A stretch of 46,457 nucleotides of DNA from Candidatus Nomurabacteria bacterium. GTDB taxonomy: Bacteria > Patescibacteriota > Minisyncoccia > Phycocordibacterales > SBAW01. How positions within the stretch are numbered: the stretch's first letter is position 1; the number at the start of each line of letters is the position of its first letter. The stretch lies in NCBI GenBank assembly GCA_943348815.1, contig CALQYT010000004.1:11617-58073 (forward strand), written 5' to 3'. The notes under the pieces were generated by a model, which was not told the origin of the DNA, made no database searches, and saw only the letters and a list, made by a program, of their open reading frames with translations. This document shows positions 1 to 46,457 of this stretch, piece after piece. A program made the position numbers and the translations under genes.

Positions 1-41
1 CCCGACTCAAGGCAAAACACCCGATTTTGCAAAGAGTCGGG
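1..41. repeat. CCCGAC...GTCGGG palindromic hairpin (REP-like / possible terminator), at window edge
   Basis: cccgactc (1-8) pairs with gagtcggg, with an inner gcaaaa/ttttgc stem and a T-rich tract after it; the same CCCGAC/GTCGGG core occurs twice at 16943-16980. Confidence 0.55.
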
Positions 42-45
42 CGTT

Positions 46-73
46 TTGATTTTTCTAAAAAATAAACTACAGT
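46..73 (+). promoter_or_regulatory. Putative sigma70 promoter of the structured RNA
   Basis: TTGATT (46-51) - 16 nt - TACAGT (68-73); followed by boxA-like GTTTTTTGA (89-97), identical to the 9-mer in the 16S leader. Confidence 0.45.
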
Positions 74-95
74 TGAGTTAGGTTCTTCGTTTTTT

Positions 96-380
96 GAATG
101 CCCGGTGGCTCTGAGCGCATGGAGGTGAAAAGCGTTGGCGATTAAGCCGCTGACGCTGAAAGGGGACCTTCGGTCCACTTTGCACCAATATGGCAGACTC
201 CGGCATCTTGCGGTGACAGCTTCGATCACGGGTTTCATTCCCGGGTCTCACCGTTCGTAGGAGGGTCCGTCAAGGATCGCACGGCCTTAGGCCCTGGTCT
301 GGTGGCGGTGAGGGGGAGGGACGAGAGTTCCTCGTTTAGAATCCCAAACACGGTGGGTATACATTCCTGCCACCCTCCAC
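96..380 (+). ncRNA. Unassigned highly structured RNA (~285 nt) with a tRNA-like 3' domain
   Basis: Nested helices visible by eye: 131-140/148-157, cUUCGg hairpin 159-181, 211-216/248-253, 260-266/372-378 enclosing four hairpins. G-U pairs favour the + strand. Bounded by a promoter and a terminator; no convincing long ORF. Confidence 0.65.
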
Positions 381-387
381 GATTTTG

Positions 388-410
388 GCTCCACCTTGGT
401 GGAGCTTTTT
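388..410 (+). terminator. Intrinsic terminator
   Basis: gctccacc-tt-ggtggagc followed by TTTTT. Confidence 0.75.
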
Positions 411-494
411 GTTCTCGGCTCTTCCGCGAACGCTTTTTGCACGCCTTTTTATATGAGATGATTAAGATATATCAAATAAATCAAATATTTCTAT

Positions 495-845
495 ATGGGA
501 ATGAATAAAGGTCCGCAGATTCCGTCTCCTGGAGCTCCTAAACAAAACCAAGAGCAACAATCAAAAAGAAGTTTTGTAACTACTGAGGGTTTTCCAATTT
601 CTATAATAGAACAAAAAGATATTGAAGGGATTAAAGTGGGTGACAAATTAACACTAAAAGAAGGCGCCTACCGTCCAACATTTCGTGAAGATACTAAAGC
701 TGAAGTAGTTGGTTTTACTTCCGATGATAAAGTGGCAATCCAGTTGGATGGTGATAAGGTTGCTCTAGAAACCATTGTGGATTTTCAAAACTACTATGAA
801 AATTGGGGCCCCAATGGTCTAGATTTCGAAAAAAAAGCAGCATAG
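495..845 (+). CDS. Hypothetical protein (AT-rich, 116 aa)
   Basis: Protein-like composition, fills the gap between terminator and next promoter; no family recognised. Confidence 0.7.
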   Translation: MGMNKGPQIPSPGAPKQNQEQQSKRSFVTTEGFPISIIEQKDIEGIKVGDKLTLKEGAYRPTFREDTKAEVVGFTSDDKVAIQLDGDKVALETIVDFQNYYENWGPNGLDFEKKAA

Positions 846-879
846 GTTCGCGGAGTGCTTTTGGGGTACAATGTCTCTT

Positions 880-1629
880 ATGGCCCTTTCGTGGAGTAAT
901 CGGCGTAAGCTTCTTTATACTGCCGTCGTGAGTGTTATCGCACTCATCGTCGTTTATTTTCTCTACACGAGCCTTTTTAACCGCCCACCAACTTGTTTTG
1001 ACGGCGTGCAAAATCAAGACGAACATGGTGTTGATTGCAGCGGCGTATGCTCACTAATTTGCAAAAACGAAACCCGCGCACCCATAGTTTTGTGGAATCG
1101 CGCCTTCCAGGTGGCGCCGGGTGTTTATACCGCGGCAGCCTACGTACAAAACCCCAACATTGGTGATGCTGCACGCCGCGTTTCGTATACCTTCCAACTT
1201 TTTGATGAAAAAAATGTTTTAGTTAAAGAGCGCACGGGCAGCATCGACCTCCCGCCGGTGCAAACCGTGCCGTTTATTGACCCTAATATTAATGTCGGCA
1301 ATCGCATCGTTGCCAAAGCGATCTTCGCCTTTACCCAAGATCCGGTTTGGCAGCGCGCCGACCCACTCCCAACGCTGCGCGTGGGCAACCAATCGCTTGC
1401 CGCAGACGGCTCGCGCCTTTCGGCCACCGTCTCCAATACCTCGATCCAAGATGCAAGTCAGATAGTGGCAACCGCGGTGCTCTTTGACGCACAAGGTGTC
1501 GCGCGCGCCGCGAGCAAAAGTTTAATTCCGCTTATCGCGCGCAAGTCGTCGCAAGACGTTGTGTTTACCTGGAGCGGTGGCGTGCCCAACATAATCCGTG
1601 CCGAAATTACGGTGCTACCCAGCTTCTAA
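880..1629 (+). CDS. CPR-type membrane-anchored hypothetical protein with Cys/Asp motif (TCFDGVQNQDEHGVDCSGVC) and beta-sandwich domains
   Basis: N-terminal TM helix and Cys-rich motif; start moved to ATG 880, 7 nt after TACAAT (867-872). Confidence 0.8.
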   Translation: MALSWSNRRKLLYTAVVSVIALIVVYFLYTSLFNRPPTCFDGVQNQDEHGVDCSGVCSLICKNETRAPIVLWNRAFQVAPGVYTAAAYVQNPNIGDAARRVSYTFQLFDEKNVLVKERTGSIDLPPVQTVPFIDPNINVGNRIVAKAIFAFTQDPVWQRADPLPTLRVGNQSLAADGSRLSATVSNTSIQDASQIVATAVLFDAQGVARAASKSLIPLIARKSSQDVVFTWSGGVPNIIRAEITVLPSF

Positions 1630-2783
1630 TGAGCCCGCTGCGCTTTGGCAAAAAAAGTTCCCTGCCCGCCGGCGGGCGCGGTATAGACTGGATTGCTTTT
1701 TCGGCTGCTCTAGGTCTCTGCATTTTGGGGCTCGTAACCATGAGTTCGTTTCAGTCGCAGGACCCGTTTTTCTTCCGCCAGTGCATCTGGATTTTGCTCG
1801 GCGTCGTGGTATTTTTTGTCGCAAGTAAAATAGACTGGCGCTTTTTGCGTCTTAGTACGGTTGCTGCTGCCGTATATGCGGTCGTGCTGTTGCCACTCAT
1901 TTTTTTGGTAGTAGCAGGCCATGCGACCCAGGGCGCCAAGTCATGGTTTGACTTGGGGCCCTTTGCACTCCAGCCGGTTGAGTTTGTAAAACTCGCGCTC
2001 ATTATTGCACTTGCCAAATATTTTTCTCGCCGACACATCGAGATAGCCAACATCCGGCATATTTTAGTTTCGGGAGCTTACGCGGGGATCGTATTTATTT
2101 TGGTGGCTCTGCAACCAGACTTTGGCTCAGCAATTATCATATTTTTAATCTGGCTCGGCATGGTTTTGCTCTCGGGCATTTCGCGCACGCATTTGTTTGT
2201 AGTGTTGGGGCTTGGCCTTGCAGCATTTGCGGGGCTGTGGCTGTTTGGATTTCACGACTACCAAAAAACGCGCATCCTCACGTTCGTTCATCCGCTTGCC
2301 GACATCCACGGCGCTGGGTACAACGCATATCAGTCGACGGTGGCGGTGGGCTCGGGGCAGTTGCTCGGCAAGGGGATAGGCTACGGCACGCAGAGCAAGT
2401 TGCGTTTTTTGCCCGAGTATCAGACTGACTTTATTTTTGCCGCCTTCGCCGAAGAGTGGGGGTTTATTGGGATCGTATTAGTGTTTGCACTCTACGGCGT
2501 GTTGTTTTGGCGGATACTCGCTGCGGCGTCACGCGGGGCATCTAACTTTGAGACGCTCTTTGCACTCGGTGTTTTGTGTTATTTCGGCGCGCACTTTTTA
2601 TTGCATGTGGGGATCAACGTGGGGATCTTGCCGGTTACGGGCACCACGATACCGTTTATGAGCTACGGCGGCTCACACTTGCTGGCCGAGTTTTTGGCGC
2701 TCGGGATGATTGCCGGAATGCTGCGCTATGCGGGCGCCGCGCGCCAAGGTGCGGGTGTTGAGTGGAGCGGGTACGGGAGTTGA
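1629..2783 (+). CDS. rodA: SEDS family peptidoglycan polymerase RodA (FtsW/RodA/SpoVE)
   Basis: Motifs GAKSWFDLG..QPVEFVK, LQPDFGSA, GSGQLLGKG, LPEYQTDFIF, PVTGTTIPFMSYGGS; ~10 TM segments. Confidence 0.92.
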   Translation: MSPLRFGKKSSLPAGGRGIDWIAFSAALGLCILGLVTMSSFQSQDPFFFRQCIWILLGVVVFFVASKIDWRFLRLSTVAAAVYAVVLLPLIFLVVAGHATQGAKSWFDLGPFALQPVEFVKLALIIALAKYFSRRHIEIANIRHILVSGAYAGIVFILVALQPDFGSAIIIFLIWLGMVLLSGISRTHLFVVLGLGLAAFAGLWLFGFHDYQKTRILTFVHPLADIHGAGYNAYQSTVAVGSGQLLGKGIGYGTQSKLRFLPEYQTDFIFAAFAEEWGFIGIVLVFALYGVLFWRILAAASRGASNFETLFALGVLCYFGAHFLLHVGINVGILPVTGTTIPFMSYGGSHLLAEFLALGMIAGMLRYAGAARQGAGVEWSGYGS

Positions 2784-2804
2784 AAAGGGTTGTATAGTGG
2801 TGGC

Positions 2805-3737
2805 ATGAAGCCTTTAGGCGGTTTTGTCTGGCTCCCGCTTTTAATCCTGGCCGGTCTCATTATTTTAGGCGGCGGAACATATTGGTATACCCATCGCACA
2901 CTGGGATCATCTGGGGAAGGGGTACGAATCAATATTCTCTCCATCAAACCTCAACCGGGGCGCTCACCACTTGTGACTTACGAAATATCAGGGACTCTAC
3001 GCGAGAGCTTGATCAATTTAATCCGCGCTGATGATTTAAAAATCTATTGGTGGGACACCGCATCCGTCGGTGTCCATGCCATTGATCTCACTGGCCAACC
3101 GCGCAAGAGTTCGGAGCCAAGCACAGTGCCTTTTCCTGAAGGCAATTACTTTTTTAAGATCGAACGTTCCGGTGACACAGTTGCCACCAGTTCGGTATTT
3201 CATGTTCCTAGTAGTTCGTGGGGCGCAACCACCGCTGAGGAGCAAAAAGATTGTATATACAATGGGCATACGTACAAGAGCGGTACAGCCACGTATACGC
3301 CAATTTCTGGTTTGCGGGTCATTTGCAAAGATGGGCGATGGGAGAGCACGGCAGGAGGAGCTGATATTACTGCAGATGTTGAGAAGGAGACGGAAGTGAC
3401 TATCGACACGTCGTCTCTCGATTCGAGCTCAAGCAACCCCACACTTTCTGGCTCGGTTTCTCCACAAATAACGGATTTGGAAATAAGTATTTTCTCCTAT
3501 GATCCGAAGACTCATGGGGGTGACGAAGTGTGGGGGAGTGGCAATACTACTGTTGCTATTAAAAATGGAAAGTGGTCGGTGCGAATAGAGGTGCCCGGTG
3601 CCGCGACACCTTGGAGGCTTACGCCTGGCACCTACCAAGTCCTTGTGGATGGACGACCGCGCAATGATCCTTACGCGGGTTTTTATAGCTCCAATTACAA
3701 ACCTCTACGAACTGGCATTCTTACCATAAAGCCATAA
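2805..3737 (+). CDS. Pilin-like (class III signal-like) secreted protein with Ig-like C-terminus
   Basis: N-terminus MKPLGG|FVWLPLLILAGLIILGGGTYWY; beta-rich Ser/Thr-rich body; start 6 nt after TATAGT. Confidence 0.7.
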   Translation: MKPLGGFVWLPLLILAGLIILGGGTYWYTHRTLGSSGEGVRINILSIKPQPGRSPLVTYEISGTLRESLINLIRADDLKIYWWDTASVGVHAIDLTGQPRKSSEPSTVPFPEGNYFFKIERSGDTVATSSVFHVPSSSWGATTAEEQKDCIYNGHTYKSGTATYTPISGLRVICKDGRWESTAGGADITADVEKETEVTIDTSSLDSSSSNPTLSGSVSPQITDLEISIFSYDPKTHGGDEVWGSGNTTVAIKNGKWSVRIEVPGAATPWRLTPGTYQVLVDGRPRNDPYAGFYSSNYKPLRTGILTIKP

Positions 3738-3759
3738 AAATCTATGCTATTGTAGCCGC

Positions 3760-4620
3760 ATGAAGCCTCCACAAGGTTTTGTCTGGCTCCCTGTTTTGTT
3801 GGGTGTTTTGGCCGTGCTTGTGGTTTCTGGTGGGGCGTACTTTCTTACTCATAAATCCAATAGCTCGGGTCCCGGATCCGCTTCGGAGCTTTATTATGAT
3901 CAGCCATGGGCGGCAACTTCTTCAACGCTCGTTGCAAATCCAACCAGCGGTCCGGCGCCGCTTAAAGTTAGGTTTACTACTGACGCAGGGGAAAGATCTT
4001 CTATTGATTTGGGTGATGGAAAAGACAGAGTAAATTACCTTTCTTTTGAAGGAAAAAACTGTACACCCACACTATGTAGAGGTGAGTATACCTACACTGA
4101 GCCAGGAAAATATTACGCACGAGTTACAGATGAGGTTGGCGGGACCATGGCCACGGCAGAAATTGTTGTCACTTCTCCATCTAATACTCCCAAACAATCC
4201 ATTTCTGTCCCCGGCATGAGCAAGTACACCGACACCGACTTTGGCTTTTCTTTTTGGTATCCGAGTACCTGGCAAGTCGAAGTAGATAGTTATGACAGTG
4301 ACCAACTCGACGTTGGTCCAGCGAGCGCGCCGTTTGTAACAATTCGAAAAATACATTCCGTGGTCACATCCTCAGATGTTGTTGGGACAACCATGGGGGG
4401 ACTCCTTATGATTGATGCACATGCACACAAGACAGAATGGGTGTATTACGTTCCATTTGGATCCCGCGGCTTTTTACAAGTCGCCCAACAGGGTTATGAC
4501 CTATCCCAGGGTTATCTTTCCGCAACAATCATGGCCATCGACCCGTCGGTCGCGATACCAGTAAGTGCAACCGAACAAATAAAGATTATTCAGGCCGAAA
4601 AAGATGCGTACGCTCAATAA
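3760..4620 (+). CDS. Pilin-like secreted protein with PKD-like and PsbP-like segments
   Basis: N-terminus MKPPQG|FVWLPVLLGVLAVLVVSGGAYF; PKD signature PTSGPAPLKVRF...DLGDG...YTYTEPGKY; YTDTDFGFSFWYP. Confidence 0.72.
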   Translation: MKPPQGFVWLPVLLGVLAVLVVSGGAYFLTHKSNSSGPGSASELYYDQPWAATSSTLVANPTSGPAPLKVRFTTDAGERSSIDLGDGKDRVNYLSFEGKNCTPTLCRGEYTYTEPGKYYARVTDEVGGTMATAEIVVTSPSNTPKQSISVPGMSKYTDTDFGFSFWYPSTWQVEVDSYDSDQLDVGPASAPFVTIRKIHSVVTSSDVVGTTMGGLLMIDAHAHKTEWVYYVPFGSRGFLQVAQQGYDLSQGYLSATIMAIDPSVAIPVSATEQIKIIQAEKDAYAQ

Positions 4621-5729
4621 AGTTTCAACGTTTCTTTAACCATCCTCTCCAAACTAAATTTTTCGCGGACGGATTTTTGGAGGGTTTCGGCAAATTTAAT
4701 ACGTAAGTCGGGGTTTTCGGCCAAGCGTTGCAAGGCGTCGGCCAACGCATGTTGGTTTTCGCGCTCAACGAGCAAACCCGAGACGCCGCTTTCAATTACT
4801 TCGGGCACTCCACCCACGTCGCTTGCCACGGTGGGTAGCCCCGCAAAACCCGCCTCAATAAGTGCGTAGGCTAATGCTTCGGTACGCGAGGGGAGCGCAA
4901 AAAGATCAAACGCTTTTAAGTAGCGCCAACCATCTGGTATAAATCCAACCAAGTGAATTTGCTCGGCGAGCCCGAGTTCGTCCGCCAGAGTCTCCAAAAA
5001 ATTCCGCTCCTCACCCTCACCCAACACCACTGCATGCAACACCATGCCGTGTTGTTTTAGTTCGTAGAGTGCACGCACAAGGGTATGCAAACTTTTGTTC
5101 CAGGTTAGTTCAGCCAAACCACCGATATACAACCCGTCGCCAAACTGCAGGGGGAGCGCGGCGCGCGCCTCTTCTCGATTTAAAAACTCCGGCTCGGCTA
5201 TCCCAAGTTGCACCAGCACGAGCTTGCGCTGTACAAACGGCATAGTGCGCGCGCCGCGCAAAATCGCCCGCGACACCGCAATGGTGTGATGCGAAAGTAA
5301 GACGGTTATATAGTGCGCCCACCAAAAAATCCACCGCTGCCAAAAAGGCCTATCTTCATTAAACGCCCAACCATGTGCAGTAAACAGTATTTTTTTGATG
5401 CCCAAAACCCGGGCAGCAAGTGCACCAAGTATTCCGGCTTTGGAACTATTTAAATGCACAACGTCGGGTCCTAGCTCGTTTATGAGTCTATAGATATCGC
5501 GATACGCGCCGGCGTCTCGGGTCGAAACATCGCGCCCCAAATTACCCAAAAGTCGCCCCTCAACCCCGGCTTTTTTGAGACGTTCGGCGAGAGCGCCCTC
5601 CTGTCCGTAGGCCACAACCACGCTATGCCCGGTAGCTTTGGCAGCCGTGGCCAAATCAAAGACATAGCGCTGCGCGCCACCCCAATTTGCCTTGGTAACT
5701 ATGTATAAAATGCGCTTTGGAACGTCCAT
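4614..5729 (-). CDS. Glycosyltransferase family 4 (GT-B)
   Basis: GGAQRYV, DVVHLNSSKAG, FTAHGW, PSRTEALAYALIEA, DVGGVPEVI; start moved to MDVPKR. Confidence 0.9.
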   Translation of the reverse strand: MDVPKRILYIVTKANWGGAQRYVFDLATAAKATGHSVVVAYGQEGALAERLKKAGVEGRLLGNLGRDVSTRDAGAYRDIYRLINELGPDVVHLNSSKAGILGALAARVLGIKKILFTAHGWAFNEDRPFWQRWIFWWAHYITVLLSHHTIAVSRAILRGARTMPFVQRKLVLVQLGIAEPEFLNREEARAALPLQFGDGLYIGGLAELTWNKSLHTLVRALYELKQHGMVLHAVVLGEGEERNFLETLADELGLAEQIHLVGFIPDGWRYLKAFDLFALPSRTEALAYALIEAGFAGLPTVASDVGGVPEVIESGVSGLLVERENQHALADALQRLAENPDLRIKFAETLQKSVREKFSLERMVKETLKLY

Positions 5730-5767
5730 GGCGGTAGGCGGGTTATATGCTATTGTAACCGACAACA

Positions 5768-7129
5768 ATGGCTTTTAGTGGCAGAGGACTCGTATTTGCG
5801 GGGGATCTACTAGCGTTCGCCCTTTCGCTATGGGTAACGTTGCTGCTGCGTTACGGGGGGCTGCCGTCGCCCGAGTTGCTGGCAATCCACGTGGTGCCGT
5901 TTGCCCTGCTGTTTTTGCTGTGGGCGCTCGTGTTTTATATGGCGGGGCTTTACACCAAGCGTGCGCTACTTTCGCAGTCCGAACTTGCGGGCGCGCTGTT
6001 GCGCACGCAGCTCTTAAACATCATGCTCGCGGGGCTTTTCTTTTTTGTAACGCCGGTTGGTATTACGCCCAAAACGACACTCGCTTTATATTTGGTCGTT
6101 TCGCTCGCGCTTATTTTTATTTGGCGACTCATGCTCTTGCCGCGCATTGCCTACCCATCGGCACGCGAGCGTGCGGCCTTGGTTGGTAGTGGCGCTGATG
6201 CTACTGAGTTGGTCGCGGAAGTTAATAAAAATCCACGCTACCGATTGGAGTTTGTAGTGCATCAGACCTCGCAAGAAGTAGTGGACAATTTCGAAAAGTT
6301 TGCCGCACGTTTGCAGGGTGAGCGGGTCACTATGTTGGTGGTCGACACCAGCGATGAGACACTCAAGCCCGCACTCGAGCGCATTTACGCGCTGTCATTT
6401 TTGCACGAGCGCTATTACTTTGCCGACCTGTACCGCGTATATGAAGAAATTTTTGACCGCGTGCCCCTCTCGCTGTTGCGGTACGATTGGTTTTTAAAAA
6501 ACCTTTCTTTAACTCCGTCCGGCTTTTACTCAATAGTTAAACGGCTGATCGACATCGTGGGCGCACTGTTGATGGGCGTACTTACCGTCATTATTACGCC
6601 GCTCGTGTGGTTTGCCATACAGTTTGAGGGCTCGGGCAATTTGTTTATTGCCCAAGAACGCCTCGGGCAATATGGCGACCCGTTGCGCGTCTATAAATTT
6701 GGCAGCATGCGGTTTAACAAAACAGCATCCAGTGAGTGGACTATCGAAGAAAAGCAGCACAACCCGGTTACTAAAGTGGGTGCATTTTTACGCCGCACGT
6801 CGCTCGACGAATTTCCGCAGTTTATAAGTATTTTGCGCGGCGAGATGTCTTTGGTTGGCCCACGCAACGATATTATGGGGCTCGGTATGCGGCTCGCCGA
6901 AACGCTGCCGTATTATATGGCTCGCTATATGGTTAAACCGGGGATCACCGGTTGGGCACAAATTAACCAGCGTTACGAGCCGGGCAACATTTCGCCGCAA
7001 TCGATTGAGGAAACCAAAGGCCGTTTGGCATATGATTTTTATTACGTCAAAAACCGCTCGCTCGCGCTCGACATTCTTATCCTGCTGCGCACGGTTAAAC
7101 GTATGCTCTTTCGCGTGAGCCCTTGGTAA
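5768..7129 (+). CDS. Polyprenyl-phosphate sugar-1-phosphate transferase (WcaJ/WbaP-like)
   Basis: N-terminal TMs plus KRLIDI, YKFGSM, FLRRTSLDEFPQ, GEMSLVGPR, KPGITGWAQIN. Confidence 0.92.
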   Translation: MAFSGRGLVFAGDLLAFALSLWVTLLLRYGGLPSPELLAIHVVPFALLFLLWALVFYMAGLYTKRALLSQSELAGALLRTQLLNIMLAGLFFFVTPVGITPKTTLALYLVVSLALIFIWRLMLLPRIAYPSARERAALVGSGADATELVAEVNKNPRYRLEFVVHQTSQEVVDNFEKFAARLQGERVTMLVVDTSDETLKPALERIYALSFLHERYYFADLYRVYEEIFDRVPLSLLRYDWFLKNLSLTPSGFYSIVKRLIDIVGALLMGVLTVIITPLVWFAIQFEGSGNLFIAQERLGQYGDPLRVYKFGSMRFNKTASSEWTIEEKQHNPVTKVGAFLRRTSLDEFPQFISILRGEMSLVGPRNDIMGLGMRLAETLPYYMARYMVKPGITGWAQINQRYEPGNISPQSIEETKGRLAYDFYYVKNRSLALDILILLRTVKRMLFRVSPW

Positions 7130-7131
7130 CC

Positions 7132-8199
7132 ATGAAGCGCACCTTACTTATTACCGGGGCGGCAGGCTATGTGGGCACGATGTTGGTGCAGCGTTTTGCC
7201 GCGCGCGAGGATGTGGAGAAAATAATCGGTCTCGACAAAGAGCCCATCCCCGATGTTTTGAAGGGCGAGAAAAAGCTCGTTTATCTGCAAAAAAATACGG
7301 TAGATGACTGGGAGGCCGAGGTTGCCGCGCACAAACCAACGATTGTCATCCATACCGCGTGGCAAATACGCGAGTTTTATGGCGTGCGCGGCAAGTTGGG
7401 TTGGCAGTGGAATATCGACGGCTCGGACAAGATCTTTGATTTTTGTTTTAAAAATCCGGTTGAGCGTTTGGTATATTTTTCGACCGTTGCATCTTACGGT
7501 GCATACTCGAGCAACACGATTGAGCATCGATTTACTGAAGACGAGCCTTTCCGCAAAAGCGATTATAGTTATGCCGAGGAAAAACGAGTTACAGAAATAC
7601 ATTTAGAAGAGCGCTACAAAAATCGTACCAATAAAAATATTGCGGTAAGTATCGTGCGCCCGGCTGCCATTACTGGTCCGCGCGGACGTTTTATGCGCAT
7701 ACGCTTTGGCTTGCAGTCGACGCTTTCGGGTCAAATGCGCGGCGCGTTTATCTACAAACTTATTTCGGCAATGGTTGCCTTTGTACCGGTCACGCCCAAG
7801 TGGGTGCGGCAATTTATCCACGAAGACGATGTGGTGGGGATCGTCGAGCGTTTGGCGTTTGGTGAACGGGCAGGGGATTACGAAGTATTTAATATCTGCC
7901 CGGCGGGCGCGGTCGTGCGGGGGAGTGATATGGCCAAAGCGGTGGGCAAAAAAACGTTGCCCGTGTATCCGTGGATGGTACGCATGGCCTTCTTTATTTT
8001 TTGGCACCTAACGCGCGGCAAAATCCCGACCGGCCGCGGCGCGTGGAAGGGCTACTCCTACCCGATCGCGGTTGATGGCTCGAAGGTAACGCGCAAGCTC
8101 GGCTACGTTTATACATATCCAGGCATGGACGCCTTTTATTACACCGATGGTTTGTACGCTTCGTTTGTGCCCGAGGAGTTGCGGCGGCCTAAAAACTAG
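7132..8199 (+). CDS. NAD-dependent epimerase/dehydratase (extended SDR)
   Basis: ITGAAGYVG Rossmann motif, YAEEK (YxxxK), QFIHEDDV. Confidence 0.88.
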   Translation: MKRTLLITGAAGYVGTMLVQRFAAREDVEKIIGLDKEPIPDVLKGEKKLVYLQKNTVDDWEAEVAAHKPTIVIHTAWQIREFYGVRGKLGWQWNIDGSDKIFDFCFKNPVERLVYFSTVASYGAYSSNTIEHRFTEDEPFRKSDYSYAEEKRVTEIHLEERYKNRTNKNIAVSIVRPAAITGPRGRFMRIRFGLQSTLSGQMRGAFIYKLISAMVAFVPVTPKWVRQFIHEDDVVGIVERLAFGERAGDYEVFNICPAGAVVRGSDMAKAVGKKTLPVYPWMVRMAFFIFWHLTRGKIPTGRGAWKGYSYPIAVDGSKVTRKLGYVYTYPGMDAFYYTDGLYASFVPEELRRPKN

Positions 8200-8203
8200 A
8201 CGC

Positions 8204-8277
8204 TTGTAAAGCGTGTGGTGTAGTGCTAACGTTCGCGGTGGAACGATCCCGTTCCGCAACCTAGTGGCCCAAGGAGG
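8204..8277 (+). promoter_or_regulatory. galE promoter, leader hairpin and canonical SD
   Basis: TTGTAA (8204-09) - 17 nt - TAACGT (8227-32) with upstream TG; hairpin ggaacg-atcc-cgttcc; AAGGAGG at 8271-77. Confidence 0.65.
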
Positions 8278-8282
8278 CTCGC

Positions 8283-9251
8283 ATGACTGTGCTCGTCACA
8301 GGCGGCGCGGGCTTCATCGGAGCTCACGTCGTCAAAAAGCTACTCGCCAAAAAAGAAAAAGTGGTGGTGGTCGATGATCTCTCTAGCGGGTGGGCGGGTC
8401 GCATGCCTATCAACATCCCTTTCGAGATAGGCGATATTGCCGATACGGCTTTCTTACGGTCGGTCTTTCGACGGTACTCTATCTCGGCAGTGGTTCATCT
8501 CGCGGGTTCAATCTTGGTCGGAGACTCGATCAAGTATCCGTTGTTGTATCATCGGAACAATGTCGTCGCTTCGCACACGCTACTTACGGTGATGCTTGAG
8601 TTTGGAGTGAGGACGATCGTCTTCTCTTCTTCCGCGGCGGTGTATGGTGACCCAAGCCAGACACCGGTAACCGAAGAGGCCGACTTAAGGCCGGTCAATC
8701 CGTATGGGTGGAACAAGCTCACCACGGAAATGATGCTTCGGGACTATGCCAAGGCCTATGGGTTGCGATACGTGGCTTTGCGGTATTTCAATGCCGCTGG
8801 GCCTGGTTATCGGCGGAGGCCAGCTTCGCATCTTATCCCGCGGGCGGTGCACGCGGTGCTTGGGATCGAGCCATACTTTAGGCTCAATGGTGCGGACTAT
8901 CCAACTAGGGATGGCACCTGTGACCGCGACTACGTCCATGTGGAAGACCTCGCCGACGCACACTATGTGGCGTGGTGGTATCTGCTCAATGGGGGGACTA
9001 GCCTCGCGCTCAATTGCGGAGGAGGTAAACCCTATTCCAACTTGGAGGTGCTCCAAAAAATTAGGAGCATTTCCGGCGTTGACTTTCCGATCGAAATCGG
9101 TCCGCGCCGGCAAGGGGATCCAGCCAGCCTGGTTGCCCATATTGGGTTGATCCGCGAAACCTTAGGTTGGGTACCCAAACTTGGTCTTGAGACTATGATC
9201 GGAAACGAGCTCGAGTTCGCTCGCATGTACCTCAGTAAACCCACCGCTTAG
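8283..9251 (+). CDS. galE: UDP-glucose 4-epimerase
   Basis: VTGGAGFIG, FSSSAAVYG, NPYGWNK, LRYFNAAG, DYPTRDGTCDRDYVHVEDLA, RRQGDPASL. Confidence 0.9.
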   Translation: MTVLVTGGAGFIGAHVVKKLLAKKEKVVVVDDLSSGWAGRMPINIPFEIGDIADTAFLRSVFRRYSISAVVHLAGSILVGDSIKYPLLYHRNNVVASHTLLTVMLEFGVRTIVFSSSAAVYGDPSQTPVTEEADLRPVNPYGWNKLTTEMMLRDYAKAYGLRYVALRYFNAAGPGYRRRPASHLIPRAVHAVLGIEPYFRLNGADYPTRDGTCDRDYVHVEDLADAHYVAWWYLLNGGTSLALNCGGGKPYSNLEVLQKIRSISGVDFPIEIGPRRQGDPASLVAHIGLIRETLGWVPKLGLETMIGNELEFARMYLSKPTA

Positions 9252-9270
9252 ACGCGGTGGGTTTTTTCTT
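9237..9270 (+). terminator. Intrinsic terminator of galE
   Basis: aaacccaccgc-ttagac-gcggtgggttt followed by a T tract. Confidence 0.8.
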
Positions 9271-9290
9271 TGTGTGCTAGGATGTGCAAA

Positions 9291-10037
9291 ATGCTAGTCG
9301 ACGGCAAAAAAGTAGCCGAGGAGGTGCTAAAGGGGTTAGAAAGGGAGCGTAAGCACTTTGGCGCGCTCAAGCTCGGGCTTGTGATGGAGGGTGGCGACGC
9401 GGCAACCGAGTCGTTTGTCAAAATTAAATCGCGGATTGCGGAGCGTCTTAAAATTACAACCGCGCGCTACTCGCCGCAGGAAATGTCGAAGGCAATAAAA
9501 GAGTGCGACGGGATAATCGTGCAGCTGCCGATCGCACACGATGCCGAGTTGTTGGCCAAACTTCCTCCCGGGAAAGATATCGATGGACTTTCTAAAAAAC
9601 CAGTCGTGCGCCCGCCGGTCGCCGAAGCGATCTGCGAGATTTTTGACCGATGTAACATAGCGGCGCGCGGTAAGCATGCGGTGGTGGTCGGCGCGGGGCG
9701 TTTGGTGGGTGCACCGGCGGCCGAACTTTTGCGTGACTTGGGTGCCAAAGTTGAGGTAGTAACCGAGCACGACTCGCTCGAGCCGCTACACTTTGCCGAC
9801 ATTGTGGTGTTGGGTGCGGGCAAGCCCGGGCTCATTGAACCGGACATGTTGCACCGCGGGGTGGTGTTGATTGACGCGGGCACCAGCGAGCAGGGCGGCA
9901 AAGTCAAAGGCGATGCGCGGCCCTCCTGCGCCAATGTAGCCTCGGTCTTTACCCCCGTCCCGGGTGGGGTGGGCCCTATTGCAGTGGCGATGATTTTCAA
10001 AAATTTGTTCGTACTTGCAAGACGAAACAAGAAGTGA
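9291..10037 (+). CDS. folD: Bifunctional methylene-THF dehydrogenase/cyclohydrolase (short CPR form)
   Basis: DGIIVQLP, KDIDGL, VVVGAGRLVGAP, IDAGT, GD, TPVPGGVGPIAVAMIFKN. Confidence 0.9.
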   Translation: MLVDGKKVAEEVLKGLERERKHFGALKLGLVMEGGDAATESFVKIKSRIAERLKITTARYSPQEMSKAIKECDGIIVQLPIAHDAELLAKLPPGKDIDGLSKKPVVRPPVAEAICEIFDRCNIAARGKHAVVVGAGRLVGAPAAELLRDLGAKVEVVTEHDSLEPLHFADIVVLGAGKPGLIEPDMLHRGVVLIDAGTSEQGGKVKGDARPSCANVASVFTPVPGGVGPIAVAMIFKNLFVLARRNKK

Positions 10038-10049
10038 TTCTCTAAGGGC

Positions 10050-10736
10050 ATGGCGGCCTTCCTCAAAGACGGCACGATAGCCGACTTTCAGGCCTTTAAC
10101 CATGTCGTGTACGGTCGTATCGACGACCGCTATTACGCCACGTGGGATCTCCTCAACCAACAGCAGCGCTTTACGATGCGGGCGCTCAAGGGTATCCGCA
10201 AACGCGATACCGAGAAACTCAAACTCAATTTGCTAGTCTCAATGTCGTTTTTAATGGCGATTGCAAACCGCTTTCATATCAATGTTGAGGAAGAAATGTG
10301 GCGAAGATTCCCAACCCTTTGTTCTTATTGTGGTAAACATATTTGCGCGTGCAAAACTATCAAGCCCCGTAACCGTAAAGAGGTCGTGATTGATAATCGG
10401 TTGCGCCCCAAAAATATGCTGGGCTTTCAAAAAATGTTTGCAAAAATTTATCCGCCCGCAAAACGCACCTTGGCTGATGCGGGCGTGCACTTGGCCGAAG
10501 AAGCGGGAGAGGTGTCAGAGGCCATTCATAATTTTATTGGTCAACACAAAATGCGACAGCTCGAGGATATTAAACTTGAGATTGCCGATTATCTTTCGTG
10601 TCTGTTTGGTGTCGCCAATTCGGCAAAAATAAACGTTGCCGGAGAGCTTGCGCGCATGTTTAAAAACAATTGTCACGTCTGCCACAAAGCCCCGTGCACC
10701 TGCACCTTCGCCTCGGTCACCCGGTATAGGTCTTAA
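10050..10736 (+). CDS. Tandem MazG-like NTP pyrophosphohydrolase with two CxxC...CxC motifs
   Basis: HLAEEAGEVSEAI...LEIADYL MazG motif; CSYCGKHICAC and CHVCHKAPCTC. Confidence 0.75.
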   Translation: MAAFLKDGTIADFQAFNHVVYGRIDDRYYATWDLLNQQQRFTMRALKGIRKRDTEKLKLNLLVSMSFLMAIANRFHINVEEEMWRRFPTLCSYCGKHICACKTIKPRNRKEVVIDNRLRPKNMLGFQKMFAKIYPPAKRTLADAGVHLAEEAGEVSEAIHNFIGQHKMRQLEDIKLEIADYLSCLFGVANSAKINVAGELARMFKNNCHVCHKAPCTCTFASVTRYRS

Positions 10737-10740
10737 AATT

Positions 10741-10776
10741 AAAACACCCCAAGCGGTGGTTACCGCTCGGGGCTTT
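10741..10776 (-). terminator. Terminator between convergent genes
   Basis: cccc-aagcggt-ggtt-accgct-cgggg stem; on the - strand followed by TGTTTTAATTTT. Confidence 0.65.
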
Positions 10777-10792
10777 AGATATCTGCGCCGAT

Positions 10793-11350
10793 TTACTTTT
10801 TCTCGAGCAACTGGTCGGCGAGCGCAATAAGCGCTATTTTTATGTTGTGGTCGATTTCCACACCCGAGCTTATCAATTCGTCGAGCAGGGGAATGAATGC
10901 GACGATCACGCCAGTCACCTTCGTCTTCAAGTGGTTGTAGAGACGCTCAAGGACCCAACCGTTGGGTTCTTGCTCAAGCGCCGCCTTGAAGATGCTGACC
11001 TGGTCAGCGACCGGGATCTTCTGATACGCAGCGAAGAGCCGATTCCACAGGTCGCCGTTATCCGTGAGCACCCGTCCGTTCTGCTCCTTAAACTCGAGGT
11101 CGAAGATTTCGAGGAGAACCAAAGCGTCGATCTTGTCGTCACCGATCTCGTTGAGATAGGGCTCAATTACAGCCCCCTCGATTTCCTCATAGGGGTAATT
11201 GCCTTCAAGCGGCTGGCCGTCTTGATGTAGCTTAAGCCAATCAGCAAAACGCTCGGCAAGTGGTGCGCCTGTGTAAACGCGCACAAACGCCGAAAGCGCT
11301 GCTTCATCTGTGTCGGTGATCGCTCGGGACACGTCGTCGTAGCGGGGCAT
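10793..11350 (-). CDS. Hypothetical acidic alpha-helical protein (stand-alone cassette with strong SD)
   Basis: 185 aa ORF; AAAGGAGG 5 nt before ATG; TTGCCA...TATAAAT upstream; own terminator. Confidence 0.78.
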   Translation of the reverse strand: MPRYDDVSRAITDTDEAALSAFVRVYTGAPLAERFADWLKLHQDGQPLEGNYPYEEIEGAVIEPYLNEIGDDKIDALVLLEIFDLEFKEQNGRVLTDNGDLWNRLFAAYQKIPVADQVSIFKAALEQEPNGWVLERLYNHLKTKVTGVIVAFIPLLDELISSGVEIDHNIKIALIALADQLLEKK

Positions 11351-11451
11351 GATGTCCTCCTTTCCCGCTGGAACTTTCGTGACATTTATATCACGATTTT
11401 TAAAAATGGCAACTGCTGCAAAAAGGGCAAAATTTTGTTATGGTTGAGCGC

Positions 11452-12798
11452 ATGTTTGCCATACGGTATTGGGCGGTGGTTGTTTTGATTGCGGCGGCGG
11501 CCATAGGCTTTTTTGTATATGCCACCACTGGTTCGACAGGCTCACCACAAGCGGGGCAGGGTCGCTTTGACTTTAAACTCGGGCTCGACCTCTCGGGCGG
11601 CACACATCTGGTTTACACGGTGGACTCCAGCAAGGTCGCCAAGGCTGACATCGCCGATGCGCTTACGTCGCTGAGGCAAGTGATAGAGCGCCGCGTCAAC
11701 GCCTTTGGGGTTGGCGAGCCGGTAGTGCAGGTTGAGCAGGGCGGCGCCTTGGGTAATGGCCAGTATCGATTGGTGGTTGAGCTCCCGGGCGTTACCGACA
11801 CACAAGAGGCAATCAAGCGCATTGGTGAGACGCCGGTATTGGAATTTAAATTAGTAAAAAAAGGTCAAGAACAAAATCTCACCGACACCACGGGCAATGC
11901 TATTGCAACTTCGTTTGAAGACACCGGATTGACCGGAAAATATTTGACGCGCGCGACGCTCCAATTTGGCAACGGTTCGACCCAGAGTTTACAGCAACCG
12001 GTGGTGCGCGTTGACTTTAATAGTCAGGGTGCGCAACTCTTTGGCGACATCACGTCTAAAAACACGGGCCGACTTTTGGGCATCTTCCTCGACAATCGTT
12101 TGATTTCCGCGCCGGTGATCCAAGAAAAAATTACTGATGGCACGGCTATAATTTCGGGTAATTTTACCGCCGATGTGGCGCGCGAGATGGTGCGCAACCT
12201 TAACCTCGGCGCCTTGCCTCTCCCGATCGCGCTCGAAAACACGCAAACCATCGGCGCAACGCTCGGCCAAGATGCGCTGCACGCGGGAGTCTATGCGGGC
12301 ATTATTGGTTTTATCCTCCTTTCTATATTTATGATCCTCTGGTACCGCTTGCCGGGTGTTGTGGCGGTAGTCTCGCTCTTAATCTACGTCGTGTTGATGC
12401 TCGCACTCTTTAAACTCATCCCCGTGGTGCTTACGGCGGCCGGTATCGCAGGCTTTATCCTTTCGGTCGGTTTGGCGGTAGATGCCAACGTGCTGATTGC
12501 CGAGCGTATAAAAGAGGAGTTAGCAGCGGGCAACAAAGCGCAGCATGCAATCCGCGAGGGTTTTGCCCGCGCGTGGTTGGCGATCCGCGACTCCAACATT
12601 GCGCACATTATCGCGGCAGTAATCTTGTTTTGGTTTTCAACTTCGCTCATCAAAGGTTTTGCCTTGGTGTTTGGACTTGGAGTATTAATTTCGATGCTCT
12701 CGGCTATCACCATATCGCGCACGTTCTTGCTGGCGCTCGGGCTTAACACGGAGTCGAAGGTTGGACGCTTCTTAATGCGCTCAGGACTCAACAAATAG
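11452..12798 (+). CDS. secD: Protein translocase subunit SecD
   Basis: KLGLDLSGGTHLVY, RRVNAFGVGEP, LNLGALP, IGATLG, GLAVDANVLIAERIKEE, IKGFA. Confidence 0.95.
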   Translation: MFAIRYWAVVVLIAAAAIGFFVYATTGSTGSPQAGQGRFDFKLGLDLSGGTHLVYTVDSSKVAKADIADALTSLRQVIERRVNAFGVGEPVVQVEQGGALGNGQYRLVVELPGVTDTQEAIKRIGETPVLEFKLVKKGQEQNLTDTTGNAIATSFEDTGLTGKYLTRATLQFGNGSTQSLQQPVVRVDFNSQGAQLFGDITSKNTGRLLGIFLDNRLISAPVIQEKITDGTAIISGNFTADVAREMVRNLNLGALPLPIALENTQTIGATLGQDALHAGVYAGIIGFILLSIFMILWYRLPGVVAVVSLLIYVVLMLALFKLIPVVLTAAGIAGFILSVGLAVDANVLIAERIKEELAAGNKAQHAIREGFARAWLAIRDSNIAHIIAAVILFWFSTSLIKGFALVFGLGVLISMLSAITISRTFLLALGLNTESKVGRFLMRSGLNK

Positions 12799-12800
12799 TC

Positions 12801-13454
12801 ATGCACGTTTTTTCTTACAGACTAGCACTTGGGTTGGCGGGCATTGCACTGGCGGCGCCCTTGTTTACACAAGCAAGCTTACCCATACTTGATATGTGCG
12901 GCTCGCCGGTTGAGGTAGGTGGAAAGTACTACGTATTTGGAGCAACTGAGCGATATAAAATTGGTGAGCTAGACTTGCCTCCGGAGATTCGGATCTCAAA
13001 CAATGGTACGACGGATATCCTTGTTGCGTATGGAACCAACGGTCCACATAGTAAGCCGGTCATACTTGAGACCACGATGGGGAGATACAAACTGACGAGC
13101 GAATATATCGAAGGCAAGGGAAATTTCACTAAGTTTAAATGGGATTCTCAAACGCAAACTTGGATACCTCAAGACGAAAATAGTATAGGTGGGTATACGG
13201 CAATCCCTTTGCAATACATAGTAGGTGTGCCCACGGAAAAACCTCAAAAAACGGTTGGGACTACGACAACACAATTTGTTATAAAGGCGCTTTATGGAGA
13301 CAAACCTATAGAGATACACGGAAGCCGAGAAGTTGTAGGGGCAATGCGCATGTGTACTGACGAAGAAAAAATCCAGCACGATCAAATTGCTGCAATGTCC
13401 AAGCCCTCATTTTTGGGTAAGGTATTCGCTTGGTTTTTTAATTTCTTTAAATAA
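12801..13454 (+). CDS. Hypothetical secreted protein inserted between secD and secF
   Basis: Signal peptide, AT-richer body, C-terminal amphipathic aromatic tail FLGKVFAWFFNFFK. Confidence 0.75.
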   Translation: MHVFSYRLALGLAGIALAAPLFTQASLPILDMCGSPVEVGGKYYVFGATERYKIGELDLPPEIRISNNGTTDILVAYGTNGPHSKPVILETTMGRYKLTSEYIEGKGNFTKFKWDSQTQTWIPQDENSIGGYTAIPLQYIVGVPTEKPQKTVGTTTTQFVIKALYGDKPIEIHGSREVVGAMRMCTDEEKIQHDQIAAMSKPSFLGKVFAWFFNFFK

Positions 13455-13460
13455 AAGACT

Positions 13461-14360
13461 ATGAACATCTCTAAAAATTTAAATTACTTTTTTATTCTCC
13501 CGGCGGTGCTCAGCATTGCTGCAGTTATTGCACTGCTGGTCTGGGGACTTAAGCCGGGTATCGACCTCTCGGGCGGCTCGCTCTTGCAGGCGACTTTTTC
13601 TGGAAGTCGTCCCGACTCCACTGCCGTCCAGGCAGTGTTGGGGGGATTGAATCTCGGCGAAGTGCGCGTGCAGCCTGCCGACACGAGTAGCTACATCATC
13701 CGCACGCGCGCGCTGAGCGAGCAGGAGCACCAGGCGGCCAACCAGGCGCTCGCAAAACTTGGCACCGTGCACGAAGATCAGTTTACGACCGTTGGTCCGA
13801 CCATCGGCGCAGAACTTTTGCAAAAAGCATGGATCGCGATCGTGTTGGTGGTCCTTTGCATCATTGCGTTTATTGCCTTTGCCTTCCGCGGTGTTTCTAA
13901 ACCGGTCGCGTCGTGGAAATATGGTGTGGTAGTTATTGTGACGCTGCTGCACGACATACTGGTCCCGGCAGGATTTTTTGCCGTCTTTGCACATTTTGTA
14001 GGTGCCGAAGTTGATTCGCTCTTTATTCTTGCCCTCCTCACGATTCTTGGTATCTCGATCAACGACACTATTGTGGTGTTGGACCGCATCCGCGAAAACC
14101 TCGGCTACAACCACGAGCACAGCAAGCGCGAGGAGTTTGACCAAGTGGTGGGCCGCAGCATCATGCAAACGCTCGCGCGCTCTATCAACACTTCGGTAAC
14201 GGTAGTCATCGTGCTCGCGGCGCTCTACTTTATGGGGCCTGAAACCACTAAAAACCTTGCACTCATGCTCATTGTCGGTATGATCGCGGGCACCTACTCA
14301 TCGATCTTCCTCGCGAGCCCATTGTTGGTACTCTGGCAGCGCTGGTCTGGGCAAAAATAA
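13461..14360 (+). CDS. secF: Protein translocase subunit SecF
   Basis: GLKPGIDLSGG, VGPTIGAEL, LLHD, GISINDTIVVLDRIREN, RSINTS, GTYSSIFLASP. Confidence 0.95.
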   Translation: MNISKNLNYFFILPAVLSIAAVIALLVWGLKPGIDLSGGSLLQATFSGSRPDSTAVQAVLGGLNLGEVRVQPADTSSYIIRTRALSEQEHQAANQALAKLGTVHEDQFTTVGPTIGAELLQKAWIAIVLVVLCIIAFIAFAFRGVSKPVASWKYGVVVIVTLLHDILVPAGFFAVFAHFVGAEVDSLFILALLTILGISINDTIVVLDRIRENLGYNHEHSKREEFDQVVGRSIMQTLARSINTSVTVVIVLAALYFMGPETTKNLALMLIVGMIAGTYSSIFLASPLLVLWQRWSGQK

Positions 14361-14362
14361 TA

Positions 14363-14917
14363 ATGATCATCGGCATTACCGGCACTTTGGGCGCAGGTAA
14401 GGGCACGGTGGTCGAGTATTTGAAAGGGAAGGGCTTTAAACATTTTGCGGTTTCAGATACTTTTTTGGTAAGCGAGGCACGTCGGCGGGGTCTTGAGCCA
14501 ACCCGCGTGGTGCGGCGCGATATCGCAAATGAGTTTCGTGCAAAAGGCCCGACCAAATTACAGGAAGCAGTGTATGAAATGGCACGGCCGGCGATCGAGG
14601 CAAAAGAAAATGTAATTATCGAACCCCAACATACGGCAGGGGAGGTTGGGTTTATCCAGTCGCTTGGAGGTGTCGAACTTTCAGTGGATGCTGATTTAGA
14701 AATTCGCTACCAACGAATTCAGAAGCGTGGCAGCAGCAAAGATAATGTAACGTTCGAGGAGTTTAAAAAAGAACAGGAATTTGAAATGTCACAGACTGAC
14801 CCAAATATGAATAATCTTGGCGCGGCCATTGCTAAGGCTGACTATCATTTGACCAACAACGGCAATCAAGAAGAACTATTTGCCCAGGTCGAAAAGGCCC
14901 TAGAAAACAGGGGATAA
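14363..14917 (+). CDS. P-loop nucleotide kinase (dephospho-CoA/adenylate kinase-like)
   Basis: MIIGITGTLGAGKGTV Walker A; ADLEIRYQRIQKRG lid; ADYHLTNNG. Confidence 0.8.
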   Translation: MIIGITGTLGAGKGTVVEYLKGKGFKHFAVSDTFLVSEARRRGLEPTRVVRRDIANEFRAKGPTKLQEAVYEMARPAIEAKENVIIEPQHTAGEVGFIQSLGGVELSVDADLEIRYQRIQKRGSSKDNVTFEEFKKEQEFEMSQTDPNMNNLGAAIAKADYHLTNNGNQEELFAQVEKALENRG

Positions 14918-14951
14918 CCCTGGGGAAAAACAGGGGGTAAAAGGGGGATAA
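14909..14951 (+). repeat. Four phased GGGGATAA-like boxes (DnaA-box-like) upstream of the rRNA promoter
   Basis: AGGGGATAA 14909, TGGGGAAAA 14921, AGGGGGTAA 14932, GGGGGATAA 14943; spacing 12, 11 and 11 nt. Confidence 0.55.
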
Positions 14952-14982
14952 ACGGGGCCCTAGCTGAGCCGTATTTCTTCAT

Positions 14983-15010
14983 TTGACATACGGGGTTGGT
15001 CGTATATACT
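14983..15010 (+). promoter_or_regulatory. 16S rRNA promoter
   Basis: TTGACA (14983-88) - 16 nt - TATACT (15005-10). Confidence 0.8.
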
Positions 15011-15055
15011 GTCCCTAACTGTCGGGTCGTGGGATTCTTTCTTTAACCAAAGAAG

Positions 15056-15090
15056 AAACCCCCGCTGCTTGGCGGGTTTGTTTTTTGACA
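15056..15090 (+). promoter_or_regulatory. boxB/boxA-like antitermination element in the rRNA leader
   Basis: Hairpin cccgc-tgcttg-gcggg followed by TGTTTTTTGACA, resembling the boxA consensus GTTCTTTGAAA. Confidence 0.5.
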
Positions 15091-15173
15091 TAAGAATAGA
15101 TAGTGAGCATAAAGAAACACAACTTGTTCAATCAGGTTCGCCTCCACAGGCGAACCGGCAAGAAAAAGCACCT

Positions 15174-15190
15174 CTTTTTCTTGTTCCGTT
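15174..15190 (+). other. 5' arm of the 16S processing stem (pairs with 16912-16928)
   Basis: ctttttcttgttccgtt is the exact reverse complement of aacggaacaagaaaaag (17 bp). Confidence 0.8.
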
Positions 15191-15219
15191 CATCAATCGA
15201 GCAAAAGAGCATTAACTCT

Positions 15220-16683
<1,464 letters not shown>

Positions 16684-16878
16684 GAAATGCGTTTCTGTAT
16701 CTCGTACGAGTACAGAAACTGAATCGGCGATCGTCCCTCCGGAGCGAAAGCTCCGTTCGGGATGGCGAGATAGTACTATTGCTAAATTGTACTCGGTAAT
16801 TGGTTAGATATCGTCATAACCCTCGATGATTCATAGAGTACCCTTTGTTGAGTATACGAAGGTGGAAAATGGATCTTG

Positions 16879-16980
16879 GTCGCCGTCGCCGAAAGGCTAT
16901 GGCGGACTAAAAACGGAACAAGAAAAAGGTGTGTTTTTTAAGTCCCGACGTAAAGTCGGGATCCCGACCGAAGCGTCGGG
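16879..16980. repeat. Cluster of REP-like palindromes after the 16S
   Basis: cgccgtcgcc-gaaa-ggctatggcg (16881-16904); cccgac-gtaaa-gtcggg and cccgac-cgaagc-gtcggg (16943-16980). Confidence 0.6.
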
Positions 16981-17093
16981 GCTCACAAGCAGAGAGGCCC
17001 AACGAAAGAAGGGTGTTTTTGTCGTGCGTGCGTGGCTTTTTTATAAAAATGTGTTATGATGTTTGGGACGATCAATCAACAGGGGAGACCGTC

Positions 17094-17210
17094 GTGAAGT
17101 TCCTCGCAGGACTCTATATGGCGTTCGTCGTCTTTCCGCGGATGTTGGTGCGGCAAGAGTTGCACCGTCGCGGCTATGCGGTGGATATGCGGAAGCTGGA
17201 CGGCGACTGA
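17094..17210 (+). CDS. Small hydrophobic peptide (38 aa)
   Basis: TGtTATGAT promoter (17052-60), AGGGGAG 6 nt before GTG; MKFLAGLYMAFVVFPRMLVRQELHRRGYAVDMRKLDGD. Confidence 0.5.
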   Translation: MKFLAGLYMAFVVFPRMLVRQELHRRGYAVDMRKLDGD

Positions 17211-17305
17211 TGTACAACACACTCCAGTTCTTCATCTTTCTGTTCGGCCTCTGTGTCGACCGGAAGTTTCGGGAGGCATTCTTTGCCCCCGACCATCCTG
17301 CCTAA
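17210..17305 (+). CDS. Small hydrophobic peptide (31 aa)
   Basis: TGATG overlap with the previous ORF; MYNTLQFFIFLFGLCVDRKFREAFFAPDHPA; terminator follows immediately. Confidence 0.45.
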   Translation: MYNTLQFFIFLFGLCVDRKFREAFFAPDHPA

Positions 17306-17332
17306 ACTAGCTGCTCGTGCGGCTGGTTTTTT
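17304..17332 (+). terminator. Intrinsic terminator
   Basis: aaactagctgc-tcgt-gcggctggttt followed by a T tract. Confidence 0.65.
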
Positions 17333-17367
17333 GTTTTAAAAGCGTGCTATAACGAAGAAGTACAGTC

Positions 17368-17451
17368 ACGGAGGTGGAAGTACCATGCAGCGATGCATGC
17401 TGGAGAGCTCTCCGCTTCGGCAGGAGGGTGCCGCTTTTCTCACCGCCACGT
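17368..17451 (+). ncRNA. Candidate small structured RNA (three-way junction with GCGA and cUUCGg tetraloops)
   Basis: atgca-GCGA-tgcat (17385-98); gctctccg-cUUCGg-caggagggt (17407-29); closing ggtggaag/cttttctcacc; TGcTATAAC upstream; strong hairpin at 17498-17528 downstream. Confidence 0.45.
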
Positions 17452-17553
17452 AGTCAGCCCACAGGAGCTCCTCGGACAGAAATTCAATACGTTTCAGCGC
17501 CCCGGCTTCTCACACACGAGCCGGGGCGTCTGCTATGTAAAACTCTAATTTAG

Positions 17554-17626
17554 TGCGGGCGCTAGGGATCGAACCTAGGACCTTTCGAGTATCAGTCGAA
17601 TGCTCTACCAACTGAGCTACGCCCGC
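17554..17626 (-). tRNA. tRNA-Ile(GAT), CCA not encoded
   Basis: GCGGGCGTAGCTCAGTTGGTAGAGCA-TTCGA-CTGATAC-TCGAA-AGGTC-CTAGGTTCGATCCCTAG-CGCCCGCA; TGcTACTAT promoter 9 nt upstream. Confidence 0.93.
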
Positions 17627-17700
17627 GACGATCGCATAGTAGCAAATATTTTGTTAGGATGGTAGCGTCGCTGTTGCGGTAGTAGTAAGGGAGATGCAGC

Positions 17701-18111
17701 ATGGATACCAAGGTCGAGCCCAAAGTTCTTTGCGGACGATTTGCTGAAAGGCTAATCGGACCGATGGTTGGAGCAGAAGCAACCGTCAGAATTAAAAAGA
17801 AAGGAGTTGGCTGGGAGATTATCCAGATTCTCACGCTCCACCAGTTGCCACTTGTTTTGCCGGAGACAATAACAGGCCCCATTACACGCAAGATGAAATG
17901 GTTTAACAAGATCCGAGGCTATGGCTTCGTGCAAGGGATCGCAGACGGCTATGAACTTTTCCTGCATGTCGATCTAATTAAGCGTTGTGGTATTGATCCC
18001 GATCGTCTCGTGGAGGGTACTGATGTGGTGGTGTCCTACGGCACCAACTCCAATAACGGGAAACTCACCGTTACCGACATCGCGCTCGCGCCTGAGCCCG
18101 CTAAAGTTTAA
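17701..18111 (+). CDS. Cold-shock (CSD) domain protein with N-terminal extension
   Basis: KMKWFNKIRGYGFV and ELFLHV (RNP1/RNP2); TGtTAGGAT promoter; AAGGGAG 7 nt before ATG. Confidence 0.82.
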   Translation: MDTKVEPKVLCGRFAERLIGPMVGAEATVRIKKKGVGWEIIQILTLHQLPLVLPETITGPITRKMKWFNKIRGYGFVQGIADGYELFLHVDLIKRCGIDPDRLVEGTDVVVSYGTNSNNGKLTVTDIALAPEPAKV

Positions 18112-18135
18112 GAGCCTTTTCGAGGGCTCTTTTTT
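18110..18135 (+). terminator. Intrinsic terminator
   Basis: aagagcctt-ttcg-agggctctt followed by TTTT. Confidence 0.75.
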
Positions 18136-18152
18136 GTTGCTATAGTGATCGC

Positions 18153-18563
18153 ATGGAAGACCGCTCAGAGCATTTTGTTGGCAAAGTCGCTCAAAAGGCG
18201 ATTATCGAGCGGGATGGAAAAATTTTGGTGTGCAAAGGTATTGGCGACAAGGTATGGGAGTTGCCGGGCGGCAGACTGCATAATGGTGAAAAACCACAAG
18301 AAGGTTTGGCGCGAGAAATCAAAGAAGAAGTTAATTTAGAAATTTCGGTTGGGAAACCCGTTTTTATTGACAAGTCATACCACGGTAAAGAAAAAGCCGA
18401 CCAACTTTTTGTTACGTATGCGTGTACGGTAATCGGCGGCGAGTTTAAGGCAGATCCAGGAGAGGTTGAAGACTATTGTTGGGTCGCTCAAAAAGAAGCT
18501 CTCGCGCTACCGTTGTTTGAAGATTGCAGGGCTGCCCTGCGGGCTTATTTTGGTGTAAGGTAA
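18153..18563 (+). CDS. NUDIX hydrolase
   Basis: WELPGGRLHNGEKPQEGLAREIKEEVNL Nudix box. Confidence 0.9.
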   Translation: MEDRSEHFVGKVAQKAIIERDGKILVCKGIGDKVWELPGGRLHNGEKPQEGLAREIKEEVNLEISVGKPVFIDKSYHGKEKADQLFVTYACTVIGGEFKADPGEVEDYCWVAQKEALALPLFEDCRAALRAYFGVR

Positions 18564-18621
18564 GGTTCCTCTTTTTTGGAATTGGTATACGCTATTGTCT
18601 CAGGAATGATATACTTAGCTT

Positions 18622-19317
18622 GTGAAGAGGGGCCCAAAACCTAAAGGCAAAGTTAAGCTCAAATGGTCTACAAAATTTGCATACGCGATCGGTCTACTTA
18701 CAGCGGACGGCTGTCTTTCAAAAGATGGTCGGCACATTGACTTTACTTCGAAGGACAAAGTACAGGTGGGAATGTTTAAAAAATGTCTAGGTCTTGATAC
18801 AAAAATTGCAATAAAGTTGTCCGGCGCCGGGAACCGAGCCTATCACACTCAATTTAGTGATGTGCTCTTTTATAACTTTTTACTCGGGATTGGCTTGTCC
18901 CCTGCAAAATCTAAAACGATAAAATCTGTTTCCATACCTTCAGAATATTTTGTAGACTTTTTGAGAGGATATTTTGACGGAGATGGGTGTAGTTATTCTT
19001 ATTATGACCCGCAGTTTAAAAAAAGTTTTAGATTCTACCTTTCCTTTGTTTCTGCTAGTCCGCCATTTCTTGATTGGTTACGGCGAGAAATTCAGGTTTC
19101 AGTGGGTATACACGGTTTTATAAATGGATGGGGCGACAAGTCGTATCTTCAACTTAAGTATTCAAAAAAAGAGGCAATTCTGCTTTGCAAGTTTATGTAC
19201 TATAGTACAAACATCCCTTTTCTGCGTAGGAAGCGATTAAAAATTGAGAAATCTCTGCGCATTATTGGGTCACGCCGGAGTGGTGAAATTGGTAGACACG
19301 CTACACTCAGACTGTAG
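18622..19317 (+). mobile_element. Free-standing double-motif LAGLIDADG homing endonuclease-like gene overlapping tRNA-Leu
   Basis: AYAIGLLTADGC and FLRGYFDGDGC motifs, basic AT-rich ORF; last 44 nt lie inside the tRNA. Confidence 0.85.
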
Positions 19318-19360
19318 TTCCCGCAAGGGATTGGAGGTTCAAATCCTCTCTCCGGCACCA
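19274..19360 (+). tRNA. tRNA-Leu(CAG), CCA encoded
   Basis: GCCGGAG acceptor, D loop AAATTGGTAGAC, anticodon arm CTACA-CTCAGAC-TGTAG, long variable arm TCCC-GCAA-GGGA, GGTTCAAATCC, ...CTCCGGCACCA. Confidence 0.95.
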
Positions 19361-19364
19361 ACTA

Positions 19365-19910
19365 ATGAGTAACCTTGTAACTAAAGCCAAAGAGTTTGCC
19401 TACCGTGCCCACGAAGGGCATTTTCGGAATGACAAAGAGCACAGCCCCTACATCGTGCATCCGAAAGAAGTTTCAGAGCTTGTCGAAAAATCGGGAGGGA
19501 CCGAGGTCGAGATAGCCGCCGCGTGGTTGCACGATACCGTCGAGGACACGCCAACTACTATTGAAGATATTGAGCGTGAGTTTGGTAAAGAGGTGGCCGA
19601 GGTGGTGGCGGGACTTACTGATTTGCCGGAGTTCGAAACGCTCCCGCTTGCCGAACGCAAAGCCAAACAAGCCGAACGCGTGCGCGGCGAGAGCGATTCG
19701 GTCAAACGGGTTAAGTTGGCCGACCAAACCTCTAACGTGGGCGCAGTAGGCGGCGGCGTCTTTCTTGATATGCACGGCCAGCGCGCCCGGGAGTATGTTG
19801 AAGGCGCCAAAAAGATCGCCGAAGAATGCAAGGGTATAAGCCCCTTTTTGGACACCCTTTTTCAGGAAAAATACGTGGTCGCTCTTGGGGGCTTGGGCGA
19901 ATCTGATTAG
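19365..19910 (+). CDS. HD-domain small alarmone hydrolase-like protein (RelA/SpoT HD, Mesh1-like)
   Basis: AYRAHEGHFR, PYIVHP, AAWLHDTVEDT, FGKEVAEVVAGLTD, VKLADQTSN. Confidence 0.85.
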   Translation: MSNLVTKAKEFAYRAHEGHFRNDKEHSPYIVHPKEVSELVEKSGGTEVEIAAAWLHDTVEDTPTTIEDIEREFGKEVAEVVAGLTDLPEFETLPLAERKAKQAERVRGESDSVKRVKLADQTSNVGAVGGGVFLDMHGQRAREYVEGAKKIAEECKGISPFLDTLFQEKYVVALGGLGESD

Positions 19911-19987
19911 CGCTTCAGGTATTCTTCAGGAAAGACTTTATATCCTTACCCGGTTAGTTTAGAACCTTTATTTTTTAAGCTTTTTTC

Positions 19988-20620
19988 ATGGACAACCAAA
20001 GCACAAACATAGGGGCGTGGATTATCGGGGTCATTGTGGTCGTGATAGTAGTAGCTGGTTTGTGGTGGTATTTCTCGGCACCCGCCGCGGTGGCACCGGG
20101 TCCAAATGGTGAGGCAACGACAACGCAGACAACGAGCGGTACGGGGACCCCCGGCAACTCGACGGTGGTCGAGACCCGCAGCGGCAACGTCGCTTCGGTC
20201 GTGGCCGGGGTCGAAGACAGCAGCACGTTTAACTCTCTTTTTAGTTCGACCGGCGTAGCGGCAACACTCACGGGCAAAGGGCCGTATACGGTCTTTGTGC
20301 CGGTCAGCGAGGCGTTTGCTCACCTGCCCGCTGGCAGCTCGACCGCAACGATGACTGCCGCTCAAAAGAAGCGTTTGGTGCAGTACCACGTTGTCTCGGG
20401 CAAGGCGCTTGATGTTGATGCGGTTTCGGCGGGTGCATACACCGCCCTCTCGGGTGACAAAATCAACTTTAGTGTTGATGTCGCTAAACAAGCAGTGTAT
20501 GTAAACGGCGGCTTTGTTATCAAACAGTACAAGGCCACCAACGGCATCGTCTACCTCATTGGTGCGGTGCTTATCCCGCCGCAAAAGGCATCTCCAGGCA
20601 CTACTCCCGCAACCCCGTAA
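19988..20620 (+). CDS. Membrane-anchored fasciclin (FAS1) domain protein
   Basis: TM helix, Thr/Gly linker, GPYTVFVPVSEAF (H1), YHVV, ATNGIVYLIGAVLIP (H2). Confidence 0.88.
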   Translation: MDNQSTNIGAWIIGVIVVVIVVAGLWWYFSAPAAVAPGPNGEATTTQTTSGTGTPGNSTVVETRSGNVASVVAGVEDSSTFNSLFSSTGVAATLTGKGPYTVFVPVSEAFAHLPAGSSTATMTAAQKKRLVQYHVVSGKALDVDAVSAGAYTALSGDKINFSVDVAKQAVYVNGGFVIKQYKATNGIVYLIGAVLIPPQKASPGTTPATP

Positions 20621-20633
20621 TTTCCTCTTTAAC

Positions 20634-20666
20634 AACCCGCCGCTTCTTTGCAGAAGCGGCGGGTTT
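20634..20666 (+). terminator. Intrinsic terminator
   Basis: aacccgccgcttct-ttgc-agaagcggcgggttt, 14 bp perfect stem. Confidence 0.75.
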
Positions 20667-20682
20667 GTCGCATGATAGCGGG

Positions 20683-21987
20683 GTGGATCACAGGAGCTTT
20701 TTTGTGGGTAAGCGTGTCACGCTCATGGGGCTTGGCCTTTTGGGTCGTGGGGTAGGCGATGCCGAGTTTTTGGCACCGCTGTGCAAAGAGTTGGTCGTTA
20801 CTGATTTAAAAAGTGAGTCAGAGCTCGCAGCTTCTTTGGAGCGCTTAAAAAAGTTTCCTAACATTACGTACCATCTGGGCGGTCATCAAGAAAAAGATTT
20901 TACCGACACCGACATGGTCCTCAAAGCGGCGGGTGTGCCGCTAAACTCACCGTACATCGCCGTTGCACGTGCCAAAGGTGTGCCGGTGTATATGTCGAGT
21001 GCGTTGTTGGCCAAGTTTGCCGGAGAGAGTGGTGCAACCATAGTGGGGGTTACGGGCACGCGCGGCAAATCAACCACGTCGGCACTAATTTTCTATGCAT
21101 TACAAACGGCTGGCCGGCCGGCATATGAGGGTGGCAATGTGCGCGACGTTTCAACCCTTGCATTACTGCCAAAAATAAAAAAAGGCGATGCGGTGGTGCT
21201 GGAATTAGACTCTTGGCAACTACAGGGGTTTGGCGACCTGCGCATTTCGCCGCATATTGCGGTCTTTACCAACTTGCTTGATGACCACAAAAATTATTAC
21301 GCGCAAAATCCCGAGCAATATTTTTGGGACAAAGCGAATATCTTTTTGCATCAAAAGAGCGGTGACAAACTAGTAATGGGCGAGCAGGTGCTTAACCGCA
21401 TTCGCTCTGCCAATCCGCCCGTCGCCCCTCTTGTCCCACCGCCTATTCCTGCTGATTGGCAGCTACAAATCATCGGCGAACACAACAAAATAAACGCCGC
21501 GCTTGCGGCGGCGGCGTTGCGAATGCTGGGGTTAAAAGATACAGAAATTAAAGCGGCATTTGAGAGCTTTAAACCGGTAGAAGGACGCTTGCAGTTGGTA
21601 CGCGAAGTGAATGGCGTAAAAATTTATAACGATAATAACGCGACGACACCCGAAGCCACGCTTGCGGCTCTGGGTAGTTTTAGCGAGCCCGTGATTCTTA
21701 TTGCGGGGGGTGCAGATAAAAATCTCGATATGAGTGAATTTGTAAACCAAATTAAAAATTGCAAAAAAGTCTTATTACTCGAGGGCACCGGTACCGACCG
21801 CATAAAAAACCAAATTTTAAATACTACGATATATCGTAGTATTCCTGAGGTGGTAAAAGATGCGGTGGCTGCTGCACAGCCCGGAGATGTTATTTTGTTT
21901 AGTCCCGCATTTGCCTCGTTTGGCATGTTTAAAAACGAATACGACCGCAACGACCAATTTTTGGATGCGGTGAAAATGTTACAGTAG
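20683..21987 (+). CDS. murD: UDP-N-acetylmuramoyl-L-alanine--D-glutamate ligase
   Basis: GLGLLGRG, GVTGTRGKSTT, GGN, LELDSWQL, GRLQ, YNDNNATTPEAT, LIAGGADK, FSPAFASFGMFKNEYDR; GTG start 6 nt after CATGAT. Confidence 0.92.
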   Translation: MDHRSFFVGKRVTLMGLGLLGRGVGDAEFLAPLCKELVVTDLKSESELAASLERLKKFPNITYHLGGHQEKDFTDTDMVLKAAGVPLNSPYIAVARAKGVPVYMSSALLAKFAGESGATIVGVTGTRGKSTTSALIFYALQTAGRPAYEGGNVRDVSTLALLPKIKKGDAVVLELDSWQLQGFGDLRISPHIAVFTNLLDDHKNYYAQNPEQYFWDKANIFLHQKSGDKLVMGEQVLNRIRSANPPVAPLVPPPIPADWQLQIIGEHNKINAALAAAALRMLGLKDTEIKAAFESFKPVEGRLQLVREVNGVKIYNDNNATTPEATLAALGSFSEPVILIAGGADKNLDMSEFVNQIKNCKKVLLLEGTGTDRIKNQILNTTIYRSIPEVVKDAVAAAQPGDVILFSPAFASFGMFKNEYDRNDQFLDAVKMLQ

Positions 21988-21992
21988 CTCCT

Positions 21993-23210
21993 ATGTCGCA
22001 AAAGATTTTTATGTCGGGGATTGGCGGGATAGGCATGTCGGCCTTGGCCCAGCTTTTTGTTGCAGAAGGTAATGAAGTATCAGGGTCAGATCGCGAGGAG
22101 TCGCCAACGACCCGCATGCTGGTCGAAAAGGGTATTGCGGTTGCTATTGGCCAAATCGCACAAAATATTCCTGAGGGTACCCAGTTGTTGGTGTACAGCG
22201 ATGCAATACCCGCCGACAACGCAGAGCGTATGACGGCGACAGAGCACGACATCCCCCAACAATCTTACTTTGAGGCGTTGGGTAAATTTGCAGAGACTAA
22301 GCGCACTGTTGCTATCGCCGGTACTCACGGCAAAACGACTACAACCGCTATGTTGGGCAAAATGTTAGTCGATGCCGGAGTAGATCCGACGGTGGTGGTG
22401 GGAAGTATTGTCACCGAATGGGGGAGTAATTTTAGAGCAGGCAAAAGTGATTGGCTGGTAGTCGAAGCGTGCGAGTATCGCAACCACTTTTTAAACTTTA
22501 AGCCCGAGGTGTTAGTCATCACCAACATCGAGCTCGACCATACTGACTTTTTTAAATCGATTGATGAAATCCGCGCCGCGTTTGACGAGGCGCGAAGCAA
22601 CGCCAAAGTAACTATCGCAAGCGAGCAATATCGCGCCGAGTCGGTGCCCCAGCTCCTTATCCCCGGCGAGTTTAATGTCGAAAATGCGCGTGCTGCCAAG
22701 GCCGCAGCTAAATGTATTGCACCCGAAGTCCCCGAAGAGGTGTGGGACAAATCACTGGCCAACTATCGCGGCACGTGGCGGCGCTTTGAGCACAAAGGCA
22801 CGCTACCAAGCGGCGCAACGTTGTATGACGACTACGCGCATCACCCGACGGCGATTAGTCGCACGCTCACCGCAGCACGCGAGCTTTTTCCTGACAAAAA
22901 AATAGTATTGTTTTTCCATCCGCATCTCTACAGCCGCACGCGCGATTTGTTTGACGAGTTTTCAACCGCACTTGCCCAAGCAGACGAGGCATATATTTTG
23001 CCCGTGTATGCGGCACGCGAGCCGCACGACCCGTCGGTATCGCACGAAGCGCTTGCGGCAGCCGTTAATAAAAAGGGCGGCCACGCCAAAGCGGTTACGG
23101 GGTTTGAAGAAACCACGGCTCTATTAAAAATGCTTGGTGCCGACAAGGTTGCCTTTACCATGGGTGCCGGCGATGTGTACAAAGCAGGAGAAGCCGCACT
23201 TAAAAATTAA
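21993..23210 (+). CDS. murC: UDP-N-acetylmuramate--L-alanine ligase
   Basis: GIGGIGMSALA, GSD, AIAGTHGKTTTT, VEACEY, TNIELDH, RRFE, DDYAHHPT, HLYSRT, MGAGDV. Confidence 0.94.
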   Translation: MSQKIFMSGIGGIGMSALAQLFVAEGNEVSGSDREESPTTRMLVEKGIAVAIGQIAQNIPEGTQLLVYSDAIPADNAERMTATEHDIPQQSYFEALGKFAETKRTVAIAGTHGKTTTTAMLGKMLVDAGVDPTVVVGSIVTEWGSNFRAGKSDWLVVEACEYRNHFLNFKPEVLVITNIELDHTDFFKSIDEIRAAFDEARSNAKVTIASEQYRAESVPQLLIPGEFNVENARAAKAAAKCIAPEVPEEVWDKSLANYRGTWRRFEHKGTLPSGATLYDDYAHHPTAISRTLTAARELFPDKKIVLFFHPHLYSRTRDLFDEFSTALAQADEAYILPVYAAREPHDPSVSHEALAAAVNKKGGHAKAVTGFEETTALLKMLGADKVAFTMGAGDVYKAGEAALKN

Positions 23211-23235
23211 AAATCGACCTCCGCAGAAGTCGATT
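23201..23235 (-). terminator. Terminator between convergent genes
   Basis: On the - strand aatcgacttc-tgcg-gaggtcgatt followed by TTTAATTTTT. Confidence 0.6.
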
Positions 23236-23449
23236 AAGCTGGAATGTTGACCGGTCGAAAGTCGGATTCGGAAAGTCCGACCTTGTCGCACCCGCGACAT
23301 CCCCATTGACCTGAGCTGGCTTCGACACGAGCGTGGTCACCGCAGTCGCGGCACGTCCACATCTTGTTGAGAAACCAGAGGTCGAGGACTGCGGCGTGTT
23401 GAAGTGATATTGGCCGTTTTAGTTCGGTCTTCGATTCAACCAAAGCCAT
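23234..23449 (-). CDS. Small zinc-ribbon protein (71 aa)
   Basis: WTCRDCG...WGCRGCD pair of CxxC motifs; AGGGGA 9 nt before ATG; own terminator. Confidence 0.65.
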   Translation of the reverse strand: MALVESKTELKRPISLQHAAVLDLWFLNKMWTCRDCGDHARVEASSGQWGCRGCDKVGLSESDFRPVNIPA

Positions 23450-23550
23450 AGTGAGTCATCCCCTGCAGCCATTTAAATCTTATCGTATGTAGCAAAATTT
23501 TTTGTACACAGAATGTGCAATACAACTAAAAAAATGCTAGGGTGTGCTCC

Positions 23551-24198
23551 ATGAGTGGCAAGCTTTCAGTCGTTGCAACCCCCATTGGCAACTTAGAGGA
23601 CATCACCCTCCGGGCTTTGAGGGTACTTAAAGAGGCCGATTTTGTGGCGTGCGAAAATATTGCCAATACCCGCAAACTGCTTTCGCATTTCGACATCCAC
23701 ACGCCTGCTATTGCCGACTCCAAAGTGTTAGGACTTTTAGCGCAAGACAAACACGTGGCGTTGGTGAGCGATGCGGGTACGCCTAATGTGTCTGATCCGG
23801 GTGGTGAGTTGGTGGCCAAAGCGCGTGCAGCAGGCGCCCAGATTGAGACCATCCCCGGCGCCTCAGCACTCCCCGCGGCGCTTGCCATTGCGGGCATACG
23901 TGCACCGCATTTTGTTTTTTATGGATTTTTGCCGCAGAAAAAAGGTAGGGAGAAGCTGTTTAAAGAAATAGCCAAGGAAGAGCGCGCCAGTATCTTTTTT
24001 GAGTCACCGCATCGCATTATGAAGGCGTTAGACTCACTCCAAAAAAATGCCCCTGATCGCCGTATTGGCCTCTATCGCGAACTTACTAAGTTGTATGAGG
24101 AAGCGCTTATCGGTACGCCCACCGAATTGCTTGCCCTACTCGAGAACGACTCCAACAAACAAAAAGGCGAGTTTGTGGTGATTGTGGAAGGGGAGTAA
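23551..24198 (+). CDS. rsmI: 16S rRNA (cytidine1402-2'-O)-methyltransferase
   Basis: VATPIGNLEDITLRAL, LVSDAGTPNVSDPG, IPGASA, FESPHR, RELTKLYEE, KGEFVV. Confidence 0.95.
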   Translation: MSGKLSVVATPIGNLEDITLRALRVLKEADFVACENIANTRKLLSHFDIHTPAIADSKVLGLLAQDKHVALVSDAGTPNVSDPGGELVAKARAAGAQIETIPGASALPAALAIAGIRAPHFVFYGFLPQKKGREKLFKEIAKEERASIFFESPHRIMKALDSLQKNAPDRRIGLYRELTKLYEEALIGTPTELLALLENDSNKQKGEFVVIVEGE

Positions 24199-24207
24199 AC
24201 TAAGTGT

Positions 24208-24486
24208 ATGTCTAAAGAAATGGCGGTGATTGCGCTCGGGTTGCTGGTTATTGCCGTACGCACTTTGCTGGGGATCCCCGGCTCGTGGCAAACGCTCATT
24301 CTCACACTCGCCGGAGTGGTCATAGTGGTCATCGGATTTTTATTGCGCGGAGAGGCTATCAAGCGCCAGGGTCGCTCGGGCTCTATGCCGTTTGTCGAAA
24401 ACCTGCCCGACCGGCAGGCGGGCATGTCTAACCGCGCCAGCGCTCCTTCCGATCATGAAACCCAAAAGCTCTCTTCGCTTAATTAG
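24208..24486 (+). CDS. Small two-TM membrane protein
   Basis: Two hydrophobic helices around LGIPGSW, FVEN tail. Confidence 0.7.
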   Translation: MSKEMAVIALGLLVIAVRTLLGIPGSWQTLILTLAGVVIVVIGFLLRGEAIKRQGRSGSMPFVENLPDRQAGMSNRASAPSDHETQKLSSLN

Positions 24487-25564
24487 CCGCACCTACCTCT
24501 ATCTCCTGGCGCTTGCGGCACTCGTGCTTGCAGCGGGGCTTGGATACACCAAGTTGGCCGGTAATTTTTCGGTATCCTACGAACAGGTACAGGCAACCAC
24601 GACGCAGCCTTTTATCCCGCCACTTGATCTGGCCGAGTATAACGTGCGATTACTCGCACTTGCGCACGTTGCAACCTCGAGCCCGTGGTACGCGGCTTTT
24701 TTGCAAGGGACTACAACCGCTTCGACCACGCAGCCTCGGCCAGTGTGGCCGCTCATGCGCGCCAACCCACGCGACTCGCGCGCCCTGCTGCCGTTTAACC
24801 GCATCGTGGCTTACTACGGTAATTTTTATTCCAAACAAATGGGGGTGCTTGGCGAGTACGACGAAGCCACGGTACTGGCCAAACTTGCGAGTACCACCGA
24901 AGAGTGGGAGGCTGCCGACCCAAACACACCGGTAGTCCCCGCTATCGAATACATTGACGTTACGGCGCAAGGTAGTGCCGGCAAAGACGCCAAGTATCGT
25001 TTGCGCATGCCGGACAGCCAAATAGACAAAGCACTCGCAATGGCTAAAAAAATAAACGGCGTTGTGGTTCTCGACATCCAAGTTGGCTTGAGTACGTTGC
25101 AAGACGAAGTGCCACTGCTCGAAACGTATCTCGCGATGCCGAACGTGCATTTGGCTATCGACCCGGAGTTTGCGATGCGCAATGGCACGCCGCCGGGGCG
25201 GGTCATTGGTAGCTTGGATGCGACGGATATAAATTACACGATCAATTATTTGAGCGACTTAATTAAGCTGCATGACCTACCGCCAAAAATTTTGGTGGTG
25301 CACCGCTTTACCGAAGATATGGTGACTAATTATAAAAAAATAGCGCCTACCCCCGAGGTGCAGGTGGTGATGCAAATGGACGGCTGGGGCTCGCCGCAAC
25401 GAAAGTATGGAACTTATAACGCAGTCATCAATCCCGAGCCAGTCCAATTTACTGGCTTTAAACTCTTCTACAAAAACGACCTTAAAGAAGATCCGCCGCG
25501 TTTGCTGACTCCCCAAGAAGTGCTCGATCTTACCCCAAGCCCCAGCTTTATTCAGTACCAGTAG
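24455..25564 (+). CDS. Conserved extracytoplasmic hypothetical protein (possible TIM-barrel hydrolase-like)
   Basis: TM anchor; RIVAYYGN..MGVLGE, LDIQVG, HLAIDPEF, VVHRF, MDGWG, GFKLFYKND. Confidence 0.78.
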   Translation: MKPKSSLRLISRTYLYLLALAALVLAAGLGYTKLAGNFSVSYEQVQATTTQPFIPPLDLAEYNVRLLALAHVATSSPWYAAFLQGTTTASTTQPRPVWPLMRANPRDSRALLPFNRIVAYYGNFYSKQMGVLGEYDEATVLAKLASTTEEWEAADPNTPVVPAIEYIDVTAQGSAGKDAKYRLRMPDSQIDKALAMAKKINGVVVLDIQVGLSTLQDEVPLLETYLAMPNVHLAIDPEFAMRNGTPPGRVIGSLDATDINYTINYLSDLIKLHDLPPKILVVHRFTEDMVTNYKKIAPTPEVQVVMQMDGWGSPQRKYGTYNAVINPEPVQFTGFKLFYKNDLKEDPPRLLTPQEVLDLTPSPSFIQYQ

Positions 25565-25593
25565 GGTTCATACGTCTTGTTATACTTACAGGG

Positions 25594-27471
25594 ATGCCGG
25601 AAAATCCCGAACAGATAACGTATTTTGCTAAGACCAACGCCCGTGGGCAGGAGGTGCCTTTTGGTATTCGGCGCGAGGATCGTGTGCGGCACATGTATAT
25701 CATCGGCAAGACCGGCATGGGCAAGTCGACCCTGCTCGAAAACATGGCGATCCAGGACATCCGCAACGGCGAAGGGATAGCATTTATCGATCCGCACGGC
25801 TCAACAGCCGATCGCATTTTGGAATATGTACCCGAGCATCGCAAAAAGGATGTCGTGTACTTTGCGCCCTTCGACATGGAGTACCCGCTTGCGTTTAATG
25901 TCATGGAGGATGTGGGTTACGACAAACGCCACCTGGTGGTCTCGGGCTTGCTCGCCGCCTTTCGCAAAATCTGGGTCGATGCCTGGTCGGCCCGCATGGA
26001 GTACATACTTTCCAACACGTTGCTTGCGCTTTTGGAGTACCCGGGCTCAACCTTGTTGGACGTCAACCGGCTCCTCATCAACAAAAACTTCCGGAAAAAA
26101 GTAGTGGAGAACGTCAAAGACCCGATTGTGAGAAGTTTTTGGGTCGATGAGTTTGCTACCTACACCGACCGTTACACCCAAGAAGCAACACCCGCGATCC
26201 AAAACAAAATCGGCCAATTTACCTCTAACCCCCTCATCCGCAACATTGTGGGGCAACCGGTATCCTCGTTCGATATCCGCCGGCTGATGGACGAAAAGAA
26301 GATTTTGATTATGAACCTCTCCAAAGGCCGAGTGGGAGAGGTAAACGCAACGCTGCTTGGTTCGATGCTCGTAACCAAAATTTATTTGGCGGCGATGTCG
26401 CGTGCCGATGTGTCTGCTGAGGTGATGAATAGGCTGCCGAGTTTTTATTTTTATGTCGACGAGTTTCAAAACTTTGCTAACGAGTCCTTTTCGGACATTC
26501 TCTCCGAGGCGCGCAAGTACAAACTCAACCTGATTATTGCGCACCAATATATCGAACAAATGGAGGAAGAGGTGCGTGATGCGGTCTTTGGTAACGTGGG
26601 TACGACGGTCGCTTTTCGGGTCGGACCCTTTGACGCAGAGGTGCTCGAAACTATTTTTAATCCGCAATTTACCGCGACCGATTTGGTTAACTTGGGTTTT
26701 GCCCAAATTTATTTGACGCTCATGATTAATCGTGTAGGTTCACCGCCGTTTAGCGCCACGACGCTCCCGCCGTTTGACCCGCCCCCCGAGATGCATGTGG
26801 AAGAAGTATTGCGTATGTCGCGCACTACTTTTGGCAGACCGCGTGCCGAGGTTGAAAAATTAATCCAAGAGTGGCAGGGCAGTGAGCCACCTAACCTTGA
26901 GCAGCCTAAAAAACGTCCGCCTGCAGCTCGCAGCTACTCACGTAGTGTCGACATTCCGCAACCAAGCCAAAGCGTGAGCCCACCTCCTGCACCCCCACCT
27001 CCGCCCCCGGAAGAGCCTCCGGTATCACGCCCCGCACCGGTACATCGCCCTGCCCATCAGGTAGACGCCAAGACCCTCGGCGAGCACTTGGCGCACGAGC
27101 ACACGCTTGCGCAAAGCAAGGCTAAAGAACCGGTAGAAGACCTCCCACCGCCTTTGCCGCAGCATATACGACCTGTGCGTCAGGATCATCCACCTCGCCC
27201 CCCTTACAAACCTCCCGTCAAACCCGAGCGCCCTCCGCTTGAGGGCCCCAAGACCCTAAAAGAAGCGCTCGAGGCAGCGTACAAAAAACCGCAACCTACT
27301 GAAGTGGCGCCCGAGCCTACGGCACCCGCCGCCGCTACTTCTATCCCGGGTGTGAATCTCAAAGAGATACTTGCTAAGGTCGTGACACCACCGCCGCAAT
27401 CGGAGAAGAAATCCGAAATTCCGGAGGCTGTGTTGCGCGACATGCTTGCCGTCGATGAAGAAATTACTTAA
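25594..27471 (+). CDS. VirD4/TraD/TrwB-like (HerA-FtsK superfamily) ATPase with Pro-rich C-terminal tail
   Basis: RHMYIIGKTGMGKST Walker A, FIDPHG, FYVDEFQNF Walker B, LSEARKY, AHQY, FGNVGT. Confidence 0.88.
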   Translation: MPENPEQITYFAKTNARGQEVPFGIRREDRVRHMYIIGKTGMGKSTLLENMAIQDIRNGEGIAFIDPHGSTADRILEYVPEHRKKDVVYFAPFDMEYPLAFNVMEDVGYDKRHLVVSGLLAAFRKIWVDAWSARMEYILSNTLLALLEYPGSTLLDVNRLLINKNFRKKVVENVKDPIVRSFWVDEFATYTDRYTQEATPAIQNKIGQFTSNPLIRNIVGQPVSSFDIRRLMDEKKILIMNLSKGRVGEVNATLLGSMLVTKIYLAAMSRADVSAEVMNRLPSFYFYVDEFQNFANESFSDILSEARKYKLNLIIAHQYIEQMEEEVRDAVFGNVGTTVAFRVGPFDAEVLETIFNPQFTATDLVNLGFAQIYLTLMINRVGSPPFSATTLPPFDPPPEMHVEEVLRMSRTTFGRPRAEVEKLIQEWQGSEPPNLEQPKKRPPAARSYSRSVDIPQPSQSVSPPPAPPPPPPEEPPVSRPAPVHRPAHQVDAKTLGEHLAHEHTLAQSKAKEPVEDLPPPLPQHIRPVRQDHPPRPPYKPPVKPERPPLEGPKTLKEALEAAYKKPQPTEVAPEPTAPAAATSIPGVNLKEILAKVVTPPPQSEKKSEIPEAVLRDMLAVDEEIT

Positions 27472-28609
27472 AACTAGTTTTTTGTTTTTGCTCCCGCTGC
27501 AACTACTAGCCGCCACGCTGGTCAATATCAACACGGCCGATTTGGCAACACTTGAGACCTTAAACGGTATTGGCCCGTCCAAAGGTCAGGCAATTATCGA
27601 CTACCGCACGCAACACGGACCGTTTGCAAAAATTGAGGACATTATGAATGTGAGCGGCATAGGGACCGCGACGTACAACAATATTAAAAATTCTATTACG
27701 GTGGGGGAGACGATCACGCAAACAACCGGCACGACCTCAACCACGCAAACATCTACCTCTACTCAGACTACGCAAACCCAAACTTCTGCAACGAGTACCA
27801 GTTCTGACACGCAAGCCGCGGCAGGAGTAGCACCGGTAATAACCGTACGTGCAACCGTGCCTACCCGCGTGATGGTAGGGGGTGGCGCCTATTTTGAAGC
27901 AACGGCATTGGGGTCGGAGGGTTTGCCACTCCCGTATCCGCGCTGTATTTGGAATTTTGGTGATGGCACTACTGCCGAAGGATGCCGCGTTTTGCACGCG
28001 TACAGTTATCCAGGGTCTTACTCGGTCGTTATCAACGCCGCGTACAATTATTCTTCAGCGATTAGCCGCATAACCGTAGAGGCGGTGGCGGCGCAAGTGT
28101 CGTTGCGGGTCGAAGCGGATGGATCACTTACCCTTGTTAACAACTCCAATCAGCAACTCGATATTGGGTACTGGTCATTTTTGCAAGGCGACCATCCATT
28201 TATTATTCCTGAAGCGACGGACGTACTTGCCGGTGGGGGAGTGCGTTTCGCGCCGGCGGTTTTAGGATTTGTGGCGACCACCGATGCACGATTGCTCTAT
28301 CCAAACCAAGCGGTTGCCGCGAGCGCGGTGCCGGGTGATTCGTCGCCTTTGCGTGGCGAACGGGTCGTGGTTGCTTCGGCTAAGACTTCTGCTCCAAAAA
28401 CGATTGTCCAAGCTTCTCAGCCTACACGAGAAACAACGGGTCAAGTTCTCGGTACTTCAACCAAATCGGATTCTTCCCCGATGTTATGGTGGTCGCTCGG
28501 GGGGCTCGTGTTTGTCCTTGCCACCGGGGGTGCGGCAGCCTATTATGCGCGGCGACCCAAGGTGGTAGCTGAAACTTATCCTACCGCCGAGGAGTTTGAT
28601 ATCGAATGA
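27455..28609 (+). CDS. comEA: ComEA-like helix-hairpin-helix DNA receptor fused to PKD and lamin-tail-like domains with C-terminal TM
   Basis: VNINTADLATLETLNGIGPSKGQAIIDYR..GPF..IEDIMNVSGIG; Thr-rich linker; WNFGDG...HAYSYPGSY; NNSNQQLDIGYW; TM tail. Confidence 0.8.
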   Translation: MKKLLKTSFLFLLPLQLLAATLVNINTADLATLETLNGIGPSKGQAIIDYRTQHGPFAKIEDIMNVSGIGTATYNNIKNSITVGETITQTTGTTSTTQTSTSTQTTQTQTSATSTSSDTQAAAGVAPVITVRATVPTRVMVGGGAYFEATALGSEGLPLPYPRCIWNFGDGTTAEGCRVLHAYSYPGSYSVVINAAYNYSSAISRITVEAVAAQVSLRVEADGSLTLVNNSNQQLDIGYWSFLQGDHPFIIPEATDVLAGGGVRFAPAVLGFVATTDARLLYPNQAVAASAVPGDSSPLRGERVVVASAKTSAPKTIVQASQPTRETTGQVLGTSTKSDSSPMLWWSLGGLVFVLATGGAAAYYARRPKVVAETYPTAEEFDIE

Positions 28610-29451
28610 AAACTATTGTCGTTACGGGGGGTGCGGGTTTTGTTGGCTCGCATCTCTGCGAGCGGCTTGCCAAAGAGGGCAGCCGTGTTATCTCGCTCGA
28701 CAATTATTTTGTTGGCTCGCGCGACAATCATGTGGCGGGCGTGGAGTATCGCGAGGGGCACACCAAAGATATCGAAAAGCATATCCCCGAAACACCCGAC
28801 GTTCTTTTTCATTTAGGTGAGTACTCGCGCGTCGAGATCAGCCTTACCGAGCCGGCGTTGGTGTGGGATTTAAATAAAGACGGCACCTTTGGGGTGGTTG
28901 AATTTTGGCGTAAGAAAAAATTTAAACTCATATACGCGGGTTCATCGACCAAGTTTGGTGATGGTGGCCTCGGTCGCGTGCAAAGTCCCTATGCCTGGAC
29001 CAAAGCAAGTAACACTGAACTCGTACAAAATTATGGCCGCTGGTACAACCTGCCCTATGCCGTGACTTACTTTTATAATGTCTATGGCCCACGCGAGCGT
29101 GCGGGAACGTATGGGACGGTGGTTGAGATTTTTAGACAGAAAAAATTAAAAGGCGAGGTATTAGGGGTCAATTCACCCGGTACACAAAAGCGCAATTTTA
29201 CGCATGTGGATGATATTGTCGAAGGTTTAGTGTTGGTGGGCGAGCGTGGAGTGGGTGATGAGTTTGGCTTGGGTAGTCCGGAATCGTTTTCGGTGCTGGA
29301 GGTGGCAACTATGTTTGGTGGCCCGGTCGAAATGCGACCCGAGGTTGCCGGTAACCGCATGGATGCGACGCTCGACACCACCAAGTCTGAGGCGCTTGGC
29401 TGGCGGCCGACACACCACTTGGTAGACTATATAGCCGGCCGCGCGGTATGA
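28606..29451 (+). CDS. NAD-dependent sugar epimerase/dehydratase
   Basis: VTGGAGFVGSHL, SPYAWTK, YFYNVYGP, RNFTHVDDIV. Confidence 0.88.
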   Translation: MKTIVVTGGAGFVGSHLCERLAKEGSRVISLDNYFVGSRDNHVAGVEYREGHTKDIEKHIPETPDVLFHLGEYSRVEISLTEPALVWDLNKDGTFGVVEFWRKKKFKLIYAGSSTKFGDGGLGRVQSPYAWTKASNTELVQNYGRWYNLPYAVTYFYNVYGPRERAGTYGTVVEIFRQKKLKGEVLGVNSPGTQKRNFTHVDDIVEGLVLVGERGVGDEFGLGSPESFSVLEVATMFGGPVEMRPEVAGNRMDATLDTTKSEALGWRPTHHLVDYIAGRAV

Positions 29452-30539
29452 AAAAAATTCTAATTTTCTCACTTGCCTATTATCCGCGCGTCGGCGGAGC
29501 CGAGGTGGCTATCAAAGAGATCACCGATCGCATTGGTGATATCGAATTTCATATAGTCACCCTTCGATTTGACTCAGGGCAAGCGAAGGAAGAAAAGATG
29601 GGCAACGTGATACTGCATCGCGTAGGAAAGGGGGGCTCGTACTTGGATAAAATTTTATTTGTGCCGCGCGCCACATTTTTGGCGCGACGTTTGCACGCTC
29701 AAGAAAAATTTGACGGTGCGTGGGCGATGATGAGCTACATGCTCTTTCCTATTGTTTTGGCAAAATTAAAAATTCCGTATGCGCTCACCTTGCAGGAAGG
29801 GGACACCGAGCAGTACATGTTTGGCCGGCTCAGGATTCTTCCTTTTTTGTTTTTACTCAAACGCGGCTTTCGTGAAGCAAAAGTAGTACAAGCGATTTCC
29901 ACCTATCTGGGCGACTGGGCACATAAAATGGGTTTTCCGGGTCCACTAGAAATCATTCCGAACGGCGTTGATATACAAAAATTTTCTGGCGAAAAAGTTT
30001 CGCATGAACAGCCGACCGTTATTACTTCGTCTCGTTTGGTGCATAAAAATGCAATCGATGATTTGCTTCGTGCAATTGCATTAATTCCTGACACTAACCT
30101 CATAGTTGCCGGAAGTGGGCCCGATGAAAATAAACTAAAAAAACTTGCCCAAGAACTTGGCATAGTCGCGCGGATTAAATGGCTTGGTCATGTCGACCAT
30201 GCGCAACTCCCGGCACTTTTGCACGCATCAGATGTGTTTGTGAGGGCCTCGCGCTCCGAAGGTATGGGAAACTCCTTTGTTGAGGCGTTTGCGGCTGGGG
30301 TACCTGTGGTCGCGACGCAGGAAGGGGGGCTTAAAGACTTTATTACGCCCGAGGTAGCTTGGCCGGTGGAGAAGGATCGACCCGACCAAATAGCGGCCCA
30401 AATTAAGGCTATTTTGGGTAACCCGGGGCGTGCGGCGGTAGTTATAGAAAATGCCAGAAAACTGGCCTTTGAGAAATACGATTGGACCCTAATCGCGCGC
30501 GCGATGGAAGAGTGCGTGTTTTCTCGACTTTTTTCATGA
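29448..30539 (+). CDS. Glycosyltransferase family 4
   Basis: YYPRVGGAE, IIPNGVD, SRSEGMGNSFVEAFAAGVPVV. Confidence 0.9.
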   Translation: MKKILIFSLAYYPRVGGAEVAIKEITDRIGDIEFHIVTLRFDSGQAKEEKMGNVILHRVGKGGSYLDKILFVPRATFLARRLHAQEKFDGAWAMMSYMLFPIVLAKLKIPYALTLQEGDTEQYMFGRLRILPFLFLLKRGFREAKVVQAISTYLGDWAHKMGFPGPLEIIPNGVDIQKFSGEKVSHEQPTVITSSRLVHKNAIDDLLRAIALIPDTNLIVAGSGPDENKLKKLAQELGIVARIKWLGHVDHAQLPALLHASDVFVRASRSEGMGNSFVEAFAAGVPVVATQEGGLKDFITPEVAWPVEKDRPDQIAAQIKAILGNPGRAAVVIENARKLAFEKYDWTLIARAMEECVFSRLFS

Positions 30540-31528
30540 TCAACATACTTTTAGCAACCGGTCTTTACCCGCCGGAGAGCGGCGGGCCCGCGACCTATGC
30601 AAAGCTGTTGGAAGAGCGCATGCCAGCATTTGGGTTTGAGGTGACGGTATTGCCATTCCGTGCAGTGCGTCATCTGCCTAAAATTTTTAGACACGCGGCC
30701 TATTTTTTAAAATGTTTAGGAAAGGCGCGTGGAGTCAACATAATTCTTGCGCAAGACACGGTATCGGTTGGGTTTCCGGCAGCGCTTGCTGCAAAACTAA
30801 CCGGCAAAAAATTTGTACTGCGCGTGCCGGGCGACTATGTGTGGGAGCAGGCGCGGCAGCGGTATGGTGTGGTGGATGAATTAGACGAGTTTCAAACCAA
30901 GTCTTACGGACTACGGGTAGGCCTACTGCGCGCCATCCAAAAATTTGTTGCACGCAGTGCCAATGTGGTAATAGTACCAAGCGGCTATATGCAAAAAATA
31001 GTCGGCGGCTGGGGTGTTGTGCCCATGCTAGTTTATAACGGCATTGATATTCCGGTACCATACGAGTTGCCCAAAGAGCGGCCAGAGGGTTTTTTTATTG
31101 TTTCGTTTGGTCGCCAAGTGCCGTGGAAGGGTTTTGACGCGCTGCGGCGCGTAGTGGCACGAGAGCCGCGGTGGCAGCTTAAAATATTTGATAACCTTCC
31201 GCGCGTACAAGCGATGGGTTGGGTAAAAGTGGCGAGTGTGTATGTTAACAATTCGACCTACGAAGGTCTCTCGCATCAACTGCTCGAGGCGATGGCGCTT
31301 GGCACACCGATTGTGGCGACGAGCGTTGGCGGCAATCCTGAGTTGGTGCAAGATGGCGGTTTACTTATCCCCGCTAAAGACGATGAGGCGCTGTATCAAG
31401 CACTTAAAAAAATTGAGGATGATCAAGCGGGTACACAGGAGCGTGCACGGCGTGCAGAAGAGCGGGTGCAGGAGTTTGCGATACCCACAACACTGCAAAA
31501 ACTTGCGGAACTTCTAAAAACTATATGA
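30536..31528 (+). CDS. Glycosyltransferase family 4
   Basis: YPPESGGPATY, GRQVPWKG, STYEGLSHQLLEAMALGTPIV; ATGA overlap start. Confidence 0.88.
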   Translation: MINILLATGLYPPESGGPATYAKLLEERMPAFGFEVTVLPFRAVRHLPKIFRHAAYFLKCLGKARGVNIILAQDTVSVGFPAALAAKLTGKKFVLRVPGDYVWEQARQRYGVVDELDEFQTKSYGLRVGLLRAIQKFVARSANVVIVPSGYMQKIVGGWGVVPMLVYNGIDIPVPYELPKERPEGFFIVSFGRQVPWKGFDALRRVVAREPRWQLKIFDNLPRVQAMGWVKVASVYVNNSTYEGLSHQLLEAMALGTPIVATSVGGNPELVQDGGLLIPAKDDEALYQALKKIEDDQAGTQERARRAEERVQEFAIPTTLQKLAELLKTI

Positions 31529-32406
31529 AAGTCTTACTAATTACAGGCGACCGGCGCTTTGGGCCGGGTAATGAACGTTACGAGCTGCAGCGCAACGCGG
31601 TGGAGGAATTGGCAGTGGTGTTTTGGGGGCGGGGGAGTTTGTGGCCAAAAATTCCGCCAGGGCAGTTTGACGTGGTGAGCGCGCAGGACCCCTTTTGGCG
31701 TGGGTTGTTTGGGTGGCGGGTTGCTAAAAAGCTCGGAGCGAAATTTAACGTACAAGTACATACCGACCTGTCTGCACAAAGTTTGGTGCGGCATGTACTT
31801 GGTCAGATTGTTTTGCGTCATGCCGACTCGGTGCGGGTGGTGTCAGAAAAAATAAAACAGCAAGTTGCGCGTATTGGGGTGCGCGCAAAAATATCGGTGC
31901 TGCCGGTCTTTGTCGACCTAGAGAAGTTTCGCACTATTTCACGCGCATTACAGCTACCTAAAACAATACTGTGGATTGGCCGCTTTGAACCGGAAAAAGA
32001 TCCCCTGTATGCATTTGAAGTTTTACGACAGGTGCCGGGTGCGCGTTTAGTAATGCTCGGGGCGGGGAGTTTGGCAGGAGAGCTAAAACAAAAGGCAGAA
32101 GGGCTATCGGTAAGTTTCCCCGGCTGGCAGGACCTTAAGCCCTATTTGGCACAAGCTGATATGGTGCTCTGTACCTCTAGGCACGAGAGTTGGGGACAGA
32201 GTATAGTAGAAGCGCTCGCGGCCGGCGTGCCCGTGGTTGCGCCCGATGTGGGTATAGCGCGCGAGGCGGGTGCACTAATTGCGCCCAGAGCAGACTTGGC
32301 TGAGAAAGTAAAAGAAGTGCTGCAATCGGGAGCACGGGGCGAATTAAAACTTAACGTCTTGGCAGCTCCACAGTGGGTAGCGGCGTGGAAGCAATCACTT
32401 ACCTAA
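31525..32406 (+). CDS. Glycosyltransferase family 4 (compact)
   Basis: GRFEPEK, SRHESWGQSIVEALAAGVPVVAPDVG. Confidence 0.86.
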   Translation: MKVLLITGDRRFGPGNERYELQRNAVEELAVVFWGRGSLWPKIPPGQFDVVSAQDPFWRGLFGWRVAKKLGAKFNVQVHTDLSAQSLVRHVLGQIVLRHADSVRVVSEKIKQQVARIGVRAKISVLPVFVDLEKFRTISRALQLPKTILWIGRFEPEKDPLYAFEVLRQVPGARLVMLGAGSLAGELKQKAEGLSVSFPGWQDLKPYLAQADMVLCTSRHESWGQSIVEALAAGVPVVAPDVGIAREAGALIAPRADLAEKVKEVLQSGARGELKLNVLAAPQWVAAWKQSLT

Positions 32407-32408
32407 GT

Positions 32409-33299
32409 ATGAAAAAACCTCTCATTGGATTTATCGGCCAGGGATTTATCGGCAAAAGTTATGCTGATGATTTTGAGCGCCGCGGCTACACGGTAGTGCG
32501 TTATTCGTTGGAGGAGCGCTATCGCGCTAATAAAAATAAGATTAAAGAATGCGACATTGTTTTTATTGCCGTACCAACTCCGACAACGCCGCGAGGGTTT
32601 GATTACTCGATTGTGCGCGAGGGTTTGGGGTTGGTGGGCCCGGCGAAAACCGCGGTTATCAAATCAACCATTTTGCCCGGCACTACGCAAAAACTACAGA
32701 AGCAGTTTCCAAAACTCTACGTCATGCATAGTCCGGAGTTTTTGGTACTCAAGCAGGCGGCCGAGGATGCGGCGCGCCCGCTGCGCAATATTGTGGGTGT
32801 TTCTAAAAACACCAAAGCGTTTCGTGACCGGGCGCACATTATTTTGCGCACCCTCCCCAAAGCGCCGTTTGAGGTGGTGTGCGGCGTACGCGAGGCAGAG
32901 CTGGTCAAATATGCAGGAAACTTCTTTTTGTACCTGCGGGTACTCTTTGCCAACCTCATTTTTGACTTAGCTAAAGCCTCAGGGGCCGACTACGAAGTGG
33001 TGCGTGCTGCGGTGGCGGCCGACCCGCGCATCGGTGCCTCGCACTTACAGGTAGTGCACGATAGCGGGCACAAAGGGGCCAAACTGGGCCGTGGTGCGGG
33101 CGGAGTGTGCTTTATCAAAGACGTCGCGGCACTCGCCGAGTTATATGGCAAATCGGTTAAGGATCCGTGGGGCGACAAGTTTTTGGCAGCCGCGATAGAA
33201 AAAAATCTCCATTTGCTGGTGACCTCTAACAAAGATCTCGATTTGGTTGAGGGCGTGCACGGCAAAGCTGCCGTTGCCCGGCACCGCAAACGTCGTTAG
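32409..33299 (+). CDS. UDP-glucose/GDP-mannose dehydrogenase family protein lacking the C-terminal domain
   Basis: GQGFIG, FIAVPTP, IKSTILPGT, HSPEFL, AELVKY, DPRIG, GAGGVCFIKD; 296 aa. Confidence 0.85.
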   Translation: MKKPLIGFIGQGFIGKSYADDFERRGYTVVRYSLEERYRANKNKIKECDIVFIAVPTPTTPRGFDYSIVREGLGLVGPAKTAVIKSTILPGTTQKLQKQFPKLYVMHSPEFLVLKQAAEDAARPLRNIVGVSKNTKAFRDRAHIILRTLPKAPFEVVCGVREAELVKYAGNFFLYLRVLFANLIFDLAKASGADYEVVRAAVAADPRIGASHLQVVHDSGHKGAKLGRGAGGVCFIKDVAALAELYGKSVKDPWGDKFLAAAIEKNLHLLVTSNKDLDLVEGVHGKAAVARHRKRR

Positions 33300-33302
33300 T
33301 TT

Positions 33303-34190
33303 ATGAAGTTACTTATCACTACCCAGGCGGTAGATAAAAACGACTCTCATCTTGGTTTTTTTGTGCGATGGTTAGAAGAGTTTGCAAAACACTGTGAGGA
33401 GATAACGGTTATTTGTTTGCGCGAAGGAGAACATTTTTTACCGGCACACGTAAAGGTCTATCCACTCAAATCAAAAAATAAGATAGGCCGCGCCTTTGAG
33501 TTACTACGATATATCGTAGTATTCCGACACCGCTATACTCACGTGCTCGTGCATATGAATCCGGAATATTTGGTTGCGGCGGTATGGTTGTGGCATTTGC
33601 TTGGGAAAAAGATTGGGCTTTGGTATACACATAAAAGTGTTGATCTTAAATTGCGCATAGCAGAAAAATTAGTAGATATAATTTTTACCGCCTCGCGTGA
33701 GAGCTTCCGACTGCCGAGCAAAAAAGTACATATCATGGGACATGGGATTGATACTGATTTTTTTAATCCTGACCCGAGTATTGTGCGCGGCGAACACTGG
33801 CTTTCGGCCGGGCGCCTAAGCAAGAGTAAGCGCCACGACTTGGCTATCCGCGCGGCTGCCGAGGCGGGGAAGGAATTACGGATAGGAGGTGAGGGGCCGG
33901 AGCTCAAAAATTTACAGGAGCTAGCGCAAGAGCTTGGCGCGCGAGTCACCTTTTTGGGAGGGCTCAGTCACGCGCAGGTGCGTGACGAGTTTCGCCGTGC
34001 GGCGCTCTTTTTGCATATGAGCGAGACGGGGAGTTTGGATAAGATGATTTTGGAGGCTGTTGCTTGCGGCTGTCCGGTACGCACGCGCGACCCAGCGCTC
34101 AAGTTTTTAGAGACGGCGAGCCCCGAATATGTGCGCGAGCATCACTCTCTCCAAAAACTTATTCCTGCTATGCTCAAGGAGTTAGCATGA
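33303..34190 (+). CDS. Glycosyltransferase family 4
   Basis: GHGIDT, GRLSKSKR, SETGSLDKMILEAVACGCPV. Confidence 0.85.
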   Translation: MKLLITTQAVDKNDSHLGFFVRWLEEFAKHCEEITVICLREGEHFLPAHVKVYPLKSKNKIGRAFELLRYIVVFRHRYTHVLVHMNPEYLVAAVWLWHLLGKKIGLWYTHKSVDLKLRIAEKLVDIIFTASRESFRLPSKKVHIMGHGIDTDFFNPDPSIVRGEHWLSAGRLSKSKRHDLAIRAAAEAGKELRIGGEGPELKNLQELAQELGARVTFLGGLSHAQVRDEFRRAALFLHMSETGSLDKMILEAVACGCPVRTRDPALKFLETASPEYVREHHSLQKLIPAMLKELA

Positions 34191-34834
34191 CCCACCAGTT
34201 TGGACTCCTACATACGCTCAAACATCTCTACCGCGGCCAAACGCTTATGCGGATTTTGATGAACCAAGAGTTGAGCCGCGAGCGTGTACATGGCAAGGTG
34301 GCCGACATCGGCGGCGGGCACGAACCTGATTATTTTGACTATTTCGCCGGCGCCGATGATGCGGAGGTGCAAAAAATAGACGGCTCGTTTACGGGTATCG
34401 ATTTTGAGAAGGATCTTTTGCCCTTTGCCGACGCGAGCATCGACACCGCGCTTTTGTGCAATGTGCTGGAGCATATGTACAACTACCGCTTCTTGCTGGA
34501 ACAAACGCACCGGATCCTCGTGCCGGGTGGGCGACTGATTGGCATTGTGCCCTTTTGGGTTGGGTATCATCCCGACCCGCATGACTACTTTCGTTATACC
34601 CATGAGGCACTGCTAAAAATTTTGACTGACGCAGGATTTAATACTGTTTCAGTGCGCCCCTTTGGTCGCGGGCCCATACTTGCCAACTTCAACACGATTG
34701 TCTTGTCGCTCCCGTGCGCGCTGCGCCCGGTGGTGTATCTTTGGTACGCGTTTTTTGACAAACTCTTCCTGCGTTTGCGACCCCGCAGTGGCGTGCGCAA
34801 TCCACTCGGGTTTGTGTTTACGGCCAATCGCTAA
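34187..34834 (+). CDS. Class I SAM-dependent methyltransferase
   Basis: ADIGGG, LPFADASID, NVLEH, ILVPGG, HPDPHDYFRYT. Confidence 0.85.
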   Translation: MTHQFGLLHTLKHLYRGQTLMRILMNQELSRERVHGKVADIGGGHEPDYFDYFAGADDAEVQKIDGSFTGIDFEKDLLPFADASIDTALLCNVLEHMYNYRFLLEQTHRILVPGGRLIGIVPFWVGYHPDPHDYFRYTHEALLKILTDAGFNTVSVRPFGRGPILANFNTIVLSLPCALRPVVYLWYAFFDKLFLRLRPRSGVRNPLGFVFTANR

Positions 34835-34836
34835 CT

Positions 34837-35907
34837 ATGGAACACGTAACTTTTTTTGTTGATCCGGCCTGGCAGCGGCAAGGACTGCAGCATATTCCGC
34901 TCCTCTACACCATGTGGGGTAACCCACTCACGGCTAGTGTACCGTTTTGGCGCGAGCTGTTTGAGCGCCGGTGTTTTGACACTAAGTACTATTCGGTCAC
35001 TACTGAAGCGGCTAAAGCAGATATGGTGCTTATGCCTTACAGCCACAATGTGGCGTTGGCACAATGGCCCGAACTCTTGGATGCCTGTGCACAGGCAAGC
35101 AAACAGCTCAGCAAACCACTTTTTATTGACGGGCTGGGCGACATCGAACATCCCGTCAAAATTCCGAACACGGTGGTATTGCGTTACGGAGGCTATCGCT
35201 TTATGCCCGAAAAAAATGCGATCCATATTCCACCCTATGCCGACGATCTATTGGAGTTGTATTCCAAAGGTGAGCTTGCGGTGCGCAATAAAGGGCCGCG
35301 GCCGCTCATTGGCTTTGTGGGGTGGGCATCACTCCCGTTTGGACAAAAGCTCCGCACGATTGTTAAAGAACTCCCCCCACGATTAAAAGCACTTGGTGAC
35401 GATAGGTATGCCGCTGTGCGCAAAGGAGTTTTCTTTCGGGCTGCCGCAACGGCGGTGCTCAAAAAATCTCCCCGTGTTGCAACCAATTTTATTCTCCGGT
35501 CAACTTTTTCGGCCAATCTCGCCACCATGTCGGGGAAGCCCGAAGACTTGCGGCGCGAATTTGTTGAAAACTTGCTATCGTCTGACTACGGGCTGTGTGT
35601 GCGGGGCGACGCCAATGCCTCGGTACGGCTGTTTGAGACGCTCGCACTGGGGCGTATCCCCGTGATTGTCGACACCGAGTGTATCTTGCCCTTTGCCGAC
35701 GAAGTCGATTACCGGCAGTTTTCTCTCATTGTCGACTTTCGCGATATGGCACGCTTGCCTGACCTTGTGGCCGACTTCCATAACAGCCTCACCAACGAGC
35801 AGTTTATGAATATGCAGCGCAAGGCGCGCGCAGCCTACGTCAACTATTTCCGCGTTGATGCCCTGATGCCGCATATTTTGAAAGAATTGGATAAAATTTT
35901 ACATTGA
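34837..35907 (+). CDS. Exostosin-like (GT47) glycosyltransferase
   Basis: IGFVG; SDYGLCVRGDANASVRLFETLALGRIPVIVD...LPF..VDY signature. Confidence 0.8.
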   Translation: MEHVTFFVDPAWQRQGLQHIPLLYTMWGNPLTASVPFWRELFERRCFDTKYYSVTTEAAKADMVLMPYSHNVALAQWPELLDACAQASKQLSKPLFIDGLGDIEHPVKIPNTVVLRYGGYRFMPEKNAIHIPPYADDLLELYSKGELAVRNKGPRPLIGFVGWASLPFGQKLRTIVKELPPRLKALGDDRYAAVRKGVFFRAAATAVLKKSPRVATNFILRSTFSANLATMSGKPEDLRREFVENLLSSDYGLCVRGDANASVRLFETLALGRIPVIVDTECILPFADEVDYRQFSLIVDFRDMARLPDLVADFHNSLTNEQFMNMQRKARAAYVNYFRVDALMPHILKELDKILH

Positions 35908-35932
35908 CACAAATTGGTTCTGTAAATATAGT
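35904..35932 (+). promoter_or_regulatory. Near-consensus sigma70 promoter
   Basis: TTGACA (35904-09) - 17 nt - TATAGT (35927-32). Confidence 0.75.
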
Positions 35933-35980
35933 TCGACGTGAAAGGAAGATCTTCTTAGTGCAACGGGAAAGGTCCAAGTA

Positions 35981-36466
35981 ATGACAAACATGCGGTTGCG
36001 GAAGGCACCCATCATTGGCGAGCCGAGCCGGGTGGCGGATGTGTGGTTTGAGGTCTGCAAACCCGATGATCCCACGAGTCCGAAAGGTTCTCGGACGTGG
36101 AACCTTCTTTTCGACACCGACATGCAGGCTGGGCGCGCCCGCTGCATGATCGCGTATCGAATTCGGGGCGAAGGAGTTGGTAATCACTTTCATCCACGGG
36201 TTGAAAATAAAGATCCCGAAATCTTCGTAGTCTTGATCGGGAGCGTGGAGTTTTGGTTCAAGGACATTTACGGCGAGGAGAGGACGATTCCAATCGCCGT
36301 GAACTCGCAGAATATCAATCCAGTCATGATCAAGATCCCACCCTATCTGCTCCACAGGATAAACATCGTGAGTCCCTATGCGGTGTTCGAAGAGTTTCAA
36401 ACGGGGCCCTTCGATCCGTTCGTAAACTACAGCGCCGTGGAGTTTGAGTTGTTGCGGCAACAATAA
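35981..36466 (+). CDS. Cupin-fold protein (sugar 3,4-ketoisomerase/RmlC-like), stand-alone cassette
   Basis: GNHFHP....E.F.VL.G and IPPYLLH cupin motifs; GAAAGGT 7 nt before ATG. Confidence 0.75.
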   Translation: MTNMRLRKAPIIGEPSRVADVWFEVCKPDDPTSPKGSRTWNLLFDTDMQAGRARCMIAYRIRGEGVGNHFHPRVENKDPEIFVVLIGSVEFWFKDIYGEERTIPIAVNSQNINPVMIKIPPYLLHRINIVSPYAVFEEFQTGPFDPFVNYSAVEFELLRQQ

Positions 36467-36487
36467 TAGACCGGGTTTTCAGAAGTG

Positions 36488-36516
36488 GGGCGCGGTTGCA
36501 AGGCCGCGCTCTTTTT
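36488..36516 (+). terminator. Intrinsic terminator
   Basis: gggcgcggtt-gcaa-ggccgcgctc followed by TTTTT. Confidence 0.75.
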
Positions 36517-36540
36517 AATTCTGGATTATGATTTATATCA

Positions 36541-37443
36541 CTAACTCAGCGCTATTGACGCGCCTCCATGTGCAATAGAGCGTTCAGCTGCGTCTAGTAT
36601 TTGGACGACGGCGAGTCCTTGAGCAATACCACTTACCGGTTTTTCTTTTTTCTTAATGCCTTTGAGAAATGCTTCTAACTCCCGTGTCAGCGGCATCGCG
36701 GCTTTGTAGGGGGGAAAAGAGACTTTGTTTTTTTGGTAGGAAGTTACTTTTTGTTTTGGCAAGATATCGTCGTACACGAGGCTACTTTTTTCTCCGACGA
36801 TAGTTAAGCGGCTGCGTTTTTGAGGCAACAGCGAGCTGCTGAGTATGTAGCCGGTGGTACCTCCTTTGAAGTCAAGTTTTATCTGCGAGCTGCTCCACAG
36901 TTTTGTTTTTGGCCGCAGGCTCGCGCCGGCCCATGCCGAAACTTTTTGCGGCATCTTACCCATAATATCTACCATTAAGTACACCGCGTGCGACCAATCC
37001 CACATCGCAGAATAATCTTCCCGAAAAGGACCGATACTGCCGCCCTCGCCGAGCAAGAAGCGGATCTTGCCAAGCGTTCTCGAAAGTTTCTTTGTTTCTT
37101 GATAAGCCGGATTATACAGATGGATATGCCCTACAAAAACGAGAGAGCGGCTTTTTTTTGCAGCAGCCACCAACTTGCGCGCCTCTCGCACATTAAGGGT
37201 CATCGGCTTTTCTATAAATACCGGAATGCCGCGCCGTATGAAGGGTAGGGCGATCTGCGCATGGGTTGCCGGCGGAGTTGCAATAATCACTCCGTCGATG
37301 TCGTTTTTGGTGAGCAGAGTTCGCCAATCGCGGGTTACTTGATAGGCGACTTTGCAGCTCGGGATAGTGTGAAGAGTTTTAAGAATAACACTGCCCCAGC
37401 GGCCTGTCCCCACTACTGCAATCCGGGTGGGTCTTTGGCTCAT
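36541..37443 (-). CDS. Gfo/Idh/MocA family oxidoreductase
   Basis: VVGTGRWG, IATPPATH, VFIEKPM, VGHIHLYNP. Confidence 0.88.
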   Translation of the reverse strand: MSQRPTRIAVVGTGRWGSVILKTLHTIPSCKVAYQVTRDWRTLLTKNDIDGVIIATPPATHAQIALPFIRRGIPVFIEKPMTLNVREARKLVAAAKKSRSLVFVGHIHLYNPAYQETKKLSRTLGKIRFLLGEGGSIGPFREDYSAMWDWSHAVYLMVDIMGKMPQKVSAWAGASLRPKTKLWSSSQIKLDFKGGTTGYILSSSLLPQKRSRLTIVGEKSSLVYDDILPKQKVTSYQKNKVSFPPYKAAMPLTRELEAFLKGIKKKEKPVSGIAQGLAVVQILDAAERSIAHGGASIALS

Positions 37444-37445
37444 GG

Positions 37446-38534
37446 CTAGTCTTGTACGGCTCCCTCGGTGTAGCGTGAGTCAGTGCGGCACCAGTCAATA
37501 AACCGGGCGAGACCTTGTTGCAGACTTACCTGCGGAGCAAATTTAACGTCGGAGCGGGCTTTAGTGATGTCAGGACAGCGACGCTCGGGCTCCCCAGCGG
37601 GATAATTGGCCGGGTAGGGGATAAGCGTATACGTGGCGCCGCTTCCTTCGATTTTTACAAACAGTTCGGCGAGGTCTTTCATTGATATTTCGTTGTCTTC
37701 ATTGCCGATGTTGTACACCTCGCCAGGTTTGCCGCTCAGAAGCACTTTAAGGAAGCCGGTTGCGGCGTCGGTAATATAGCAAAACGTCCGGGTCTGTCGG
37801 CCGTGACCGTGGACCGGTATTGGTTGTTTGTTGAGTACTTTGTACGCAAACATAGGTAATACGCGACGGTCGGCGTGCCCCATGCCCGGGCCAAACACGT
37901 TGAAGGGGCGCACAGTTTTTGTCGGAATACCGTATTGTTGGTGATAAATACTGACGATGGTTTCGGCAAGACGTTTTGATTCGTCGTAGCAGGCGCGCGG
38001 TCCGACTGAAGAGACATAGCCGTGGTAGGTCTCGGGTGTTGGGACGGCCTTCGGGTCAGGATCGCCGTATATTTCGCTTGAACTGAAGAAAAAGAATCCT
38101 TCGAGATTTTTATTTTTTCGCGCGAGTTCGAGAAGATTTTTTACACCCGTGACCGCGCTTTCTATCGTCTCAAGCGGGTATTTTTTGTAATACACGGGTG
38201 AGGCGAGCCCTGCAGCGTGAATGATGTAGTGAATGTCCTCTCGCACGGGGAGCGGGTACGATACATCGCCCCACACTTCGAGCACGTCGTTGCGTCCTTT
38301 AAAGTTAAAATCCGGATGAGGCTGTCCGGTAATGAAGTTGTCTACCGAAATAATACGGCAGGGTTTTTTAAGAGTGGTGTCGTTTAAGTAACACAGAGCC
38401 CCTACCAAGTATTTGCCCAAGAACCCAGAACCGCCACTAATAAGAACGGTCTTCCCCTCAAGTTTGTGGGCTTCCTCCGAACTTAGGTTTTTTCCTATAG
38501 TCGCGATATCTTCCCAAACGATGTTTCCAGACAT
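37446..38534 (-). CDS. UDP-glucuronate decarboxylase-like SDR
   Basis: SGGSGFLG, HAAGLASPVYY, SSSEIYGDP, GPRACYDESKR, RPFNVFGP, QTRTFCY, RRCPDI. Confidence 0.88.
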   Translation of the reverse strand: MSGNIVWEDIATIGKNLSSEEAHKLEGKTVLISGGSGFLGKYLVGALCYLNDTTLKKPCRIISVDNFITGQPHPDFNFKGRNDVLEVWGDVSYPLPVREDIHYIIHAAGLASPVYYKKYPLETIESAVTGVKNLLELARKNKNLEGFFFFSSSEIYGDPDPKAVPTPETYHGYVSSVGPRACYDESKRLAETIVSIYHQQYGIPTKTVRPFNVFGPGMGHADRRVLPMFAYKVLNKQPIPVHGHGRQTRTFCYITDAATGFLKVLLSGKPGEVYNIGNEDNEISMKDLAELFVKIEGSGATYTLIPYPANYPAGEPERRCPDITKARSDVKFAPQVSLQQGLARFIDWCRTDSRYTEGAVQD

Positions 38535-38592
38535 AGTTCAACACTTTAGCATGGGCTAAAAAAGATGACCAGGACTTTTGAGGCTCTCGTTT

Positions 38593-39771
38593 TTAGCTAA
38601 CTTCTCGTGGGGGGATGGGTATCAAGTAGCGATAGTTGCCCGCGCTTGTCTTTTTCTTAATATCGTCAAAATACTCGTAGGCAAACACAACGAGGAGGTC
38701 AGGTTTATGGGCTTCCAAATACTCTTTTGGCACAATCGGTATATGAGTCCCTGGGCTGTGACGGCCTTGTTTGAGGGGGCTATCGTCGACAATAAACTCA
38801 ATCAATGAAGGTCCGATGTTTCCATAATTGCAAATAGTGGCTACGCGCGCCGGCGAGCTATAGCCGGCAACTTTGACGTCCGAGGCTTTGTACTCCAAGA
38901 GTTTATCTTTAAACGCGGTCAGGTAGGTGTTGACCGTGTTTTTGAATTGTTCCAAAGTTGATACGGTCAGTGTCTGTTCTTCTTGCGCAAGCAGTTCCAT
39001 TACCCGTGCCGACGCCGCGCCGCTACCGTTGCGTGCCGTAACGCGGATAGAACCACCGTGCGGAGCTATCTTTTCCACATCGGCGACGTACATTCCGTGC
39101 TTCTCAAAAAGATTTTTTAGAGAAGTAAGGGAATAATAAAATATACGGTCTAAGTAGAATCTCTCAAATTGGGTCCGTTCTACAATATCCCCGATGTACT
39201 CAACTTCGATGATAAAGTCGCCCGTTTCAGTCATGAGATCTTTTACCGCATCGATAAAGGAGTGAGGATCTTCCAGGTGGGTAAAGATGCTGCTAGCGAC
39301 TACGACATCCGGTCTCCCATATTCTTTTTTTACCTGTTCAGCGGCCTCCGTGTTAAAGAATGAAACTATGGTGGTGAGTCCAGCATCATTGGCAATTTTC
39401 CCCACGTTGACCGAAGGGTCAATGCCGATGGCCTTTACCCCGAGCGCTTTGAGAGGTTTTAGGAGTATCCCGTCGTTCGAACCCACATCGACCACAAATT
39501 TTGCCGAAGAGAGCTGTTTAGCCAGTTCTTCAAAATGTCGCACGAGGCCGAGGTTGACTGAGGAGAGATAAAAATAATCTACGAACATCCGTTCGCGGGA
39601 AACGATAGTGCCCAGTTGCACGTTCTTGCAATTGGTACAAAAGAATACGGTAAGCGGAAAAAAGTCTTCTGTCTTAAACTCAGTCTCCAGAGGATATTTG
39701 TTAGCGAGGGGTTGTTTCCCTAGATTGAGAAACTCAACCGCAGTGTCTTTTTCGCACAGATGGCATTTCAT
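38593..39771 (-). CDS. NDP-sugar C-methyltransferase (N-terminal Zn-binding domain)
   Basis: CHLC..LGKQPLAN..CTNCKNVQL, DVGSNDG, PHGGSIR, DDSPLKQGRHSPGTHIPI. Confidence 0.85.
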   Translation of the reverse strand: MKCHLCEKDTAVEFLNLGKQPLANKYPLETEFKTEDFFPLTVFFCTNCKNVQLGTIVSRERMFVDYFYLSSVNLGLVRHFEELAKQLSSAKFVVDVGSNDGILLKPLKALGVKAIGIDPSVNVGKIANDAGLTTIVSFFNTEAAEQVKKEYGRPDVVVASSIFTHLEDPHSFIDAVKDLMTETGDFIIEVEYIGDIVERTQFERFYLDRIFYYSLTSLKNLFEKHGMYVADVEKIAPHGGSIRVTARNGSGAASARVMELLAQEEQTLTVSTLEQFKNTVNTYLTAFKDKLLEYKASDVKVAGYSSPARVATICNYGNIGPSLIEFIVDDSPLKQGRHSPGTHIPIVPKEYLEAHKPDLLVVFAYEYFDDIKKKTSAGNYRYLIPIPPREVS

Positions 39772-39854
39772 GTGATTATTTGATGGTAAGGGCGATTACC
39801 CAATTACTATACTACAGGCAGGCTTTTTGTTTTTGAAAACGGTATAGTAAGGGC

Positions 39855-40568
39855 GTGACCAAAAGCAGGCTAGAAAACGTGCTCGAGCGGATGCGGCTAT
39901 ATACGGATTGGTACAAAGTTACCCTGCCACTTAACCGCTTGCTCGATTACTGCAATATTAATCCGCGCGTGCATCTGCACAATGGGATGCAGTTTGTGGT
40001 GCGGATTTTTTCTGACGATCTCAATATTATTGCCGAGGTGGTTGGGCGCGACTCCTATGGAATTGAAGACTTAGCTCTCAGGGACGACGCGCTCGTTGTT
40101 GATGTCGGCGCCAACGTCGGCGTTTTTAGTGCGTGGATAAAACATCTCCACCCTAATGCCCACTTGGTGGCCTACGAGCCGCACCCTGCCAATTTACTGC
40201 TCCTGCAAGAAAACGCACCCTTTGCCACTATTCATGCCGAGGCAGTCGTAGGCACTGAGGGCGAGGTGCATATCGAGGCCGAGGGACACACCTCCGCACT
40301 TAAGTTGGCTAAAGTAGGGGTCGCGGTACGGGCAATAACACTCGAGCAGGCGTTGGCGCCATTGCTCAAAGTCGATTTACTCAAGGTGGATATCGAAGGC
40401 TCCGAGTACGACGTGTTTATGCACACTCCCCCGAGTGCGATGCAAAAGGTGCAGCAGGCGGTTGTCGAAGTACATCACGACGATTGGCGCGAGTGGTTTG
40501 AAAATTATTTTAAAACCTGCGGTTTTGCGGTGCATTGGAGTGAGGATTTATTGGTCGCCAAACGGTAA
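39855..40568 (+). CDS. FkbM family methyltransferase
   Basis: VDVGANVG, AYEPHP, LLKVDIEGSE, VEVH. Confidence 0.88.
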   Translation: MTKSRLENVLERMRLYTDWYKVTLPLNRLLDYCNINPRVHLHNGMQFVVRIFSDDLNIIAEVVGRDSYGIEDLALRDDALVVDVGANVGVFSAWIKHLHPNAHLVAYEPHPANLLLLQENAPFATIHAEAVVGTEGEVHIEAEGHTSALKLAKVGVAVRAITLEQALAPLLKVDLLKVDIEGSEYDVFMHTPPSAMQKVQQAVVEVHHDDWREWFENYFKTCGFAVHWSEDLLVAKR

Positions 40569-40591
40569 TGTTTTTGTGTTAGAGTGCTCGC

Positions 40592-42301
40592 ATGTGTGCC
40601 ATTGCCGGTGTTACGGCTCCGGATAAAGGGTTAGTCGAGCGGATGAATGCGCTCATGGCTCATCGTGGGCCCGACGATACGGGCGTTTTTTTCGACCACC
40701 AGGTGGCGCTTGGACACAACCGGCTTTCGATCATCGACCTTACGCCGGGCGGACATCAGCCCATGGCGGCGGGCGAGTTACAAATTACCTTCAACGGCGA
40801 GATCTATAACTACCGCGAGTTGCGCGAGGGTTTAAAAAAAGCAGGCGAACAGTTTGTGAGCGAAAGCGATACCGAAGTTATTGTGCGCGGCTATGCGCGC
40901 GAGGGCGTAGCATTTTTTAACAAACTACGCGGGATGTGGGCATTTGCGATTTATGATCCCAAAGCGGGGAAGTTAGTGCTGTCTCGTGACGCGTTTGGTA
41001 TTAAGCCACTTTACTATTATCAAAAAGGTAAGCAGTTTGCATTTGCCTCTGAGTTGCGGGGCTTGCGACCAGTACTTGAGCTCTTTGGTCATACTGACAA
41101 TGTACTCGCGCACCATTTATATTTTTTGTTTGGCTACATACCCGCACCGCATTCGCCGTTTGTAGAGGTTAAAAAAGTTCTCCCCGGCGAGGTGTTGATC
41201 TATGATCTGGCGACGCAGACTCTTGCACACAGCAAATTGGTGCCCGAAGTCGCTGACACGCCGCGTACGCTTGATGAAGCATTGGGAGACAGTGTACGTG
41301 CGCACTTTGTGGCCGATGTGCCGGTTTGCCTCTTTTATTCAGGTGGCATCGATTCCACCTTGTTGCTGGCAAAGGCTCGTGAGTTGGGATTTAACCCCGA
41401 GCCGTTTTTCTTGCATATCCCCAACCGACTCGACAACGAGTATGCGGTTGCCGCAGCCAAAGAGCTTGGGGTTAAGCTCACAAGTTTTGACTTTAGTCCT
41501 AAGCAAGCGCTTGAACGTTTTTTGTCGCTCCGAGAATCATTGGATGAGCCGTTCGCAGATACGTCGTATATTCCGACGGAATATCTGTCAGAGCAGGTAG
41601 CCCGAACGCACAAGGTGGTGCTCTCGGGCGAAGGGGGTGATGAGTTTTTTGGCGGCTATCACCGGCACAATCATTTGCTTGGTCTCCAAAAAGGAATGCG
41701 ATTGGTGCCCGAAGCGCTAGTTGCCAGGTTGCCCGCACGTTTGCGCCGTGCCGCAGAATCTAAGATCAATCGTGATCCGTATGCAGCCTATTTGGAATTT
41801 GTACGCGTCGATGAGGGTCTTGTCTCGCGCACTGAGGCTTTGGAGTTTTTGCACGAGCGGGTAGCGGCGCGCGACGAACTTGGGCTCGCCTTTGATCAGG
41901 AAGTTTATTTGCCGGATGATTTGTTGTTTAAAATCGATCGCGCCGGCATGCGGCATGGGCTTGAGGGTCGTGTGCCGTTTTTGGATACGCAGTTTTTTGC
42001 CGCAGCGCGCCAACATAGTGCGCGCGAACGGCACGGCGGCTCGCCAAGCGGCAAAGGCATGCTCAAAGATTTGTTGCGCAACTATTTGCCCGAGCAATTG
42101 GTTGAGCGCCCCAAACAAGGTTTTAGTATCTCGCTTGCGGTGCTCAAAGATGTACCGCAGGAAGTGAAACAAGAAGCGCTTGCTTACGCGCAGCAACATG
42201 CAGAGCTCATTCCACTAGATCCGGCTCAGGCATTACAGCATCCACAGAGTGCGTACGCTCTATTGATTTGGACGGCGTGGCACAAAAACTTTTTTAAGTA
42301 A
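40592..42301 (+). CDS. asnB: Asparagine synthase-like glutamine-dependent amidotransferase (glycan amidation)
   Basis: MCAIAG, HRGPD, HNRLSIIDL, FNGEIYN, SDTEV, SGGIDS, LSGEGGDEFFGGY, EGRVPFLD, RPKQGF. Confidence 0.92.
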   Translation: MCAIAGVTAPDKGLVERMNALMAHRGPDDTGVFFDHQVALGHNRLSIIDLTPGGHQPMAAGELQITFNGEIYNYRELREGLKKAGEQFVSESDTEVIVRGYAREGVAFFNKLRGMWAFAIYDPKAGKLVLSRDAFGIKPLYYYQKGKQFAFASELRGLRPVLELFGHTDNVLAHHLYFLFGYIPAPHSPFVEVKKVLPGEVLIYDLATQTLAHSKLVPEVADTPRTLDEALGDSVRAHFVADVPVCLFYSGGIDSTLLLAKARELGFNPEPFFLHIPNRLDNEYAVAAAKELGVKLTSFDFSPKQALERFLSLRESLDEPFADTSYIPTEYLSEQVARTHKVVLSGEGGDEFFGGYHRHNHLLGLQKGMRLVPEALVARLPARLRRAAESKINRDPYAAYLEFVRVDEGLVSRTEALEFLHERVAARDELGLAFDQEVYLPDDLLFKIDRAGMRHGLEGRVPFLDTQFFAAARQHSARERHGGSPSGKGMLKDLLRNYLPEQLVERPKQGFSISLAVLKDVPQEVKQEALAYAQQHAELIPLDPAQALQHPQSAYALLIWTAWHKNFFK

Positions 42302-43428
42302 TGTCAGAGCGACTCTCAAACTTAGTGCTACTCGTGCGCTGCTACGGGCGTTTTTTGTTGCACGGTCGCGCTAACGCACAAGTAACCAATCCCCGCTGTG
42401 TGGTGATAGTCCAGTTTGGCAAGTTAGGCGACATGGTATGCACGACACCGGTGTTTCGCGCCATTAAACAAAAGTTTCCGCAGGCACGCGTTGTGGTGGT
42501 GGGAGACAGGGCGGGTGGATCGGTGCTTGCGGGTAATGCTGATGTCGACCGCTATATTATTTGTGGCAAACAGGATGTTGCAAAAACTCTCGCCGCATTA
42601 CGCGAGGAGACACCTGACGCAGGGCTCACCGCGGGCCCCAGTATGCGCGGCTTTGCACTCTTGTATTTAGCCGGTGCACATTTGGTAGTCGCTCCCCAAG
42701 TGGTGGGACGCAAGAGCTCAGAGGGTACTTTTTATAAACTGGTGCGTATGCTCGGTGTTTTACGCCCGCACCGCATTGGGCAATACGCCCCGCGCGAGTA
42801 TCTTAACTTGCTCGAGCCGTTCGGCATCACTACCGACGATACGACCAAACATCTCGCAGTTGCCACAGAAGCCAAAGAGCGCGTAGAAAATTTTTTGCAA
42901 GAAAAAGGTTTGGCAGACGCGCGATTGATCGGCATCGCTTCCTCGGCGGGTAACAAACTCAAAAACTGGCCGGCCGAGCGTTTGGCTGCCGTGGCTGATT
43001 ATTGTGCACAAAAATATAACGCTCGGGTTGTGGTATTGGGAGCACCAAGCGACAAGCCAGAGAGCGACGCCCTCATCCGATCTGCAAAAATTACGCCACT
43101 CGATACCACCGGACTTTTTAGTATCGAAGAGCTAAAAGCACTTATTGCACAGCTGGAAGTCTTTATTGGCGTTGATACCGGGCCTATCTATATTGCCGAA
43201 GCGCTCGGGGTGCCCACCATCGACATCGTGGGGCCGATGGATGAAAACGAACAACCACCGCGTGGCCCGCGCAACCTGGTAGTAGTGCCGCCGTTTGAGC
43301 GCACGCCGGAGCTGTTTATCATGAGTCCGGGGATTTATAACGAAACAGAGGCTCGACGACAGGCGCAGAGTATTACCGTCAAACAGGTTACCGACGCCGT
43401 TGATGTGCTTATGGCACGTAAATCTTAA
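42301..43428 (+). CDS. Glycosyltransferase family 9 (heptosyltransferase-like)
   Basis: KLGDMVCTTP, KNWPAER, FIGVDTGPIYIAEALGVPT. Confidence 0.88.
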   Translation: MSERLSNLVLLVRCYGRFLLHGRANAQVTNPRCVVIVQFGKLGDMVCTTPVFRAIKQKFPQARVVVVGDRAGGSVLAGNADVDRYIICGKQDVAKTLAALREETPDAGLTAGPSMRGFALLYLAGAHLVVAPQVVGRKSSEGTFYKLVRMLGVLRPHRIGQYAPREYLNLLEPFGITTDDTTKHLAVATEAKERVENFLQEKGLADARLIGIASSAGNKLKNWPAERLAAVADYCAQKYNARVVVLGAPSDKPESDALIRSAKITPLDTTGLFSIEELKALIAQLEVFIGVDTGPIYIAEALGVPTIDIVGPMDENEQPPRGPRNLVVVPPFERTPELFIMSPGIYNETEARRQAQSITVKQVTDAVDVLMARKS

Positions 43429-44899
43429 AACGATCTACGGTTTGTACTAATTTAAGGTGGCTTACATCCCACGAGTCGCTTTGGTCTTTAATCACCAACG
43501 TGATGCCAAGTTTTTGTACCGCAGCAGCGTTGAGTTGCTGCGGCAGCGCTGCCACCGCATCCAAATAGCCCGGTGGAGCAACGTAGAGTTTGGCGTAAGC
43601 ATTATTCGGCGTATCGGCGCTAGTGTAAATAGGGAGATATTGCGAGATGTCAGGGTTGGCATAGACTACTTGTTTTGGCTGCGAGCGGAGATAGTCGACC
43701 AATGGTGCGTAGGCTTGTGCGGCCGTGGCTACTGAGTCGAATCGGTTATAAAAATTTACTTGGGCCACTACTGCTGTGGCAACGAGCATGATTGAAACAA
43801 CGGCAGCTACGGGTAGCTGTATTTTTGGCGCAAAGCGCTCGAGTAGCTTCCAGAGTACAAGCGCCAGCACGATACCAACAAATGGTTTGGTGATGTACCA
43901 GTGGAAGTGCCCGGGTTGCACGTATACTCCCGTGAGTACTTGCTGATTGAGCACTATGGCTAGTGAGACTGAACAAAGCACGAAAAACGTGCGGGCCTCG
44001 CTGCCAAGAAGTGATTTGGAAAACCACGAGACCACGAGTAGTACCACAACCCACACGCCAACCACAGGCGCATGGCTGTGCAAAATTTCTTGTGCAGCTG
44101 CGGCGGCCGCATAGCCCGGGTAACTATGAGAGGCGATACTGTTGAGTACAAAGGGGATGTCGAGTAGGAGTGCAACCACTCCCGCGAGGAAAAATCGCAA
44201 ACTTTGCGAGTAGTGTTTTAGCCAAAACTGGTAGAGAAACCATAGCCCCATGCATGCACCTAAAAATGACCATACATACGGCGACAGATAGAGGCTTGCC
44301 CCAGTGATAACGCCAAGTAACAGCACTGCAGGCCACGTTGCGTTGGCGCGCATTCGGTAGAGCAACCACAGCCCGCCAAATAAAAACACACCGCTTAACT
44401 CAGGGTTGATGGGTCGCCCCCAAATAACCCCAAGAATACTGTCGCCGCTCATAACAACGGTGGCGAGCATGCCGGTCAGCGCTGCAAACAACGCGGCTAG
44501 ACGCGCGCCGCTCAGCTCGAGTGCCAGCCCGTAGATGAATAAAAAGATAATCAGCGGCAAAACTACTTTGGCCACAAGATTTATTTGTGTGGCGCTGAGG
44601 CCGACACCCATGCCTGCGTATGCAACCAAATCTTCGCCCAAACCGGGGCTCAGGTATGGGATGTTTTTAAAAGGTAAGAAGGTATTGCCAAGCAGGGGAT
44701 GACCGTCATAAACCTCTTGCATGCGCGCCAAATAATGCTCCTCGGCATCATGACCCATCATCGCGATGCCGCGATACGCAGGGCCGTGCGCAAAGTAGGC
44801 ATACGGAGCAACCATAAGGATGCCCATACAAAGCGCCAGTACGTACGCTGCCGCGTGCGTGTGCAAATGCGAGCTAACCTTCGCTATGGTAGATGACAT
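43409..44899 (-). CDS. Polytopic membrane protein, possible GT-C glycosyltransferase
   Basis: ~11-12 TM segments with an acidic first loop (HDAEEHY); adjacent to a GtrA gene. Confidence 0.7.
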   Translation of the reverse strand: MSSTIAKVSSHLHTHAAAYVLALCMGILMVAPYAYFAHGPAYRGIAMMGHDAEEHYLARMQEVYDGHPLLGNTFLPFKNIPYLSPGLGEDLVAYAGMGVGLSATQINLVAKVVLPLIIFLFIYGLALELSGARLAALFAALTGMLATVVMSGDSILGVIWGRPINPELSGVFLFGGLWLLYRMRANATWPAVLLLGVITGASLYLSPYVWSFLGACMGLWFLYQFWLKHYSQSLRFFLAGVVALLLDIPFVLNSIASHSYPGYAAAAAAQEILHSHAPVVGVWVVVLLVVSWFSKSLLGSEARTFFVLCSVSLAIVLNQQVLTGVYVQPGHFHWYITKPFVGIVLALVLWKLLERFAPKIQLPVAAVVSIMLVATAVVAQVNFYNRFDSVATAAQAYAPLVDYLRSQPKQVVYANPDISQYLPIYTSADTPNNAYAKLYVAPPGYLDAVAALPQQLNAAAVQKLGITLVIKDQSDSWDVSHLKLVQTVDRFKIYVP

Positions 44900-45266
44900 G
44901 TTTGCTTATTGAAAACGTTAGTAGAGTAGTGATGAGTGCACTAATGCAGATGGAGATTAGATAGTGCAAACCTAGGATGCTCGTACCAACGTACACTATT
45001 GCAGTGTTAATGCAGAATACGAGACCATAACTTGCCAGAAATAAAAAATACTTTTTAAGATAGGCACTTCGTTCATGTTCAGGAAAAGTGAAAAACGCGT
45101 TGAGTACAAAGGTTAGGCTCCAACTGAAAAGCAGTGCTAGTACAAATGCCCAGAGATACCATACCTGTGCCCATACCACGAGCCCGTGAGTAATTCCGAG
45201 GTTAATCAAAAGACCAATGCCGCCTACCGTACAAAATTTTATAAATTGCCAAAAGTTTTTGTGCAT
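44874..45266 (-). CDS. GtrA family flippase
   Basis: QFIKFCTVG, FVLNAFFTF, 4 TM segments, 130 aa. Confidence 0.85.
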   Translation of the reverse strand: MHKNFWQFIKFCTVGGIGLLINLGITHGLVVWAQVWYLWAFVLALLFSWSLTFVLNAFFTFPEHERSAYLKKYFLFLASYGLVFCINTAIVYVGTSILGLHYLISICISALITTLLTFSISKHVIYHSEG

Positions 45267-45270
45267 AGTT

Positions 45271-46029
45271 TTATTTCTTGAGGCCGGTCAATATCCAGCC
45301 CATACCATTCTTGGGTGCTGTAATTGTAACCGTAAGTCCGAGCCCTTGACTAAGTGCAAACACTTCTTCCTTGCGCCAATAATGTGCGACCGCAGGGATT
45401 AGCTGGTCGAACGCAATACTATGTACGTGCCAGTATTCAAATCCTGCAAGCTGGCGCGAGTACGCATCGCGTAAGATGCCCAGTTTAATAAATGTGTACC
45501 AGGGGAGGGAAAGGGCATACGTAATAGTGTGCACCAGGAAAAGCGGTAACCGAGAAGTAATGAGCCGCAAGGTATTGAGGAGAGGAACCTTTAGTTCGTT
45601 GCCTTCGTAGCTATATACCCAAACCACTAACGTGCCGCCGTGCCGGAGTGCGCGGGTAAAATTTTCTAGCGCGAGACGTGGATTGCGAAGATGGTGGAGC
45701 ACCCCGATGCACATGACGATATCAAACTCTTCGTGCCACGGCGTGTGTGATATATCACAGCGCTCGACGGTTGCTTGGGGAAATTCGGCAAGTGTGTGAC
45801 GTGCCGACACAAGAGACTGCTCGTCGTTGTCAAAGGCTACCAGATGTTTAGCCCCCCAGCGTAGCGGCCAATAGCTGTTGCGCCCCATCCCGCAACCAGC
45901 ATCAAGAACATCCTTGCCCGCAAAATCCTCGGGGCCCATATCACTCCAATTTCGGAATTGTCCCTCATATGCTGGCGTCAGACGGGCGTACTTTTTCCAC
46001 TCGTAGCCAAAGCGTTCTTCAGATGCCAT
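45271..46029 (-). CDS. Class I SAM-dependent methyltransferase
   Basis: FGYEW, VLDAGCGMGR, IGVLHHL, GGTLVVWVY. Confidence 0.88.
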   Translation of the reverse strand: MASEERFGYEWKKYARLTPAYEGQFRNWSDMGPEDFAGKDVLDAGCGMGRNSYWPLRWGAKHLVAFDNDEQSLVSARHTLAEFPQATVERCDISHTPWHEEFDIVMCIGVLHHLRNPRLALENFTRALRHGGTLVVWVYSYEGNELKVPLLNTLRLITSRLPLFLVHTITYALSLPWYTFIKLGILRDAYSRQLAGFEYWHVHSIAFDQLIPAVAHYWRKEEVFALSQGLGLTVTITAPKNGMGWILTGLKK

Positions 46030-46036
46030 GGAGTTG

Positions 46037-46457
46037 TTATTGCCACGTATCGTACCACAATTGGAAAATCAAAAGATTCCAAAGTTGTTTGGCATGATTG
46101 CGACCGGCAAGATGTTCGGCCACCAAACGCGAAACCTCTTTTGGTTCAAAAATTTCCGACTTTTGCACGCGGGCAGGGCTAAGCATTTCTTGCATGAGAT
46201 CTTTCAACTCGCTGCGCAGCCAGGCAGCGGTGGGGGCTGCAAAACCTTGTTTCGGACGATCCAAAATTTGATCGGGTAATTTCCCGTGCATGAGGGTACG
46301 CAACAACTGTTTGCCGCGGCCGTTTTTGTATTTAAATTCCGGCGGTAGCGCGAGTAAAAACTCCACGAGATCGTGGCTCAAAAATGGTGCGCGGACCTCA
46401 AGCCCAAAGCGCATGCTCGCACGGTCAACTTTTACGAGCACCTGATCCATCAAGTAG
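46037..46457 (-). CDS. asnB: Second asparagine synthase-like amidotransferase, C-terminal part (truncated by window edge)
   Basis: LVKVDRASMRFGLEVRAPFL, RPKQGF, LWNLLIFQLW. Confidence 0.88.
   Translation of the reverse strand, partial: YLMDQVLVKVDRASMRFGLEVRAPFLSHDLVEFLLALPPEFKYKNGRGKQLLRTLMHGKLPDQILDRPKQGFAAPTAAWLRSELKDLMQEMLSPARVQKSEIFEPKEVSRLVAEHLAGRNHAKQLWNLLIFQLWYDTWQ

Follow-up and report, generated by a model that had tools for sequence, protein, structure and literature searches.

The region behind the 23S-5S rRNA genes of a Candidatus Nomurabacteria genome raises the question of what kind of element is represented by a short, GC-rich and strongly folding segment that lies between two intrinsic terminators and directly ahead of an orphan gene. 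The window analysed here, by which we mean the whole stretch of 46,457 nt, carries this segment at its very start. An initial annotation had read it as an antiterminated stable RNA of an unrecognised class, equipped with its own promoter, a boxA-like site, a terminator and a tRNA-like 3' end possibly processed by RNase P. The reading that we tentatively prefer is that positions ~80-410 of the plus strand constitute a strain-specific accessory non-coding RNA gene.

On contig C4, the window starts directly after a 100-N scaffold gap, and an identical 76 nt stand on either side of this gap, indicating that the sequence is effectively continuous there. The element is preceded by the 23S rRNA gene, which contains a group I intron, by the 5S rRNA gene and by a hydrophobic ORF of 39 codons. 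This membrane-peptide ORF, located just past the 5S rRNA gene, presents a canonical promoter and its own terminator, which corresponds to positions 20-41 of the window. The element itself (96-382, plus strand) has a GC content of 0.58-0.61, against 0.33-0.38 in its flanks and 0.518 genome-wide, and is followed by a terminator (387-406), an 85-nt AT-rich gap and the gene that we call orf116 (495-845). On the 3' side of orf116 come a conserved gene encoding 252 aa (orf252, 871-1629) and a gene of the FtsW/RodA family (ftsW). The features discussed in this work, in window coordinates, are the following.

20-41 (with T-run to 52), plus strand: intrinsic terminator with a 9-bp stem, found by the terminator scan; it closes the upstream unit.
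46-73, plus strand: weak promoter-like pair, TTGATT (46-51), 16 nt, TACAGT (68-73), scoring 8/12, found by eye and below the scan threshold.
78-85, no strand: left edge of the strain-specific segment, with the loose end of a variant at 77 and the 7-mer TAGGTTC at 79-85.
98-206, plus strand: domain i, a long interrupted stem at whose end GGUG/CACC closes a three-way junction; pair probabilities (P) in the minimum free energy (MFE) structure are 0.61-0.99.
135-260, plus strand: 41-codon ORF with a TTG start, taken from the ORF list, with GGAGGTG 7 nt upstream of the start.
210-254, plus strand: domain ii, a bulged hairpin of 7+4+4 bp with loop UUUCAUU, P 0.97-1.00.
255-382, plus strand: domain iii, a four-way junction with an 11-bp closing stem containing one bulged A (255-266/372-382).
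387-406 (with T-run to 414), plus strand: intrinsic terminator with an 8-bp stem, GGCUCCAC/GUGGAGCU, then UUUUUGUU; found by the scan, P 0.98.
495-845, plus strand: orf116, an orphan 116-aa gene of low GC content.
843-849, no strand: TAGGTTC for the second time, in overlap with the stop codon of orf116; possible right edge of the segment.

The element is single-copy, with no paralog detected in its own genome by either blastn or nhmmer, and it presents no detectable similarity to the rRNA, tRNA, RNase P RNA or tmRNA genes or to the rest of that genome. It shares 15 identical nt with C4:6331-6345, which does not exceed background (10 of 3540 windows). As a separate observation on the stable RNAs of this genome, its RNase P RNA and its 23S rRNA intron have an identical 27-nt hairpin in common.

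Folding analyses identified an exceptional and strand-specific structure in this segment. The plus strand of 85-410 folds at -135.9 kcal/mol (z -2.77), a value that was not reached by any of 100 dinucleotide shuffles, and the minus strand yields a z of -1.26, with 10 of 100 shuffles equally good. The energy of the core (96-381, -120.3 kcal/mol) was equalled by 12 of 600 GC-matched windows of 286 nt from the same genome; expressed per nucleotide it amounts to -0.421 kcal/mol at a GC content of 0.591, versus -0.417 at 0.588 for the genome's own RNase P RNA. The predicted ensemble is sharply defined, with a diversity of 0.091 per nt and a mean MFE pair probability of 0.895, against 0.230 and 0.672 in the GC-matched background. 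These values are comparable to those of the genome's tmRNA (0.082 and 0.91) and better than those of its RNase P RNA (0.208 and 0.77), and the reverse complement of the element generates a diffuse ensemble (0.33 and 0.53). As low a diversity was observed in 4/250 background windows and as high a pair probability in 5/250. The energy asymmetry between strands (-27.5 kcal/mol) was reached by 22 of 350 background windows and is hence not exceptional by itself; G-U pairs, which are strand-specific, make up 16 of the 108 pairs in the MFE structure. From these models we conclude that the predicted structure is a real property of the sequence, specific to the plus strand.

A fold of this kind could also arise without function. 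The segment might be a remnant of decaying DNA, foreign or duplicated in origin (a degraded stable-RNA or gene fragment, for example), caught in a recombination hot spot, and its fold would then be an accident from the tail of the distribution for G-rich composition. We regard this explanation as less likely than an RNA gene. The fact that 2% of the GC-matched windows are equally stable is in keeping with it, but the energy and the diversity of the element are matched together in only one of 250 background windows, and this combination of stability and sharp ensemble equals that of tmRNA.

The predicted structure comprises three domains. Within domain i, the junction helix GGUG124-127/CACC183-186 and the 10-bp hairpin 131-140/148-157 both have a pair probability of 0.99, as does the 164-168/172-176 helix of the hairpin at 159-181, which forms a GGACC-UUC-GGUCC triloop. 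In domain ii, helix 210-216/248-254 is predicted with P 0.97. The closing stem of domain iii combines GGAGGGU260-266/ACCCUCC372-378 (P 0.98) with an extension, UCGU255-258/ACGA379-382 (P 0.94), and encloses hairpins at 267-308, 312-345 and 352-371 (42, 34 and 20 nt). The helices proposed in the initial annotation for domains i and ii, together with the 7-bp stem GGAGGGU/ACCCUCC, are all recovered in the MFE structure with P 0.97-0.99. Several of its finer details are revised by the same structure. The hairpin described as cUUCGg pairs in the register of a UUC triloop, since the UUCG tetraloop register leaves a C-U mismatch, and the supposed four-arm cloverleaf contains just three hairpins within the domain iii four-way junction. 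Likewise, the proposed unpaired discriminator A and free 3' end are both paired, because the closing stem runs on as UCGU/ACGA and A379-A382 pair with U255-U258 (P 0.94).

These revisions bear directly on the idea of a new class of stable RNA, antiterminated through boxA and with a tRNA-like 3' domain released by RNase P. Like tRNA and tmRNA (RF00005 and RF00023), domain iii presents a four-way junction with a 7-bp, GC-rich closing helix, and 6 of the 7 pairs in this helix (260-266/372-378) are those of the tRNA-Ser(UGA) acceptor stem of the same genome. The element is also positioned downstream of a 23S-5S operon, a place in which bacteria commonly have distal tRNA genes, and the genome does possess an RNase P RNA. 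However, the only tRNAs reported by ARAGORN in the window are located at 17553 and 19274, with none at the element, and the tRNA and tmRNA covariance models (Infernal) did not return any match in positions 1-520, even at E<=10. Derivation from tRNA was rejected on the basis of three comparisons that did not exceed background: the global alignment of the element with tRNA-Ser (z 2.3), the best local match, to the T arm of tRNA-His, which was reached by 11 of 400 background windows, and a two-anchor similarity to the genome's 46 tRNAs, reached by 48 of 300. Unlike in tRNA and tmRNA, the would-be discriminator is paired within the closing stem, the arms measure 42/34/20 nt and linker nucleotides are absent. 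We take the loop of the putative T arm (UAUACAUU) to be devoid of the T-loop pattern and, more generally, domain iii to lack D-loop and T-loop signatures. What had been described as a tRNA/tmRNA-like end is hence a mere four-way junction, and the absence of a tRNA signal in domain iii removes the basis for RNase P processing.

The boxA assignment met a similar fate. The 9-mer on which it was based, GTTTTTTGA, is T-rich and non-specific, with 4 copies in the window against 0.86 expected. Its copy in the 16S leader is the T-tail that follows a GC hairpin, overlapping a TTGACA, and the remaining two copies lie in unrelated contexts. The 17-mer at 81-97 was also sought in the loci of relatives (291 kb) and, with up to 3 mismatches allowed, did not occur there. 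Furthermore, a terminator stands between the rRNA operon and the element. Taken with the lack of tRNA signal, this makes an antiterminated RNA with a processed tRNA-like end the least probable of the explanations considered here, with almost no weight left to it.

The search against known RNA families upheld other parts of the initial annotation. No Rfam family was detected in the element at the gathering score, and none within 97-451 at E<=10, as expected for an unrecognised class of RNA; the four weak matches obtained in 1-520 at E<=10 all map to the terminator or AT-rich sequence on its flanks (9-96 and 452-505). RNase P, SRP and tmRNA, which had been set aside on the absence of their diagnostic motifs, did not match in 1-520 at this threshold either. 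The sole RNase P RNA match in the genome lies elsewhere (C14:8292-8616, 105.6 bits), with none in 1-520, and this identity was rejected. The genome's tmRNA maps to C1:195902-196311 (92.8 bits), none of the 8 matches listed for the tmRNA model in the genome falls in the region of the window, and ARAGORN reported no tmRNA in the window, so that this candidate was discarded as well. The 6S RNA model (RF00013) has 0 matches genome-wide, and the predicted fold consists of three separate domains with no rod, which argues against a 6S RNA.

For the SRP RNA, the two models (RF00169 and RF01854) returned 0 matches genome-wide at E<=10. The corresponding proteins were not detected either: no match over cut-off was obtained for PF02978 (Ffh M domain), PF00448 (SRP54-type GTPase), TIGR00959 or TIGR00064 (ffh and ftsY), and none of the six-frame ORFs of the genome contains both G1 and G3 boxes. 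SecY and YidC were detected normally, and large masked stretches are absent from the assembly. Given that the SRP proteins are missing, an SRP RNA would be without partner, and the absence of Ffh and FtsY from the genome led us to reject this identity for the element. Independently of the element, the whole SRP pathway, RNA and proteins, appears to be missing from this genome. Papers describing such an RNA, or the loss of SRP in this phylum, were not found in a literature search, and nothing that bears on the element was found in PMC8321541 or PMC10768705.

The three unmatched models (RF00169, RF01854 and RF00013) could still suggest that the element is a highly divergent universal RNA, SRP or 6S, missed by Rfam. 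The missing SRP proteins speak against this, and so does the architecture, since three separate domains with unpaired ends presumably resemble neither the rod of 6S RNA nor helix 8 of SRP RNA. The segment could alternatively encode a 41-aa peptide, given the GGAGGTG motif 7 nt ahead of the TTG start. Nonetheless, 96-382 contains only short overlapping ORFs (38-79 aa) on both strands, and the 41-aa product has no homolog among 5.8 billion protein clusters, in which proteins of 22-72 aa were searched. The start is buried in the 10-bp helix and, with both the Shine-Dalgarno-like motif and the start codon inside helices (pairing of 118-140), the 41-codon ORF is probably not coding. Conservation of this ORF had been named in the initial annotation as the sign of a coding origin, and the failure to find any homolog leaves the non-coding character of the stretch in place. 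A divergent universal RNA or a peptide gene is, in our judgement, very improbable.

The distribution of the element was analysed at several taxonomic depths. BLAST searches with 60-420 did not detect it in any of 60 relatives, the only match being a 26-nt terminator piece in one of them (G013). A covariance model built from the single element sequence and its predicted structure (R1) identified it in 0/40 genomes of the genus, 0/150 of the order and 0/150 of the phylum; one fragment at E=0.448, in G023, was disregarded. With default filters, R1 did not match any of 29 syntenic or 19 metagenome loci, in scans that left out L065-L087, where the best orf252 identity (67%) is the same as in G016, which was searched. 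Phage and plasmid collections returned no element match, and viral contigs contained 0 exact matches for two element motifs. As a control, a 286-nt single-sequence model of the genome's own RNase P RNA was run in the same way as R1 and detected its target in 35 of the 40 genus genomes at E<=1e-20. The success of an equally long model indicates that the negative result with R1 is meaningful. Homologs, on which the initial annotation had relied for support through covariation, were thus found by neither BLAST nor R1 in the collections searched, and the element draws no support from covariation. On this comparison, the element is best read as strain-specific and absent from all other genomes searched. 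The same contrast, 0/40 against 35/40, is at odds with a universal RNA, for which conservation in the genus would be expected, and it lends weight to a decaying remnant, which would be an orphan in every search.

The genomic context of the element is variable among relatives. The downstream gene orf252 is present in 38 of the 40 genus genomes, with 47-67% identity, and of 20 loci examined, 19 have a 5S rRNA gene directly ahead of it. Across 19 relatives, the spacer between both genes ranges from 32 to 1058 nt. Some of these spacers hold a terminator alone and others small membrane ORFs; two (L017 and L023) contain half-copies of 5S rRNA, one carries a 317-aa membrane protein, and cytidine-deaminase-like genes (PF00383) were identified in L020 (28.5 bits) and, below cut-off, in L036 (20.7 bits). 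The range of sizes and the unrelated cargo place the element in a recombination or cargo hot spot.

Population data are consistent with this view. The stretch was found in 3 sequencing runs, all of DNA and from one lake-water study, and independent contigs from 2 of these runs span 48-844 with 0 differences and no variant, indicating that it is real DNA. A co-occurring variant was also observed, in the form of a contig that is identical through bases 1-77 and then diverges, with 30 nt seen past base 77; further downstream, in orf252, this variant is 88-93% identical. Word depth drops from ~11-13 in 1-57 to 5.2 over the element. The presence of TAGGTTC at both edges suggests that ~78-850 may be one inserted unit, the chance of such a repeat at two loosely defined edges being a few percent by rough estimate.

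Several of these observations could equally be expected of a remnant. The slot gathers junk in the relatives, the 5S rRNA half-copies included, co-occurring strains differ at this very place, and the element has no consensus promoter. Against this reading, a clean terminator lies exactly at the 3' end of the element, and the lack of similarity to any Rfam family or to the rest of the genome means that no parent sequence can be named. With nothing conserved and a slot that accumulates debris in relatives, the remnant stays a serious rival to an accessory RNA gene.

Under the accessory RNA gene that we prefer, the element should possess signals for its own transcription. The terminator scan of 1-1200 returned 4 sites, against a shuffle mean of 1.5, and the site at 387-406, with 5 of its 8 pairs GC and followed by TTTTTGTT, confirms the proposed 3' terminator with a T-run and P 0.98. 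Its proposed promoter could not be substantiated: the consensus scan was empty over 1-1200, and the best candidate, found by eye, scores just 8/12. The clear promoters of this genome follow the pattern TTGACA-17-TAnAnT. From the TTGATT-16-TACAGT pair, and from sequence only, we infer a possible RNA start near 80. This weak sigma-70-type promoter would then generate a transcript of ~330 nt, whose three domains (three-way junction, bulged hairpin and four-way junction) may fold autonomously while transcription proceeds, and which may end at the intrinsic terminator (387-414) as a discrete, nuclease-resistant RNA, with a putative role in trans or in protein binding.

Immediately downstream, orf116 could not be assigned to a family of Pfam, PADLOC or PHROG (best PHROG E 0.23). 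Homologs were present in 0 of 60 genus genomes, the gene product matches only itself among 5.8 billion protein clusters, and its AlphaFold model (pLDDT 47.6) is uninformative and too poor for a fold search. The consensus scan did not detect any promoter-like site in 410-495 and, lacking a separate consensus promoter, orf116 would probably draw its mRNA from the fraction of transcripts that read through the terminator. RNA and orf116 would thereby make up a single cassette that yields much RNA relative to protein, and orf116 is probably part of the same accessory unit as the RNA. Such a cassette (~78-870) would fill the slot, hypervariable and with other cargo in relatives, that separates the 5S rRNA gene from orf252-ftsW.

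The same arrangement admits a different interpretation, in which the element is a cis-acting 5' leader of orf116, akin to an attenuator or riboswitch, that senses a ligand, a protein or the ribosome. Sensing would decide whether the terminator at 387-406 forms, and the discrete RNA would be a mere by-product. The element directly precedes orf116 on the same strand, a terminator separates the two, no promoter-like site was detected in 410-495, and both are missing from all relatives, suggesting that they travel together. It shares with attenuating leaders and riboswitches (T-box RF00230, cobalamin RF00174) a long structured 5' region of similar size and a terminator before the gene. Moreover, CUCCAC occurs at 375-380 and at 389-394, providing two possible partners for GUGGAG at 399-404. 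This alternative pairing, however, keeps a hairpin before the same U-tract and hence generates no on/off logic. Each of the three domains is predicted to fold on its own (P>0.9), with no competing conformer, and no riboswitch, T-box or leader family was matched at E<=10. Unlike in those systems, no convincing terminator/antiterminator alternative is available and the downstream gene is an orphan; the leader also eludes comparison between genomes, and we know of no 290-nt aptamer that serves an orphan protein of 116 aa. We therefore hold a cis-acting role, including a by-product status of the RNA, to be rather improbable, somewhat more so than a remnant.

A more specific form of the accessory reading would have the RNA and orf116 constitute a new RNA-protein module, for instance an addiction or defence cassette. 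An abundant, terminator-limited RNA would in that case neutralise or guide the orf116 protein, and the module would be exchanged between strains at a hot spot distal to the rRNA operon. The arrangement recalls Type III toxin-antitoxin systems (toxI-terminator-toxN), which likewise have, in this order and on one strand, a promoter-proximal non-coding RNA, a terminator and a gene for a small protein, at a variable accessory locus. In contrast to the antitoxin RNAs of these systems, which are tandem repeats, the element has none in 96-382; the only repeat in 40-500 is a 9-nt AT-rich one at 467-487, outside the RNA. This, and the absence of any PADLOC defence or toxin match for orf116, led us to reject a Type III system. 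The broader notion of a new module, with its proposed mode of action, is a long shot.

The closest parallel for the accessory RNA gene that we favour is offered by strain-specific sRNAs of genomic islands. Like them, the element is intergenic, ORF-free, GC-enriched and strongly folding, with a Rho-independent terminator at its 3' end, and it is confined to one strain or species, beside an orphan gene and at a variable locus. At ~300 nt and with three multi-helix domains, it is far larger than typical base-pairing sRNAs and, unlike these, it has no seed-like single-stranded region, chaperone or target that can be named and is known from sequence alone. The analysis shows that the element is not a tRNA-like RNA, a boxA-controlled RNA or a missing universal RNA, and makes it plausible, from predicted structure, that this RNA-like segment is a candidate non-coding RNA and a modest lead. 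If real, it would be a new, single-genome member of an already known kind of RNA. If transcribed, it would be a large and elaborate RNA found in only one strain or species of a bacterium with an ultra-small genome (Patescibacteria), and it would suggest that structured RNAs are gained as accessory cargo in the same manner as orphan genes. The variable cargo slot behind the 5S rRNA gene, which emerged as a by-product of this work, looks more valuable than the element itself, as does the apparent absence of SRP.

The start of the window is directly preceded by a scaffold gap, upstream of which lies ORF39, a short ORF located right behind the 5S rRNA gene. In the coordinates of L010, the locus around the window start, these features are:

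L010 1143-1260: ORF39, hydrophobic, 39 codons, upstream of the window
L010 1265-1517: region of the 100-N scaffold gap (the gap itself is G000:C4:11517-11616, directly before window base 1)

An identical sequence of 76 nt is present on each side of the gap, indicating that the 100-N stretch is an unmerged overlap, and the window hence runs on without break from the 23S-5S-ORF39 region. ORF39 presents a canonical promoter (TTGACA-17-TACAAT), its transcription unit terminates at a hairpin within the window (20-41), and small membrane peptides are also encoded at this position in relatives.

The comparative analysis of the relatives' loci (L017-L045) outlined a variable cargo slot between the 5S rRNA gene and the homolog of orf252, the conserved 252-aa gene, with a spacer that ranges from 32 to 1058 nt. 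The contents of this spacer are:

L020 and L036: cytidine-deaminase-like genes (PF00383); L026 and L044 carry ORFs that resemble them
L038: gene for a 317-aa membrane protein
L017, L028, L031 and L032: small membrane ORFs
some loci among L017-L045: a terminator only

In addition, the spacers of L017 and L023 contain a repeat of the 3' half of the 5S rRNA downstream of the genuine 5S gene, and the two loci have 87 nt in common, with 79% identity. In the window, the 7-mer TAGGTTC occurs as a direct repeat (79-85 and 843-849) at both presumed edges of the segment comprising the structured RNA and the orphan gene orf116, and its left copy marks the point of divergence of a co-occurring strain.

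The 16S rRNA gene (window 15220-16683) is unlinked from the 23S-5S genes (G000:C4:6812-11204); it follows them on their strand after about 15 kb and has a separate promoter (TTGACA-17-TATACT), and a terminator-like hairpin followed by a U-run is present in both the 16S and the 23S leaders. Two further elements were identified next to rRNA genes, in L017, the locus of the closest relative, and in L088 of the source genome (G000):

L017 2732-2876, minus strand: stretch of 145 nt matching positions 1-71 of the tRNA model at 44.1 bits, between the 23S and 5S rRNA genes
G000:C4:6225-6410 (L088): a second G-rich stretch bounded by terminators, with a small ORF on one side and the promoter of the 23S gene on the other

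The former suggests that the rRNA operon contains a tRNA interrupted by a large insertion or an intron. All ORFs in the L088 stretch look spurious; a 15-nt identity between this stretch and window 207-221 was dismissed as chance level (10 of 3540 windows).

Whole-genome searches of G000 (completeness 96.7%) returned no SRP RNA with the Rfam models, no match above cut-off for the Ffh M domain, the TIGR ffh and ftsY models or the SRP54-type GTPase, and no ORF combining the G1 and G3 GTPase boxes. G000 does encode SecY and YidC. Beyond G000, matches to RF00169 (SRP RNA) and, within the order, to PF00448 (SRP54-type GTPase) were detected in none of 41 genomes each, and the GTPase search of a phylum-wide sample of 101 genomes yielded a single weak, partial match, negatives that could partly stem from the first-look filter of the search tool; control searches were positive in 13-14 of 14. 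G000, its relatives (G001-G052) and the phylum sample appear to lack the SRP pathway; our literature search found no published statement to this effect.

Furthermore, a perfect 27-nt hairpin was identified in exactly three identical copies in G000:

G000:C14:8571-8597 and 8376-8402: copies 1 and 2, inside the RNase P RNA gene
G000:C4:10571-10597: copy 3, in the 23S rRNA gene, within its group I intron

This hairpin may constitute a mobile or protein-binding module of stable RNAs.

Follow-up and report, generated by a model that had tools for sequence, protein, structure and literature searches.

The closest described gene layout is that of the genomes which GeneMarkS-2 assigns to its group C, i.e., Mycobacterium, Streptomyces, Corynebacterium and Deinococcus, for which the accessible text of the publication gives a predicted leaderless share of 25-50% and a value of 40% of operons in M. 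tuberculosis (Lomsadze et al. 2018, PMC6028130). As set out there, many transcription units have a Pribnow box at a distance of 6-8 nt from the start of their first gene. The genome studied here resembles group C in this arrangement, in the share affected (about 49% of the non-coupled genes compared with the predicted 25-50%) and in the absence of the motif before operon-internal genes. It differs in that the remaining group C genes are described as using Shine-Dalgarno (SD) sequences with the anti-SD kept, whereas neither applies here: when SD-type ribosome-binding sites were sought for the remaining genes, only about 50 atypical genes showed SD-like boxes. It also differs from group B (Bacteroidetes type), where the same motif precedes first and internal genes, while the box described here does not precede coupled genes. 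In the accessible text of PMC6028130, the word "Parcubacteria" has no match.

A Parcubacteria subgroup devoid of the anti-SD and of uL1 has been reported (Tsurumaki et al. 2022, RNA 28:1041, PMC9297842); the accessible part of that article describes the loss without a mechanism of translation start, and the word "leaderless" is absent from it. Our genome matches what is described there in its 16S rRNA without CCUCCU, in uL1, which was not found, and in its Adlerbacteria, Kaiserbacteria and Paceibacterota relatives. What we report is a known kind of gene layout that, in print, is so far undescribed for this Parcubacteria group. The only CPR transcription-start set that we found cited is that of Nanosynbacter lyticus.

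The window, i.e., the whole stretch of 46,457 nucleotides analysed, belongs to a genome of 819 kb with 862 called genes and 96.7% completeness. Among 48 loci of SecD relatives, those most similar (66-80% identity) are mainly from Ca. Adlerbacteria, Kaiserbacteria, Nomurabacteria or Paceibacterota, which places the genome within the Parcubacteria; it is that of an uncultured Ca. Adlerbacteria-type Parcubacterium. Gene calls were home-made, using a dicodon score and greedy selection. GTG13506 and the plus-strand ORF at 34064-34834 are examples of gene-call errors.

A preliminary description of the window listed thirteen genes with a -10 hexamer immediately before the start codon and none with an SD. 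All thirteen strings were found exactly where they had been placed. Against a 9-nt -10 matrix that EM derived from the whole genome, twelve reach 6.0-10.9 bits at gaps of 6-8 nt; the exception is murD. The sites are listed below as box, gap and start codon, together with a murC-like gene that had been missed.

867..882, plus strand: TACAAT-7-ATG880, 8.3 bits, hypothetical protein without Pfam match
2793..2807, plus strand: TATAGT-6-ATG2805, 9.0 bits
3745..3762, plus strand: TGcTATTGT-6-ATG3760, 8.5 bits
9275..9293, plus strand: TGcTAGGAT-7-ATG9291, folD, 6.8 bits
11436..11454, plus strand: TGtTATGGT-7-ATG11452, secD, 7.3 bits
18138..18155, plus strand: TGcTATAGT-6-ATG18153, NUDIX (Pfam), 10.5 bits
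18607..18624, plus strand: TGaTATACT-6-GTG18622, LAGLIDADG-like (Pfam), 10.9 bits
20671..20685, plus strand: CATGAT-6-GTG20683, murD, a weak case, -1.3 bits
21977..21995, plus strand: TGTTACAGT-7-ATG21993, murC-like (Pfam), 8.6 bits, box inside the murD 3' end
23535..23553, plus strand: TGcTAGGGT-7-ATG23551, rsmI-type TP_methylase, 6.0 bits
25578..25596, plus strand: TGtTATACT-7-ATG25594, TrwB/TraG-like coupling protein (Pfam), 10.9 bits
38532..38551, minus strand: TGcTAAAGT-8-ATG38534, epimerase (Pfam), 9.0 bits
39843..39857, plus strand: TATAGT-6-GTG39855, FkbM methyltransferase (Pfam), 8.9 bits
40577..40594, plus strand: TGtTAGAGT-6-ATG40592, asparagine synthase (Pfam GATase_7/GATase_6 and Asn_synthase), 8.5 bits

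A further site overlooked earlier, TAAGCT-6-ATG19988, is weaker (4.6 bits). At a chance rate of 0.00176 per position, about 1.3 sites of at least 6 bits are expected for the window's 48 called genes versus 14 seen, one of which, GTG13506, is probably false. At SD spacing, none of the thirteen sites first listed carries GGAG, GAGG, AGGA or AAGG as a core, with the exception of folD, where AGGA occurs only as part of the TAGGAT box. The proposed starts agree with Pfam domain starts: THF_DHG_CYH in folD and TP_methylase in the rsmI-type gene both begin at residue 4, and MurD-like_N in murD at residue 10. The asparagine synthase begins with Met-Cys, and its start codon would be fixed because the cysteine following the initiator methionine is the catalytic N-terminal residue in glutamine amidotransferases of this class. 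A terminator hairpin (9237-9264) stands immediately before the folD box, the -10 box of the NUDIX gene is continuous with the T-tract of another terminator (18110-18131), and a hairpin also precedes murD.

The preliminary description had proposed motif discovery and a comparison with chance frequency as genome-wide checks, and both bear the pattern out. Independently of any gene calls, TGNTANNNT ends 6, 7, 8 and 9 nt before an ATG 70, 44, 24 and 22 times in the 819-kb genome, as against 4-22 times, typically about 11, at other gaps between 0 and 30. The looser TANNNT yields 322, 320 and 284 occurrences at gaps 6, 7 and 8 and approximately 150-270 at other gaps. When longest-ORF starts are taken, TANNNT stands at gap 6-8 before 229 of the 862 genes, compared with 44-88 in eight control gap windows. 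Run on the 627 non-coupled genes, EM arrives at TGnTAnAnT (6.6 bits, lambda 0.49), with 173 genes at a posterior above 0.9. This extended -10 lies 5-9 nt upstream of the start, with 139 EM-weighted sites at the modal gap of 6 and 68, 42 and 39 at gaps 7, 8 and 9; hexamer positions 1, 2 and 6 are T, A and T at frequencies of 0.90, 0.95 and 0.91, and TG is seen at -15/-14. At control gaps EM finds no -10 and ends in A-rich motifs (3-4.8 bits). A site scoring 6 bits or more at gap 5-9 occurs before 157 of 629 ATG, 18 of 106 GTG and none of 127 TTG starts, as against 0-3% at control gaps. Note that GTG starts give no spike without gene calls and are supported once longest-ORF starts are used.

Gene context points the same way. 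Divergent neighbours with spacers of 11-60 nt carry a box in 47 of 70 cases; no co-directional gene lies upstream of them that could supply a read-through transcript. Among overlapping same-strand genes TANNNT occurs in 11 of 113, compared with 20 at a control gap. A two-hexamer promoter scan gave no excess (15 found versus 17.1 ± 4.3 in shuffles), which fits -10-only promoters.

The counterpart of the boxed genes are the coupled ones. Seven stop/start overlaps had been claimed for the window and all are present, TAATG at 1629 and 42301 and ATGA at 28606, 29448, 30536, 31525 and 34187, the last five within a run of coupled genes:

28606..34190, plus strand: run of coupled genes with five ATGA stop/start overlaps (28606 to 34187)

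Genome-wide, 113 same-strand gene pairs overlap (40 by 4 nt, 15 by 1 nt) and 122 further pairs lie 0-10 nt apart. Termination-reinitiation coupling at ATGA/TAATG overlaps is a general bacterial and archaeal phenomenon, and here, too, neighbouring genes on one strand have overlapping or abutting stop and start codons. In SD-using bacteria, however, such junctions usually contain an SD inside the upstream gene, while those in our genome do not: before 195 coupled genes GGAG, GAGG and AGGA occur 9, 13 and 13 times, with about 10, 11 and 8 expected, so there is no enrichment. EM on the 235 coupled genes recovers no -10 and drifts to A-rich motifs (3-4.8 bits).

The word "pervasive", by which the layout had been characterized, holds in part. 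Boxed genes number some 219-306 out of 862, i.e., between roughly one quarter and one third; 195-235 more belong to the coupled class, and 286 (about a third) are neither boxed, coupled nor SD-led. The leaderless-class count of 331 is inflated, since a boxed start was chosen wherever one exists. Approximately 70 of the 286 unclassed genes have a strong -10 box 5-49 nt upstream, spread over gaps, which implies short leaders.

The ribosomal counterpart of this layout is found within the window itself:

15220..16683, plus strand: 16S rRNA, with the 3' tail GGAACAAUUCAAAU at 16670-16683 in place of GGAUCACCUCCUUA

With this replacement the 16S rRNA is devoid of an anti-SD. A tail without CCUCC was also seen in every order relative whose 3' region was read, and the same tail type occurs in genus and order relatives plus seven further class members. 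We considered a hidden anti-SD, since CCTCC stands about 50 nt past the modelled 16S end (GATCGTCCCTCC), as if the tail carried an insertion before the true anti-SD; this was rejected because the hairpin in which the stretch lies is variable among congeners, and no congener has CCTCC at that place. As to a tail encoded in trans, the genome contains a single exact GATCACCTCCTTA, which lies antisense within a well-scoring coding gene (C1:133506-133518) and is probably due to chance. Only one 16S gene was found in the genome. Motifs that complement the new tail and might thereby act as a new SD (TGAAT, TTGAA, GAATT, AATTG, TTTGA, ATTTG, GAATTG and TTGAAT) are neither enriched nor positioned before starts. 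uL1 (PF00687) was not found in the 96.7%-complete genome, and the control search was positive in all 14 genomes. The genome encodes IF3 and an S1 protein with four domains, and thus shows no obvious lack of machinery for leadered initiation.

The box is retained in relatives, its position being conserved while the flanks drift. For secD, 36 of 37 distinct relatives have TANNNT at gap 5-9; the TG is present in 31 of them and an SD core in none, and upstream strings read by eye show the box in 18 of 19 genus and order relatives. All five congeners with an orthologue of orf880 keep TACAAT or TATGAT 6 nt before the ATG. TANNNT precedes the folD start by 6 nt in three relatives, a fourth having TATAAA-7-ATG; TATAGT-6-ATG is kept for the ATG3760 gene in two relatives, and one relative of the ATG2805 gene has TGCTATAGT-6-ATG. 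In a draw of genus and order genomes, 26 of 26 exceed the reversed-pattern control.

We consider it likely, on sequence grounds, that leaderless -10 promoters serve most native transcription units, with reinitiation downstream and no SD pairing for native genes. Most of these units would be driven by -35-poor, often extended -10 promoters (TGnTAnAnT) whose hexamer is separated by 6 nt, or in fewer cases by 7-8 nt, from the start codon, an ATG and only rarely a GTG. With the hexamer at this distance, transcription by RNA polymerase would begin at the first base of the start codon or 1-2 nt ahead of it and yield a leaderless mRNA, which presumably loads directly on ribosomes via its 5'-terminal AUG. 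Downstream genes would be read by termination-reinitiation at overlapping or closely abutting stop and start codons, and an SD:anti-SD role for native genes is not expected because the 16S tail has lost CCUCC. That transcription starts at this position, that initiation is leaderless and of the 70S type, and that reinitiation takes place are all inferences. Leaderless initiation plus reinitiation had already been suggested in the preliminary description; motif, spacing, restriction to non-coupled genes and to start codons that begin with a purine, conservation, anti-SD loss and coupled genes without SD boxes speak for it, and the roughly 50 SD-led and 286 unclassed genes fall outside it.

The box spacing supports a +1 that would coincide with the first base (A or G) of the start codon. 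It is nevertheless conceivable, though rather unlikely, that the promoters are real and the transcripts not strictly leaderless, with +1 lying 1-3 nt before the start codon, above all where the gap is 7-9, or with extra upstream promoters, and with initiation by very short leaders or by A-rich, SD-independent 30S binding helped by S1. Such an arrangement would accommodate the presence of S1 and IF3, the gaps of 7, 8 and 9, which make up about half of the EM-weighted sites, and the spread of -10 boxes over gaps 5-49 in unclassed genes. The modal gap of 6, however, equals the canonical sigma70 distance from the -10 box to +1, and the complete absence of boxed TTG starts is easier to reconcile with a purine +1 on the codon than with an upstream start.

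Much less probable is that TAnnnT acts at the mRNA level, as a non-SD ribosome-binding or enhancer element of the GeneMarkS-2 group B type within longer transcripts. A 16S rRNA without anti-SD could call for a substitute signal, and the box does occur in 49 of 89 same-strand genes with spacers of 11-30 nt. Yet the motif is an extended -10 consensus including TG, with near-invariant T, A and T, it often merges with the T-tract of the terminator before it, and no enriched upstream motif complements the new 16S tail. It is also absent before the 235 coupled genes, and group B motifs, as described in the accessible text, precede internal genes too (PMC6028130). These points support the box as a putative sigma70-type extended -10 rather than an mRNA-level ribosome-binding motif. 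That the pattern is an artefact of chance, AT-rich intergenic sequence or choice among alternative starts is hardly credible: five of the thirteen sites do use a start 9-21 nt downstream of the longest ORF start, and the leaderless class was equally free in this respect, but the spike at gap 6-9 needs no gene calls, longest-ORF starts alone lie far above control gaps, and the box is conserved in relatives.

The SD-led genes were missing from the earlier picture, which proved incomplete here, as the window holds two canonical SD boxes, at ATG8283 and ATG11350:

8271..9251, plus strand: AAGGAGG-5-ATG8283, SD-led atypical epimerase gene (SD scan, composition)
10793..11362, minus strand: AAGGAGG-5-ATG11350, SD-led atypical gene without Pfam match

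Despite the anti-SD-less 16S rRNA, about 50 genes carry AAGGAGG-type boxes at the correct spacing, which is unexpected if SD pairing is entirely gone. They are compositionally atypical, small and GC3-rich, and scattered among native genes. The body of the epimerase gene had no match in a DNA search of 25 relatives, and the ATG11350 gene was found in none of five congeners, the syntenic gap measuring 147 nt in one congener versus 838 nt here; all three SD-led genes tested were not found in congeners. With their own SD-type signal, they resemble phage "morons" and the GeneMarkS-2 atypical class, from which they differ in that the host ribosome lacks an anti-SD, leaving their start signal without a known reader.

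The preliminary description had also seen the layout as matching an anti-SD-less 16S rRNA. The 16S rRNA indeed lacks the anti-SD; the -10/ATG signature, however, is also present in two CPR genomes, one whose tail reads GCCTCC and another with TCTCC, so the box is not specific to anti-SD loss. A phylum-wide correlation on a draw of 301 genomes used the ratio of pattern to reversed pattern, a crude measure that does not distinguish genomes that have CCTCC from those that lack it: class members without an anti-SD reach 1.3-3.9, three class members with CCTCC 1.6-2.4 and anti-SD-positive genomes elsewhere up to 4-8. The ratio for AGGAG-N5-9-ATG is just as uninformative (132/100 in this genome). 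Ten of 19 apparently anti-SD-less genomes carry single-base variants of the anti-SD, and such variants occur in several families. Given these variants and the GCCTCC- and TCTCC-tailed genomes with the signature, leaderless initiation may have come first. It would then have relaxed selection on the 16S tail, which subsequently decayed, and the roughly 50 GC3-rich, SD-bearing, apparently strain-specific genes would be incoming foreign genes whose start signal is either unreadable by this ribosome or read by a route not yet known. We put forward only tentatively, as somewhat less than an even chance, the joint reading of a class-level Parcubacteria clade without SD docking that starts native genes only via 5'-AUG loading and reinitiation, the leaderless habit, which appears older and wider in CPR than anti-SD loss, having come first and the SD genes being foreign.

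The SD-bearing atypical genes provide a natural test of SD function without an anti-SD, and gene-calling programs built around an SD will place starts wrongly in these genomes. The promoter-at-start-codon layout is a candidate answer to how anti-SD-less Parcubacteria initiate translation, and, with roughly half of the transcription units showing it and the coupled genes free of SD sequences, this answer is concrete and testable.

All 13 combinations of -10 hexamer, gap and start codon listed in the preliminary description were found exactly as written in the window, where the gap is the number of nucleotides between hexamer and start codon. When a 9-nt box matrix learned genome-wide by EM was applied to the window, 12 of these sites scored 6.0-10.9 bits at gaps of 6-8 nt, while the one before murD fell below this range. 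Three sites deserve separate mention:

murD, CATGAT-6-GTG20683: -1.3 bits, a weak case
TGTTACAGT-7-ATG21993: 8.6 bits, absent from the preliminary list
TAAGCT-6-ATG19988: 4.6 bits, absent from the preliminary list

Sites of at least 6 bits occur at a rate of 0.00176 per random position, so that about 1.3 would be expected for the 48 called genes of the window, whereas 14 were observed. Of these 14 sites, GTG13506 is probably spurious, since in relatives the gene starts at an upstream ATG coupled to the preceding gene. With regard to the start codons themselves, the Pfam domain begins at residue 4 in FolD and in the RsmI-type methylase, at residue 8 in the MurC-like ligase and at residue 10 in MurD. 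The asparagine synthase starts with Met-Cys, and the cysteine next to the initiator methionine, which is the catalytic N-terminus in this class of glutamine amidotransferase, would fix ATG40592 as the start. Among the strongest boxed starts is that of a gene (25594-27471, plus strand) encoding a type IV coupling protein of the TrwB/TraG-like kind. At 5740-5772, TGCTATTGT lies 11 nt upstream of the tentative start ATG5768, which would imply a short leader; a divergent gene starting with TTG5768 begins at the same base. The gene for tRNA-Leu(CAG) (19274-19360) shares 44 nt of its 5' part with a LAGLIDADG-like ORF (18622-19317).

The window, G000:C4:11617-58073, is part of an 818,771-bp genome (G000; 17 contigs, 51% G+C), in which 862 genes were called by a home-made dicodon score. 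The nearest relatives of its SecD (66-80% identity) belong mostly to Candidatus Adlerbacteria, Kaiserbacteria, Nomurabacteria or Paceibacterota, and we thus regard the source organism as an Adlerbacteria-type Parcubacterium. Independently of any gene calls, TGNTANNNT followed by ATG occurs 70, 44, 24 and 22 times at gaps of 6, 7, 8 and 9 nt on both strands of the genome, and 4-22 times (typically about 11) at each of the remaining gaps between 0 and 30 nt. The looser pattern TANNNT precedes ATG 322, 320 and 284 times at gaps of 6, 7 and 8 nt, compared with about 150-270 times otherwise. It is present at a gap of 6-8 nt before 229 of the 862 longest-ORF starts, as opposed to 44-88 in eight control gap windows. 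When EM motif discovery was applied to the 627 genes that lack tight coupling to an upstream neighbour, it converged on a TGnTAnAnT motif of 6.6 bits with a mixing fraction of 0.49, a posterior above 0.9 in 173 of them and weighted counts of 18, 139, 68, 42 and 39 for gaps of 5, 6, 7, 8 and 9 nt. The same procedure at control gaps, or on the 235 coupled genes, drifted towards A-rich motifs with 3-4.8 bits. Sites scoring 6 bits or more at gaps of 5-9 nt were detected for 157 of 629 ATG, 18 of 106 GTG and none of 127 TTG longest-ORF starts, against 0-3% at control gaps, and 44 further genes whose longest ORF starts with GTG or TTG contain a boxed ATG at most 90 nt downstream. The leaderless layout had been called pervasive. 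Boxed genes, i.e., those predicted to be leaderless on account of a -10 box just before the start codon, would number 219-306 of the 862, an estimate that we prefer because the class of 331 genes assigned a boxed start is inflated by free start choice.

Several properties of the box argue for a promoter and not for a signal acting at the mRNA level. The box follows the extended -10 consensus, with TATACT as its most frequent hexamer (53 of 330) and a TG ahead of the hexamer in 108 of 330. The -35 region scarcely rises above random, and a two-hexamer promoter scan yielded no excess. Six nucleotides are the canonical distance between the hexamer and +1, so that with the modal gap of 6 the A or G that opens the start codon would be +1. 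The complete lack of boxed TTG starts fits a purine at +1, or else the fact that leaderless translation is known to depend on AUG or GUG. Among divergent neighbours with spacers of 11-60 nt, a box was found in 47 of 70; genes in this position have no co-directional neighbour upstream from which read-through could reach them. Terminators are often located directly 5' of the box, for example at 9237-9264 and 18110-18131. As a side observation, the first 20 kb contain a single two-hexamer promoter that comes close to perfect, TTGACA-16-TATACT at 14983-15010 (plus strand, 11 of 12 matches). It sits about 210 nt 5' of the 16S gene, probably serves as the rRNA promoter and is of a type unlike the -10-only promoters of protein genes.

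The box is also retained in relatives, whose coding DNA at genus level is merely 66-76% identical to that of G000. By eye, TGnTAnnnT is present 6-8 nt 5' of the secD ATG in 18 of 19 distinct genus and order relatives, while the remaining upstream sequence has diverged. In a set of distinct species records, TANNNT occurs at a gap of 5-9 nt before secD in 36 of 37, preceded by TG in 31 of the 36, and none carries an SD core; the one exception has TATAAT at a gap of 10 nt. At control gaps of 15-19 nt, TANNNT was found in 11 of 38. The box of orf880 is kept in all five congeners. Measured against a reversed-pattern control, which is crude, the box pattern is in excess in 26 of 26 genomes of the genus and order draw (G000, 114 versus 34; the relative G017, 62 versus 9; the weakest, G024, 76 versus 58).

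As to internal genes, all seven of the stop/start overlaps noted in the window proved real, and genome-wide, 113 of 601 same-strand neighbour pairs overlap (40 by 4 nt, 15 by 1 nt) and a further 122 are spaced 0-10 nt apart. SD motifs are not enriched before the 195 unboxed coupled genes (observed: GGAGG 1, AGGAG 4, GGAG 9, GAGG 13, AGGA 13; expected: about 2, 2.5, 10, 11 and 8). The gene at 13461 invariably begins a few nucleotides past a TAA stop in relatives, without an SD. Our gene caller preferred a minus-strand ORF at 34208-34603 (131 aa) over a plus-strand ORF at 34064-34834 (256 aa); the latter is more likely to be the gene since ATG34187 overlaps the preceding stop as ATGA.

A further class does carry SD motifs. 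Among the 310 unboxed genes whose upstream stretch exceeds 10 nt, AGGAG occurs 27 times (4.5 expected) and GGAGG 20 times (3.6 expected); GGAG, often as part of a full AAGGAGG, peaks at gaps of 6-9 nt (19, 10, 9 and 6 versus about 1 elsewhere). The resulting 50 SD-led genes are compositionally atypical, with a median GC3 of 0.651 versus 0.585 and a median dicodon score of 0.306 versus 0.430. They differ from boxed genes in GC, GC3 and score (Mann-Whitney, p about 1e-7) and are shorter (p 0.0016). A Pfam scan of 38 of them left 20 without a family and assigned mostly accessory functions to the others. Of three strong SD-led genes, none was found in any of five near-complete congeners, in which two boxed controls were found in five and two of the five, respectively; the two SD-led genes of the window had no DNA match among relatives, and one of them is an insertion relative to the comparison genome G008. 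The simplest reading is that these genes were recently acquired and would have brought a foreign start signal with them. In some of them a -10 box lies 30-49 nt before the start (8 matches versus 1.8 expected), which would make them leadered. SD matches at a few core genes, such as gyrB and trmD, may be coincidental. Outside all classes stand 286 genes, in about 70 of which a strong -10 box lies 5-49 nt before the start (92 boxes versus 22 expected).

The 16S rRNA of G000, aligned to the full Rfam model, ends in GGAACAAUUCAAAU, compared with the consensus GGAUCACCUCCUUu. This type of tail, devoid of the CCUCC-type anti-SD, recurs in every genus and order relative whose 16S 3' region could be located, as well as in seven additional class members. 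In the genome, which is 96.7% complete, uL1 was not found and bS21 gave at best a match below the curated cut-off; IF3 and an S1 protein with four domains are encoded. With its anti-SD-less tail and no uL1 found, G000 matches the anti-SD-less, uL1-less subgroup of Parcubacteria described by Tsurumaki et al. in 2022 (PMC9297842). The window contains one 16S gene and two tRNA genes; neither 23S nor 5S rRNA accompanies the 16S gene (15220-16683) anywhere in it according to Rfam (30 kb downstream covered), and the next RNA gene is tRNA-Ile at 17553-17626 on the opposite strand. Relatives share a hairpin and the conserved GAATCGGCGATC 3' of the 16S end. The exact 13-mer GATCACCTCCTTA of the canonical 16S 3' end occurs at G000:C1:133506-133518, antisense within a well-scoring coding gene. 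About 0.02 such matches would arise at random; the occurrence is probably a coincidence.

GeneMarkS-2 assigns to its group C those bacterial genomes whose first genes have a Pribnow box 6-8 nt from the start; these are 1028 of 4769 bacteria, for the most part Actinobacteria and Deinococcus-Thermus, and Parcubacteria are not mentioned in that paper (PMC6028130). Our literature search retrieved no report joining "leaderless" with Parcubacteria and, in the text portions covered, nothing relevant on Patescibacteria, the candidate phyla radiation (CPR) or Saccharibacteria; for anti-SD and Parcubacteria, its matches include the study by Tsurumaki et al. (PMC9297842).

Across the phylum, 179 genomes of a 301-genome draw yielded a 16S 3' region. 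The draw includes G179, which is flagged unpublished and supports none of the claims made here; as these genomes are related and not independent samples, the comparison is descriptive and carries no statistical conclusion. The ratio of box to reversed pattern, again with the crude control, ranges from about 1 to 16 by family and does not track tail state. Gap profiles from 400 kb of each of three genomes revealed clear gap-6 spikes in G207 with a GCCTCC tail (12 versus about 2) and in G254 with a TCTCC tail (28 versus about 4). In G192 (C1:1-400000, L172-L191), a CPR genome of 33% G+C with a canonical anti-SD, neither a -10/ATG nor an AGGAG spike was seen before ATG. The preliminary description had matched the layout to an anti-SD-less 16S: G000 does lack the anti-SD, but the spikes in G207 and G254 indicate that the layout is not confined to anti-SD-less lineages. 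CCTCC is in place in 160 of the 179 genomes. Nine of the other 19 are truly anti-SD-less, namely G000, seven of its class and G201, and ten have single-base variants (TCTCC, CTTCC, CCGCC, CCTCT, ACTCC, CCCCT):

G254, G312, G056, G172, G239, G132, G256, G209, G060, G224 (loci L213-L221, L212): variant-tail genomes

The occurrence of such variants in several other CPR families suggests that the constraint on the tail has relaxed well beyond the clade that lost the anti-SD.

Follow-up and report, generated by a model that had tools for sequence, protein, structure and literature searches.

Pairing of a Shine-Dalgarno (SD) sequence with the anti-SD of 16S rRNA is the textbook basis of start-site selection in bacteria. 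A subgroup of Parcubacteria is described as having no anti-SD, the loss falling in a group that lacks uL1, and formation of SD helices is considered unlikely in it (Tsurumaki et al. 2022, RNA 28:1041, PMC9297842). The genome studied here is similar in that its 16S tail has no CCUCC and uL1 was not found in it; the tail change is common to its whole order, as read from the tails of 17 relatives. Unlike in the main-text passages of that account, which mention neither a minority class of SD-led cassettes nor SD conservation, both are encountered here. Passages of a survey by a genome-wide consensus method report that SDs are absent where the classic anti-SD is absent, and that motifs complementary to the actual 16S tail are not enriched in its 128 taxa (Amin et al. 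2018, PLoS One 13:e0202767, PMC6107228). In our genome, too, sequences complementary to the real tail show no genome-wide enrichment ahead of starts, and the duplex energies of upstream regions against that tail give no genome-wide signal. Unlike in the surveyed taxa, a second gene class of about 70-110 short genes (about 5-13% of genes) carries canonical SDs; a whole-genome consensus approach would miss such a minority.

Mycobacteria and genomes of the leaderless-plus-RBS type retain the anti-SD in their 16S and have SDs on core genes. Leaderless and SD-led genes are described as sharing one genome in mycobacteria (Shell et al. 2015, PMC4633059) and in the leaderless-plus-RBS genome type of GeneMarkS-2 (bioRxiv 10.1101/193490), and the present genome likewise exhibits two initiation formats, a -10 box at the start and an SD at canonical spacing. 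Unlike in mycobacteria, the anti-SD is absent here and SDs are confined to accessory cassettes. Bacteroidetes, where the anti-SD is reported to be sequestered (PMC7797042), and E. coli carrying an altered anti-SD, where starts are reported to be still made at the correct sites (Saito et al. 2020, PMC7043885), show that leadered mRNAs are translatable without SD:anti-SD pairing, as the cassettes would need. Those systems, however, keep a CCUCC tail, and neither, as far as the passages concerned describe it, explains a conserved SD core without an anti-SD. Phage morons are autonomous extra transcription units. The cassettes are moron-like in being lone genes, each equipped with a promoter and a terminator, placed between unrelated neighbours and variable among relatives; unlike morons, they are spread over all contigs with no recognisable prophage around them, and only 6 of 35 cassette proteins tested match a phage family (PHROG). 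We found no description in the literature of an SD-cassette class in a genome without anti-SD.

The window, a stretch of 46,457 nucleotides of a Candidatus Nomurabacteria contig (CALQYT010000004.1), contains six self-contained units to which the initial annotation had attributed a leader, a purine motif and an intrinsic terminator. All six are present in the sequence as first described, with their coordinates confirmed (Table 1). Five of the units end in hairpins that rank among the strongest terminator-like ones between 8100 and 24000, and the terminator of the sixth is seen in the sequence. The canonical 4-nt SD core is missing in two of the six motifs (AGGGGA and GAAAGGT).

Table 1. Units and 16S rRNA features in the window
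Feature	Coordinates	Strand	Upstream signals or match	Coding region, terminator and context
galE-type epimerase cassette	8204..9272	+	TTGTAA 8204-8209, 17-nt spacer, TAACGT 8227-8232; AAGGAGG 8271-8277	ATG 8283; CDS 8283-9251; terminator 9237-9264 + T-run
orf185 cassette	10746..11412	-	promoter-like TTGCCA/TATAAA ~11385-11412; AAAGGAGG 11356-11363	CDS 10793-11350; terminator 10773-10746
16S rRNA gene	15220..16683	+	Rfam RF00177, 1353.7 bits, model 1-1533	
CCCTCC in 16S trailer	16735..16740	+		candidate displaced anti-SD; local hairpin, palindrome 16734-16747
Two overlapping putative small ORFs	17081..17329	+	AGGGGAG 17081-17087	38 aa from GTG 17094; 31 aa from ATG 17210, overlapping the TGA of the first; terminator 17304-17329
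tRNA-Ile	17553-17626	-		neighbour of cold-shock cassette
Cold-shock-domain cassette	17687..18131	+	AAGGGAG 17687-17693	CDS 17701-18111; terminator 18110-18131
tRNA-Leu	19274-19360			neighbour of cold-shock cassette
71-aa CxxC...CxxC ORF	23212..23464	-	weak purine motif AGGGGA 23459-23464	CDS 23234-23449; terminator 23235-23212
161-aa ORF cassette	35904..36516	+	TTGACA 35904-35909, 17-nt spacer, TATAGT 35927-35932; GAAAGGT 35967-35973	CDS 35981-36466; hairpin + T-run ~36487-36516

The galE-type product belongs to the Epimerase family (4.4e-54), and its gene has a codon signature, taken as the share of C/G-ending Phe/Ile/Lys codons, of 0.59. The orf185 protein (signature 0.72) is an ORFan, present in 0 of 79 congeners and without a homolog among 5.8 billion proteins with the search tool used; the conserved neighbours of its gene are 50 bp apart in another genome of the genus (G018). 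Neither of the two small candidate ORFs exhibits a family match. The cold-shock-domain (CSD) gene is a shortened representative of a double-CSD family, in which two such domains stand in tandem, its CSD match being below the cutoff (25.3 bits), and the zinc-ribbon matches of the 71-aa ORF are all below threshold. The ORF at 35981 had been labelled a cupin, a label that finds no support in Pfam; homologs of this ORF (signature 0.60) occur in 3 of 79 congeners, two of them preceded by GAAAGGAA or AAGGAG. Two of the leaders do share CGGGAAAGG, as had been remarked, and they hold the only two of its eight genomic copies that lie before a start; the sharing is nevertheless at chance level, about six copies being expected genome-wide.

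The 16S rRNA gene in the window is the only copy in this genome, the assembly of which is 96.7% complete. Its 3' tail (16670-16683) reads GGAACAATTCAAAT, and a scan of the mature part for CCTCC returned zero occurrences. The tails of all 17 relatives read (12 and 5 more) are of the same type, without CCUCC. Since the single 16S lacks CCUCC, as in every relative examined, canonical pairing with its tail is not available to the cassette SDs, in agreement with the initial annotation. This genome also encodes a bS1-like protein.

Core genes carry no SD; they are either translationally coupled or leaderless, the -10 box of the latter falling precisely at -12. Of 830 genes, 141 have TANNNT at exactly this position (vs a baseline of about 16), and the commonest upstream k-mers are TATACT, TATAGT and TATAAT. 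With genes called by a simple home-made caller that takes longest-ORF starts, the start positions of GGAG/GAGG/AGGA over 824 genes peak at -13..-9 (17, 23, 26, 27 and 15 vs a baseline of about 9), whereas the reverse-complement control is flat over the same genes. AGGAG (27 vs 7), GGAGG (20 vs 5) and GAGGA (22 vs 2) are enriched; permutations of the same composition (e.g. GAAGG, GAGAG, GGAAG) are not. The aligned spacing is 4-10 nt, with a mode of 5, in 38 of 73 SD genes, compared with 14 of 262 spread flat, and none of the 33 strict-SD genes (AGGAG or GGAGG) has a leaderless -10 box. The signal is restricted to leadered genes absent from G018 (30/171, 18%, vs 4% in the control window), all remaining gene categories being at control level. 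G018 repeats the pattern (GC 62% vs 52%), with AGGAG at 37 vs 11 and 9, and an SD in 36 of 158 genes (23%) vs 1%. The initial annotation had allowed for an SD frequency at chance; because of its position, its sequence specificity and the reverse-complement and permutation controls, the genome-wide signal is not chance.

Each unit of this class has a -35/-10 promoter followed by a leader some tens of nucleotides long with an SD of the AGGAGG type, and ends with a strong intrinsic terminator. The promoter-like sites are consensus matches only, and the best of them lie mostly 29-120 nt before the ATG. Terminators accompany 49 of 73 SD-class genes (vs 48/322), and TTGACA occurs upstream of 16 of 73 (vs 21/310). 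Over all contigs, the genes are arranged among core genes as 79 singletons, 11 pairs and 3 triplets, a genome-wide second class of autonomous transcription units to which the six units of the window would belong. The preference for TTC, ATC and AAG, formerly judged by eye, is borne out by computation: the respective shares in the SD class are 0.44 vs 0.21-0.22, 0.65 vs 0.48 and 0.49 vs 0.30-0.33. The codon signature of the class is 0.67, compared with 0.32 for core genes (p 2e-15) and 0.30 for species-specific leaderless genes (p 6.5e-13). Among species-specific leadered genes, an SD-like core precedes 52 of the 78 with a signature of at least 0.5 (vs 16/78 in the control window) and 13 of the 89 with a lower signature, the latter being equal to control. 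The SD-class codon deviation of G018 has the opposite GC3 direction.

Comparison of the two congeners (G000 and G018) reveals wholly different cassette sets. Only 10 of 43 SD genes have a homolog in G018, vs 262 of 429 leaderless or coupled genes; none of the 395 reciprocal-best-hit pairs is SD-class in both genomes, and leadered genes shared with the other genome have SDs at background (4/130 and 3/166). Thirty of the 39 cassettes with conserved flanks occupy syntenic slots; for about 12 of these the flanking genes are direct neighbours in G018, and for 8 the matching slot of G018 (6 distinct ones) is taken by another SD gene. The syntenic position is empty in the relative for orf185 and about a dozen others; for the galE-type and double-CSD cassettes it is occupied in several species. 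Among the cassette products are an HTH regulator, a binding protein, a ParB-like protein and the galE-type epimerase, the last encoded within a gene cluster for polysaccharides; two "SD" ORFs lying among the ribosomal-protein genes are antisense and probably spurious. Most cassettes are probably insertions of the flexible genome: they are species-specific, differ from the host in codon signature and are turned over at recurrent slots.

Such insertions could be pure baggage, imported from SD-using organisms or their mobile elements, with SDs that play no role in the host and a fast turnover; as a corollary, the families that keep their SD would be re-imported or replaced at the same slots. We regard this explanation as possible though unlikely. 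It accords with the accessory, insertion-like nature of the SD genes and with a codon signature that is non-host and distinct even from that of other accessory genes; SD presence tracks this signature, as young imports would show. No conserved core gene has an SD, the SD matches on core genes being not conserved, and if SDs aided this ribosome they might be expected on some core leadered genes. Furthermore, 22 of 43 SD genes have no Pfam family. The search for sources, however, returned no close donor for any of the three cassettes tested. The best galE matches in database searches are at 53%, or 46%, orf185 has none, and the best match of the PRA-CH gene is at about 50% over half its length, so that the near-identical donors outside CPR envisaged earlier did not appear. 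A quick galE tree, with long branches, places the genus sequences outside the clade of named non-CPR sequences. In the signature-high class the SD frequency is about two thirds, which resembles that of an SD-using genome rather than a decaying one.

Two cassette families also speak against the baggage explanation. The galE-type SD core is present in 4 of 5 congener homologs vs 2 of 23 paralogs, and the gene order Bac_transf - galE-type - FolD is also found in a further congener (G012). In the double-CSD family, all 10 full-length members have an SD core ahead of the ATG, a count in which chance hits are inflated, up to four candidate starts having been inspected at each locus. This cassette adjoins tRNA-Leu(CAG) in 9 of 11 species, and the species carrying it have a 16S without anti-SD. 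Both cassettes are syntenic between species with 16S genes about 10% apart, their proteins being about 40-50% identical, and the remaining leader has diverged while the SD core stayed. The SD is therefore not merely decaying. Recent acquisition with vestigial SDs, the first option of the initial annotation, holds as far as the cassettes are accessory, inserted and of non-host codon usage; "vestigial" misfits these two families, which are syntenic across species with the core kept. The galE-type SD can be lost or replaced, since four order-level homologs (39-42% identity) lack a clean SD and two or three of them look leaderless, a format that speaks for the baggage explanation. Both families are patchy (CSD in 10/79 and galE-type in 5/79 congeners; 1/400 and 4/400, respectively, in the order), which may therefore reflect repeated replacement at the same slot.

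Weighing these observations, we lean slightly towards a second class of SD cassettes for which canonical pairing is impossible and whose SD core is kept in the galE-type and CSD families. The SD would travel along with the cassette and be retained, as more than decaying baggage, and the persistence of its core would reflect selection. The leadered mRNAs might be loaded on the 30S subunit with the aid of the purine core without pairing, possibly involving the bS1-like protein, or be translated via some other reader. More specifically, and only tentatively, as we find it a shade more doubtful than baggage, the AGGAGG core may be recognised by the ribosomes of this lineage through a protein or a non-canonical RNA contact instead of the canonical tail. 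This would constitute a second, sequence-specific initiation channel, serving only leadered accessory cassettes, and would explain SD-core conservation in old cassettes.

A conventional reader elsewhere, the second option of the initial annotation, is very improbable. The mature 16S might keep the CCCTCC of its trailer, 52 nt downstream of the canonical 16S end, but the trailer hairpin differs in sequence in all 12 relatives read, CCTCC being absent there from every one of them, and G018 has the SD class without the trailer CCCTCC. As for another rRNA copy or fragment with CCUCC, the nearly complete genome has a single 16S; the only 13-mer identical to a canonical 16S tail occurs on contig C1, antisense within a conserved core protein gene and with no helix-45 context. 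It is equally hard to credit the third option, cassettes made to be expressed on host-cell ribosomes once their DNA or RNA has been transferred: the canonical promoter, SD and terminator and a codon signature that departs from that of the core genome would fit indirectly, but their functions include ordinary, cell-autonomous ones in matching loci, no transfer or secretion signal was seen, the sets of the two congeners differ completely, and nothing ties the cassettes to a host. Least probable of all is a product of chance or annotation (mis-called starts, spurious ORFs, mis-binned DNA), for which the home-made caller, the false antisense ORFs and the unconserved core-gene matches might speak, against the controls, the recurrence in G018, the linkage to terminators, codon signature and accessory status, and the position of cassettes between syntenic core genes on long contigs.

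Under the favoured reading of a retained SD-cassette class, an order without the reader nonetheless harbors a defined gene class with canonical SDs, two families of which keep them through long divergence. If selection is responsible, SD recognition exists without the canonical anti-SD; if not, gene flow strongly imprints foreign expression signals on ultra-small genomes. A gene finder built around a single start model will get one of the two classes wrong. Either way, the combination of SD, terminator and codon signature provides a practical marker of the flexible genome in these uncultured bacteria.

The 16S rRNA gene of the genome studied (G000; 818,771 bp in 17 contigs, 96.7% complete) lies in the window (contig C4:11617-58073) among cell-envelope, Sec and Mur genes. 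Its sequence 3' of helix 45 is GGAACAATTCAAAT, and CCTCC is absent from the whole mature 16S. Tails of the GGAAyWWTTCAA type were found in every relative read, at 12 loci (from seven species within the genus and from five further families in the order) and in five additional genomes. Ribosomal protein uL1 was not found in G000; a four-domain bS1-like protein is encoded, and bS21 gave a sub-threshold match only. The accessible text of Tsurumaki et al. [quoted passage not shown] G000, with uL1 not found and 16S without CCUCC, fits this subgroup as that text presents it, and the loss of the canonical reader is therefore real and was known before. The available part of Amin (2018) states that anti-SD-less organisms are without SDs. 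A full-text literature search returned no description of SD-bearing cassettes in anti-SD-less genomes; supplements may hold relevant tables.

Coordinates of features in the window and on other contigs
Feature	Sequence	Position	Remark
16S rRNA gene	window	15220-16683	sole copy in the genome
Conserved stretch 3' of 16S	window	16684-16760	about 70 nt, kept across the genus (loci L004, L006, L009-L011, L013, L015)
Candidate displaced anti-SD	window	16735-16740	not conserved in relatives
Direct repeats flanking the cold-shock gene	window	17630-17666, 18147-18190	imperfect, collinear
LAGLIDADG_3 ORF	window	18622-19317	match at 3.7e-9
tRNA-Leu(CAG)	window	19274-19360	
TrwB/TraG-like and ComEA-like genes	window	25594-28609	both conserved in G018
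Runs of consecutive SD-led ORFs	G000 contigs C6 and C4	C6:6677-9513, C4:298-6199	short runs
galE slot	G018	C1:359337	paralogous epimerase

Start signals were collected for 837 G000 genes from a simple codon-likelihood caller, whose starts are longest-ORF starts, a limitation of the set. A -10 box dominates the upstream signal (top k-mers TATACT, TATAGT and TATAAT), and 141 genes out of 830 have a TANNNT whose first base is at -12, the baseline being about 16. This peak is a leaderless signature. For the gene set as a whole, regions near starts hybridise to a canonical anti-SD no better than control windows do, save for a small excess of strong sites (-9 kcal or lower; 4.2% near starts vs 2.2-3.0%), and hybridisation to the real 16S tail exhibits no signal near starts. 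The start positions of GGAG, GAGG and AGGA peak at -13 to -9 (17, 23, 26, 27 and 15 vs about 9), the reverse complement being flat. The canonical words AGGAG (27 vs 7), GGAGG (20 vs 5) and GAGGA (22 vs 2) are enriched before starts, whereas the permuted words GAAGG, GAGAG, GGAAG, AGAGG and GAGGG are not. The SD signal is thus above chance. Of 304 genes that have more than 40 nt to the upstream gene and lack a -10 box, 27 carry a strict SD (AGGAG or GGAGG); the count is 4 of 235 among coupled genes and 0 of 201 among leaderless genes.

For the six units of the window, the motifs, spacings and start codons all agree with the initial annotation, and the terminators that it had assigned to galE, orf185, the peptides, the cold-shock domain (CSD) gene and the zinc-ribbon ORF rank among the strongest of the region. 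In four of its six SD motifs (AAGGAGG, AAAGGAGG, AGGGGAG and AAGGGAG) the canonical core spans 4 nt or more; AGGGGA and GAAAGGT are weak. The label "cupin" for the ORF at 35981 has no family support, and the sequence CGGGAAAGG, shared by two leaders and considered as a common element, is at chance level. A search for flanking repeats or an att-like site gave only short matches at chance level. The direct repeats around the CSD cassette (85% over 13 nt and 74% over 19 nt, the downstream copy covering the NUDIX gene start) may be the scar of an insertion or may have arisen by chance. The LAGLIDADG_3 ORF directly precedes tRNA-Leu(CAG), overlapping its start, in a variable slot between tRNA-Ile and tRNA-Leu. 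Elsewhere in the window a gene for a TrwB/TraG-like coupling protein (625 aa) is followed by one for a ComEA-like protein with HHH_3 and PKD domains.

The greater use of TTC, ATC and AAG that had been noticed by eye is now borne out by computation: all three are far more frequent in SD genes, whose GC3 is 0.63 vs 0.57-0.59 (p 9e-6). The share of C/G-ending Phe, Ile and Lys codons (the "signature") reaches 0.67 in species-specific leadered SD genes; core genes stand at 0.32 and leaderless species-specific genes at 0.30. The preference of G000 core genes for TTT, ATT and AAA, despite an overall GC3 of about 0.6, is an unusual, amino-acid-specific bias that is absent from the cassette class. High expression was rejected as the source of the cassette bias: usage of CGC, CGG and AGG is 72%, 3% and 1% in 21 ribosomal-protein and elongation factor genes, and the opposite preference appears in 32 leadered SD genes (31%, 27% and 9%). 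Among species-specific leadered genes, an SD-like core accompanies a signature of at least 0.5 (52/78 vs 16/78 in the control window); below 0.5 its frequency (13/89) equals the control.

About 110 genes (68 kb) exhibit a signature of at least 0.55, arranged as 79 singletons, 11 pairs and 3 triplets, and SD genes do not cluster beyond a weak effect, which argues against genomic islands. The 73 of these genes that are species-specific and leadered more often end in a strong hairpin with a T-run (49/73 vs 48/322 other leadered genes), carry TTGACA upstream (16/73 vs 21/310) and oppose both neighbours (16/69 vs 78/734). An AGGAGG match of at least 4 nt stands 4-10 nt upstream (mode 5) in 38 of the 73, vs 14 of 262 core genes, where the matches are evenly spread; no upstream 10-mer is shared or enriched among them. 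Phage families are matched by 6 of 35 cassette proteins. A wider SD class, defined by AGGAG, GGAGG or GAGGA at -17 to -8 and no -10 box, comprises 43 genes, 22 of them without a Pfam family; two are probably false antisense ORFs in a ribosomal-protein cluster. Within the runs of consecutive SD-led ORFs in G000, one SD lies in a 12-nt intergenic gap, a classical layout of SD-dependent operons.

The congener G018 (772 kb fetched, GC 62%) exhibits the same architecture, with TANNNT at -12 in 90 genes and enrichment of AGGAG (37 vs 11 and 9) and GGAGG (25 vs 11 and 9), other permutations being flat. Its SD genes are shorter, resemble the host less (0.27 vs 0.43 in coding score per codon, p 2e-11) and have a GC3 below that of the host (0.80 vs 0.86). 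Though of one genus, the two genomes differ in GC (51.7% vs 62.0%) and GC3 (about 0.60 vs 0.86) and are only about 90% identical in 16S. Homologs in G018 exist for 10 of 43 G000 SD genes vs 262 of 429 leaderless or coupled genes (p 2.6e-6), and in the reverse direction for 10/51 vs 191/256 (p 2e-13). Of 395 reciprocal best hits, 27 are leaderless in both genomes and none is SD-class in both, which makes the SD matches on gyrB, RseP, TrmD, RNase H and L27 chance hits. SD enrichment is confined to leadered genes that the two genomes do not share (G000 30/171 vs 4% in the control, G018 36/158 vs 1%).

Syntenic slots are occupied by 30 of the 39 cassettes with conserved flanks, the flanks of about a dozen being adjacent in G018. 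For example, orf185 and one other extra gene are bracketed by folD and secD, whose G018 orthologs are 50 bp apart. For eight cassettes a different SD gene occupies the same slot (six distinct G018 slots). Among 79 congeners, homologs were found in ten for the CSD family, in five for galE-type genes (at least 40% identity), in three for the 35981 ORF and in none for orf185.

The genus is deep (16S identity to G000 of 88.5-93.6%); despite this, the galE-type and double-CSD cassettes are old. The galE-type gene of the congener G012 is flanked by Bac_transf (38% identity) and FolD (55%) orthologs, as in the window, and that of G001 lies downstream of the same Bac_transf ortholog. GGAG, GGGAG or GAGG stands 5-8 nt upstream of ATG in 4 of 5 congener galE-type homologs (3 of 4 independent cases, G080 and G081 being near-identical), their leaders being otherwise dissimilar; only 2 of 23 paralogous epimerases have such a core. 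Four order-level homologs (39-42% identity) look leaderless or have AAGGG only. The galE-type signature is 0.55-0.66 in six species vs 0.15-0.62 in neighbours (small counts), so it may be more than a relic and represent a stable feature. In G018 and G069 (locus L103) the galE slot holds a paralogous epimerase whose leader is conserved (TGGTATTTT...CAGYTGAACCT...) and closes with the purine motif AAAGGA ahead of ATG; the gene of this slot is therefore leadered in several species.

The CSD gene of the window belongs, in truncated form, to a family of tandem double-CSD genes. Alignment of its 136-aa product with the congener proteins (160-205 aa) covers only their linker and second domain, and the first domain seems to have been lost or to have diverged. 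All ten full-length members have an SD core before ATG (AAGGGAG, AGGAG, GAGG, AAGGGAG, TAGGAG, AGGGAG, AAGGAG, AAGGGAG, AGAGGTGAGG and AAGGAG); of two more distant CSD ORFs, one has AGGAG and the other no core. Three leaders share GTAG(G)TA(A/G)GG(G)AG and differ in the remainder. In 9 of 11 species the gene adjoins tRNA-Leu(CAG), and in five of the species tRNA-Ile(GAU) stands on its opposite side. In G084, G052 and G309 it is found 1.3-4 kb downstream of 16S. CCUCC is absent from the 16S tail of every double-CSD species with a readable tail.

No close donor emerged for the three cassettes searched. The best match of galE is 53% identical among 5.8 billion proteins and 46% in a scan of genome contigs with one genome per species; orf185 had no match in the large protein search, and a PRA-CH cassette gene matched best at about 50% across half its length. 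Cluster names gave no donor clue, none being named. In a quick galE tree with long branches, not a finished careful search, a single clade with support 99 unites the ten named non-CPR sequences, and all six from the genus fall outside it.

A second or displaced anti-SD had been offered as one way in which the cassettes might be read. This explanation fails: no second 16S or rRNA fragment was found in the genome, and the candidate site downstream of 16S is unconserved. A canonical-tail 13-mer on contig C1 lies antisense within a core gene. A new SD complementary to the real tail is not seen either: GAAT, TGAA, GAATT and TTGAA show no enrichment, and duplex energies are flat. A search for RNA data gave only runs containing roughly one in four of the words sampled; the four RNA runs compared (assembled contigs, not reads) yielded mostly conserved 16S of other organisms, and two contigs of low depth (13 and 16) extend beyond 16683 to about 16731. 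The conserved stretch after 16S exhibits a hairpin with apex CTCGTACGAG, followed by TGAATYGGCGATC; it probably represents a trailer or a stem for processing. A classical rRNA operon is absent here, tRNA-Ile being next on the opposite strand.

The SD-cassette observation stands and generalises beyond the window. Recent acquisition with vestigial SDs, or pure baggage without a role, accounts for the majority of the class, which is accessory, insertion-like and of odd composition, but leaves unexplained the missing donors and the long persistence of SD cores in two syntenic families. We rank this explanation second and consider it rather unlikely. The suggestion that these genes are formatted for host ribosomes found no support. 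What baggage leaves unexplained leads us to favour selection and a non-canonical reader, an explanation that we hold to be moderately probable. Against it count the use of SDs in no conserved core gene, the association of SD presence with the non-host signature, and the patchiness of the galE-type and double-CSD families, which leaves room for slot-wise replacement. Under the favoured explanation, the class would be heterogeneous: each SD would have been inherited together with its cassette, its core would be maintained by selection, and it would be read by something other than canonical 16S pairing.
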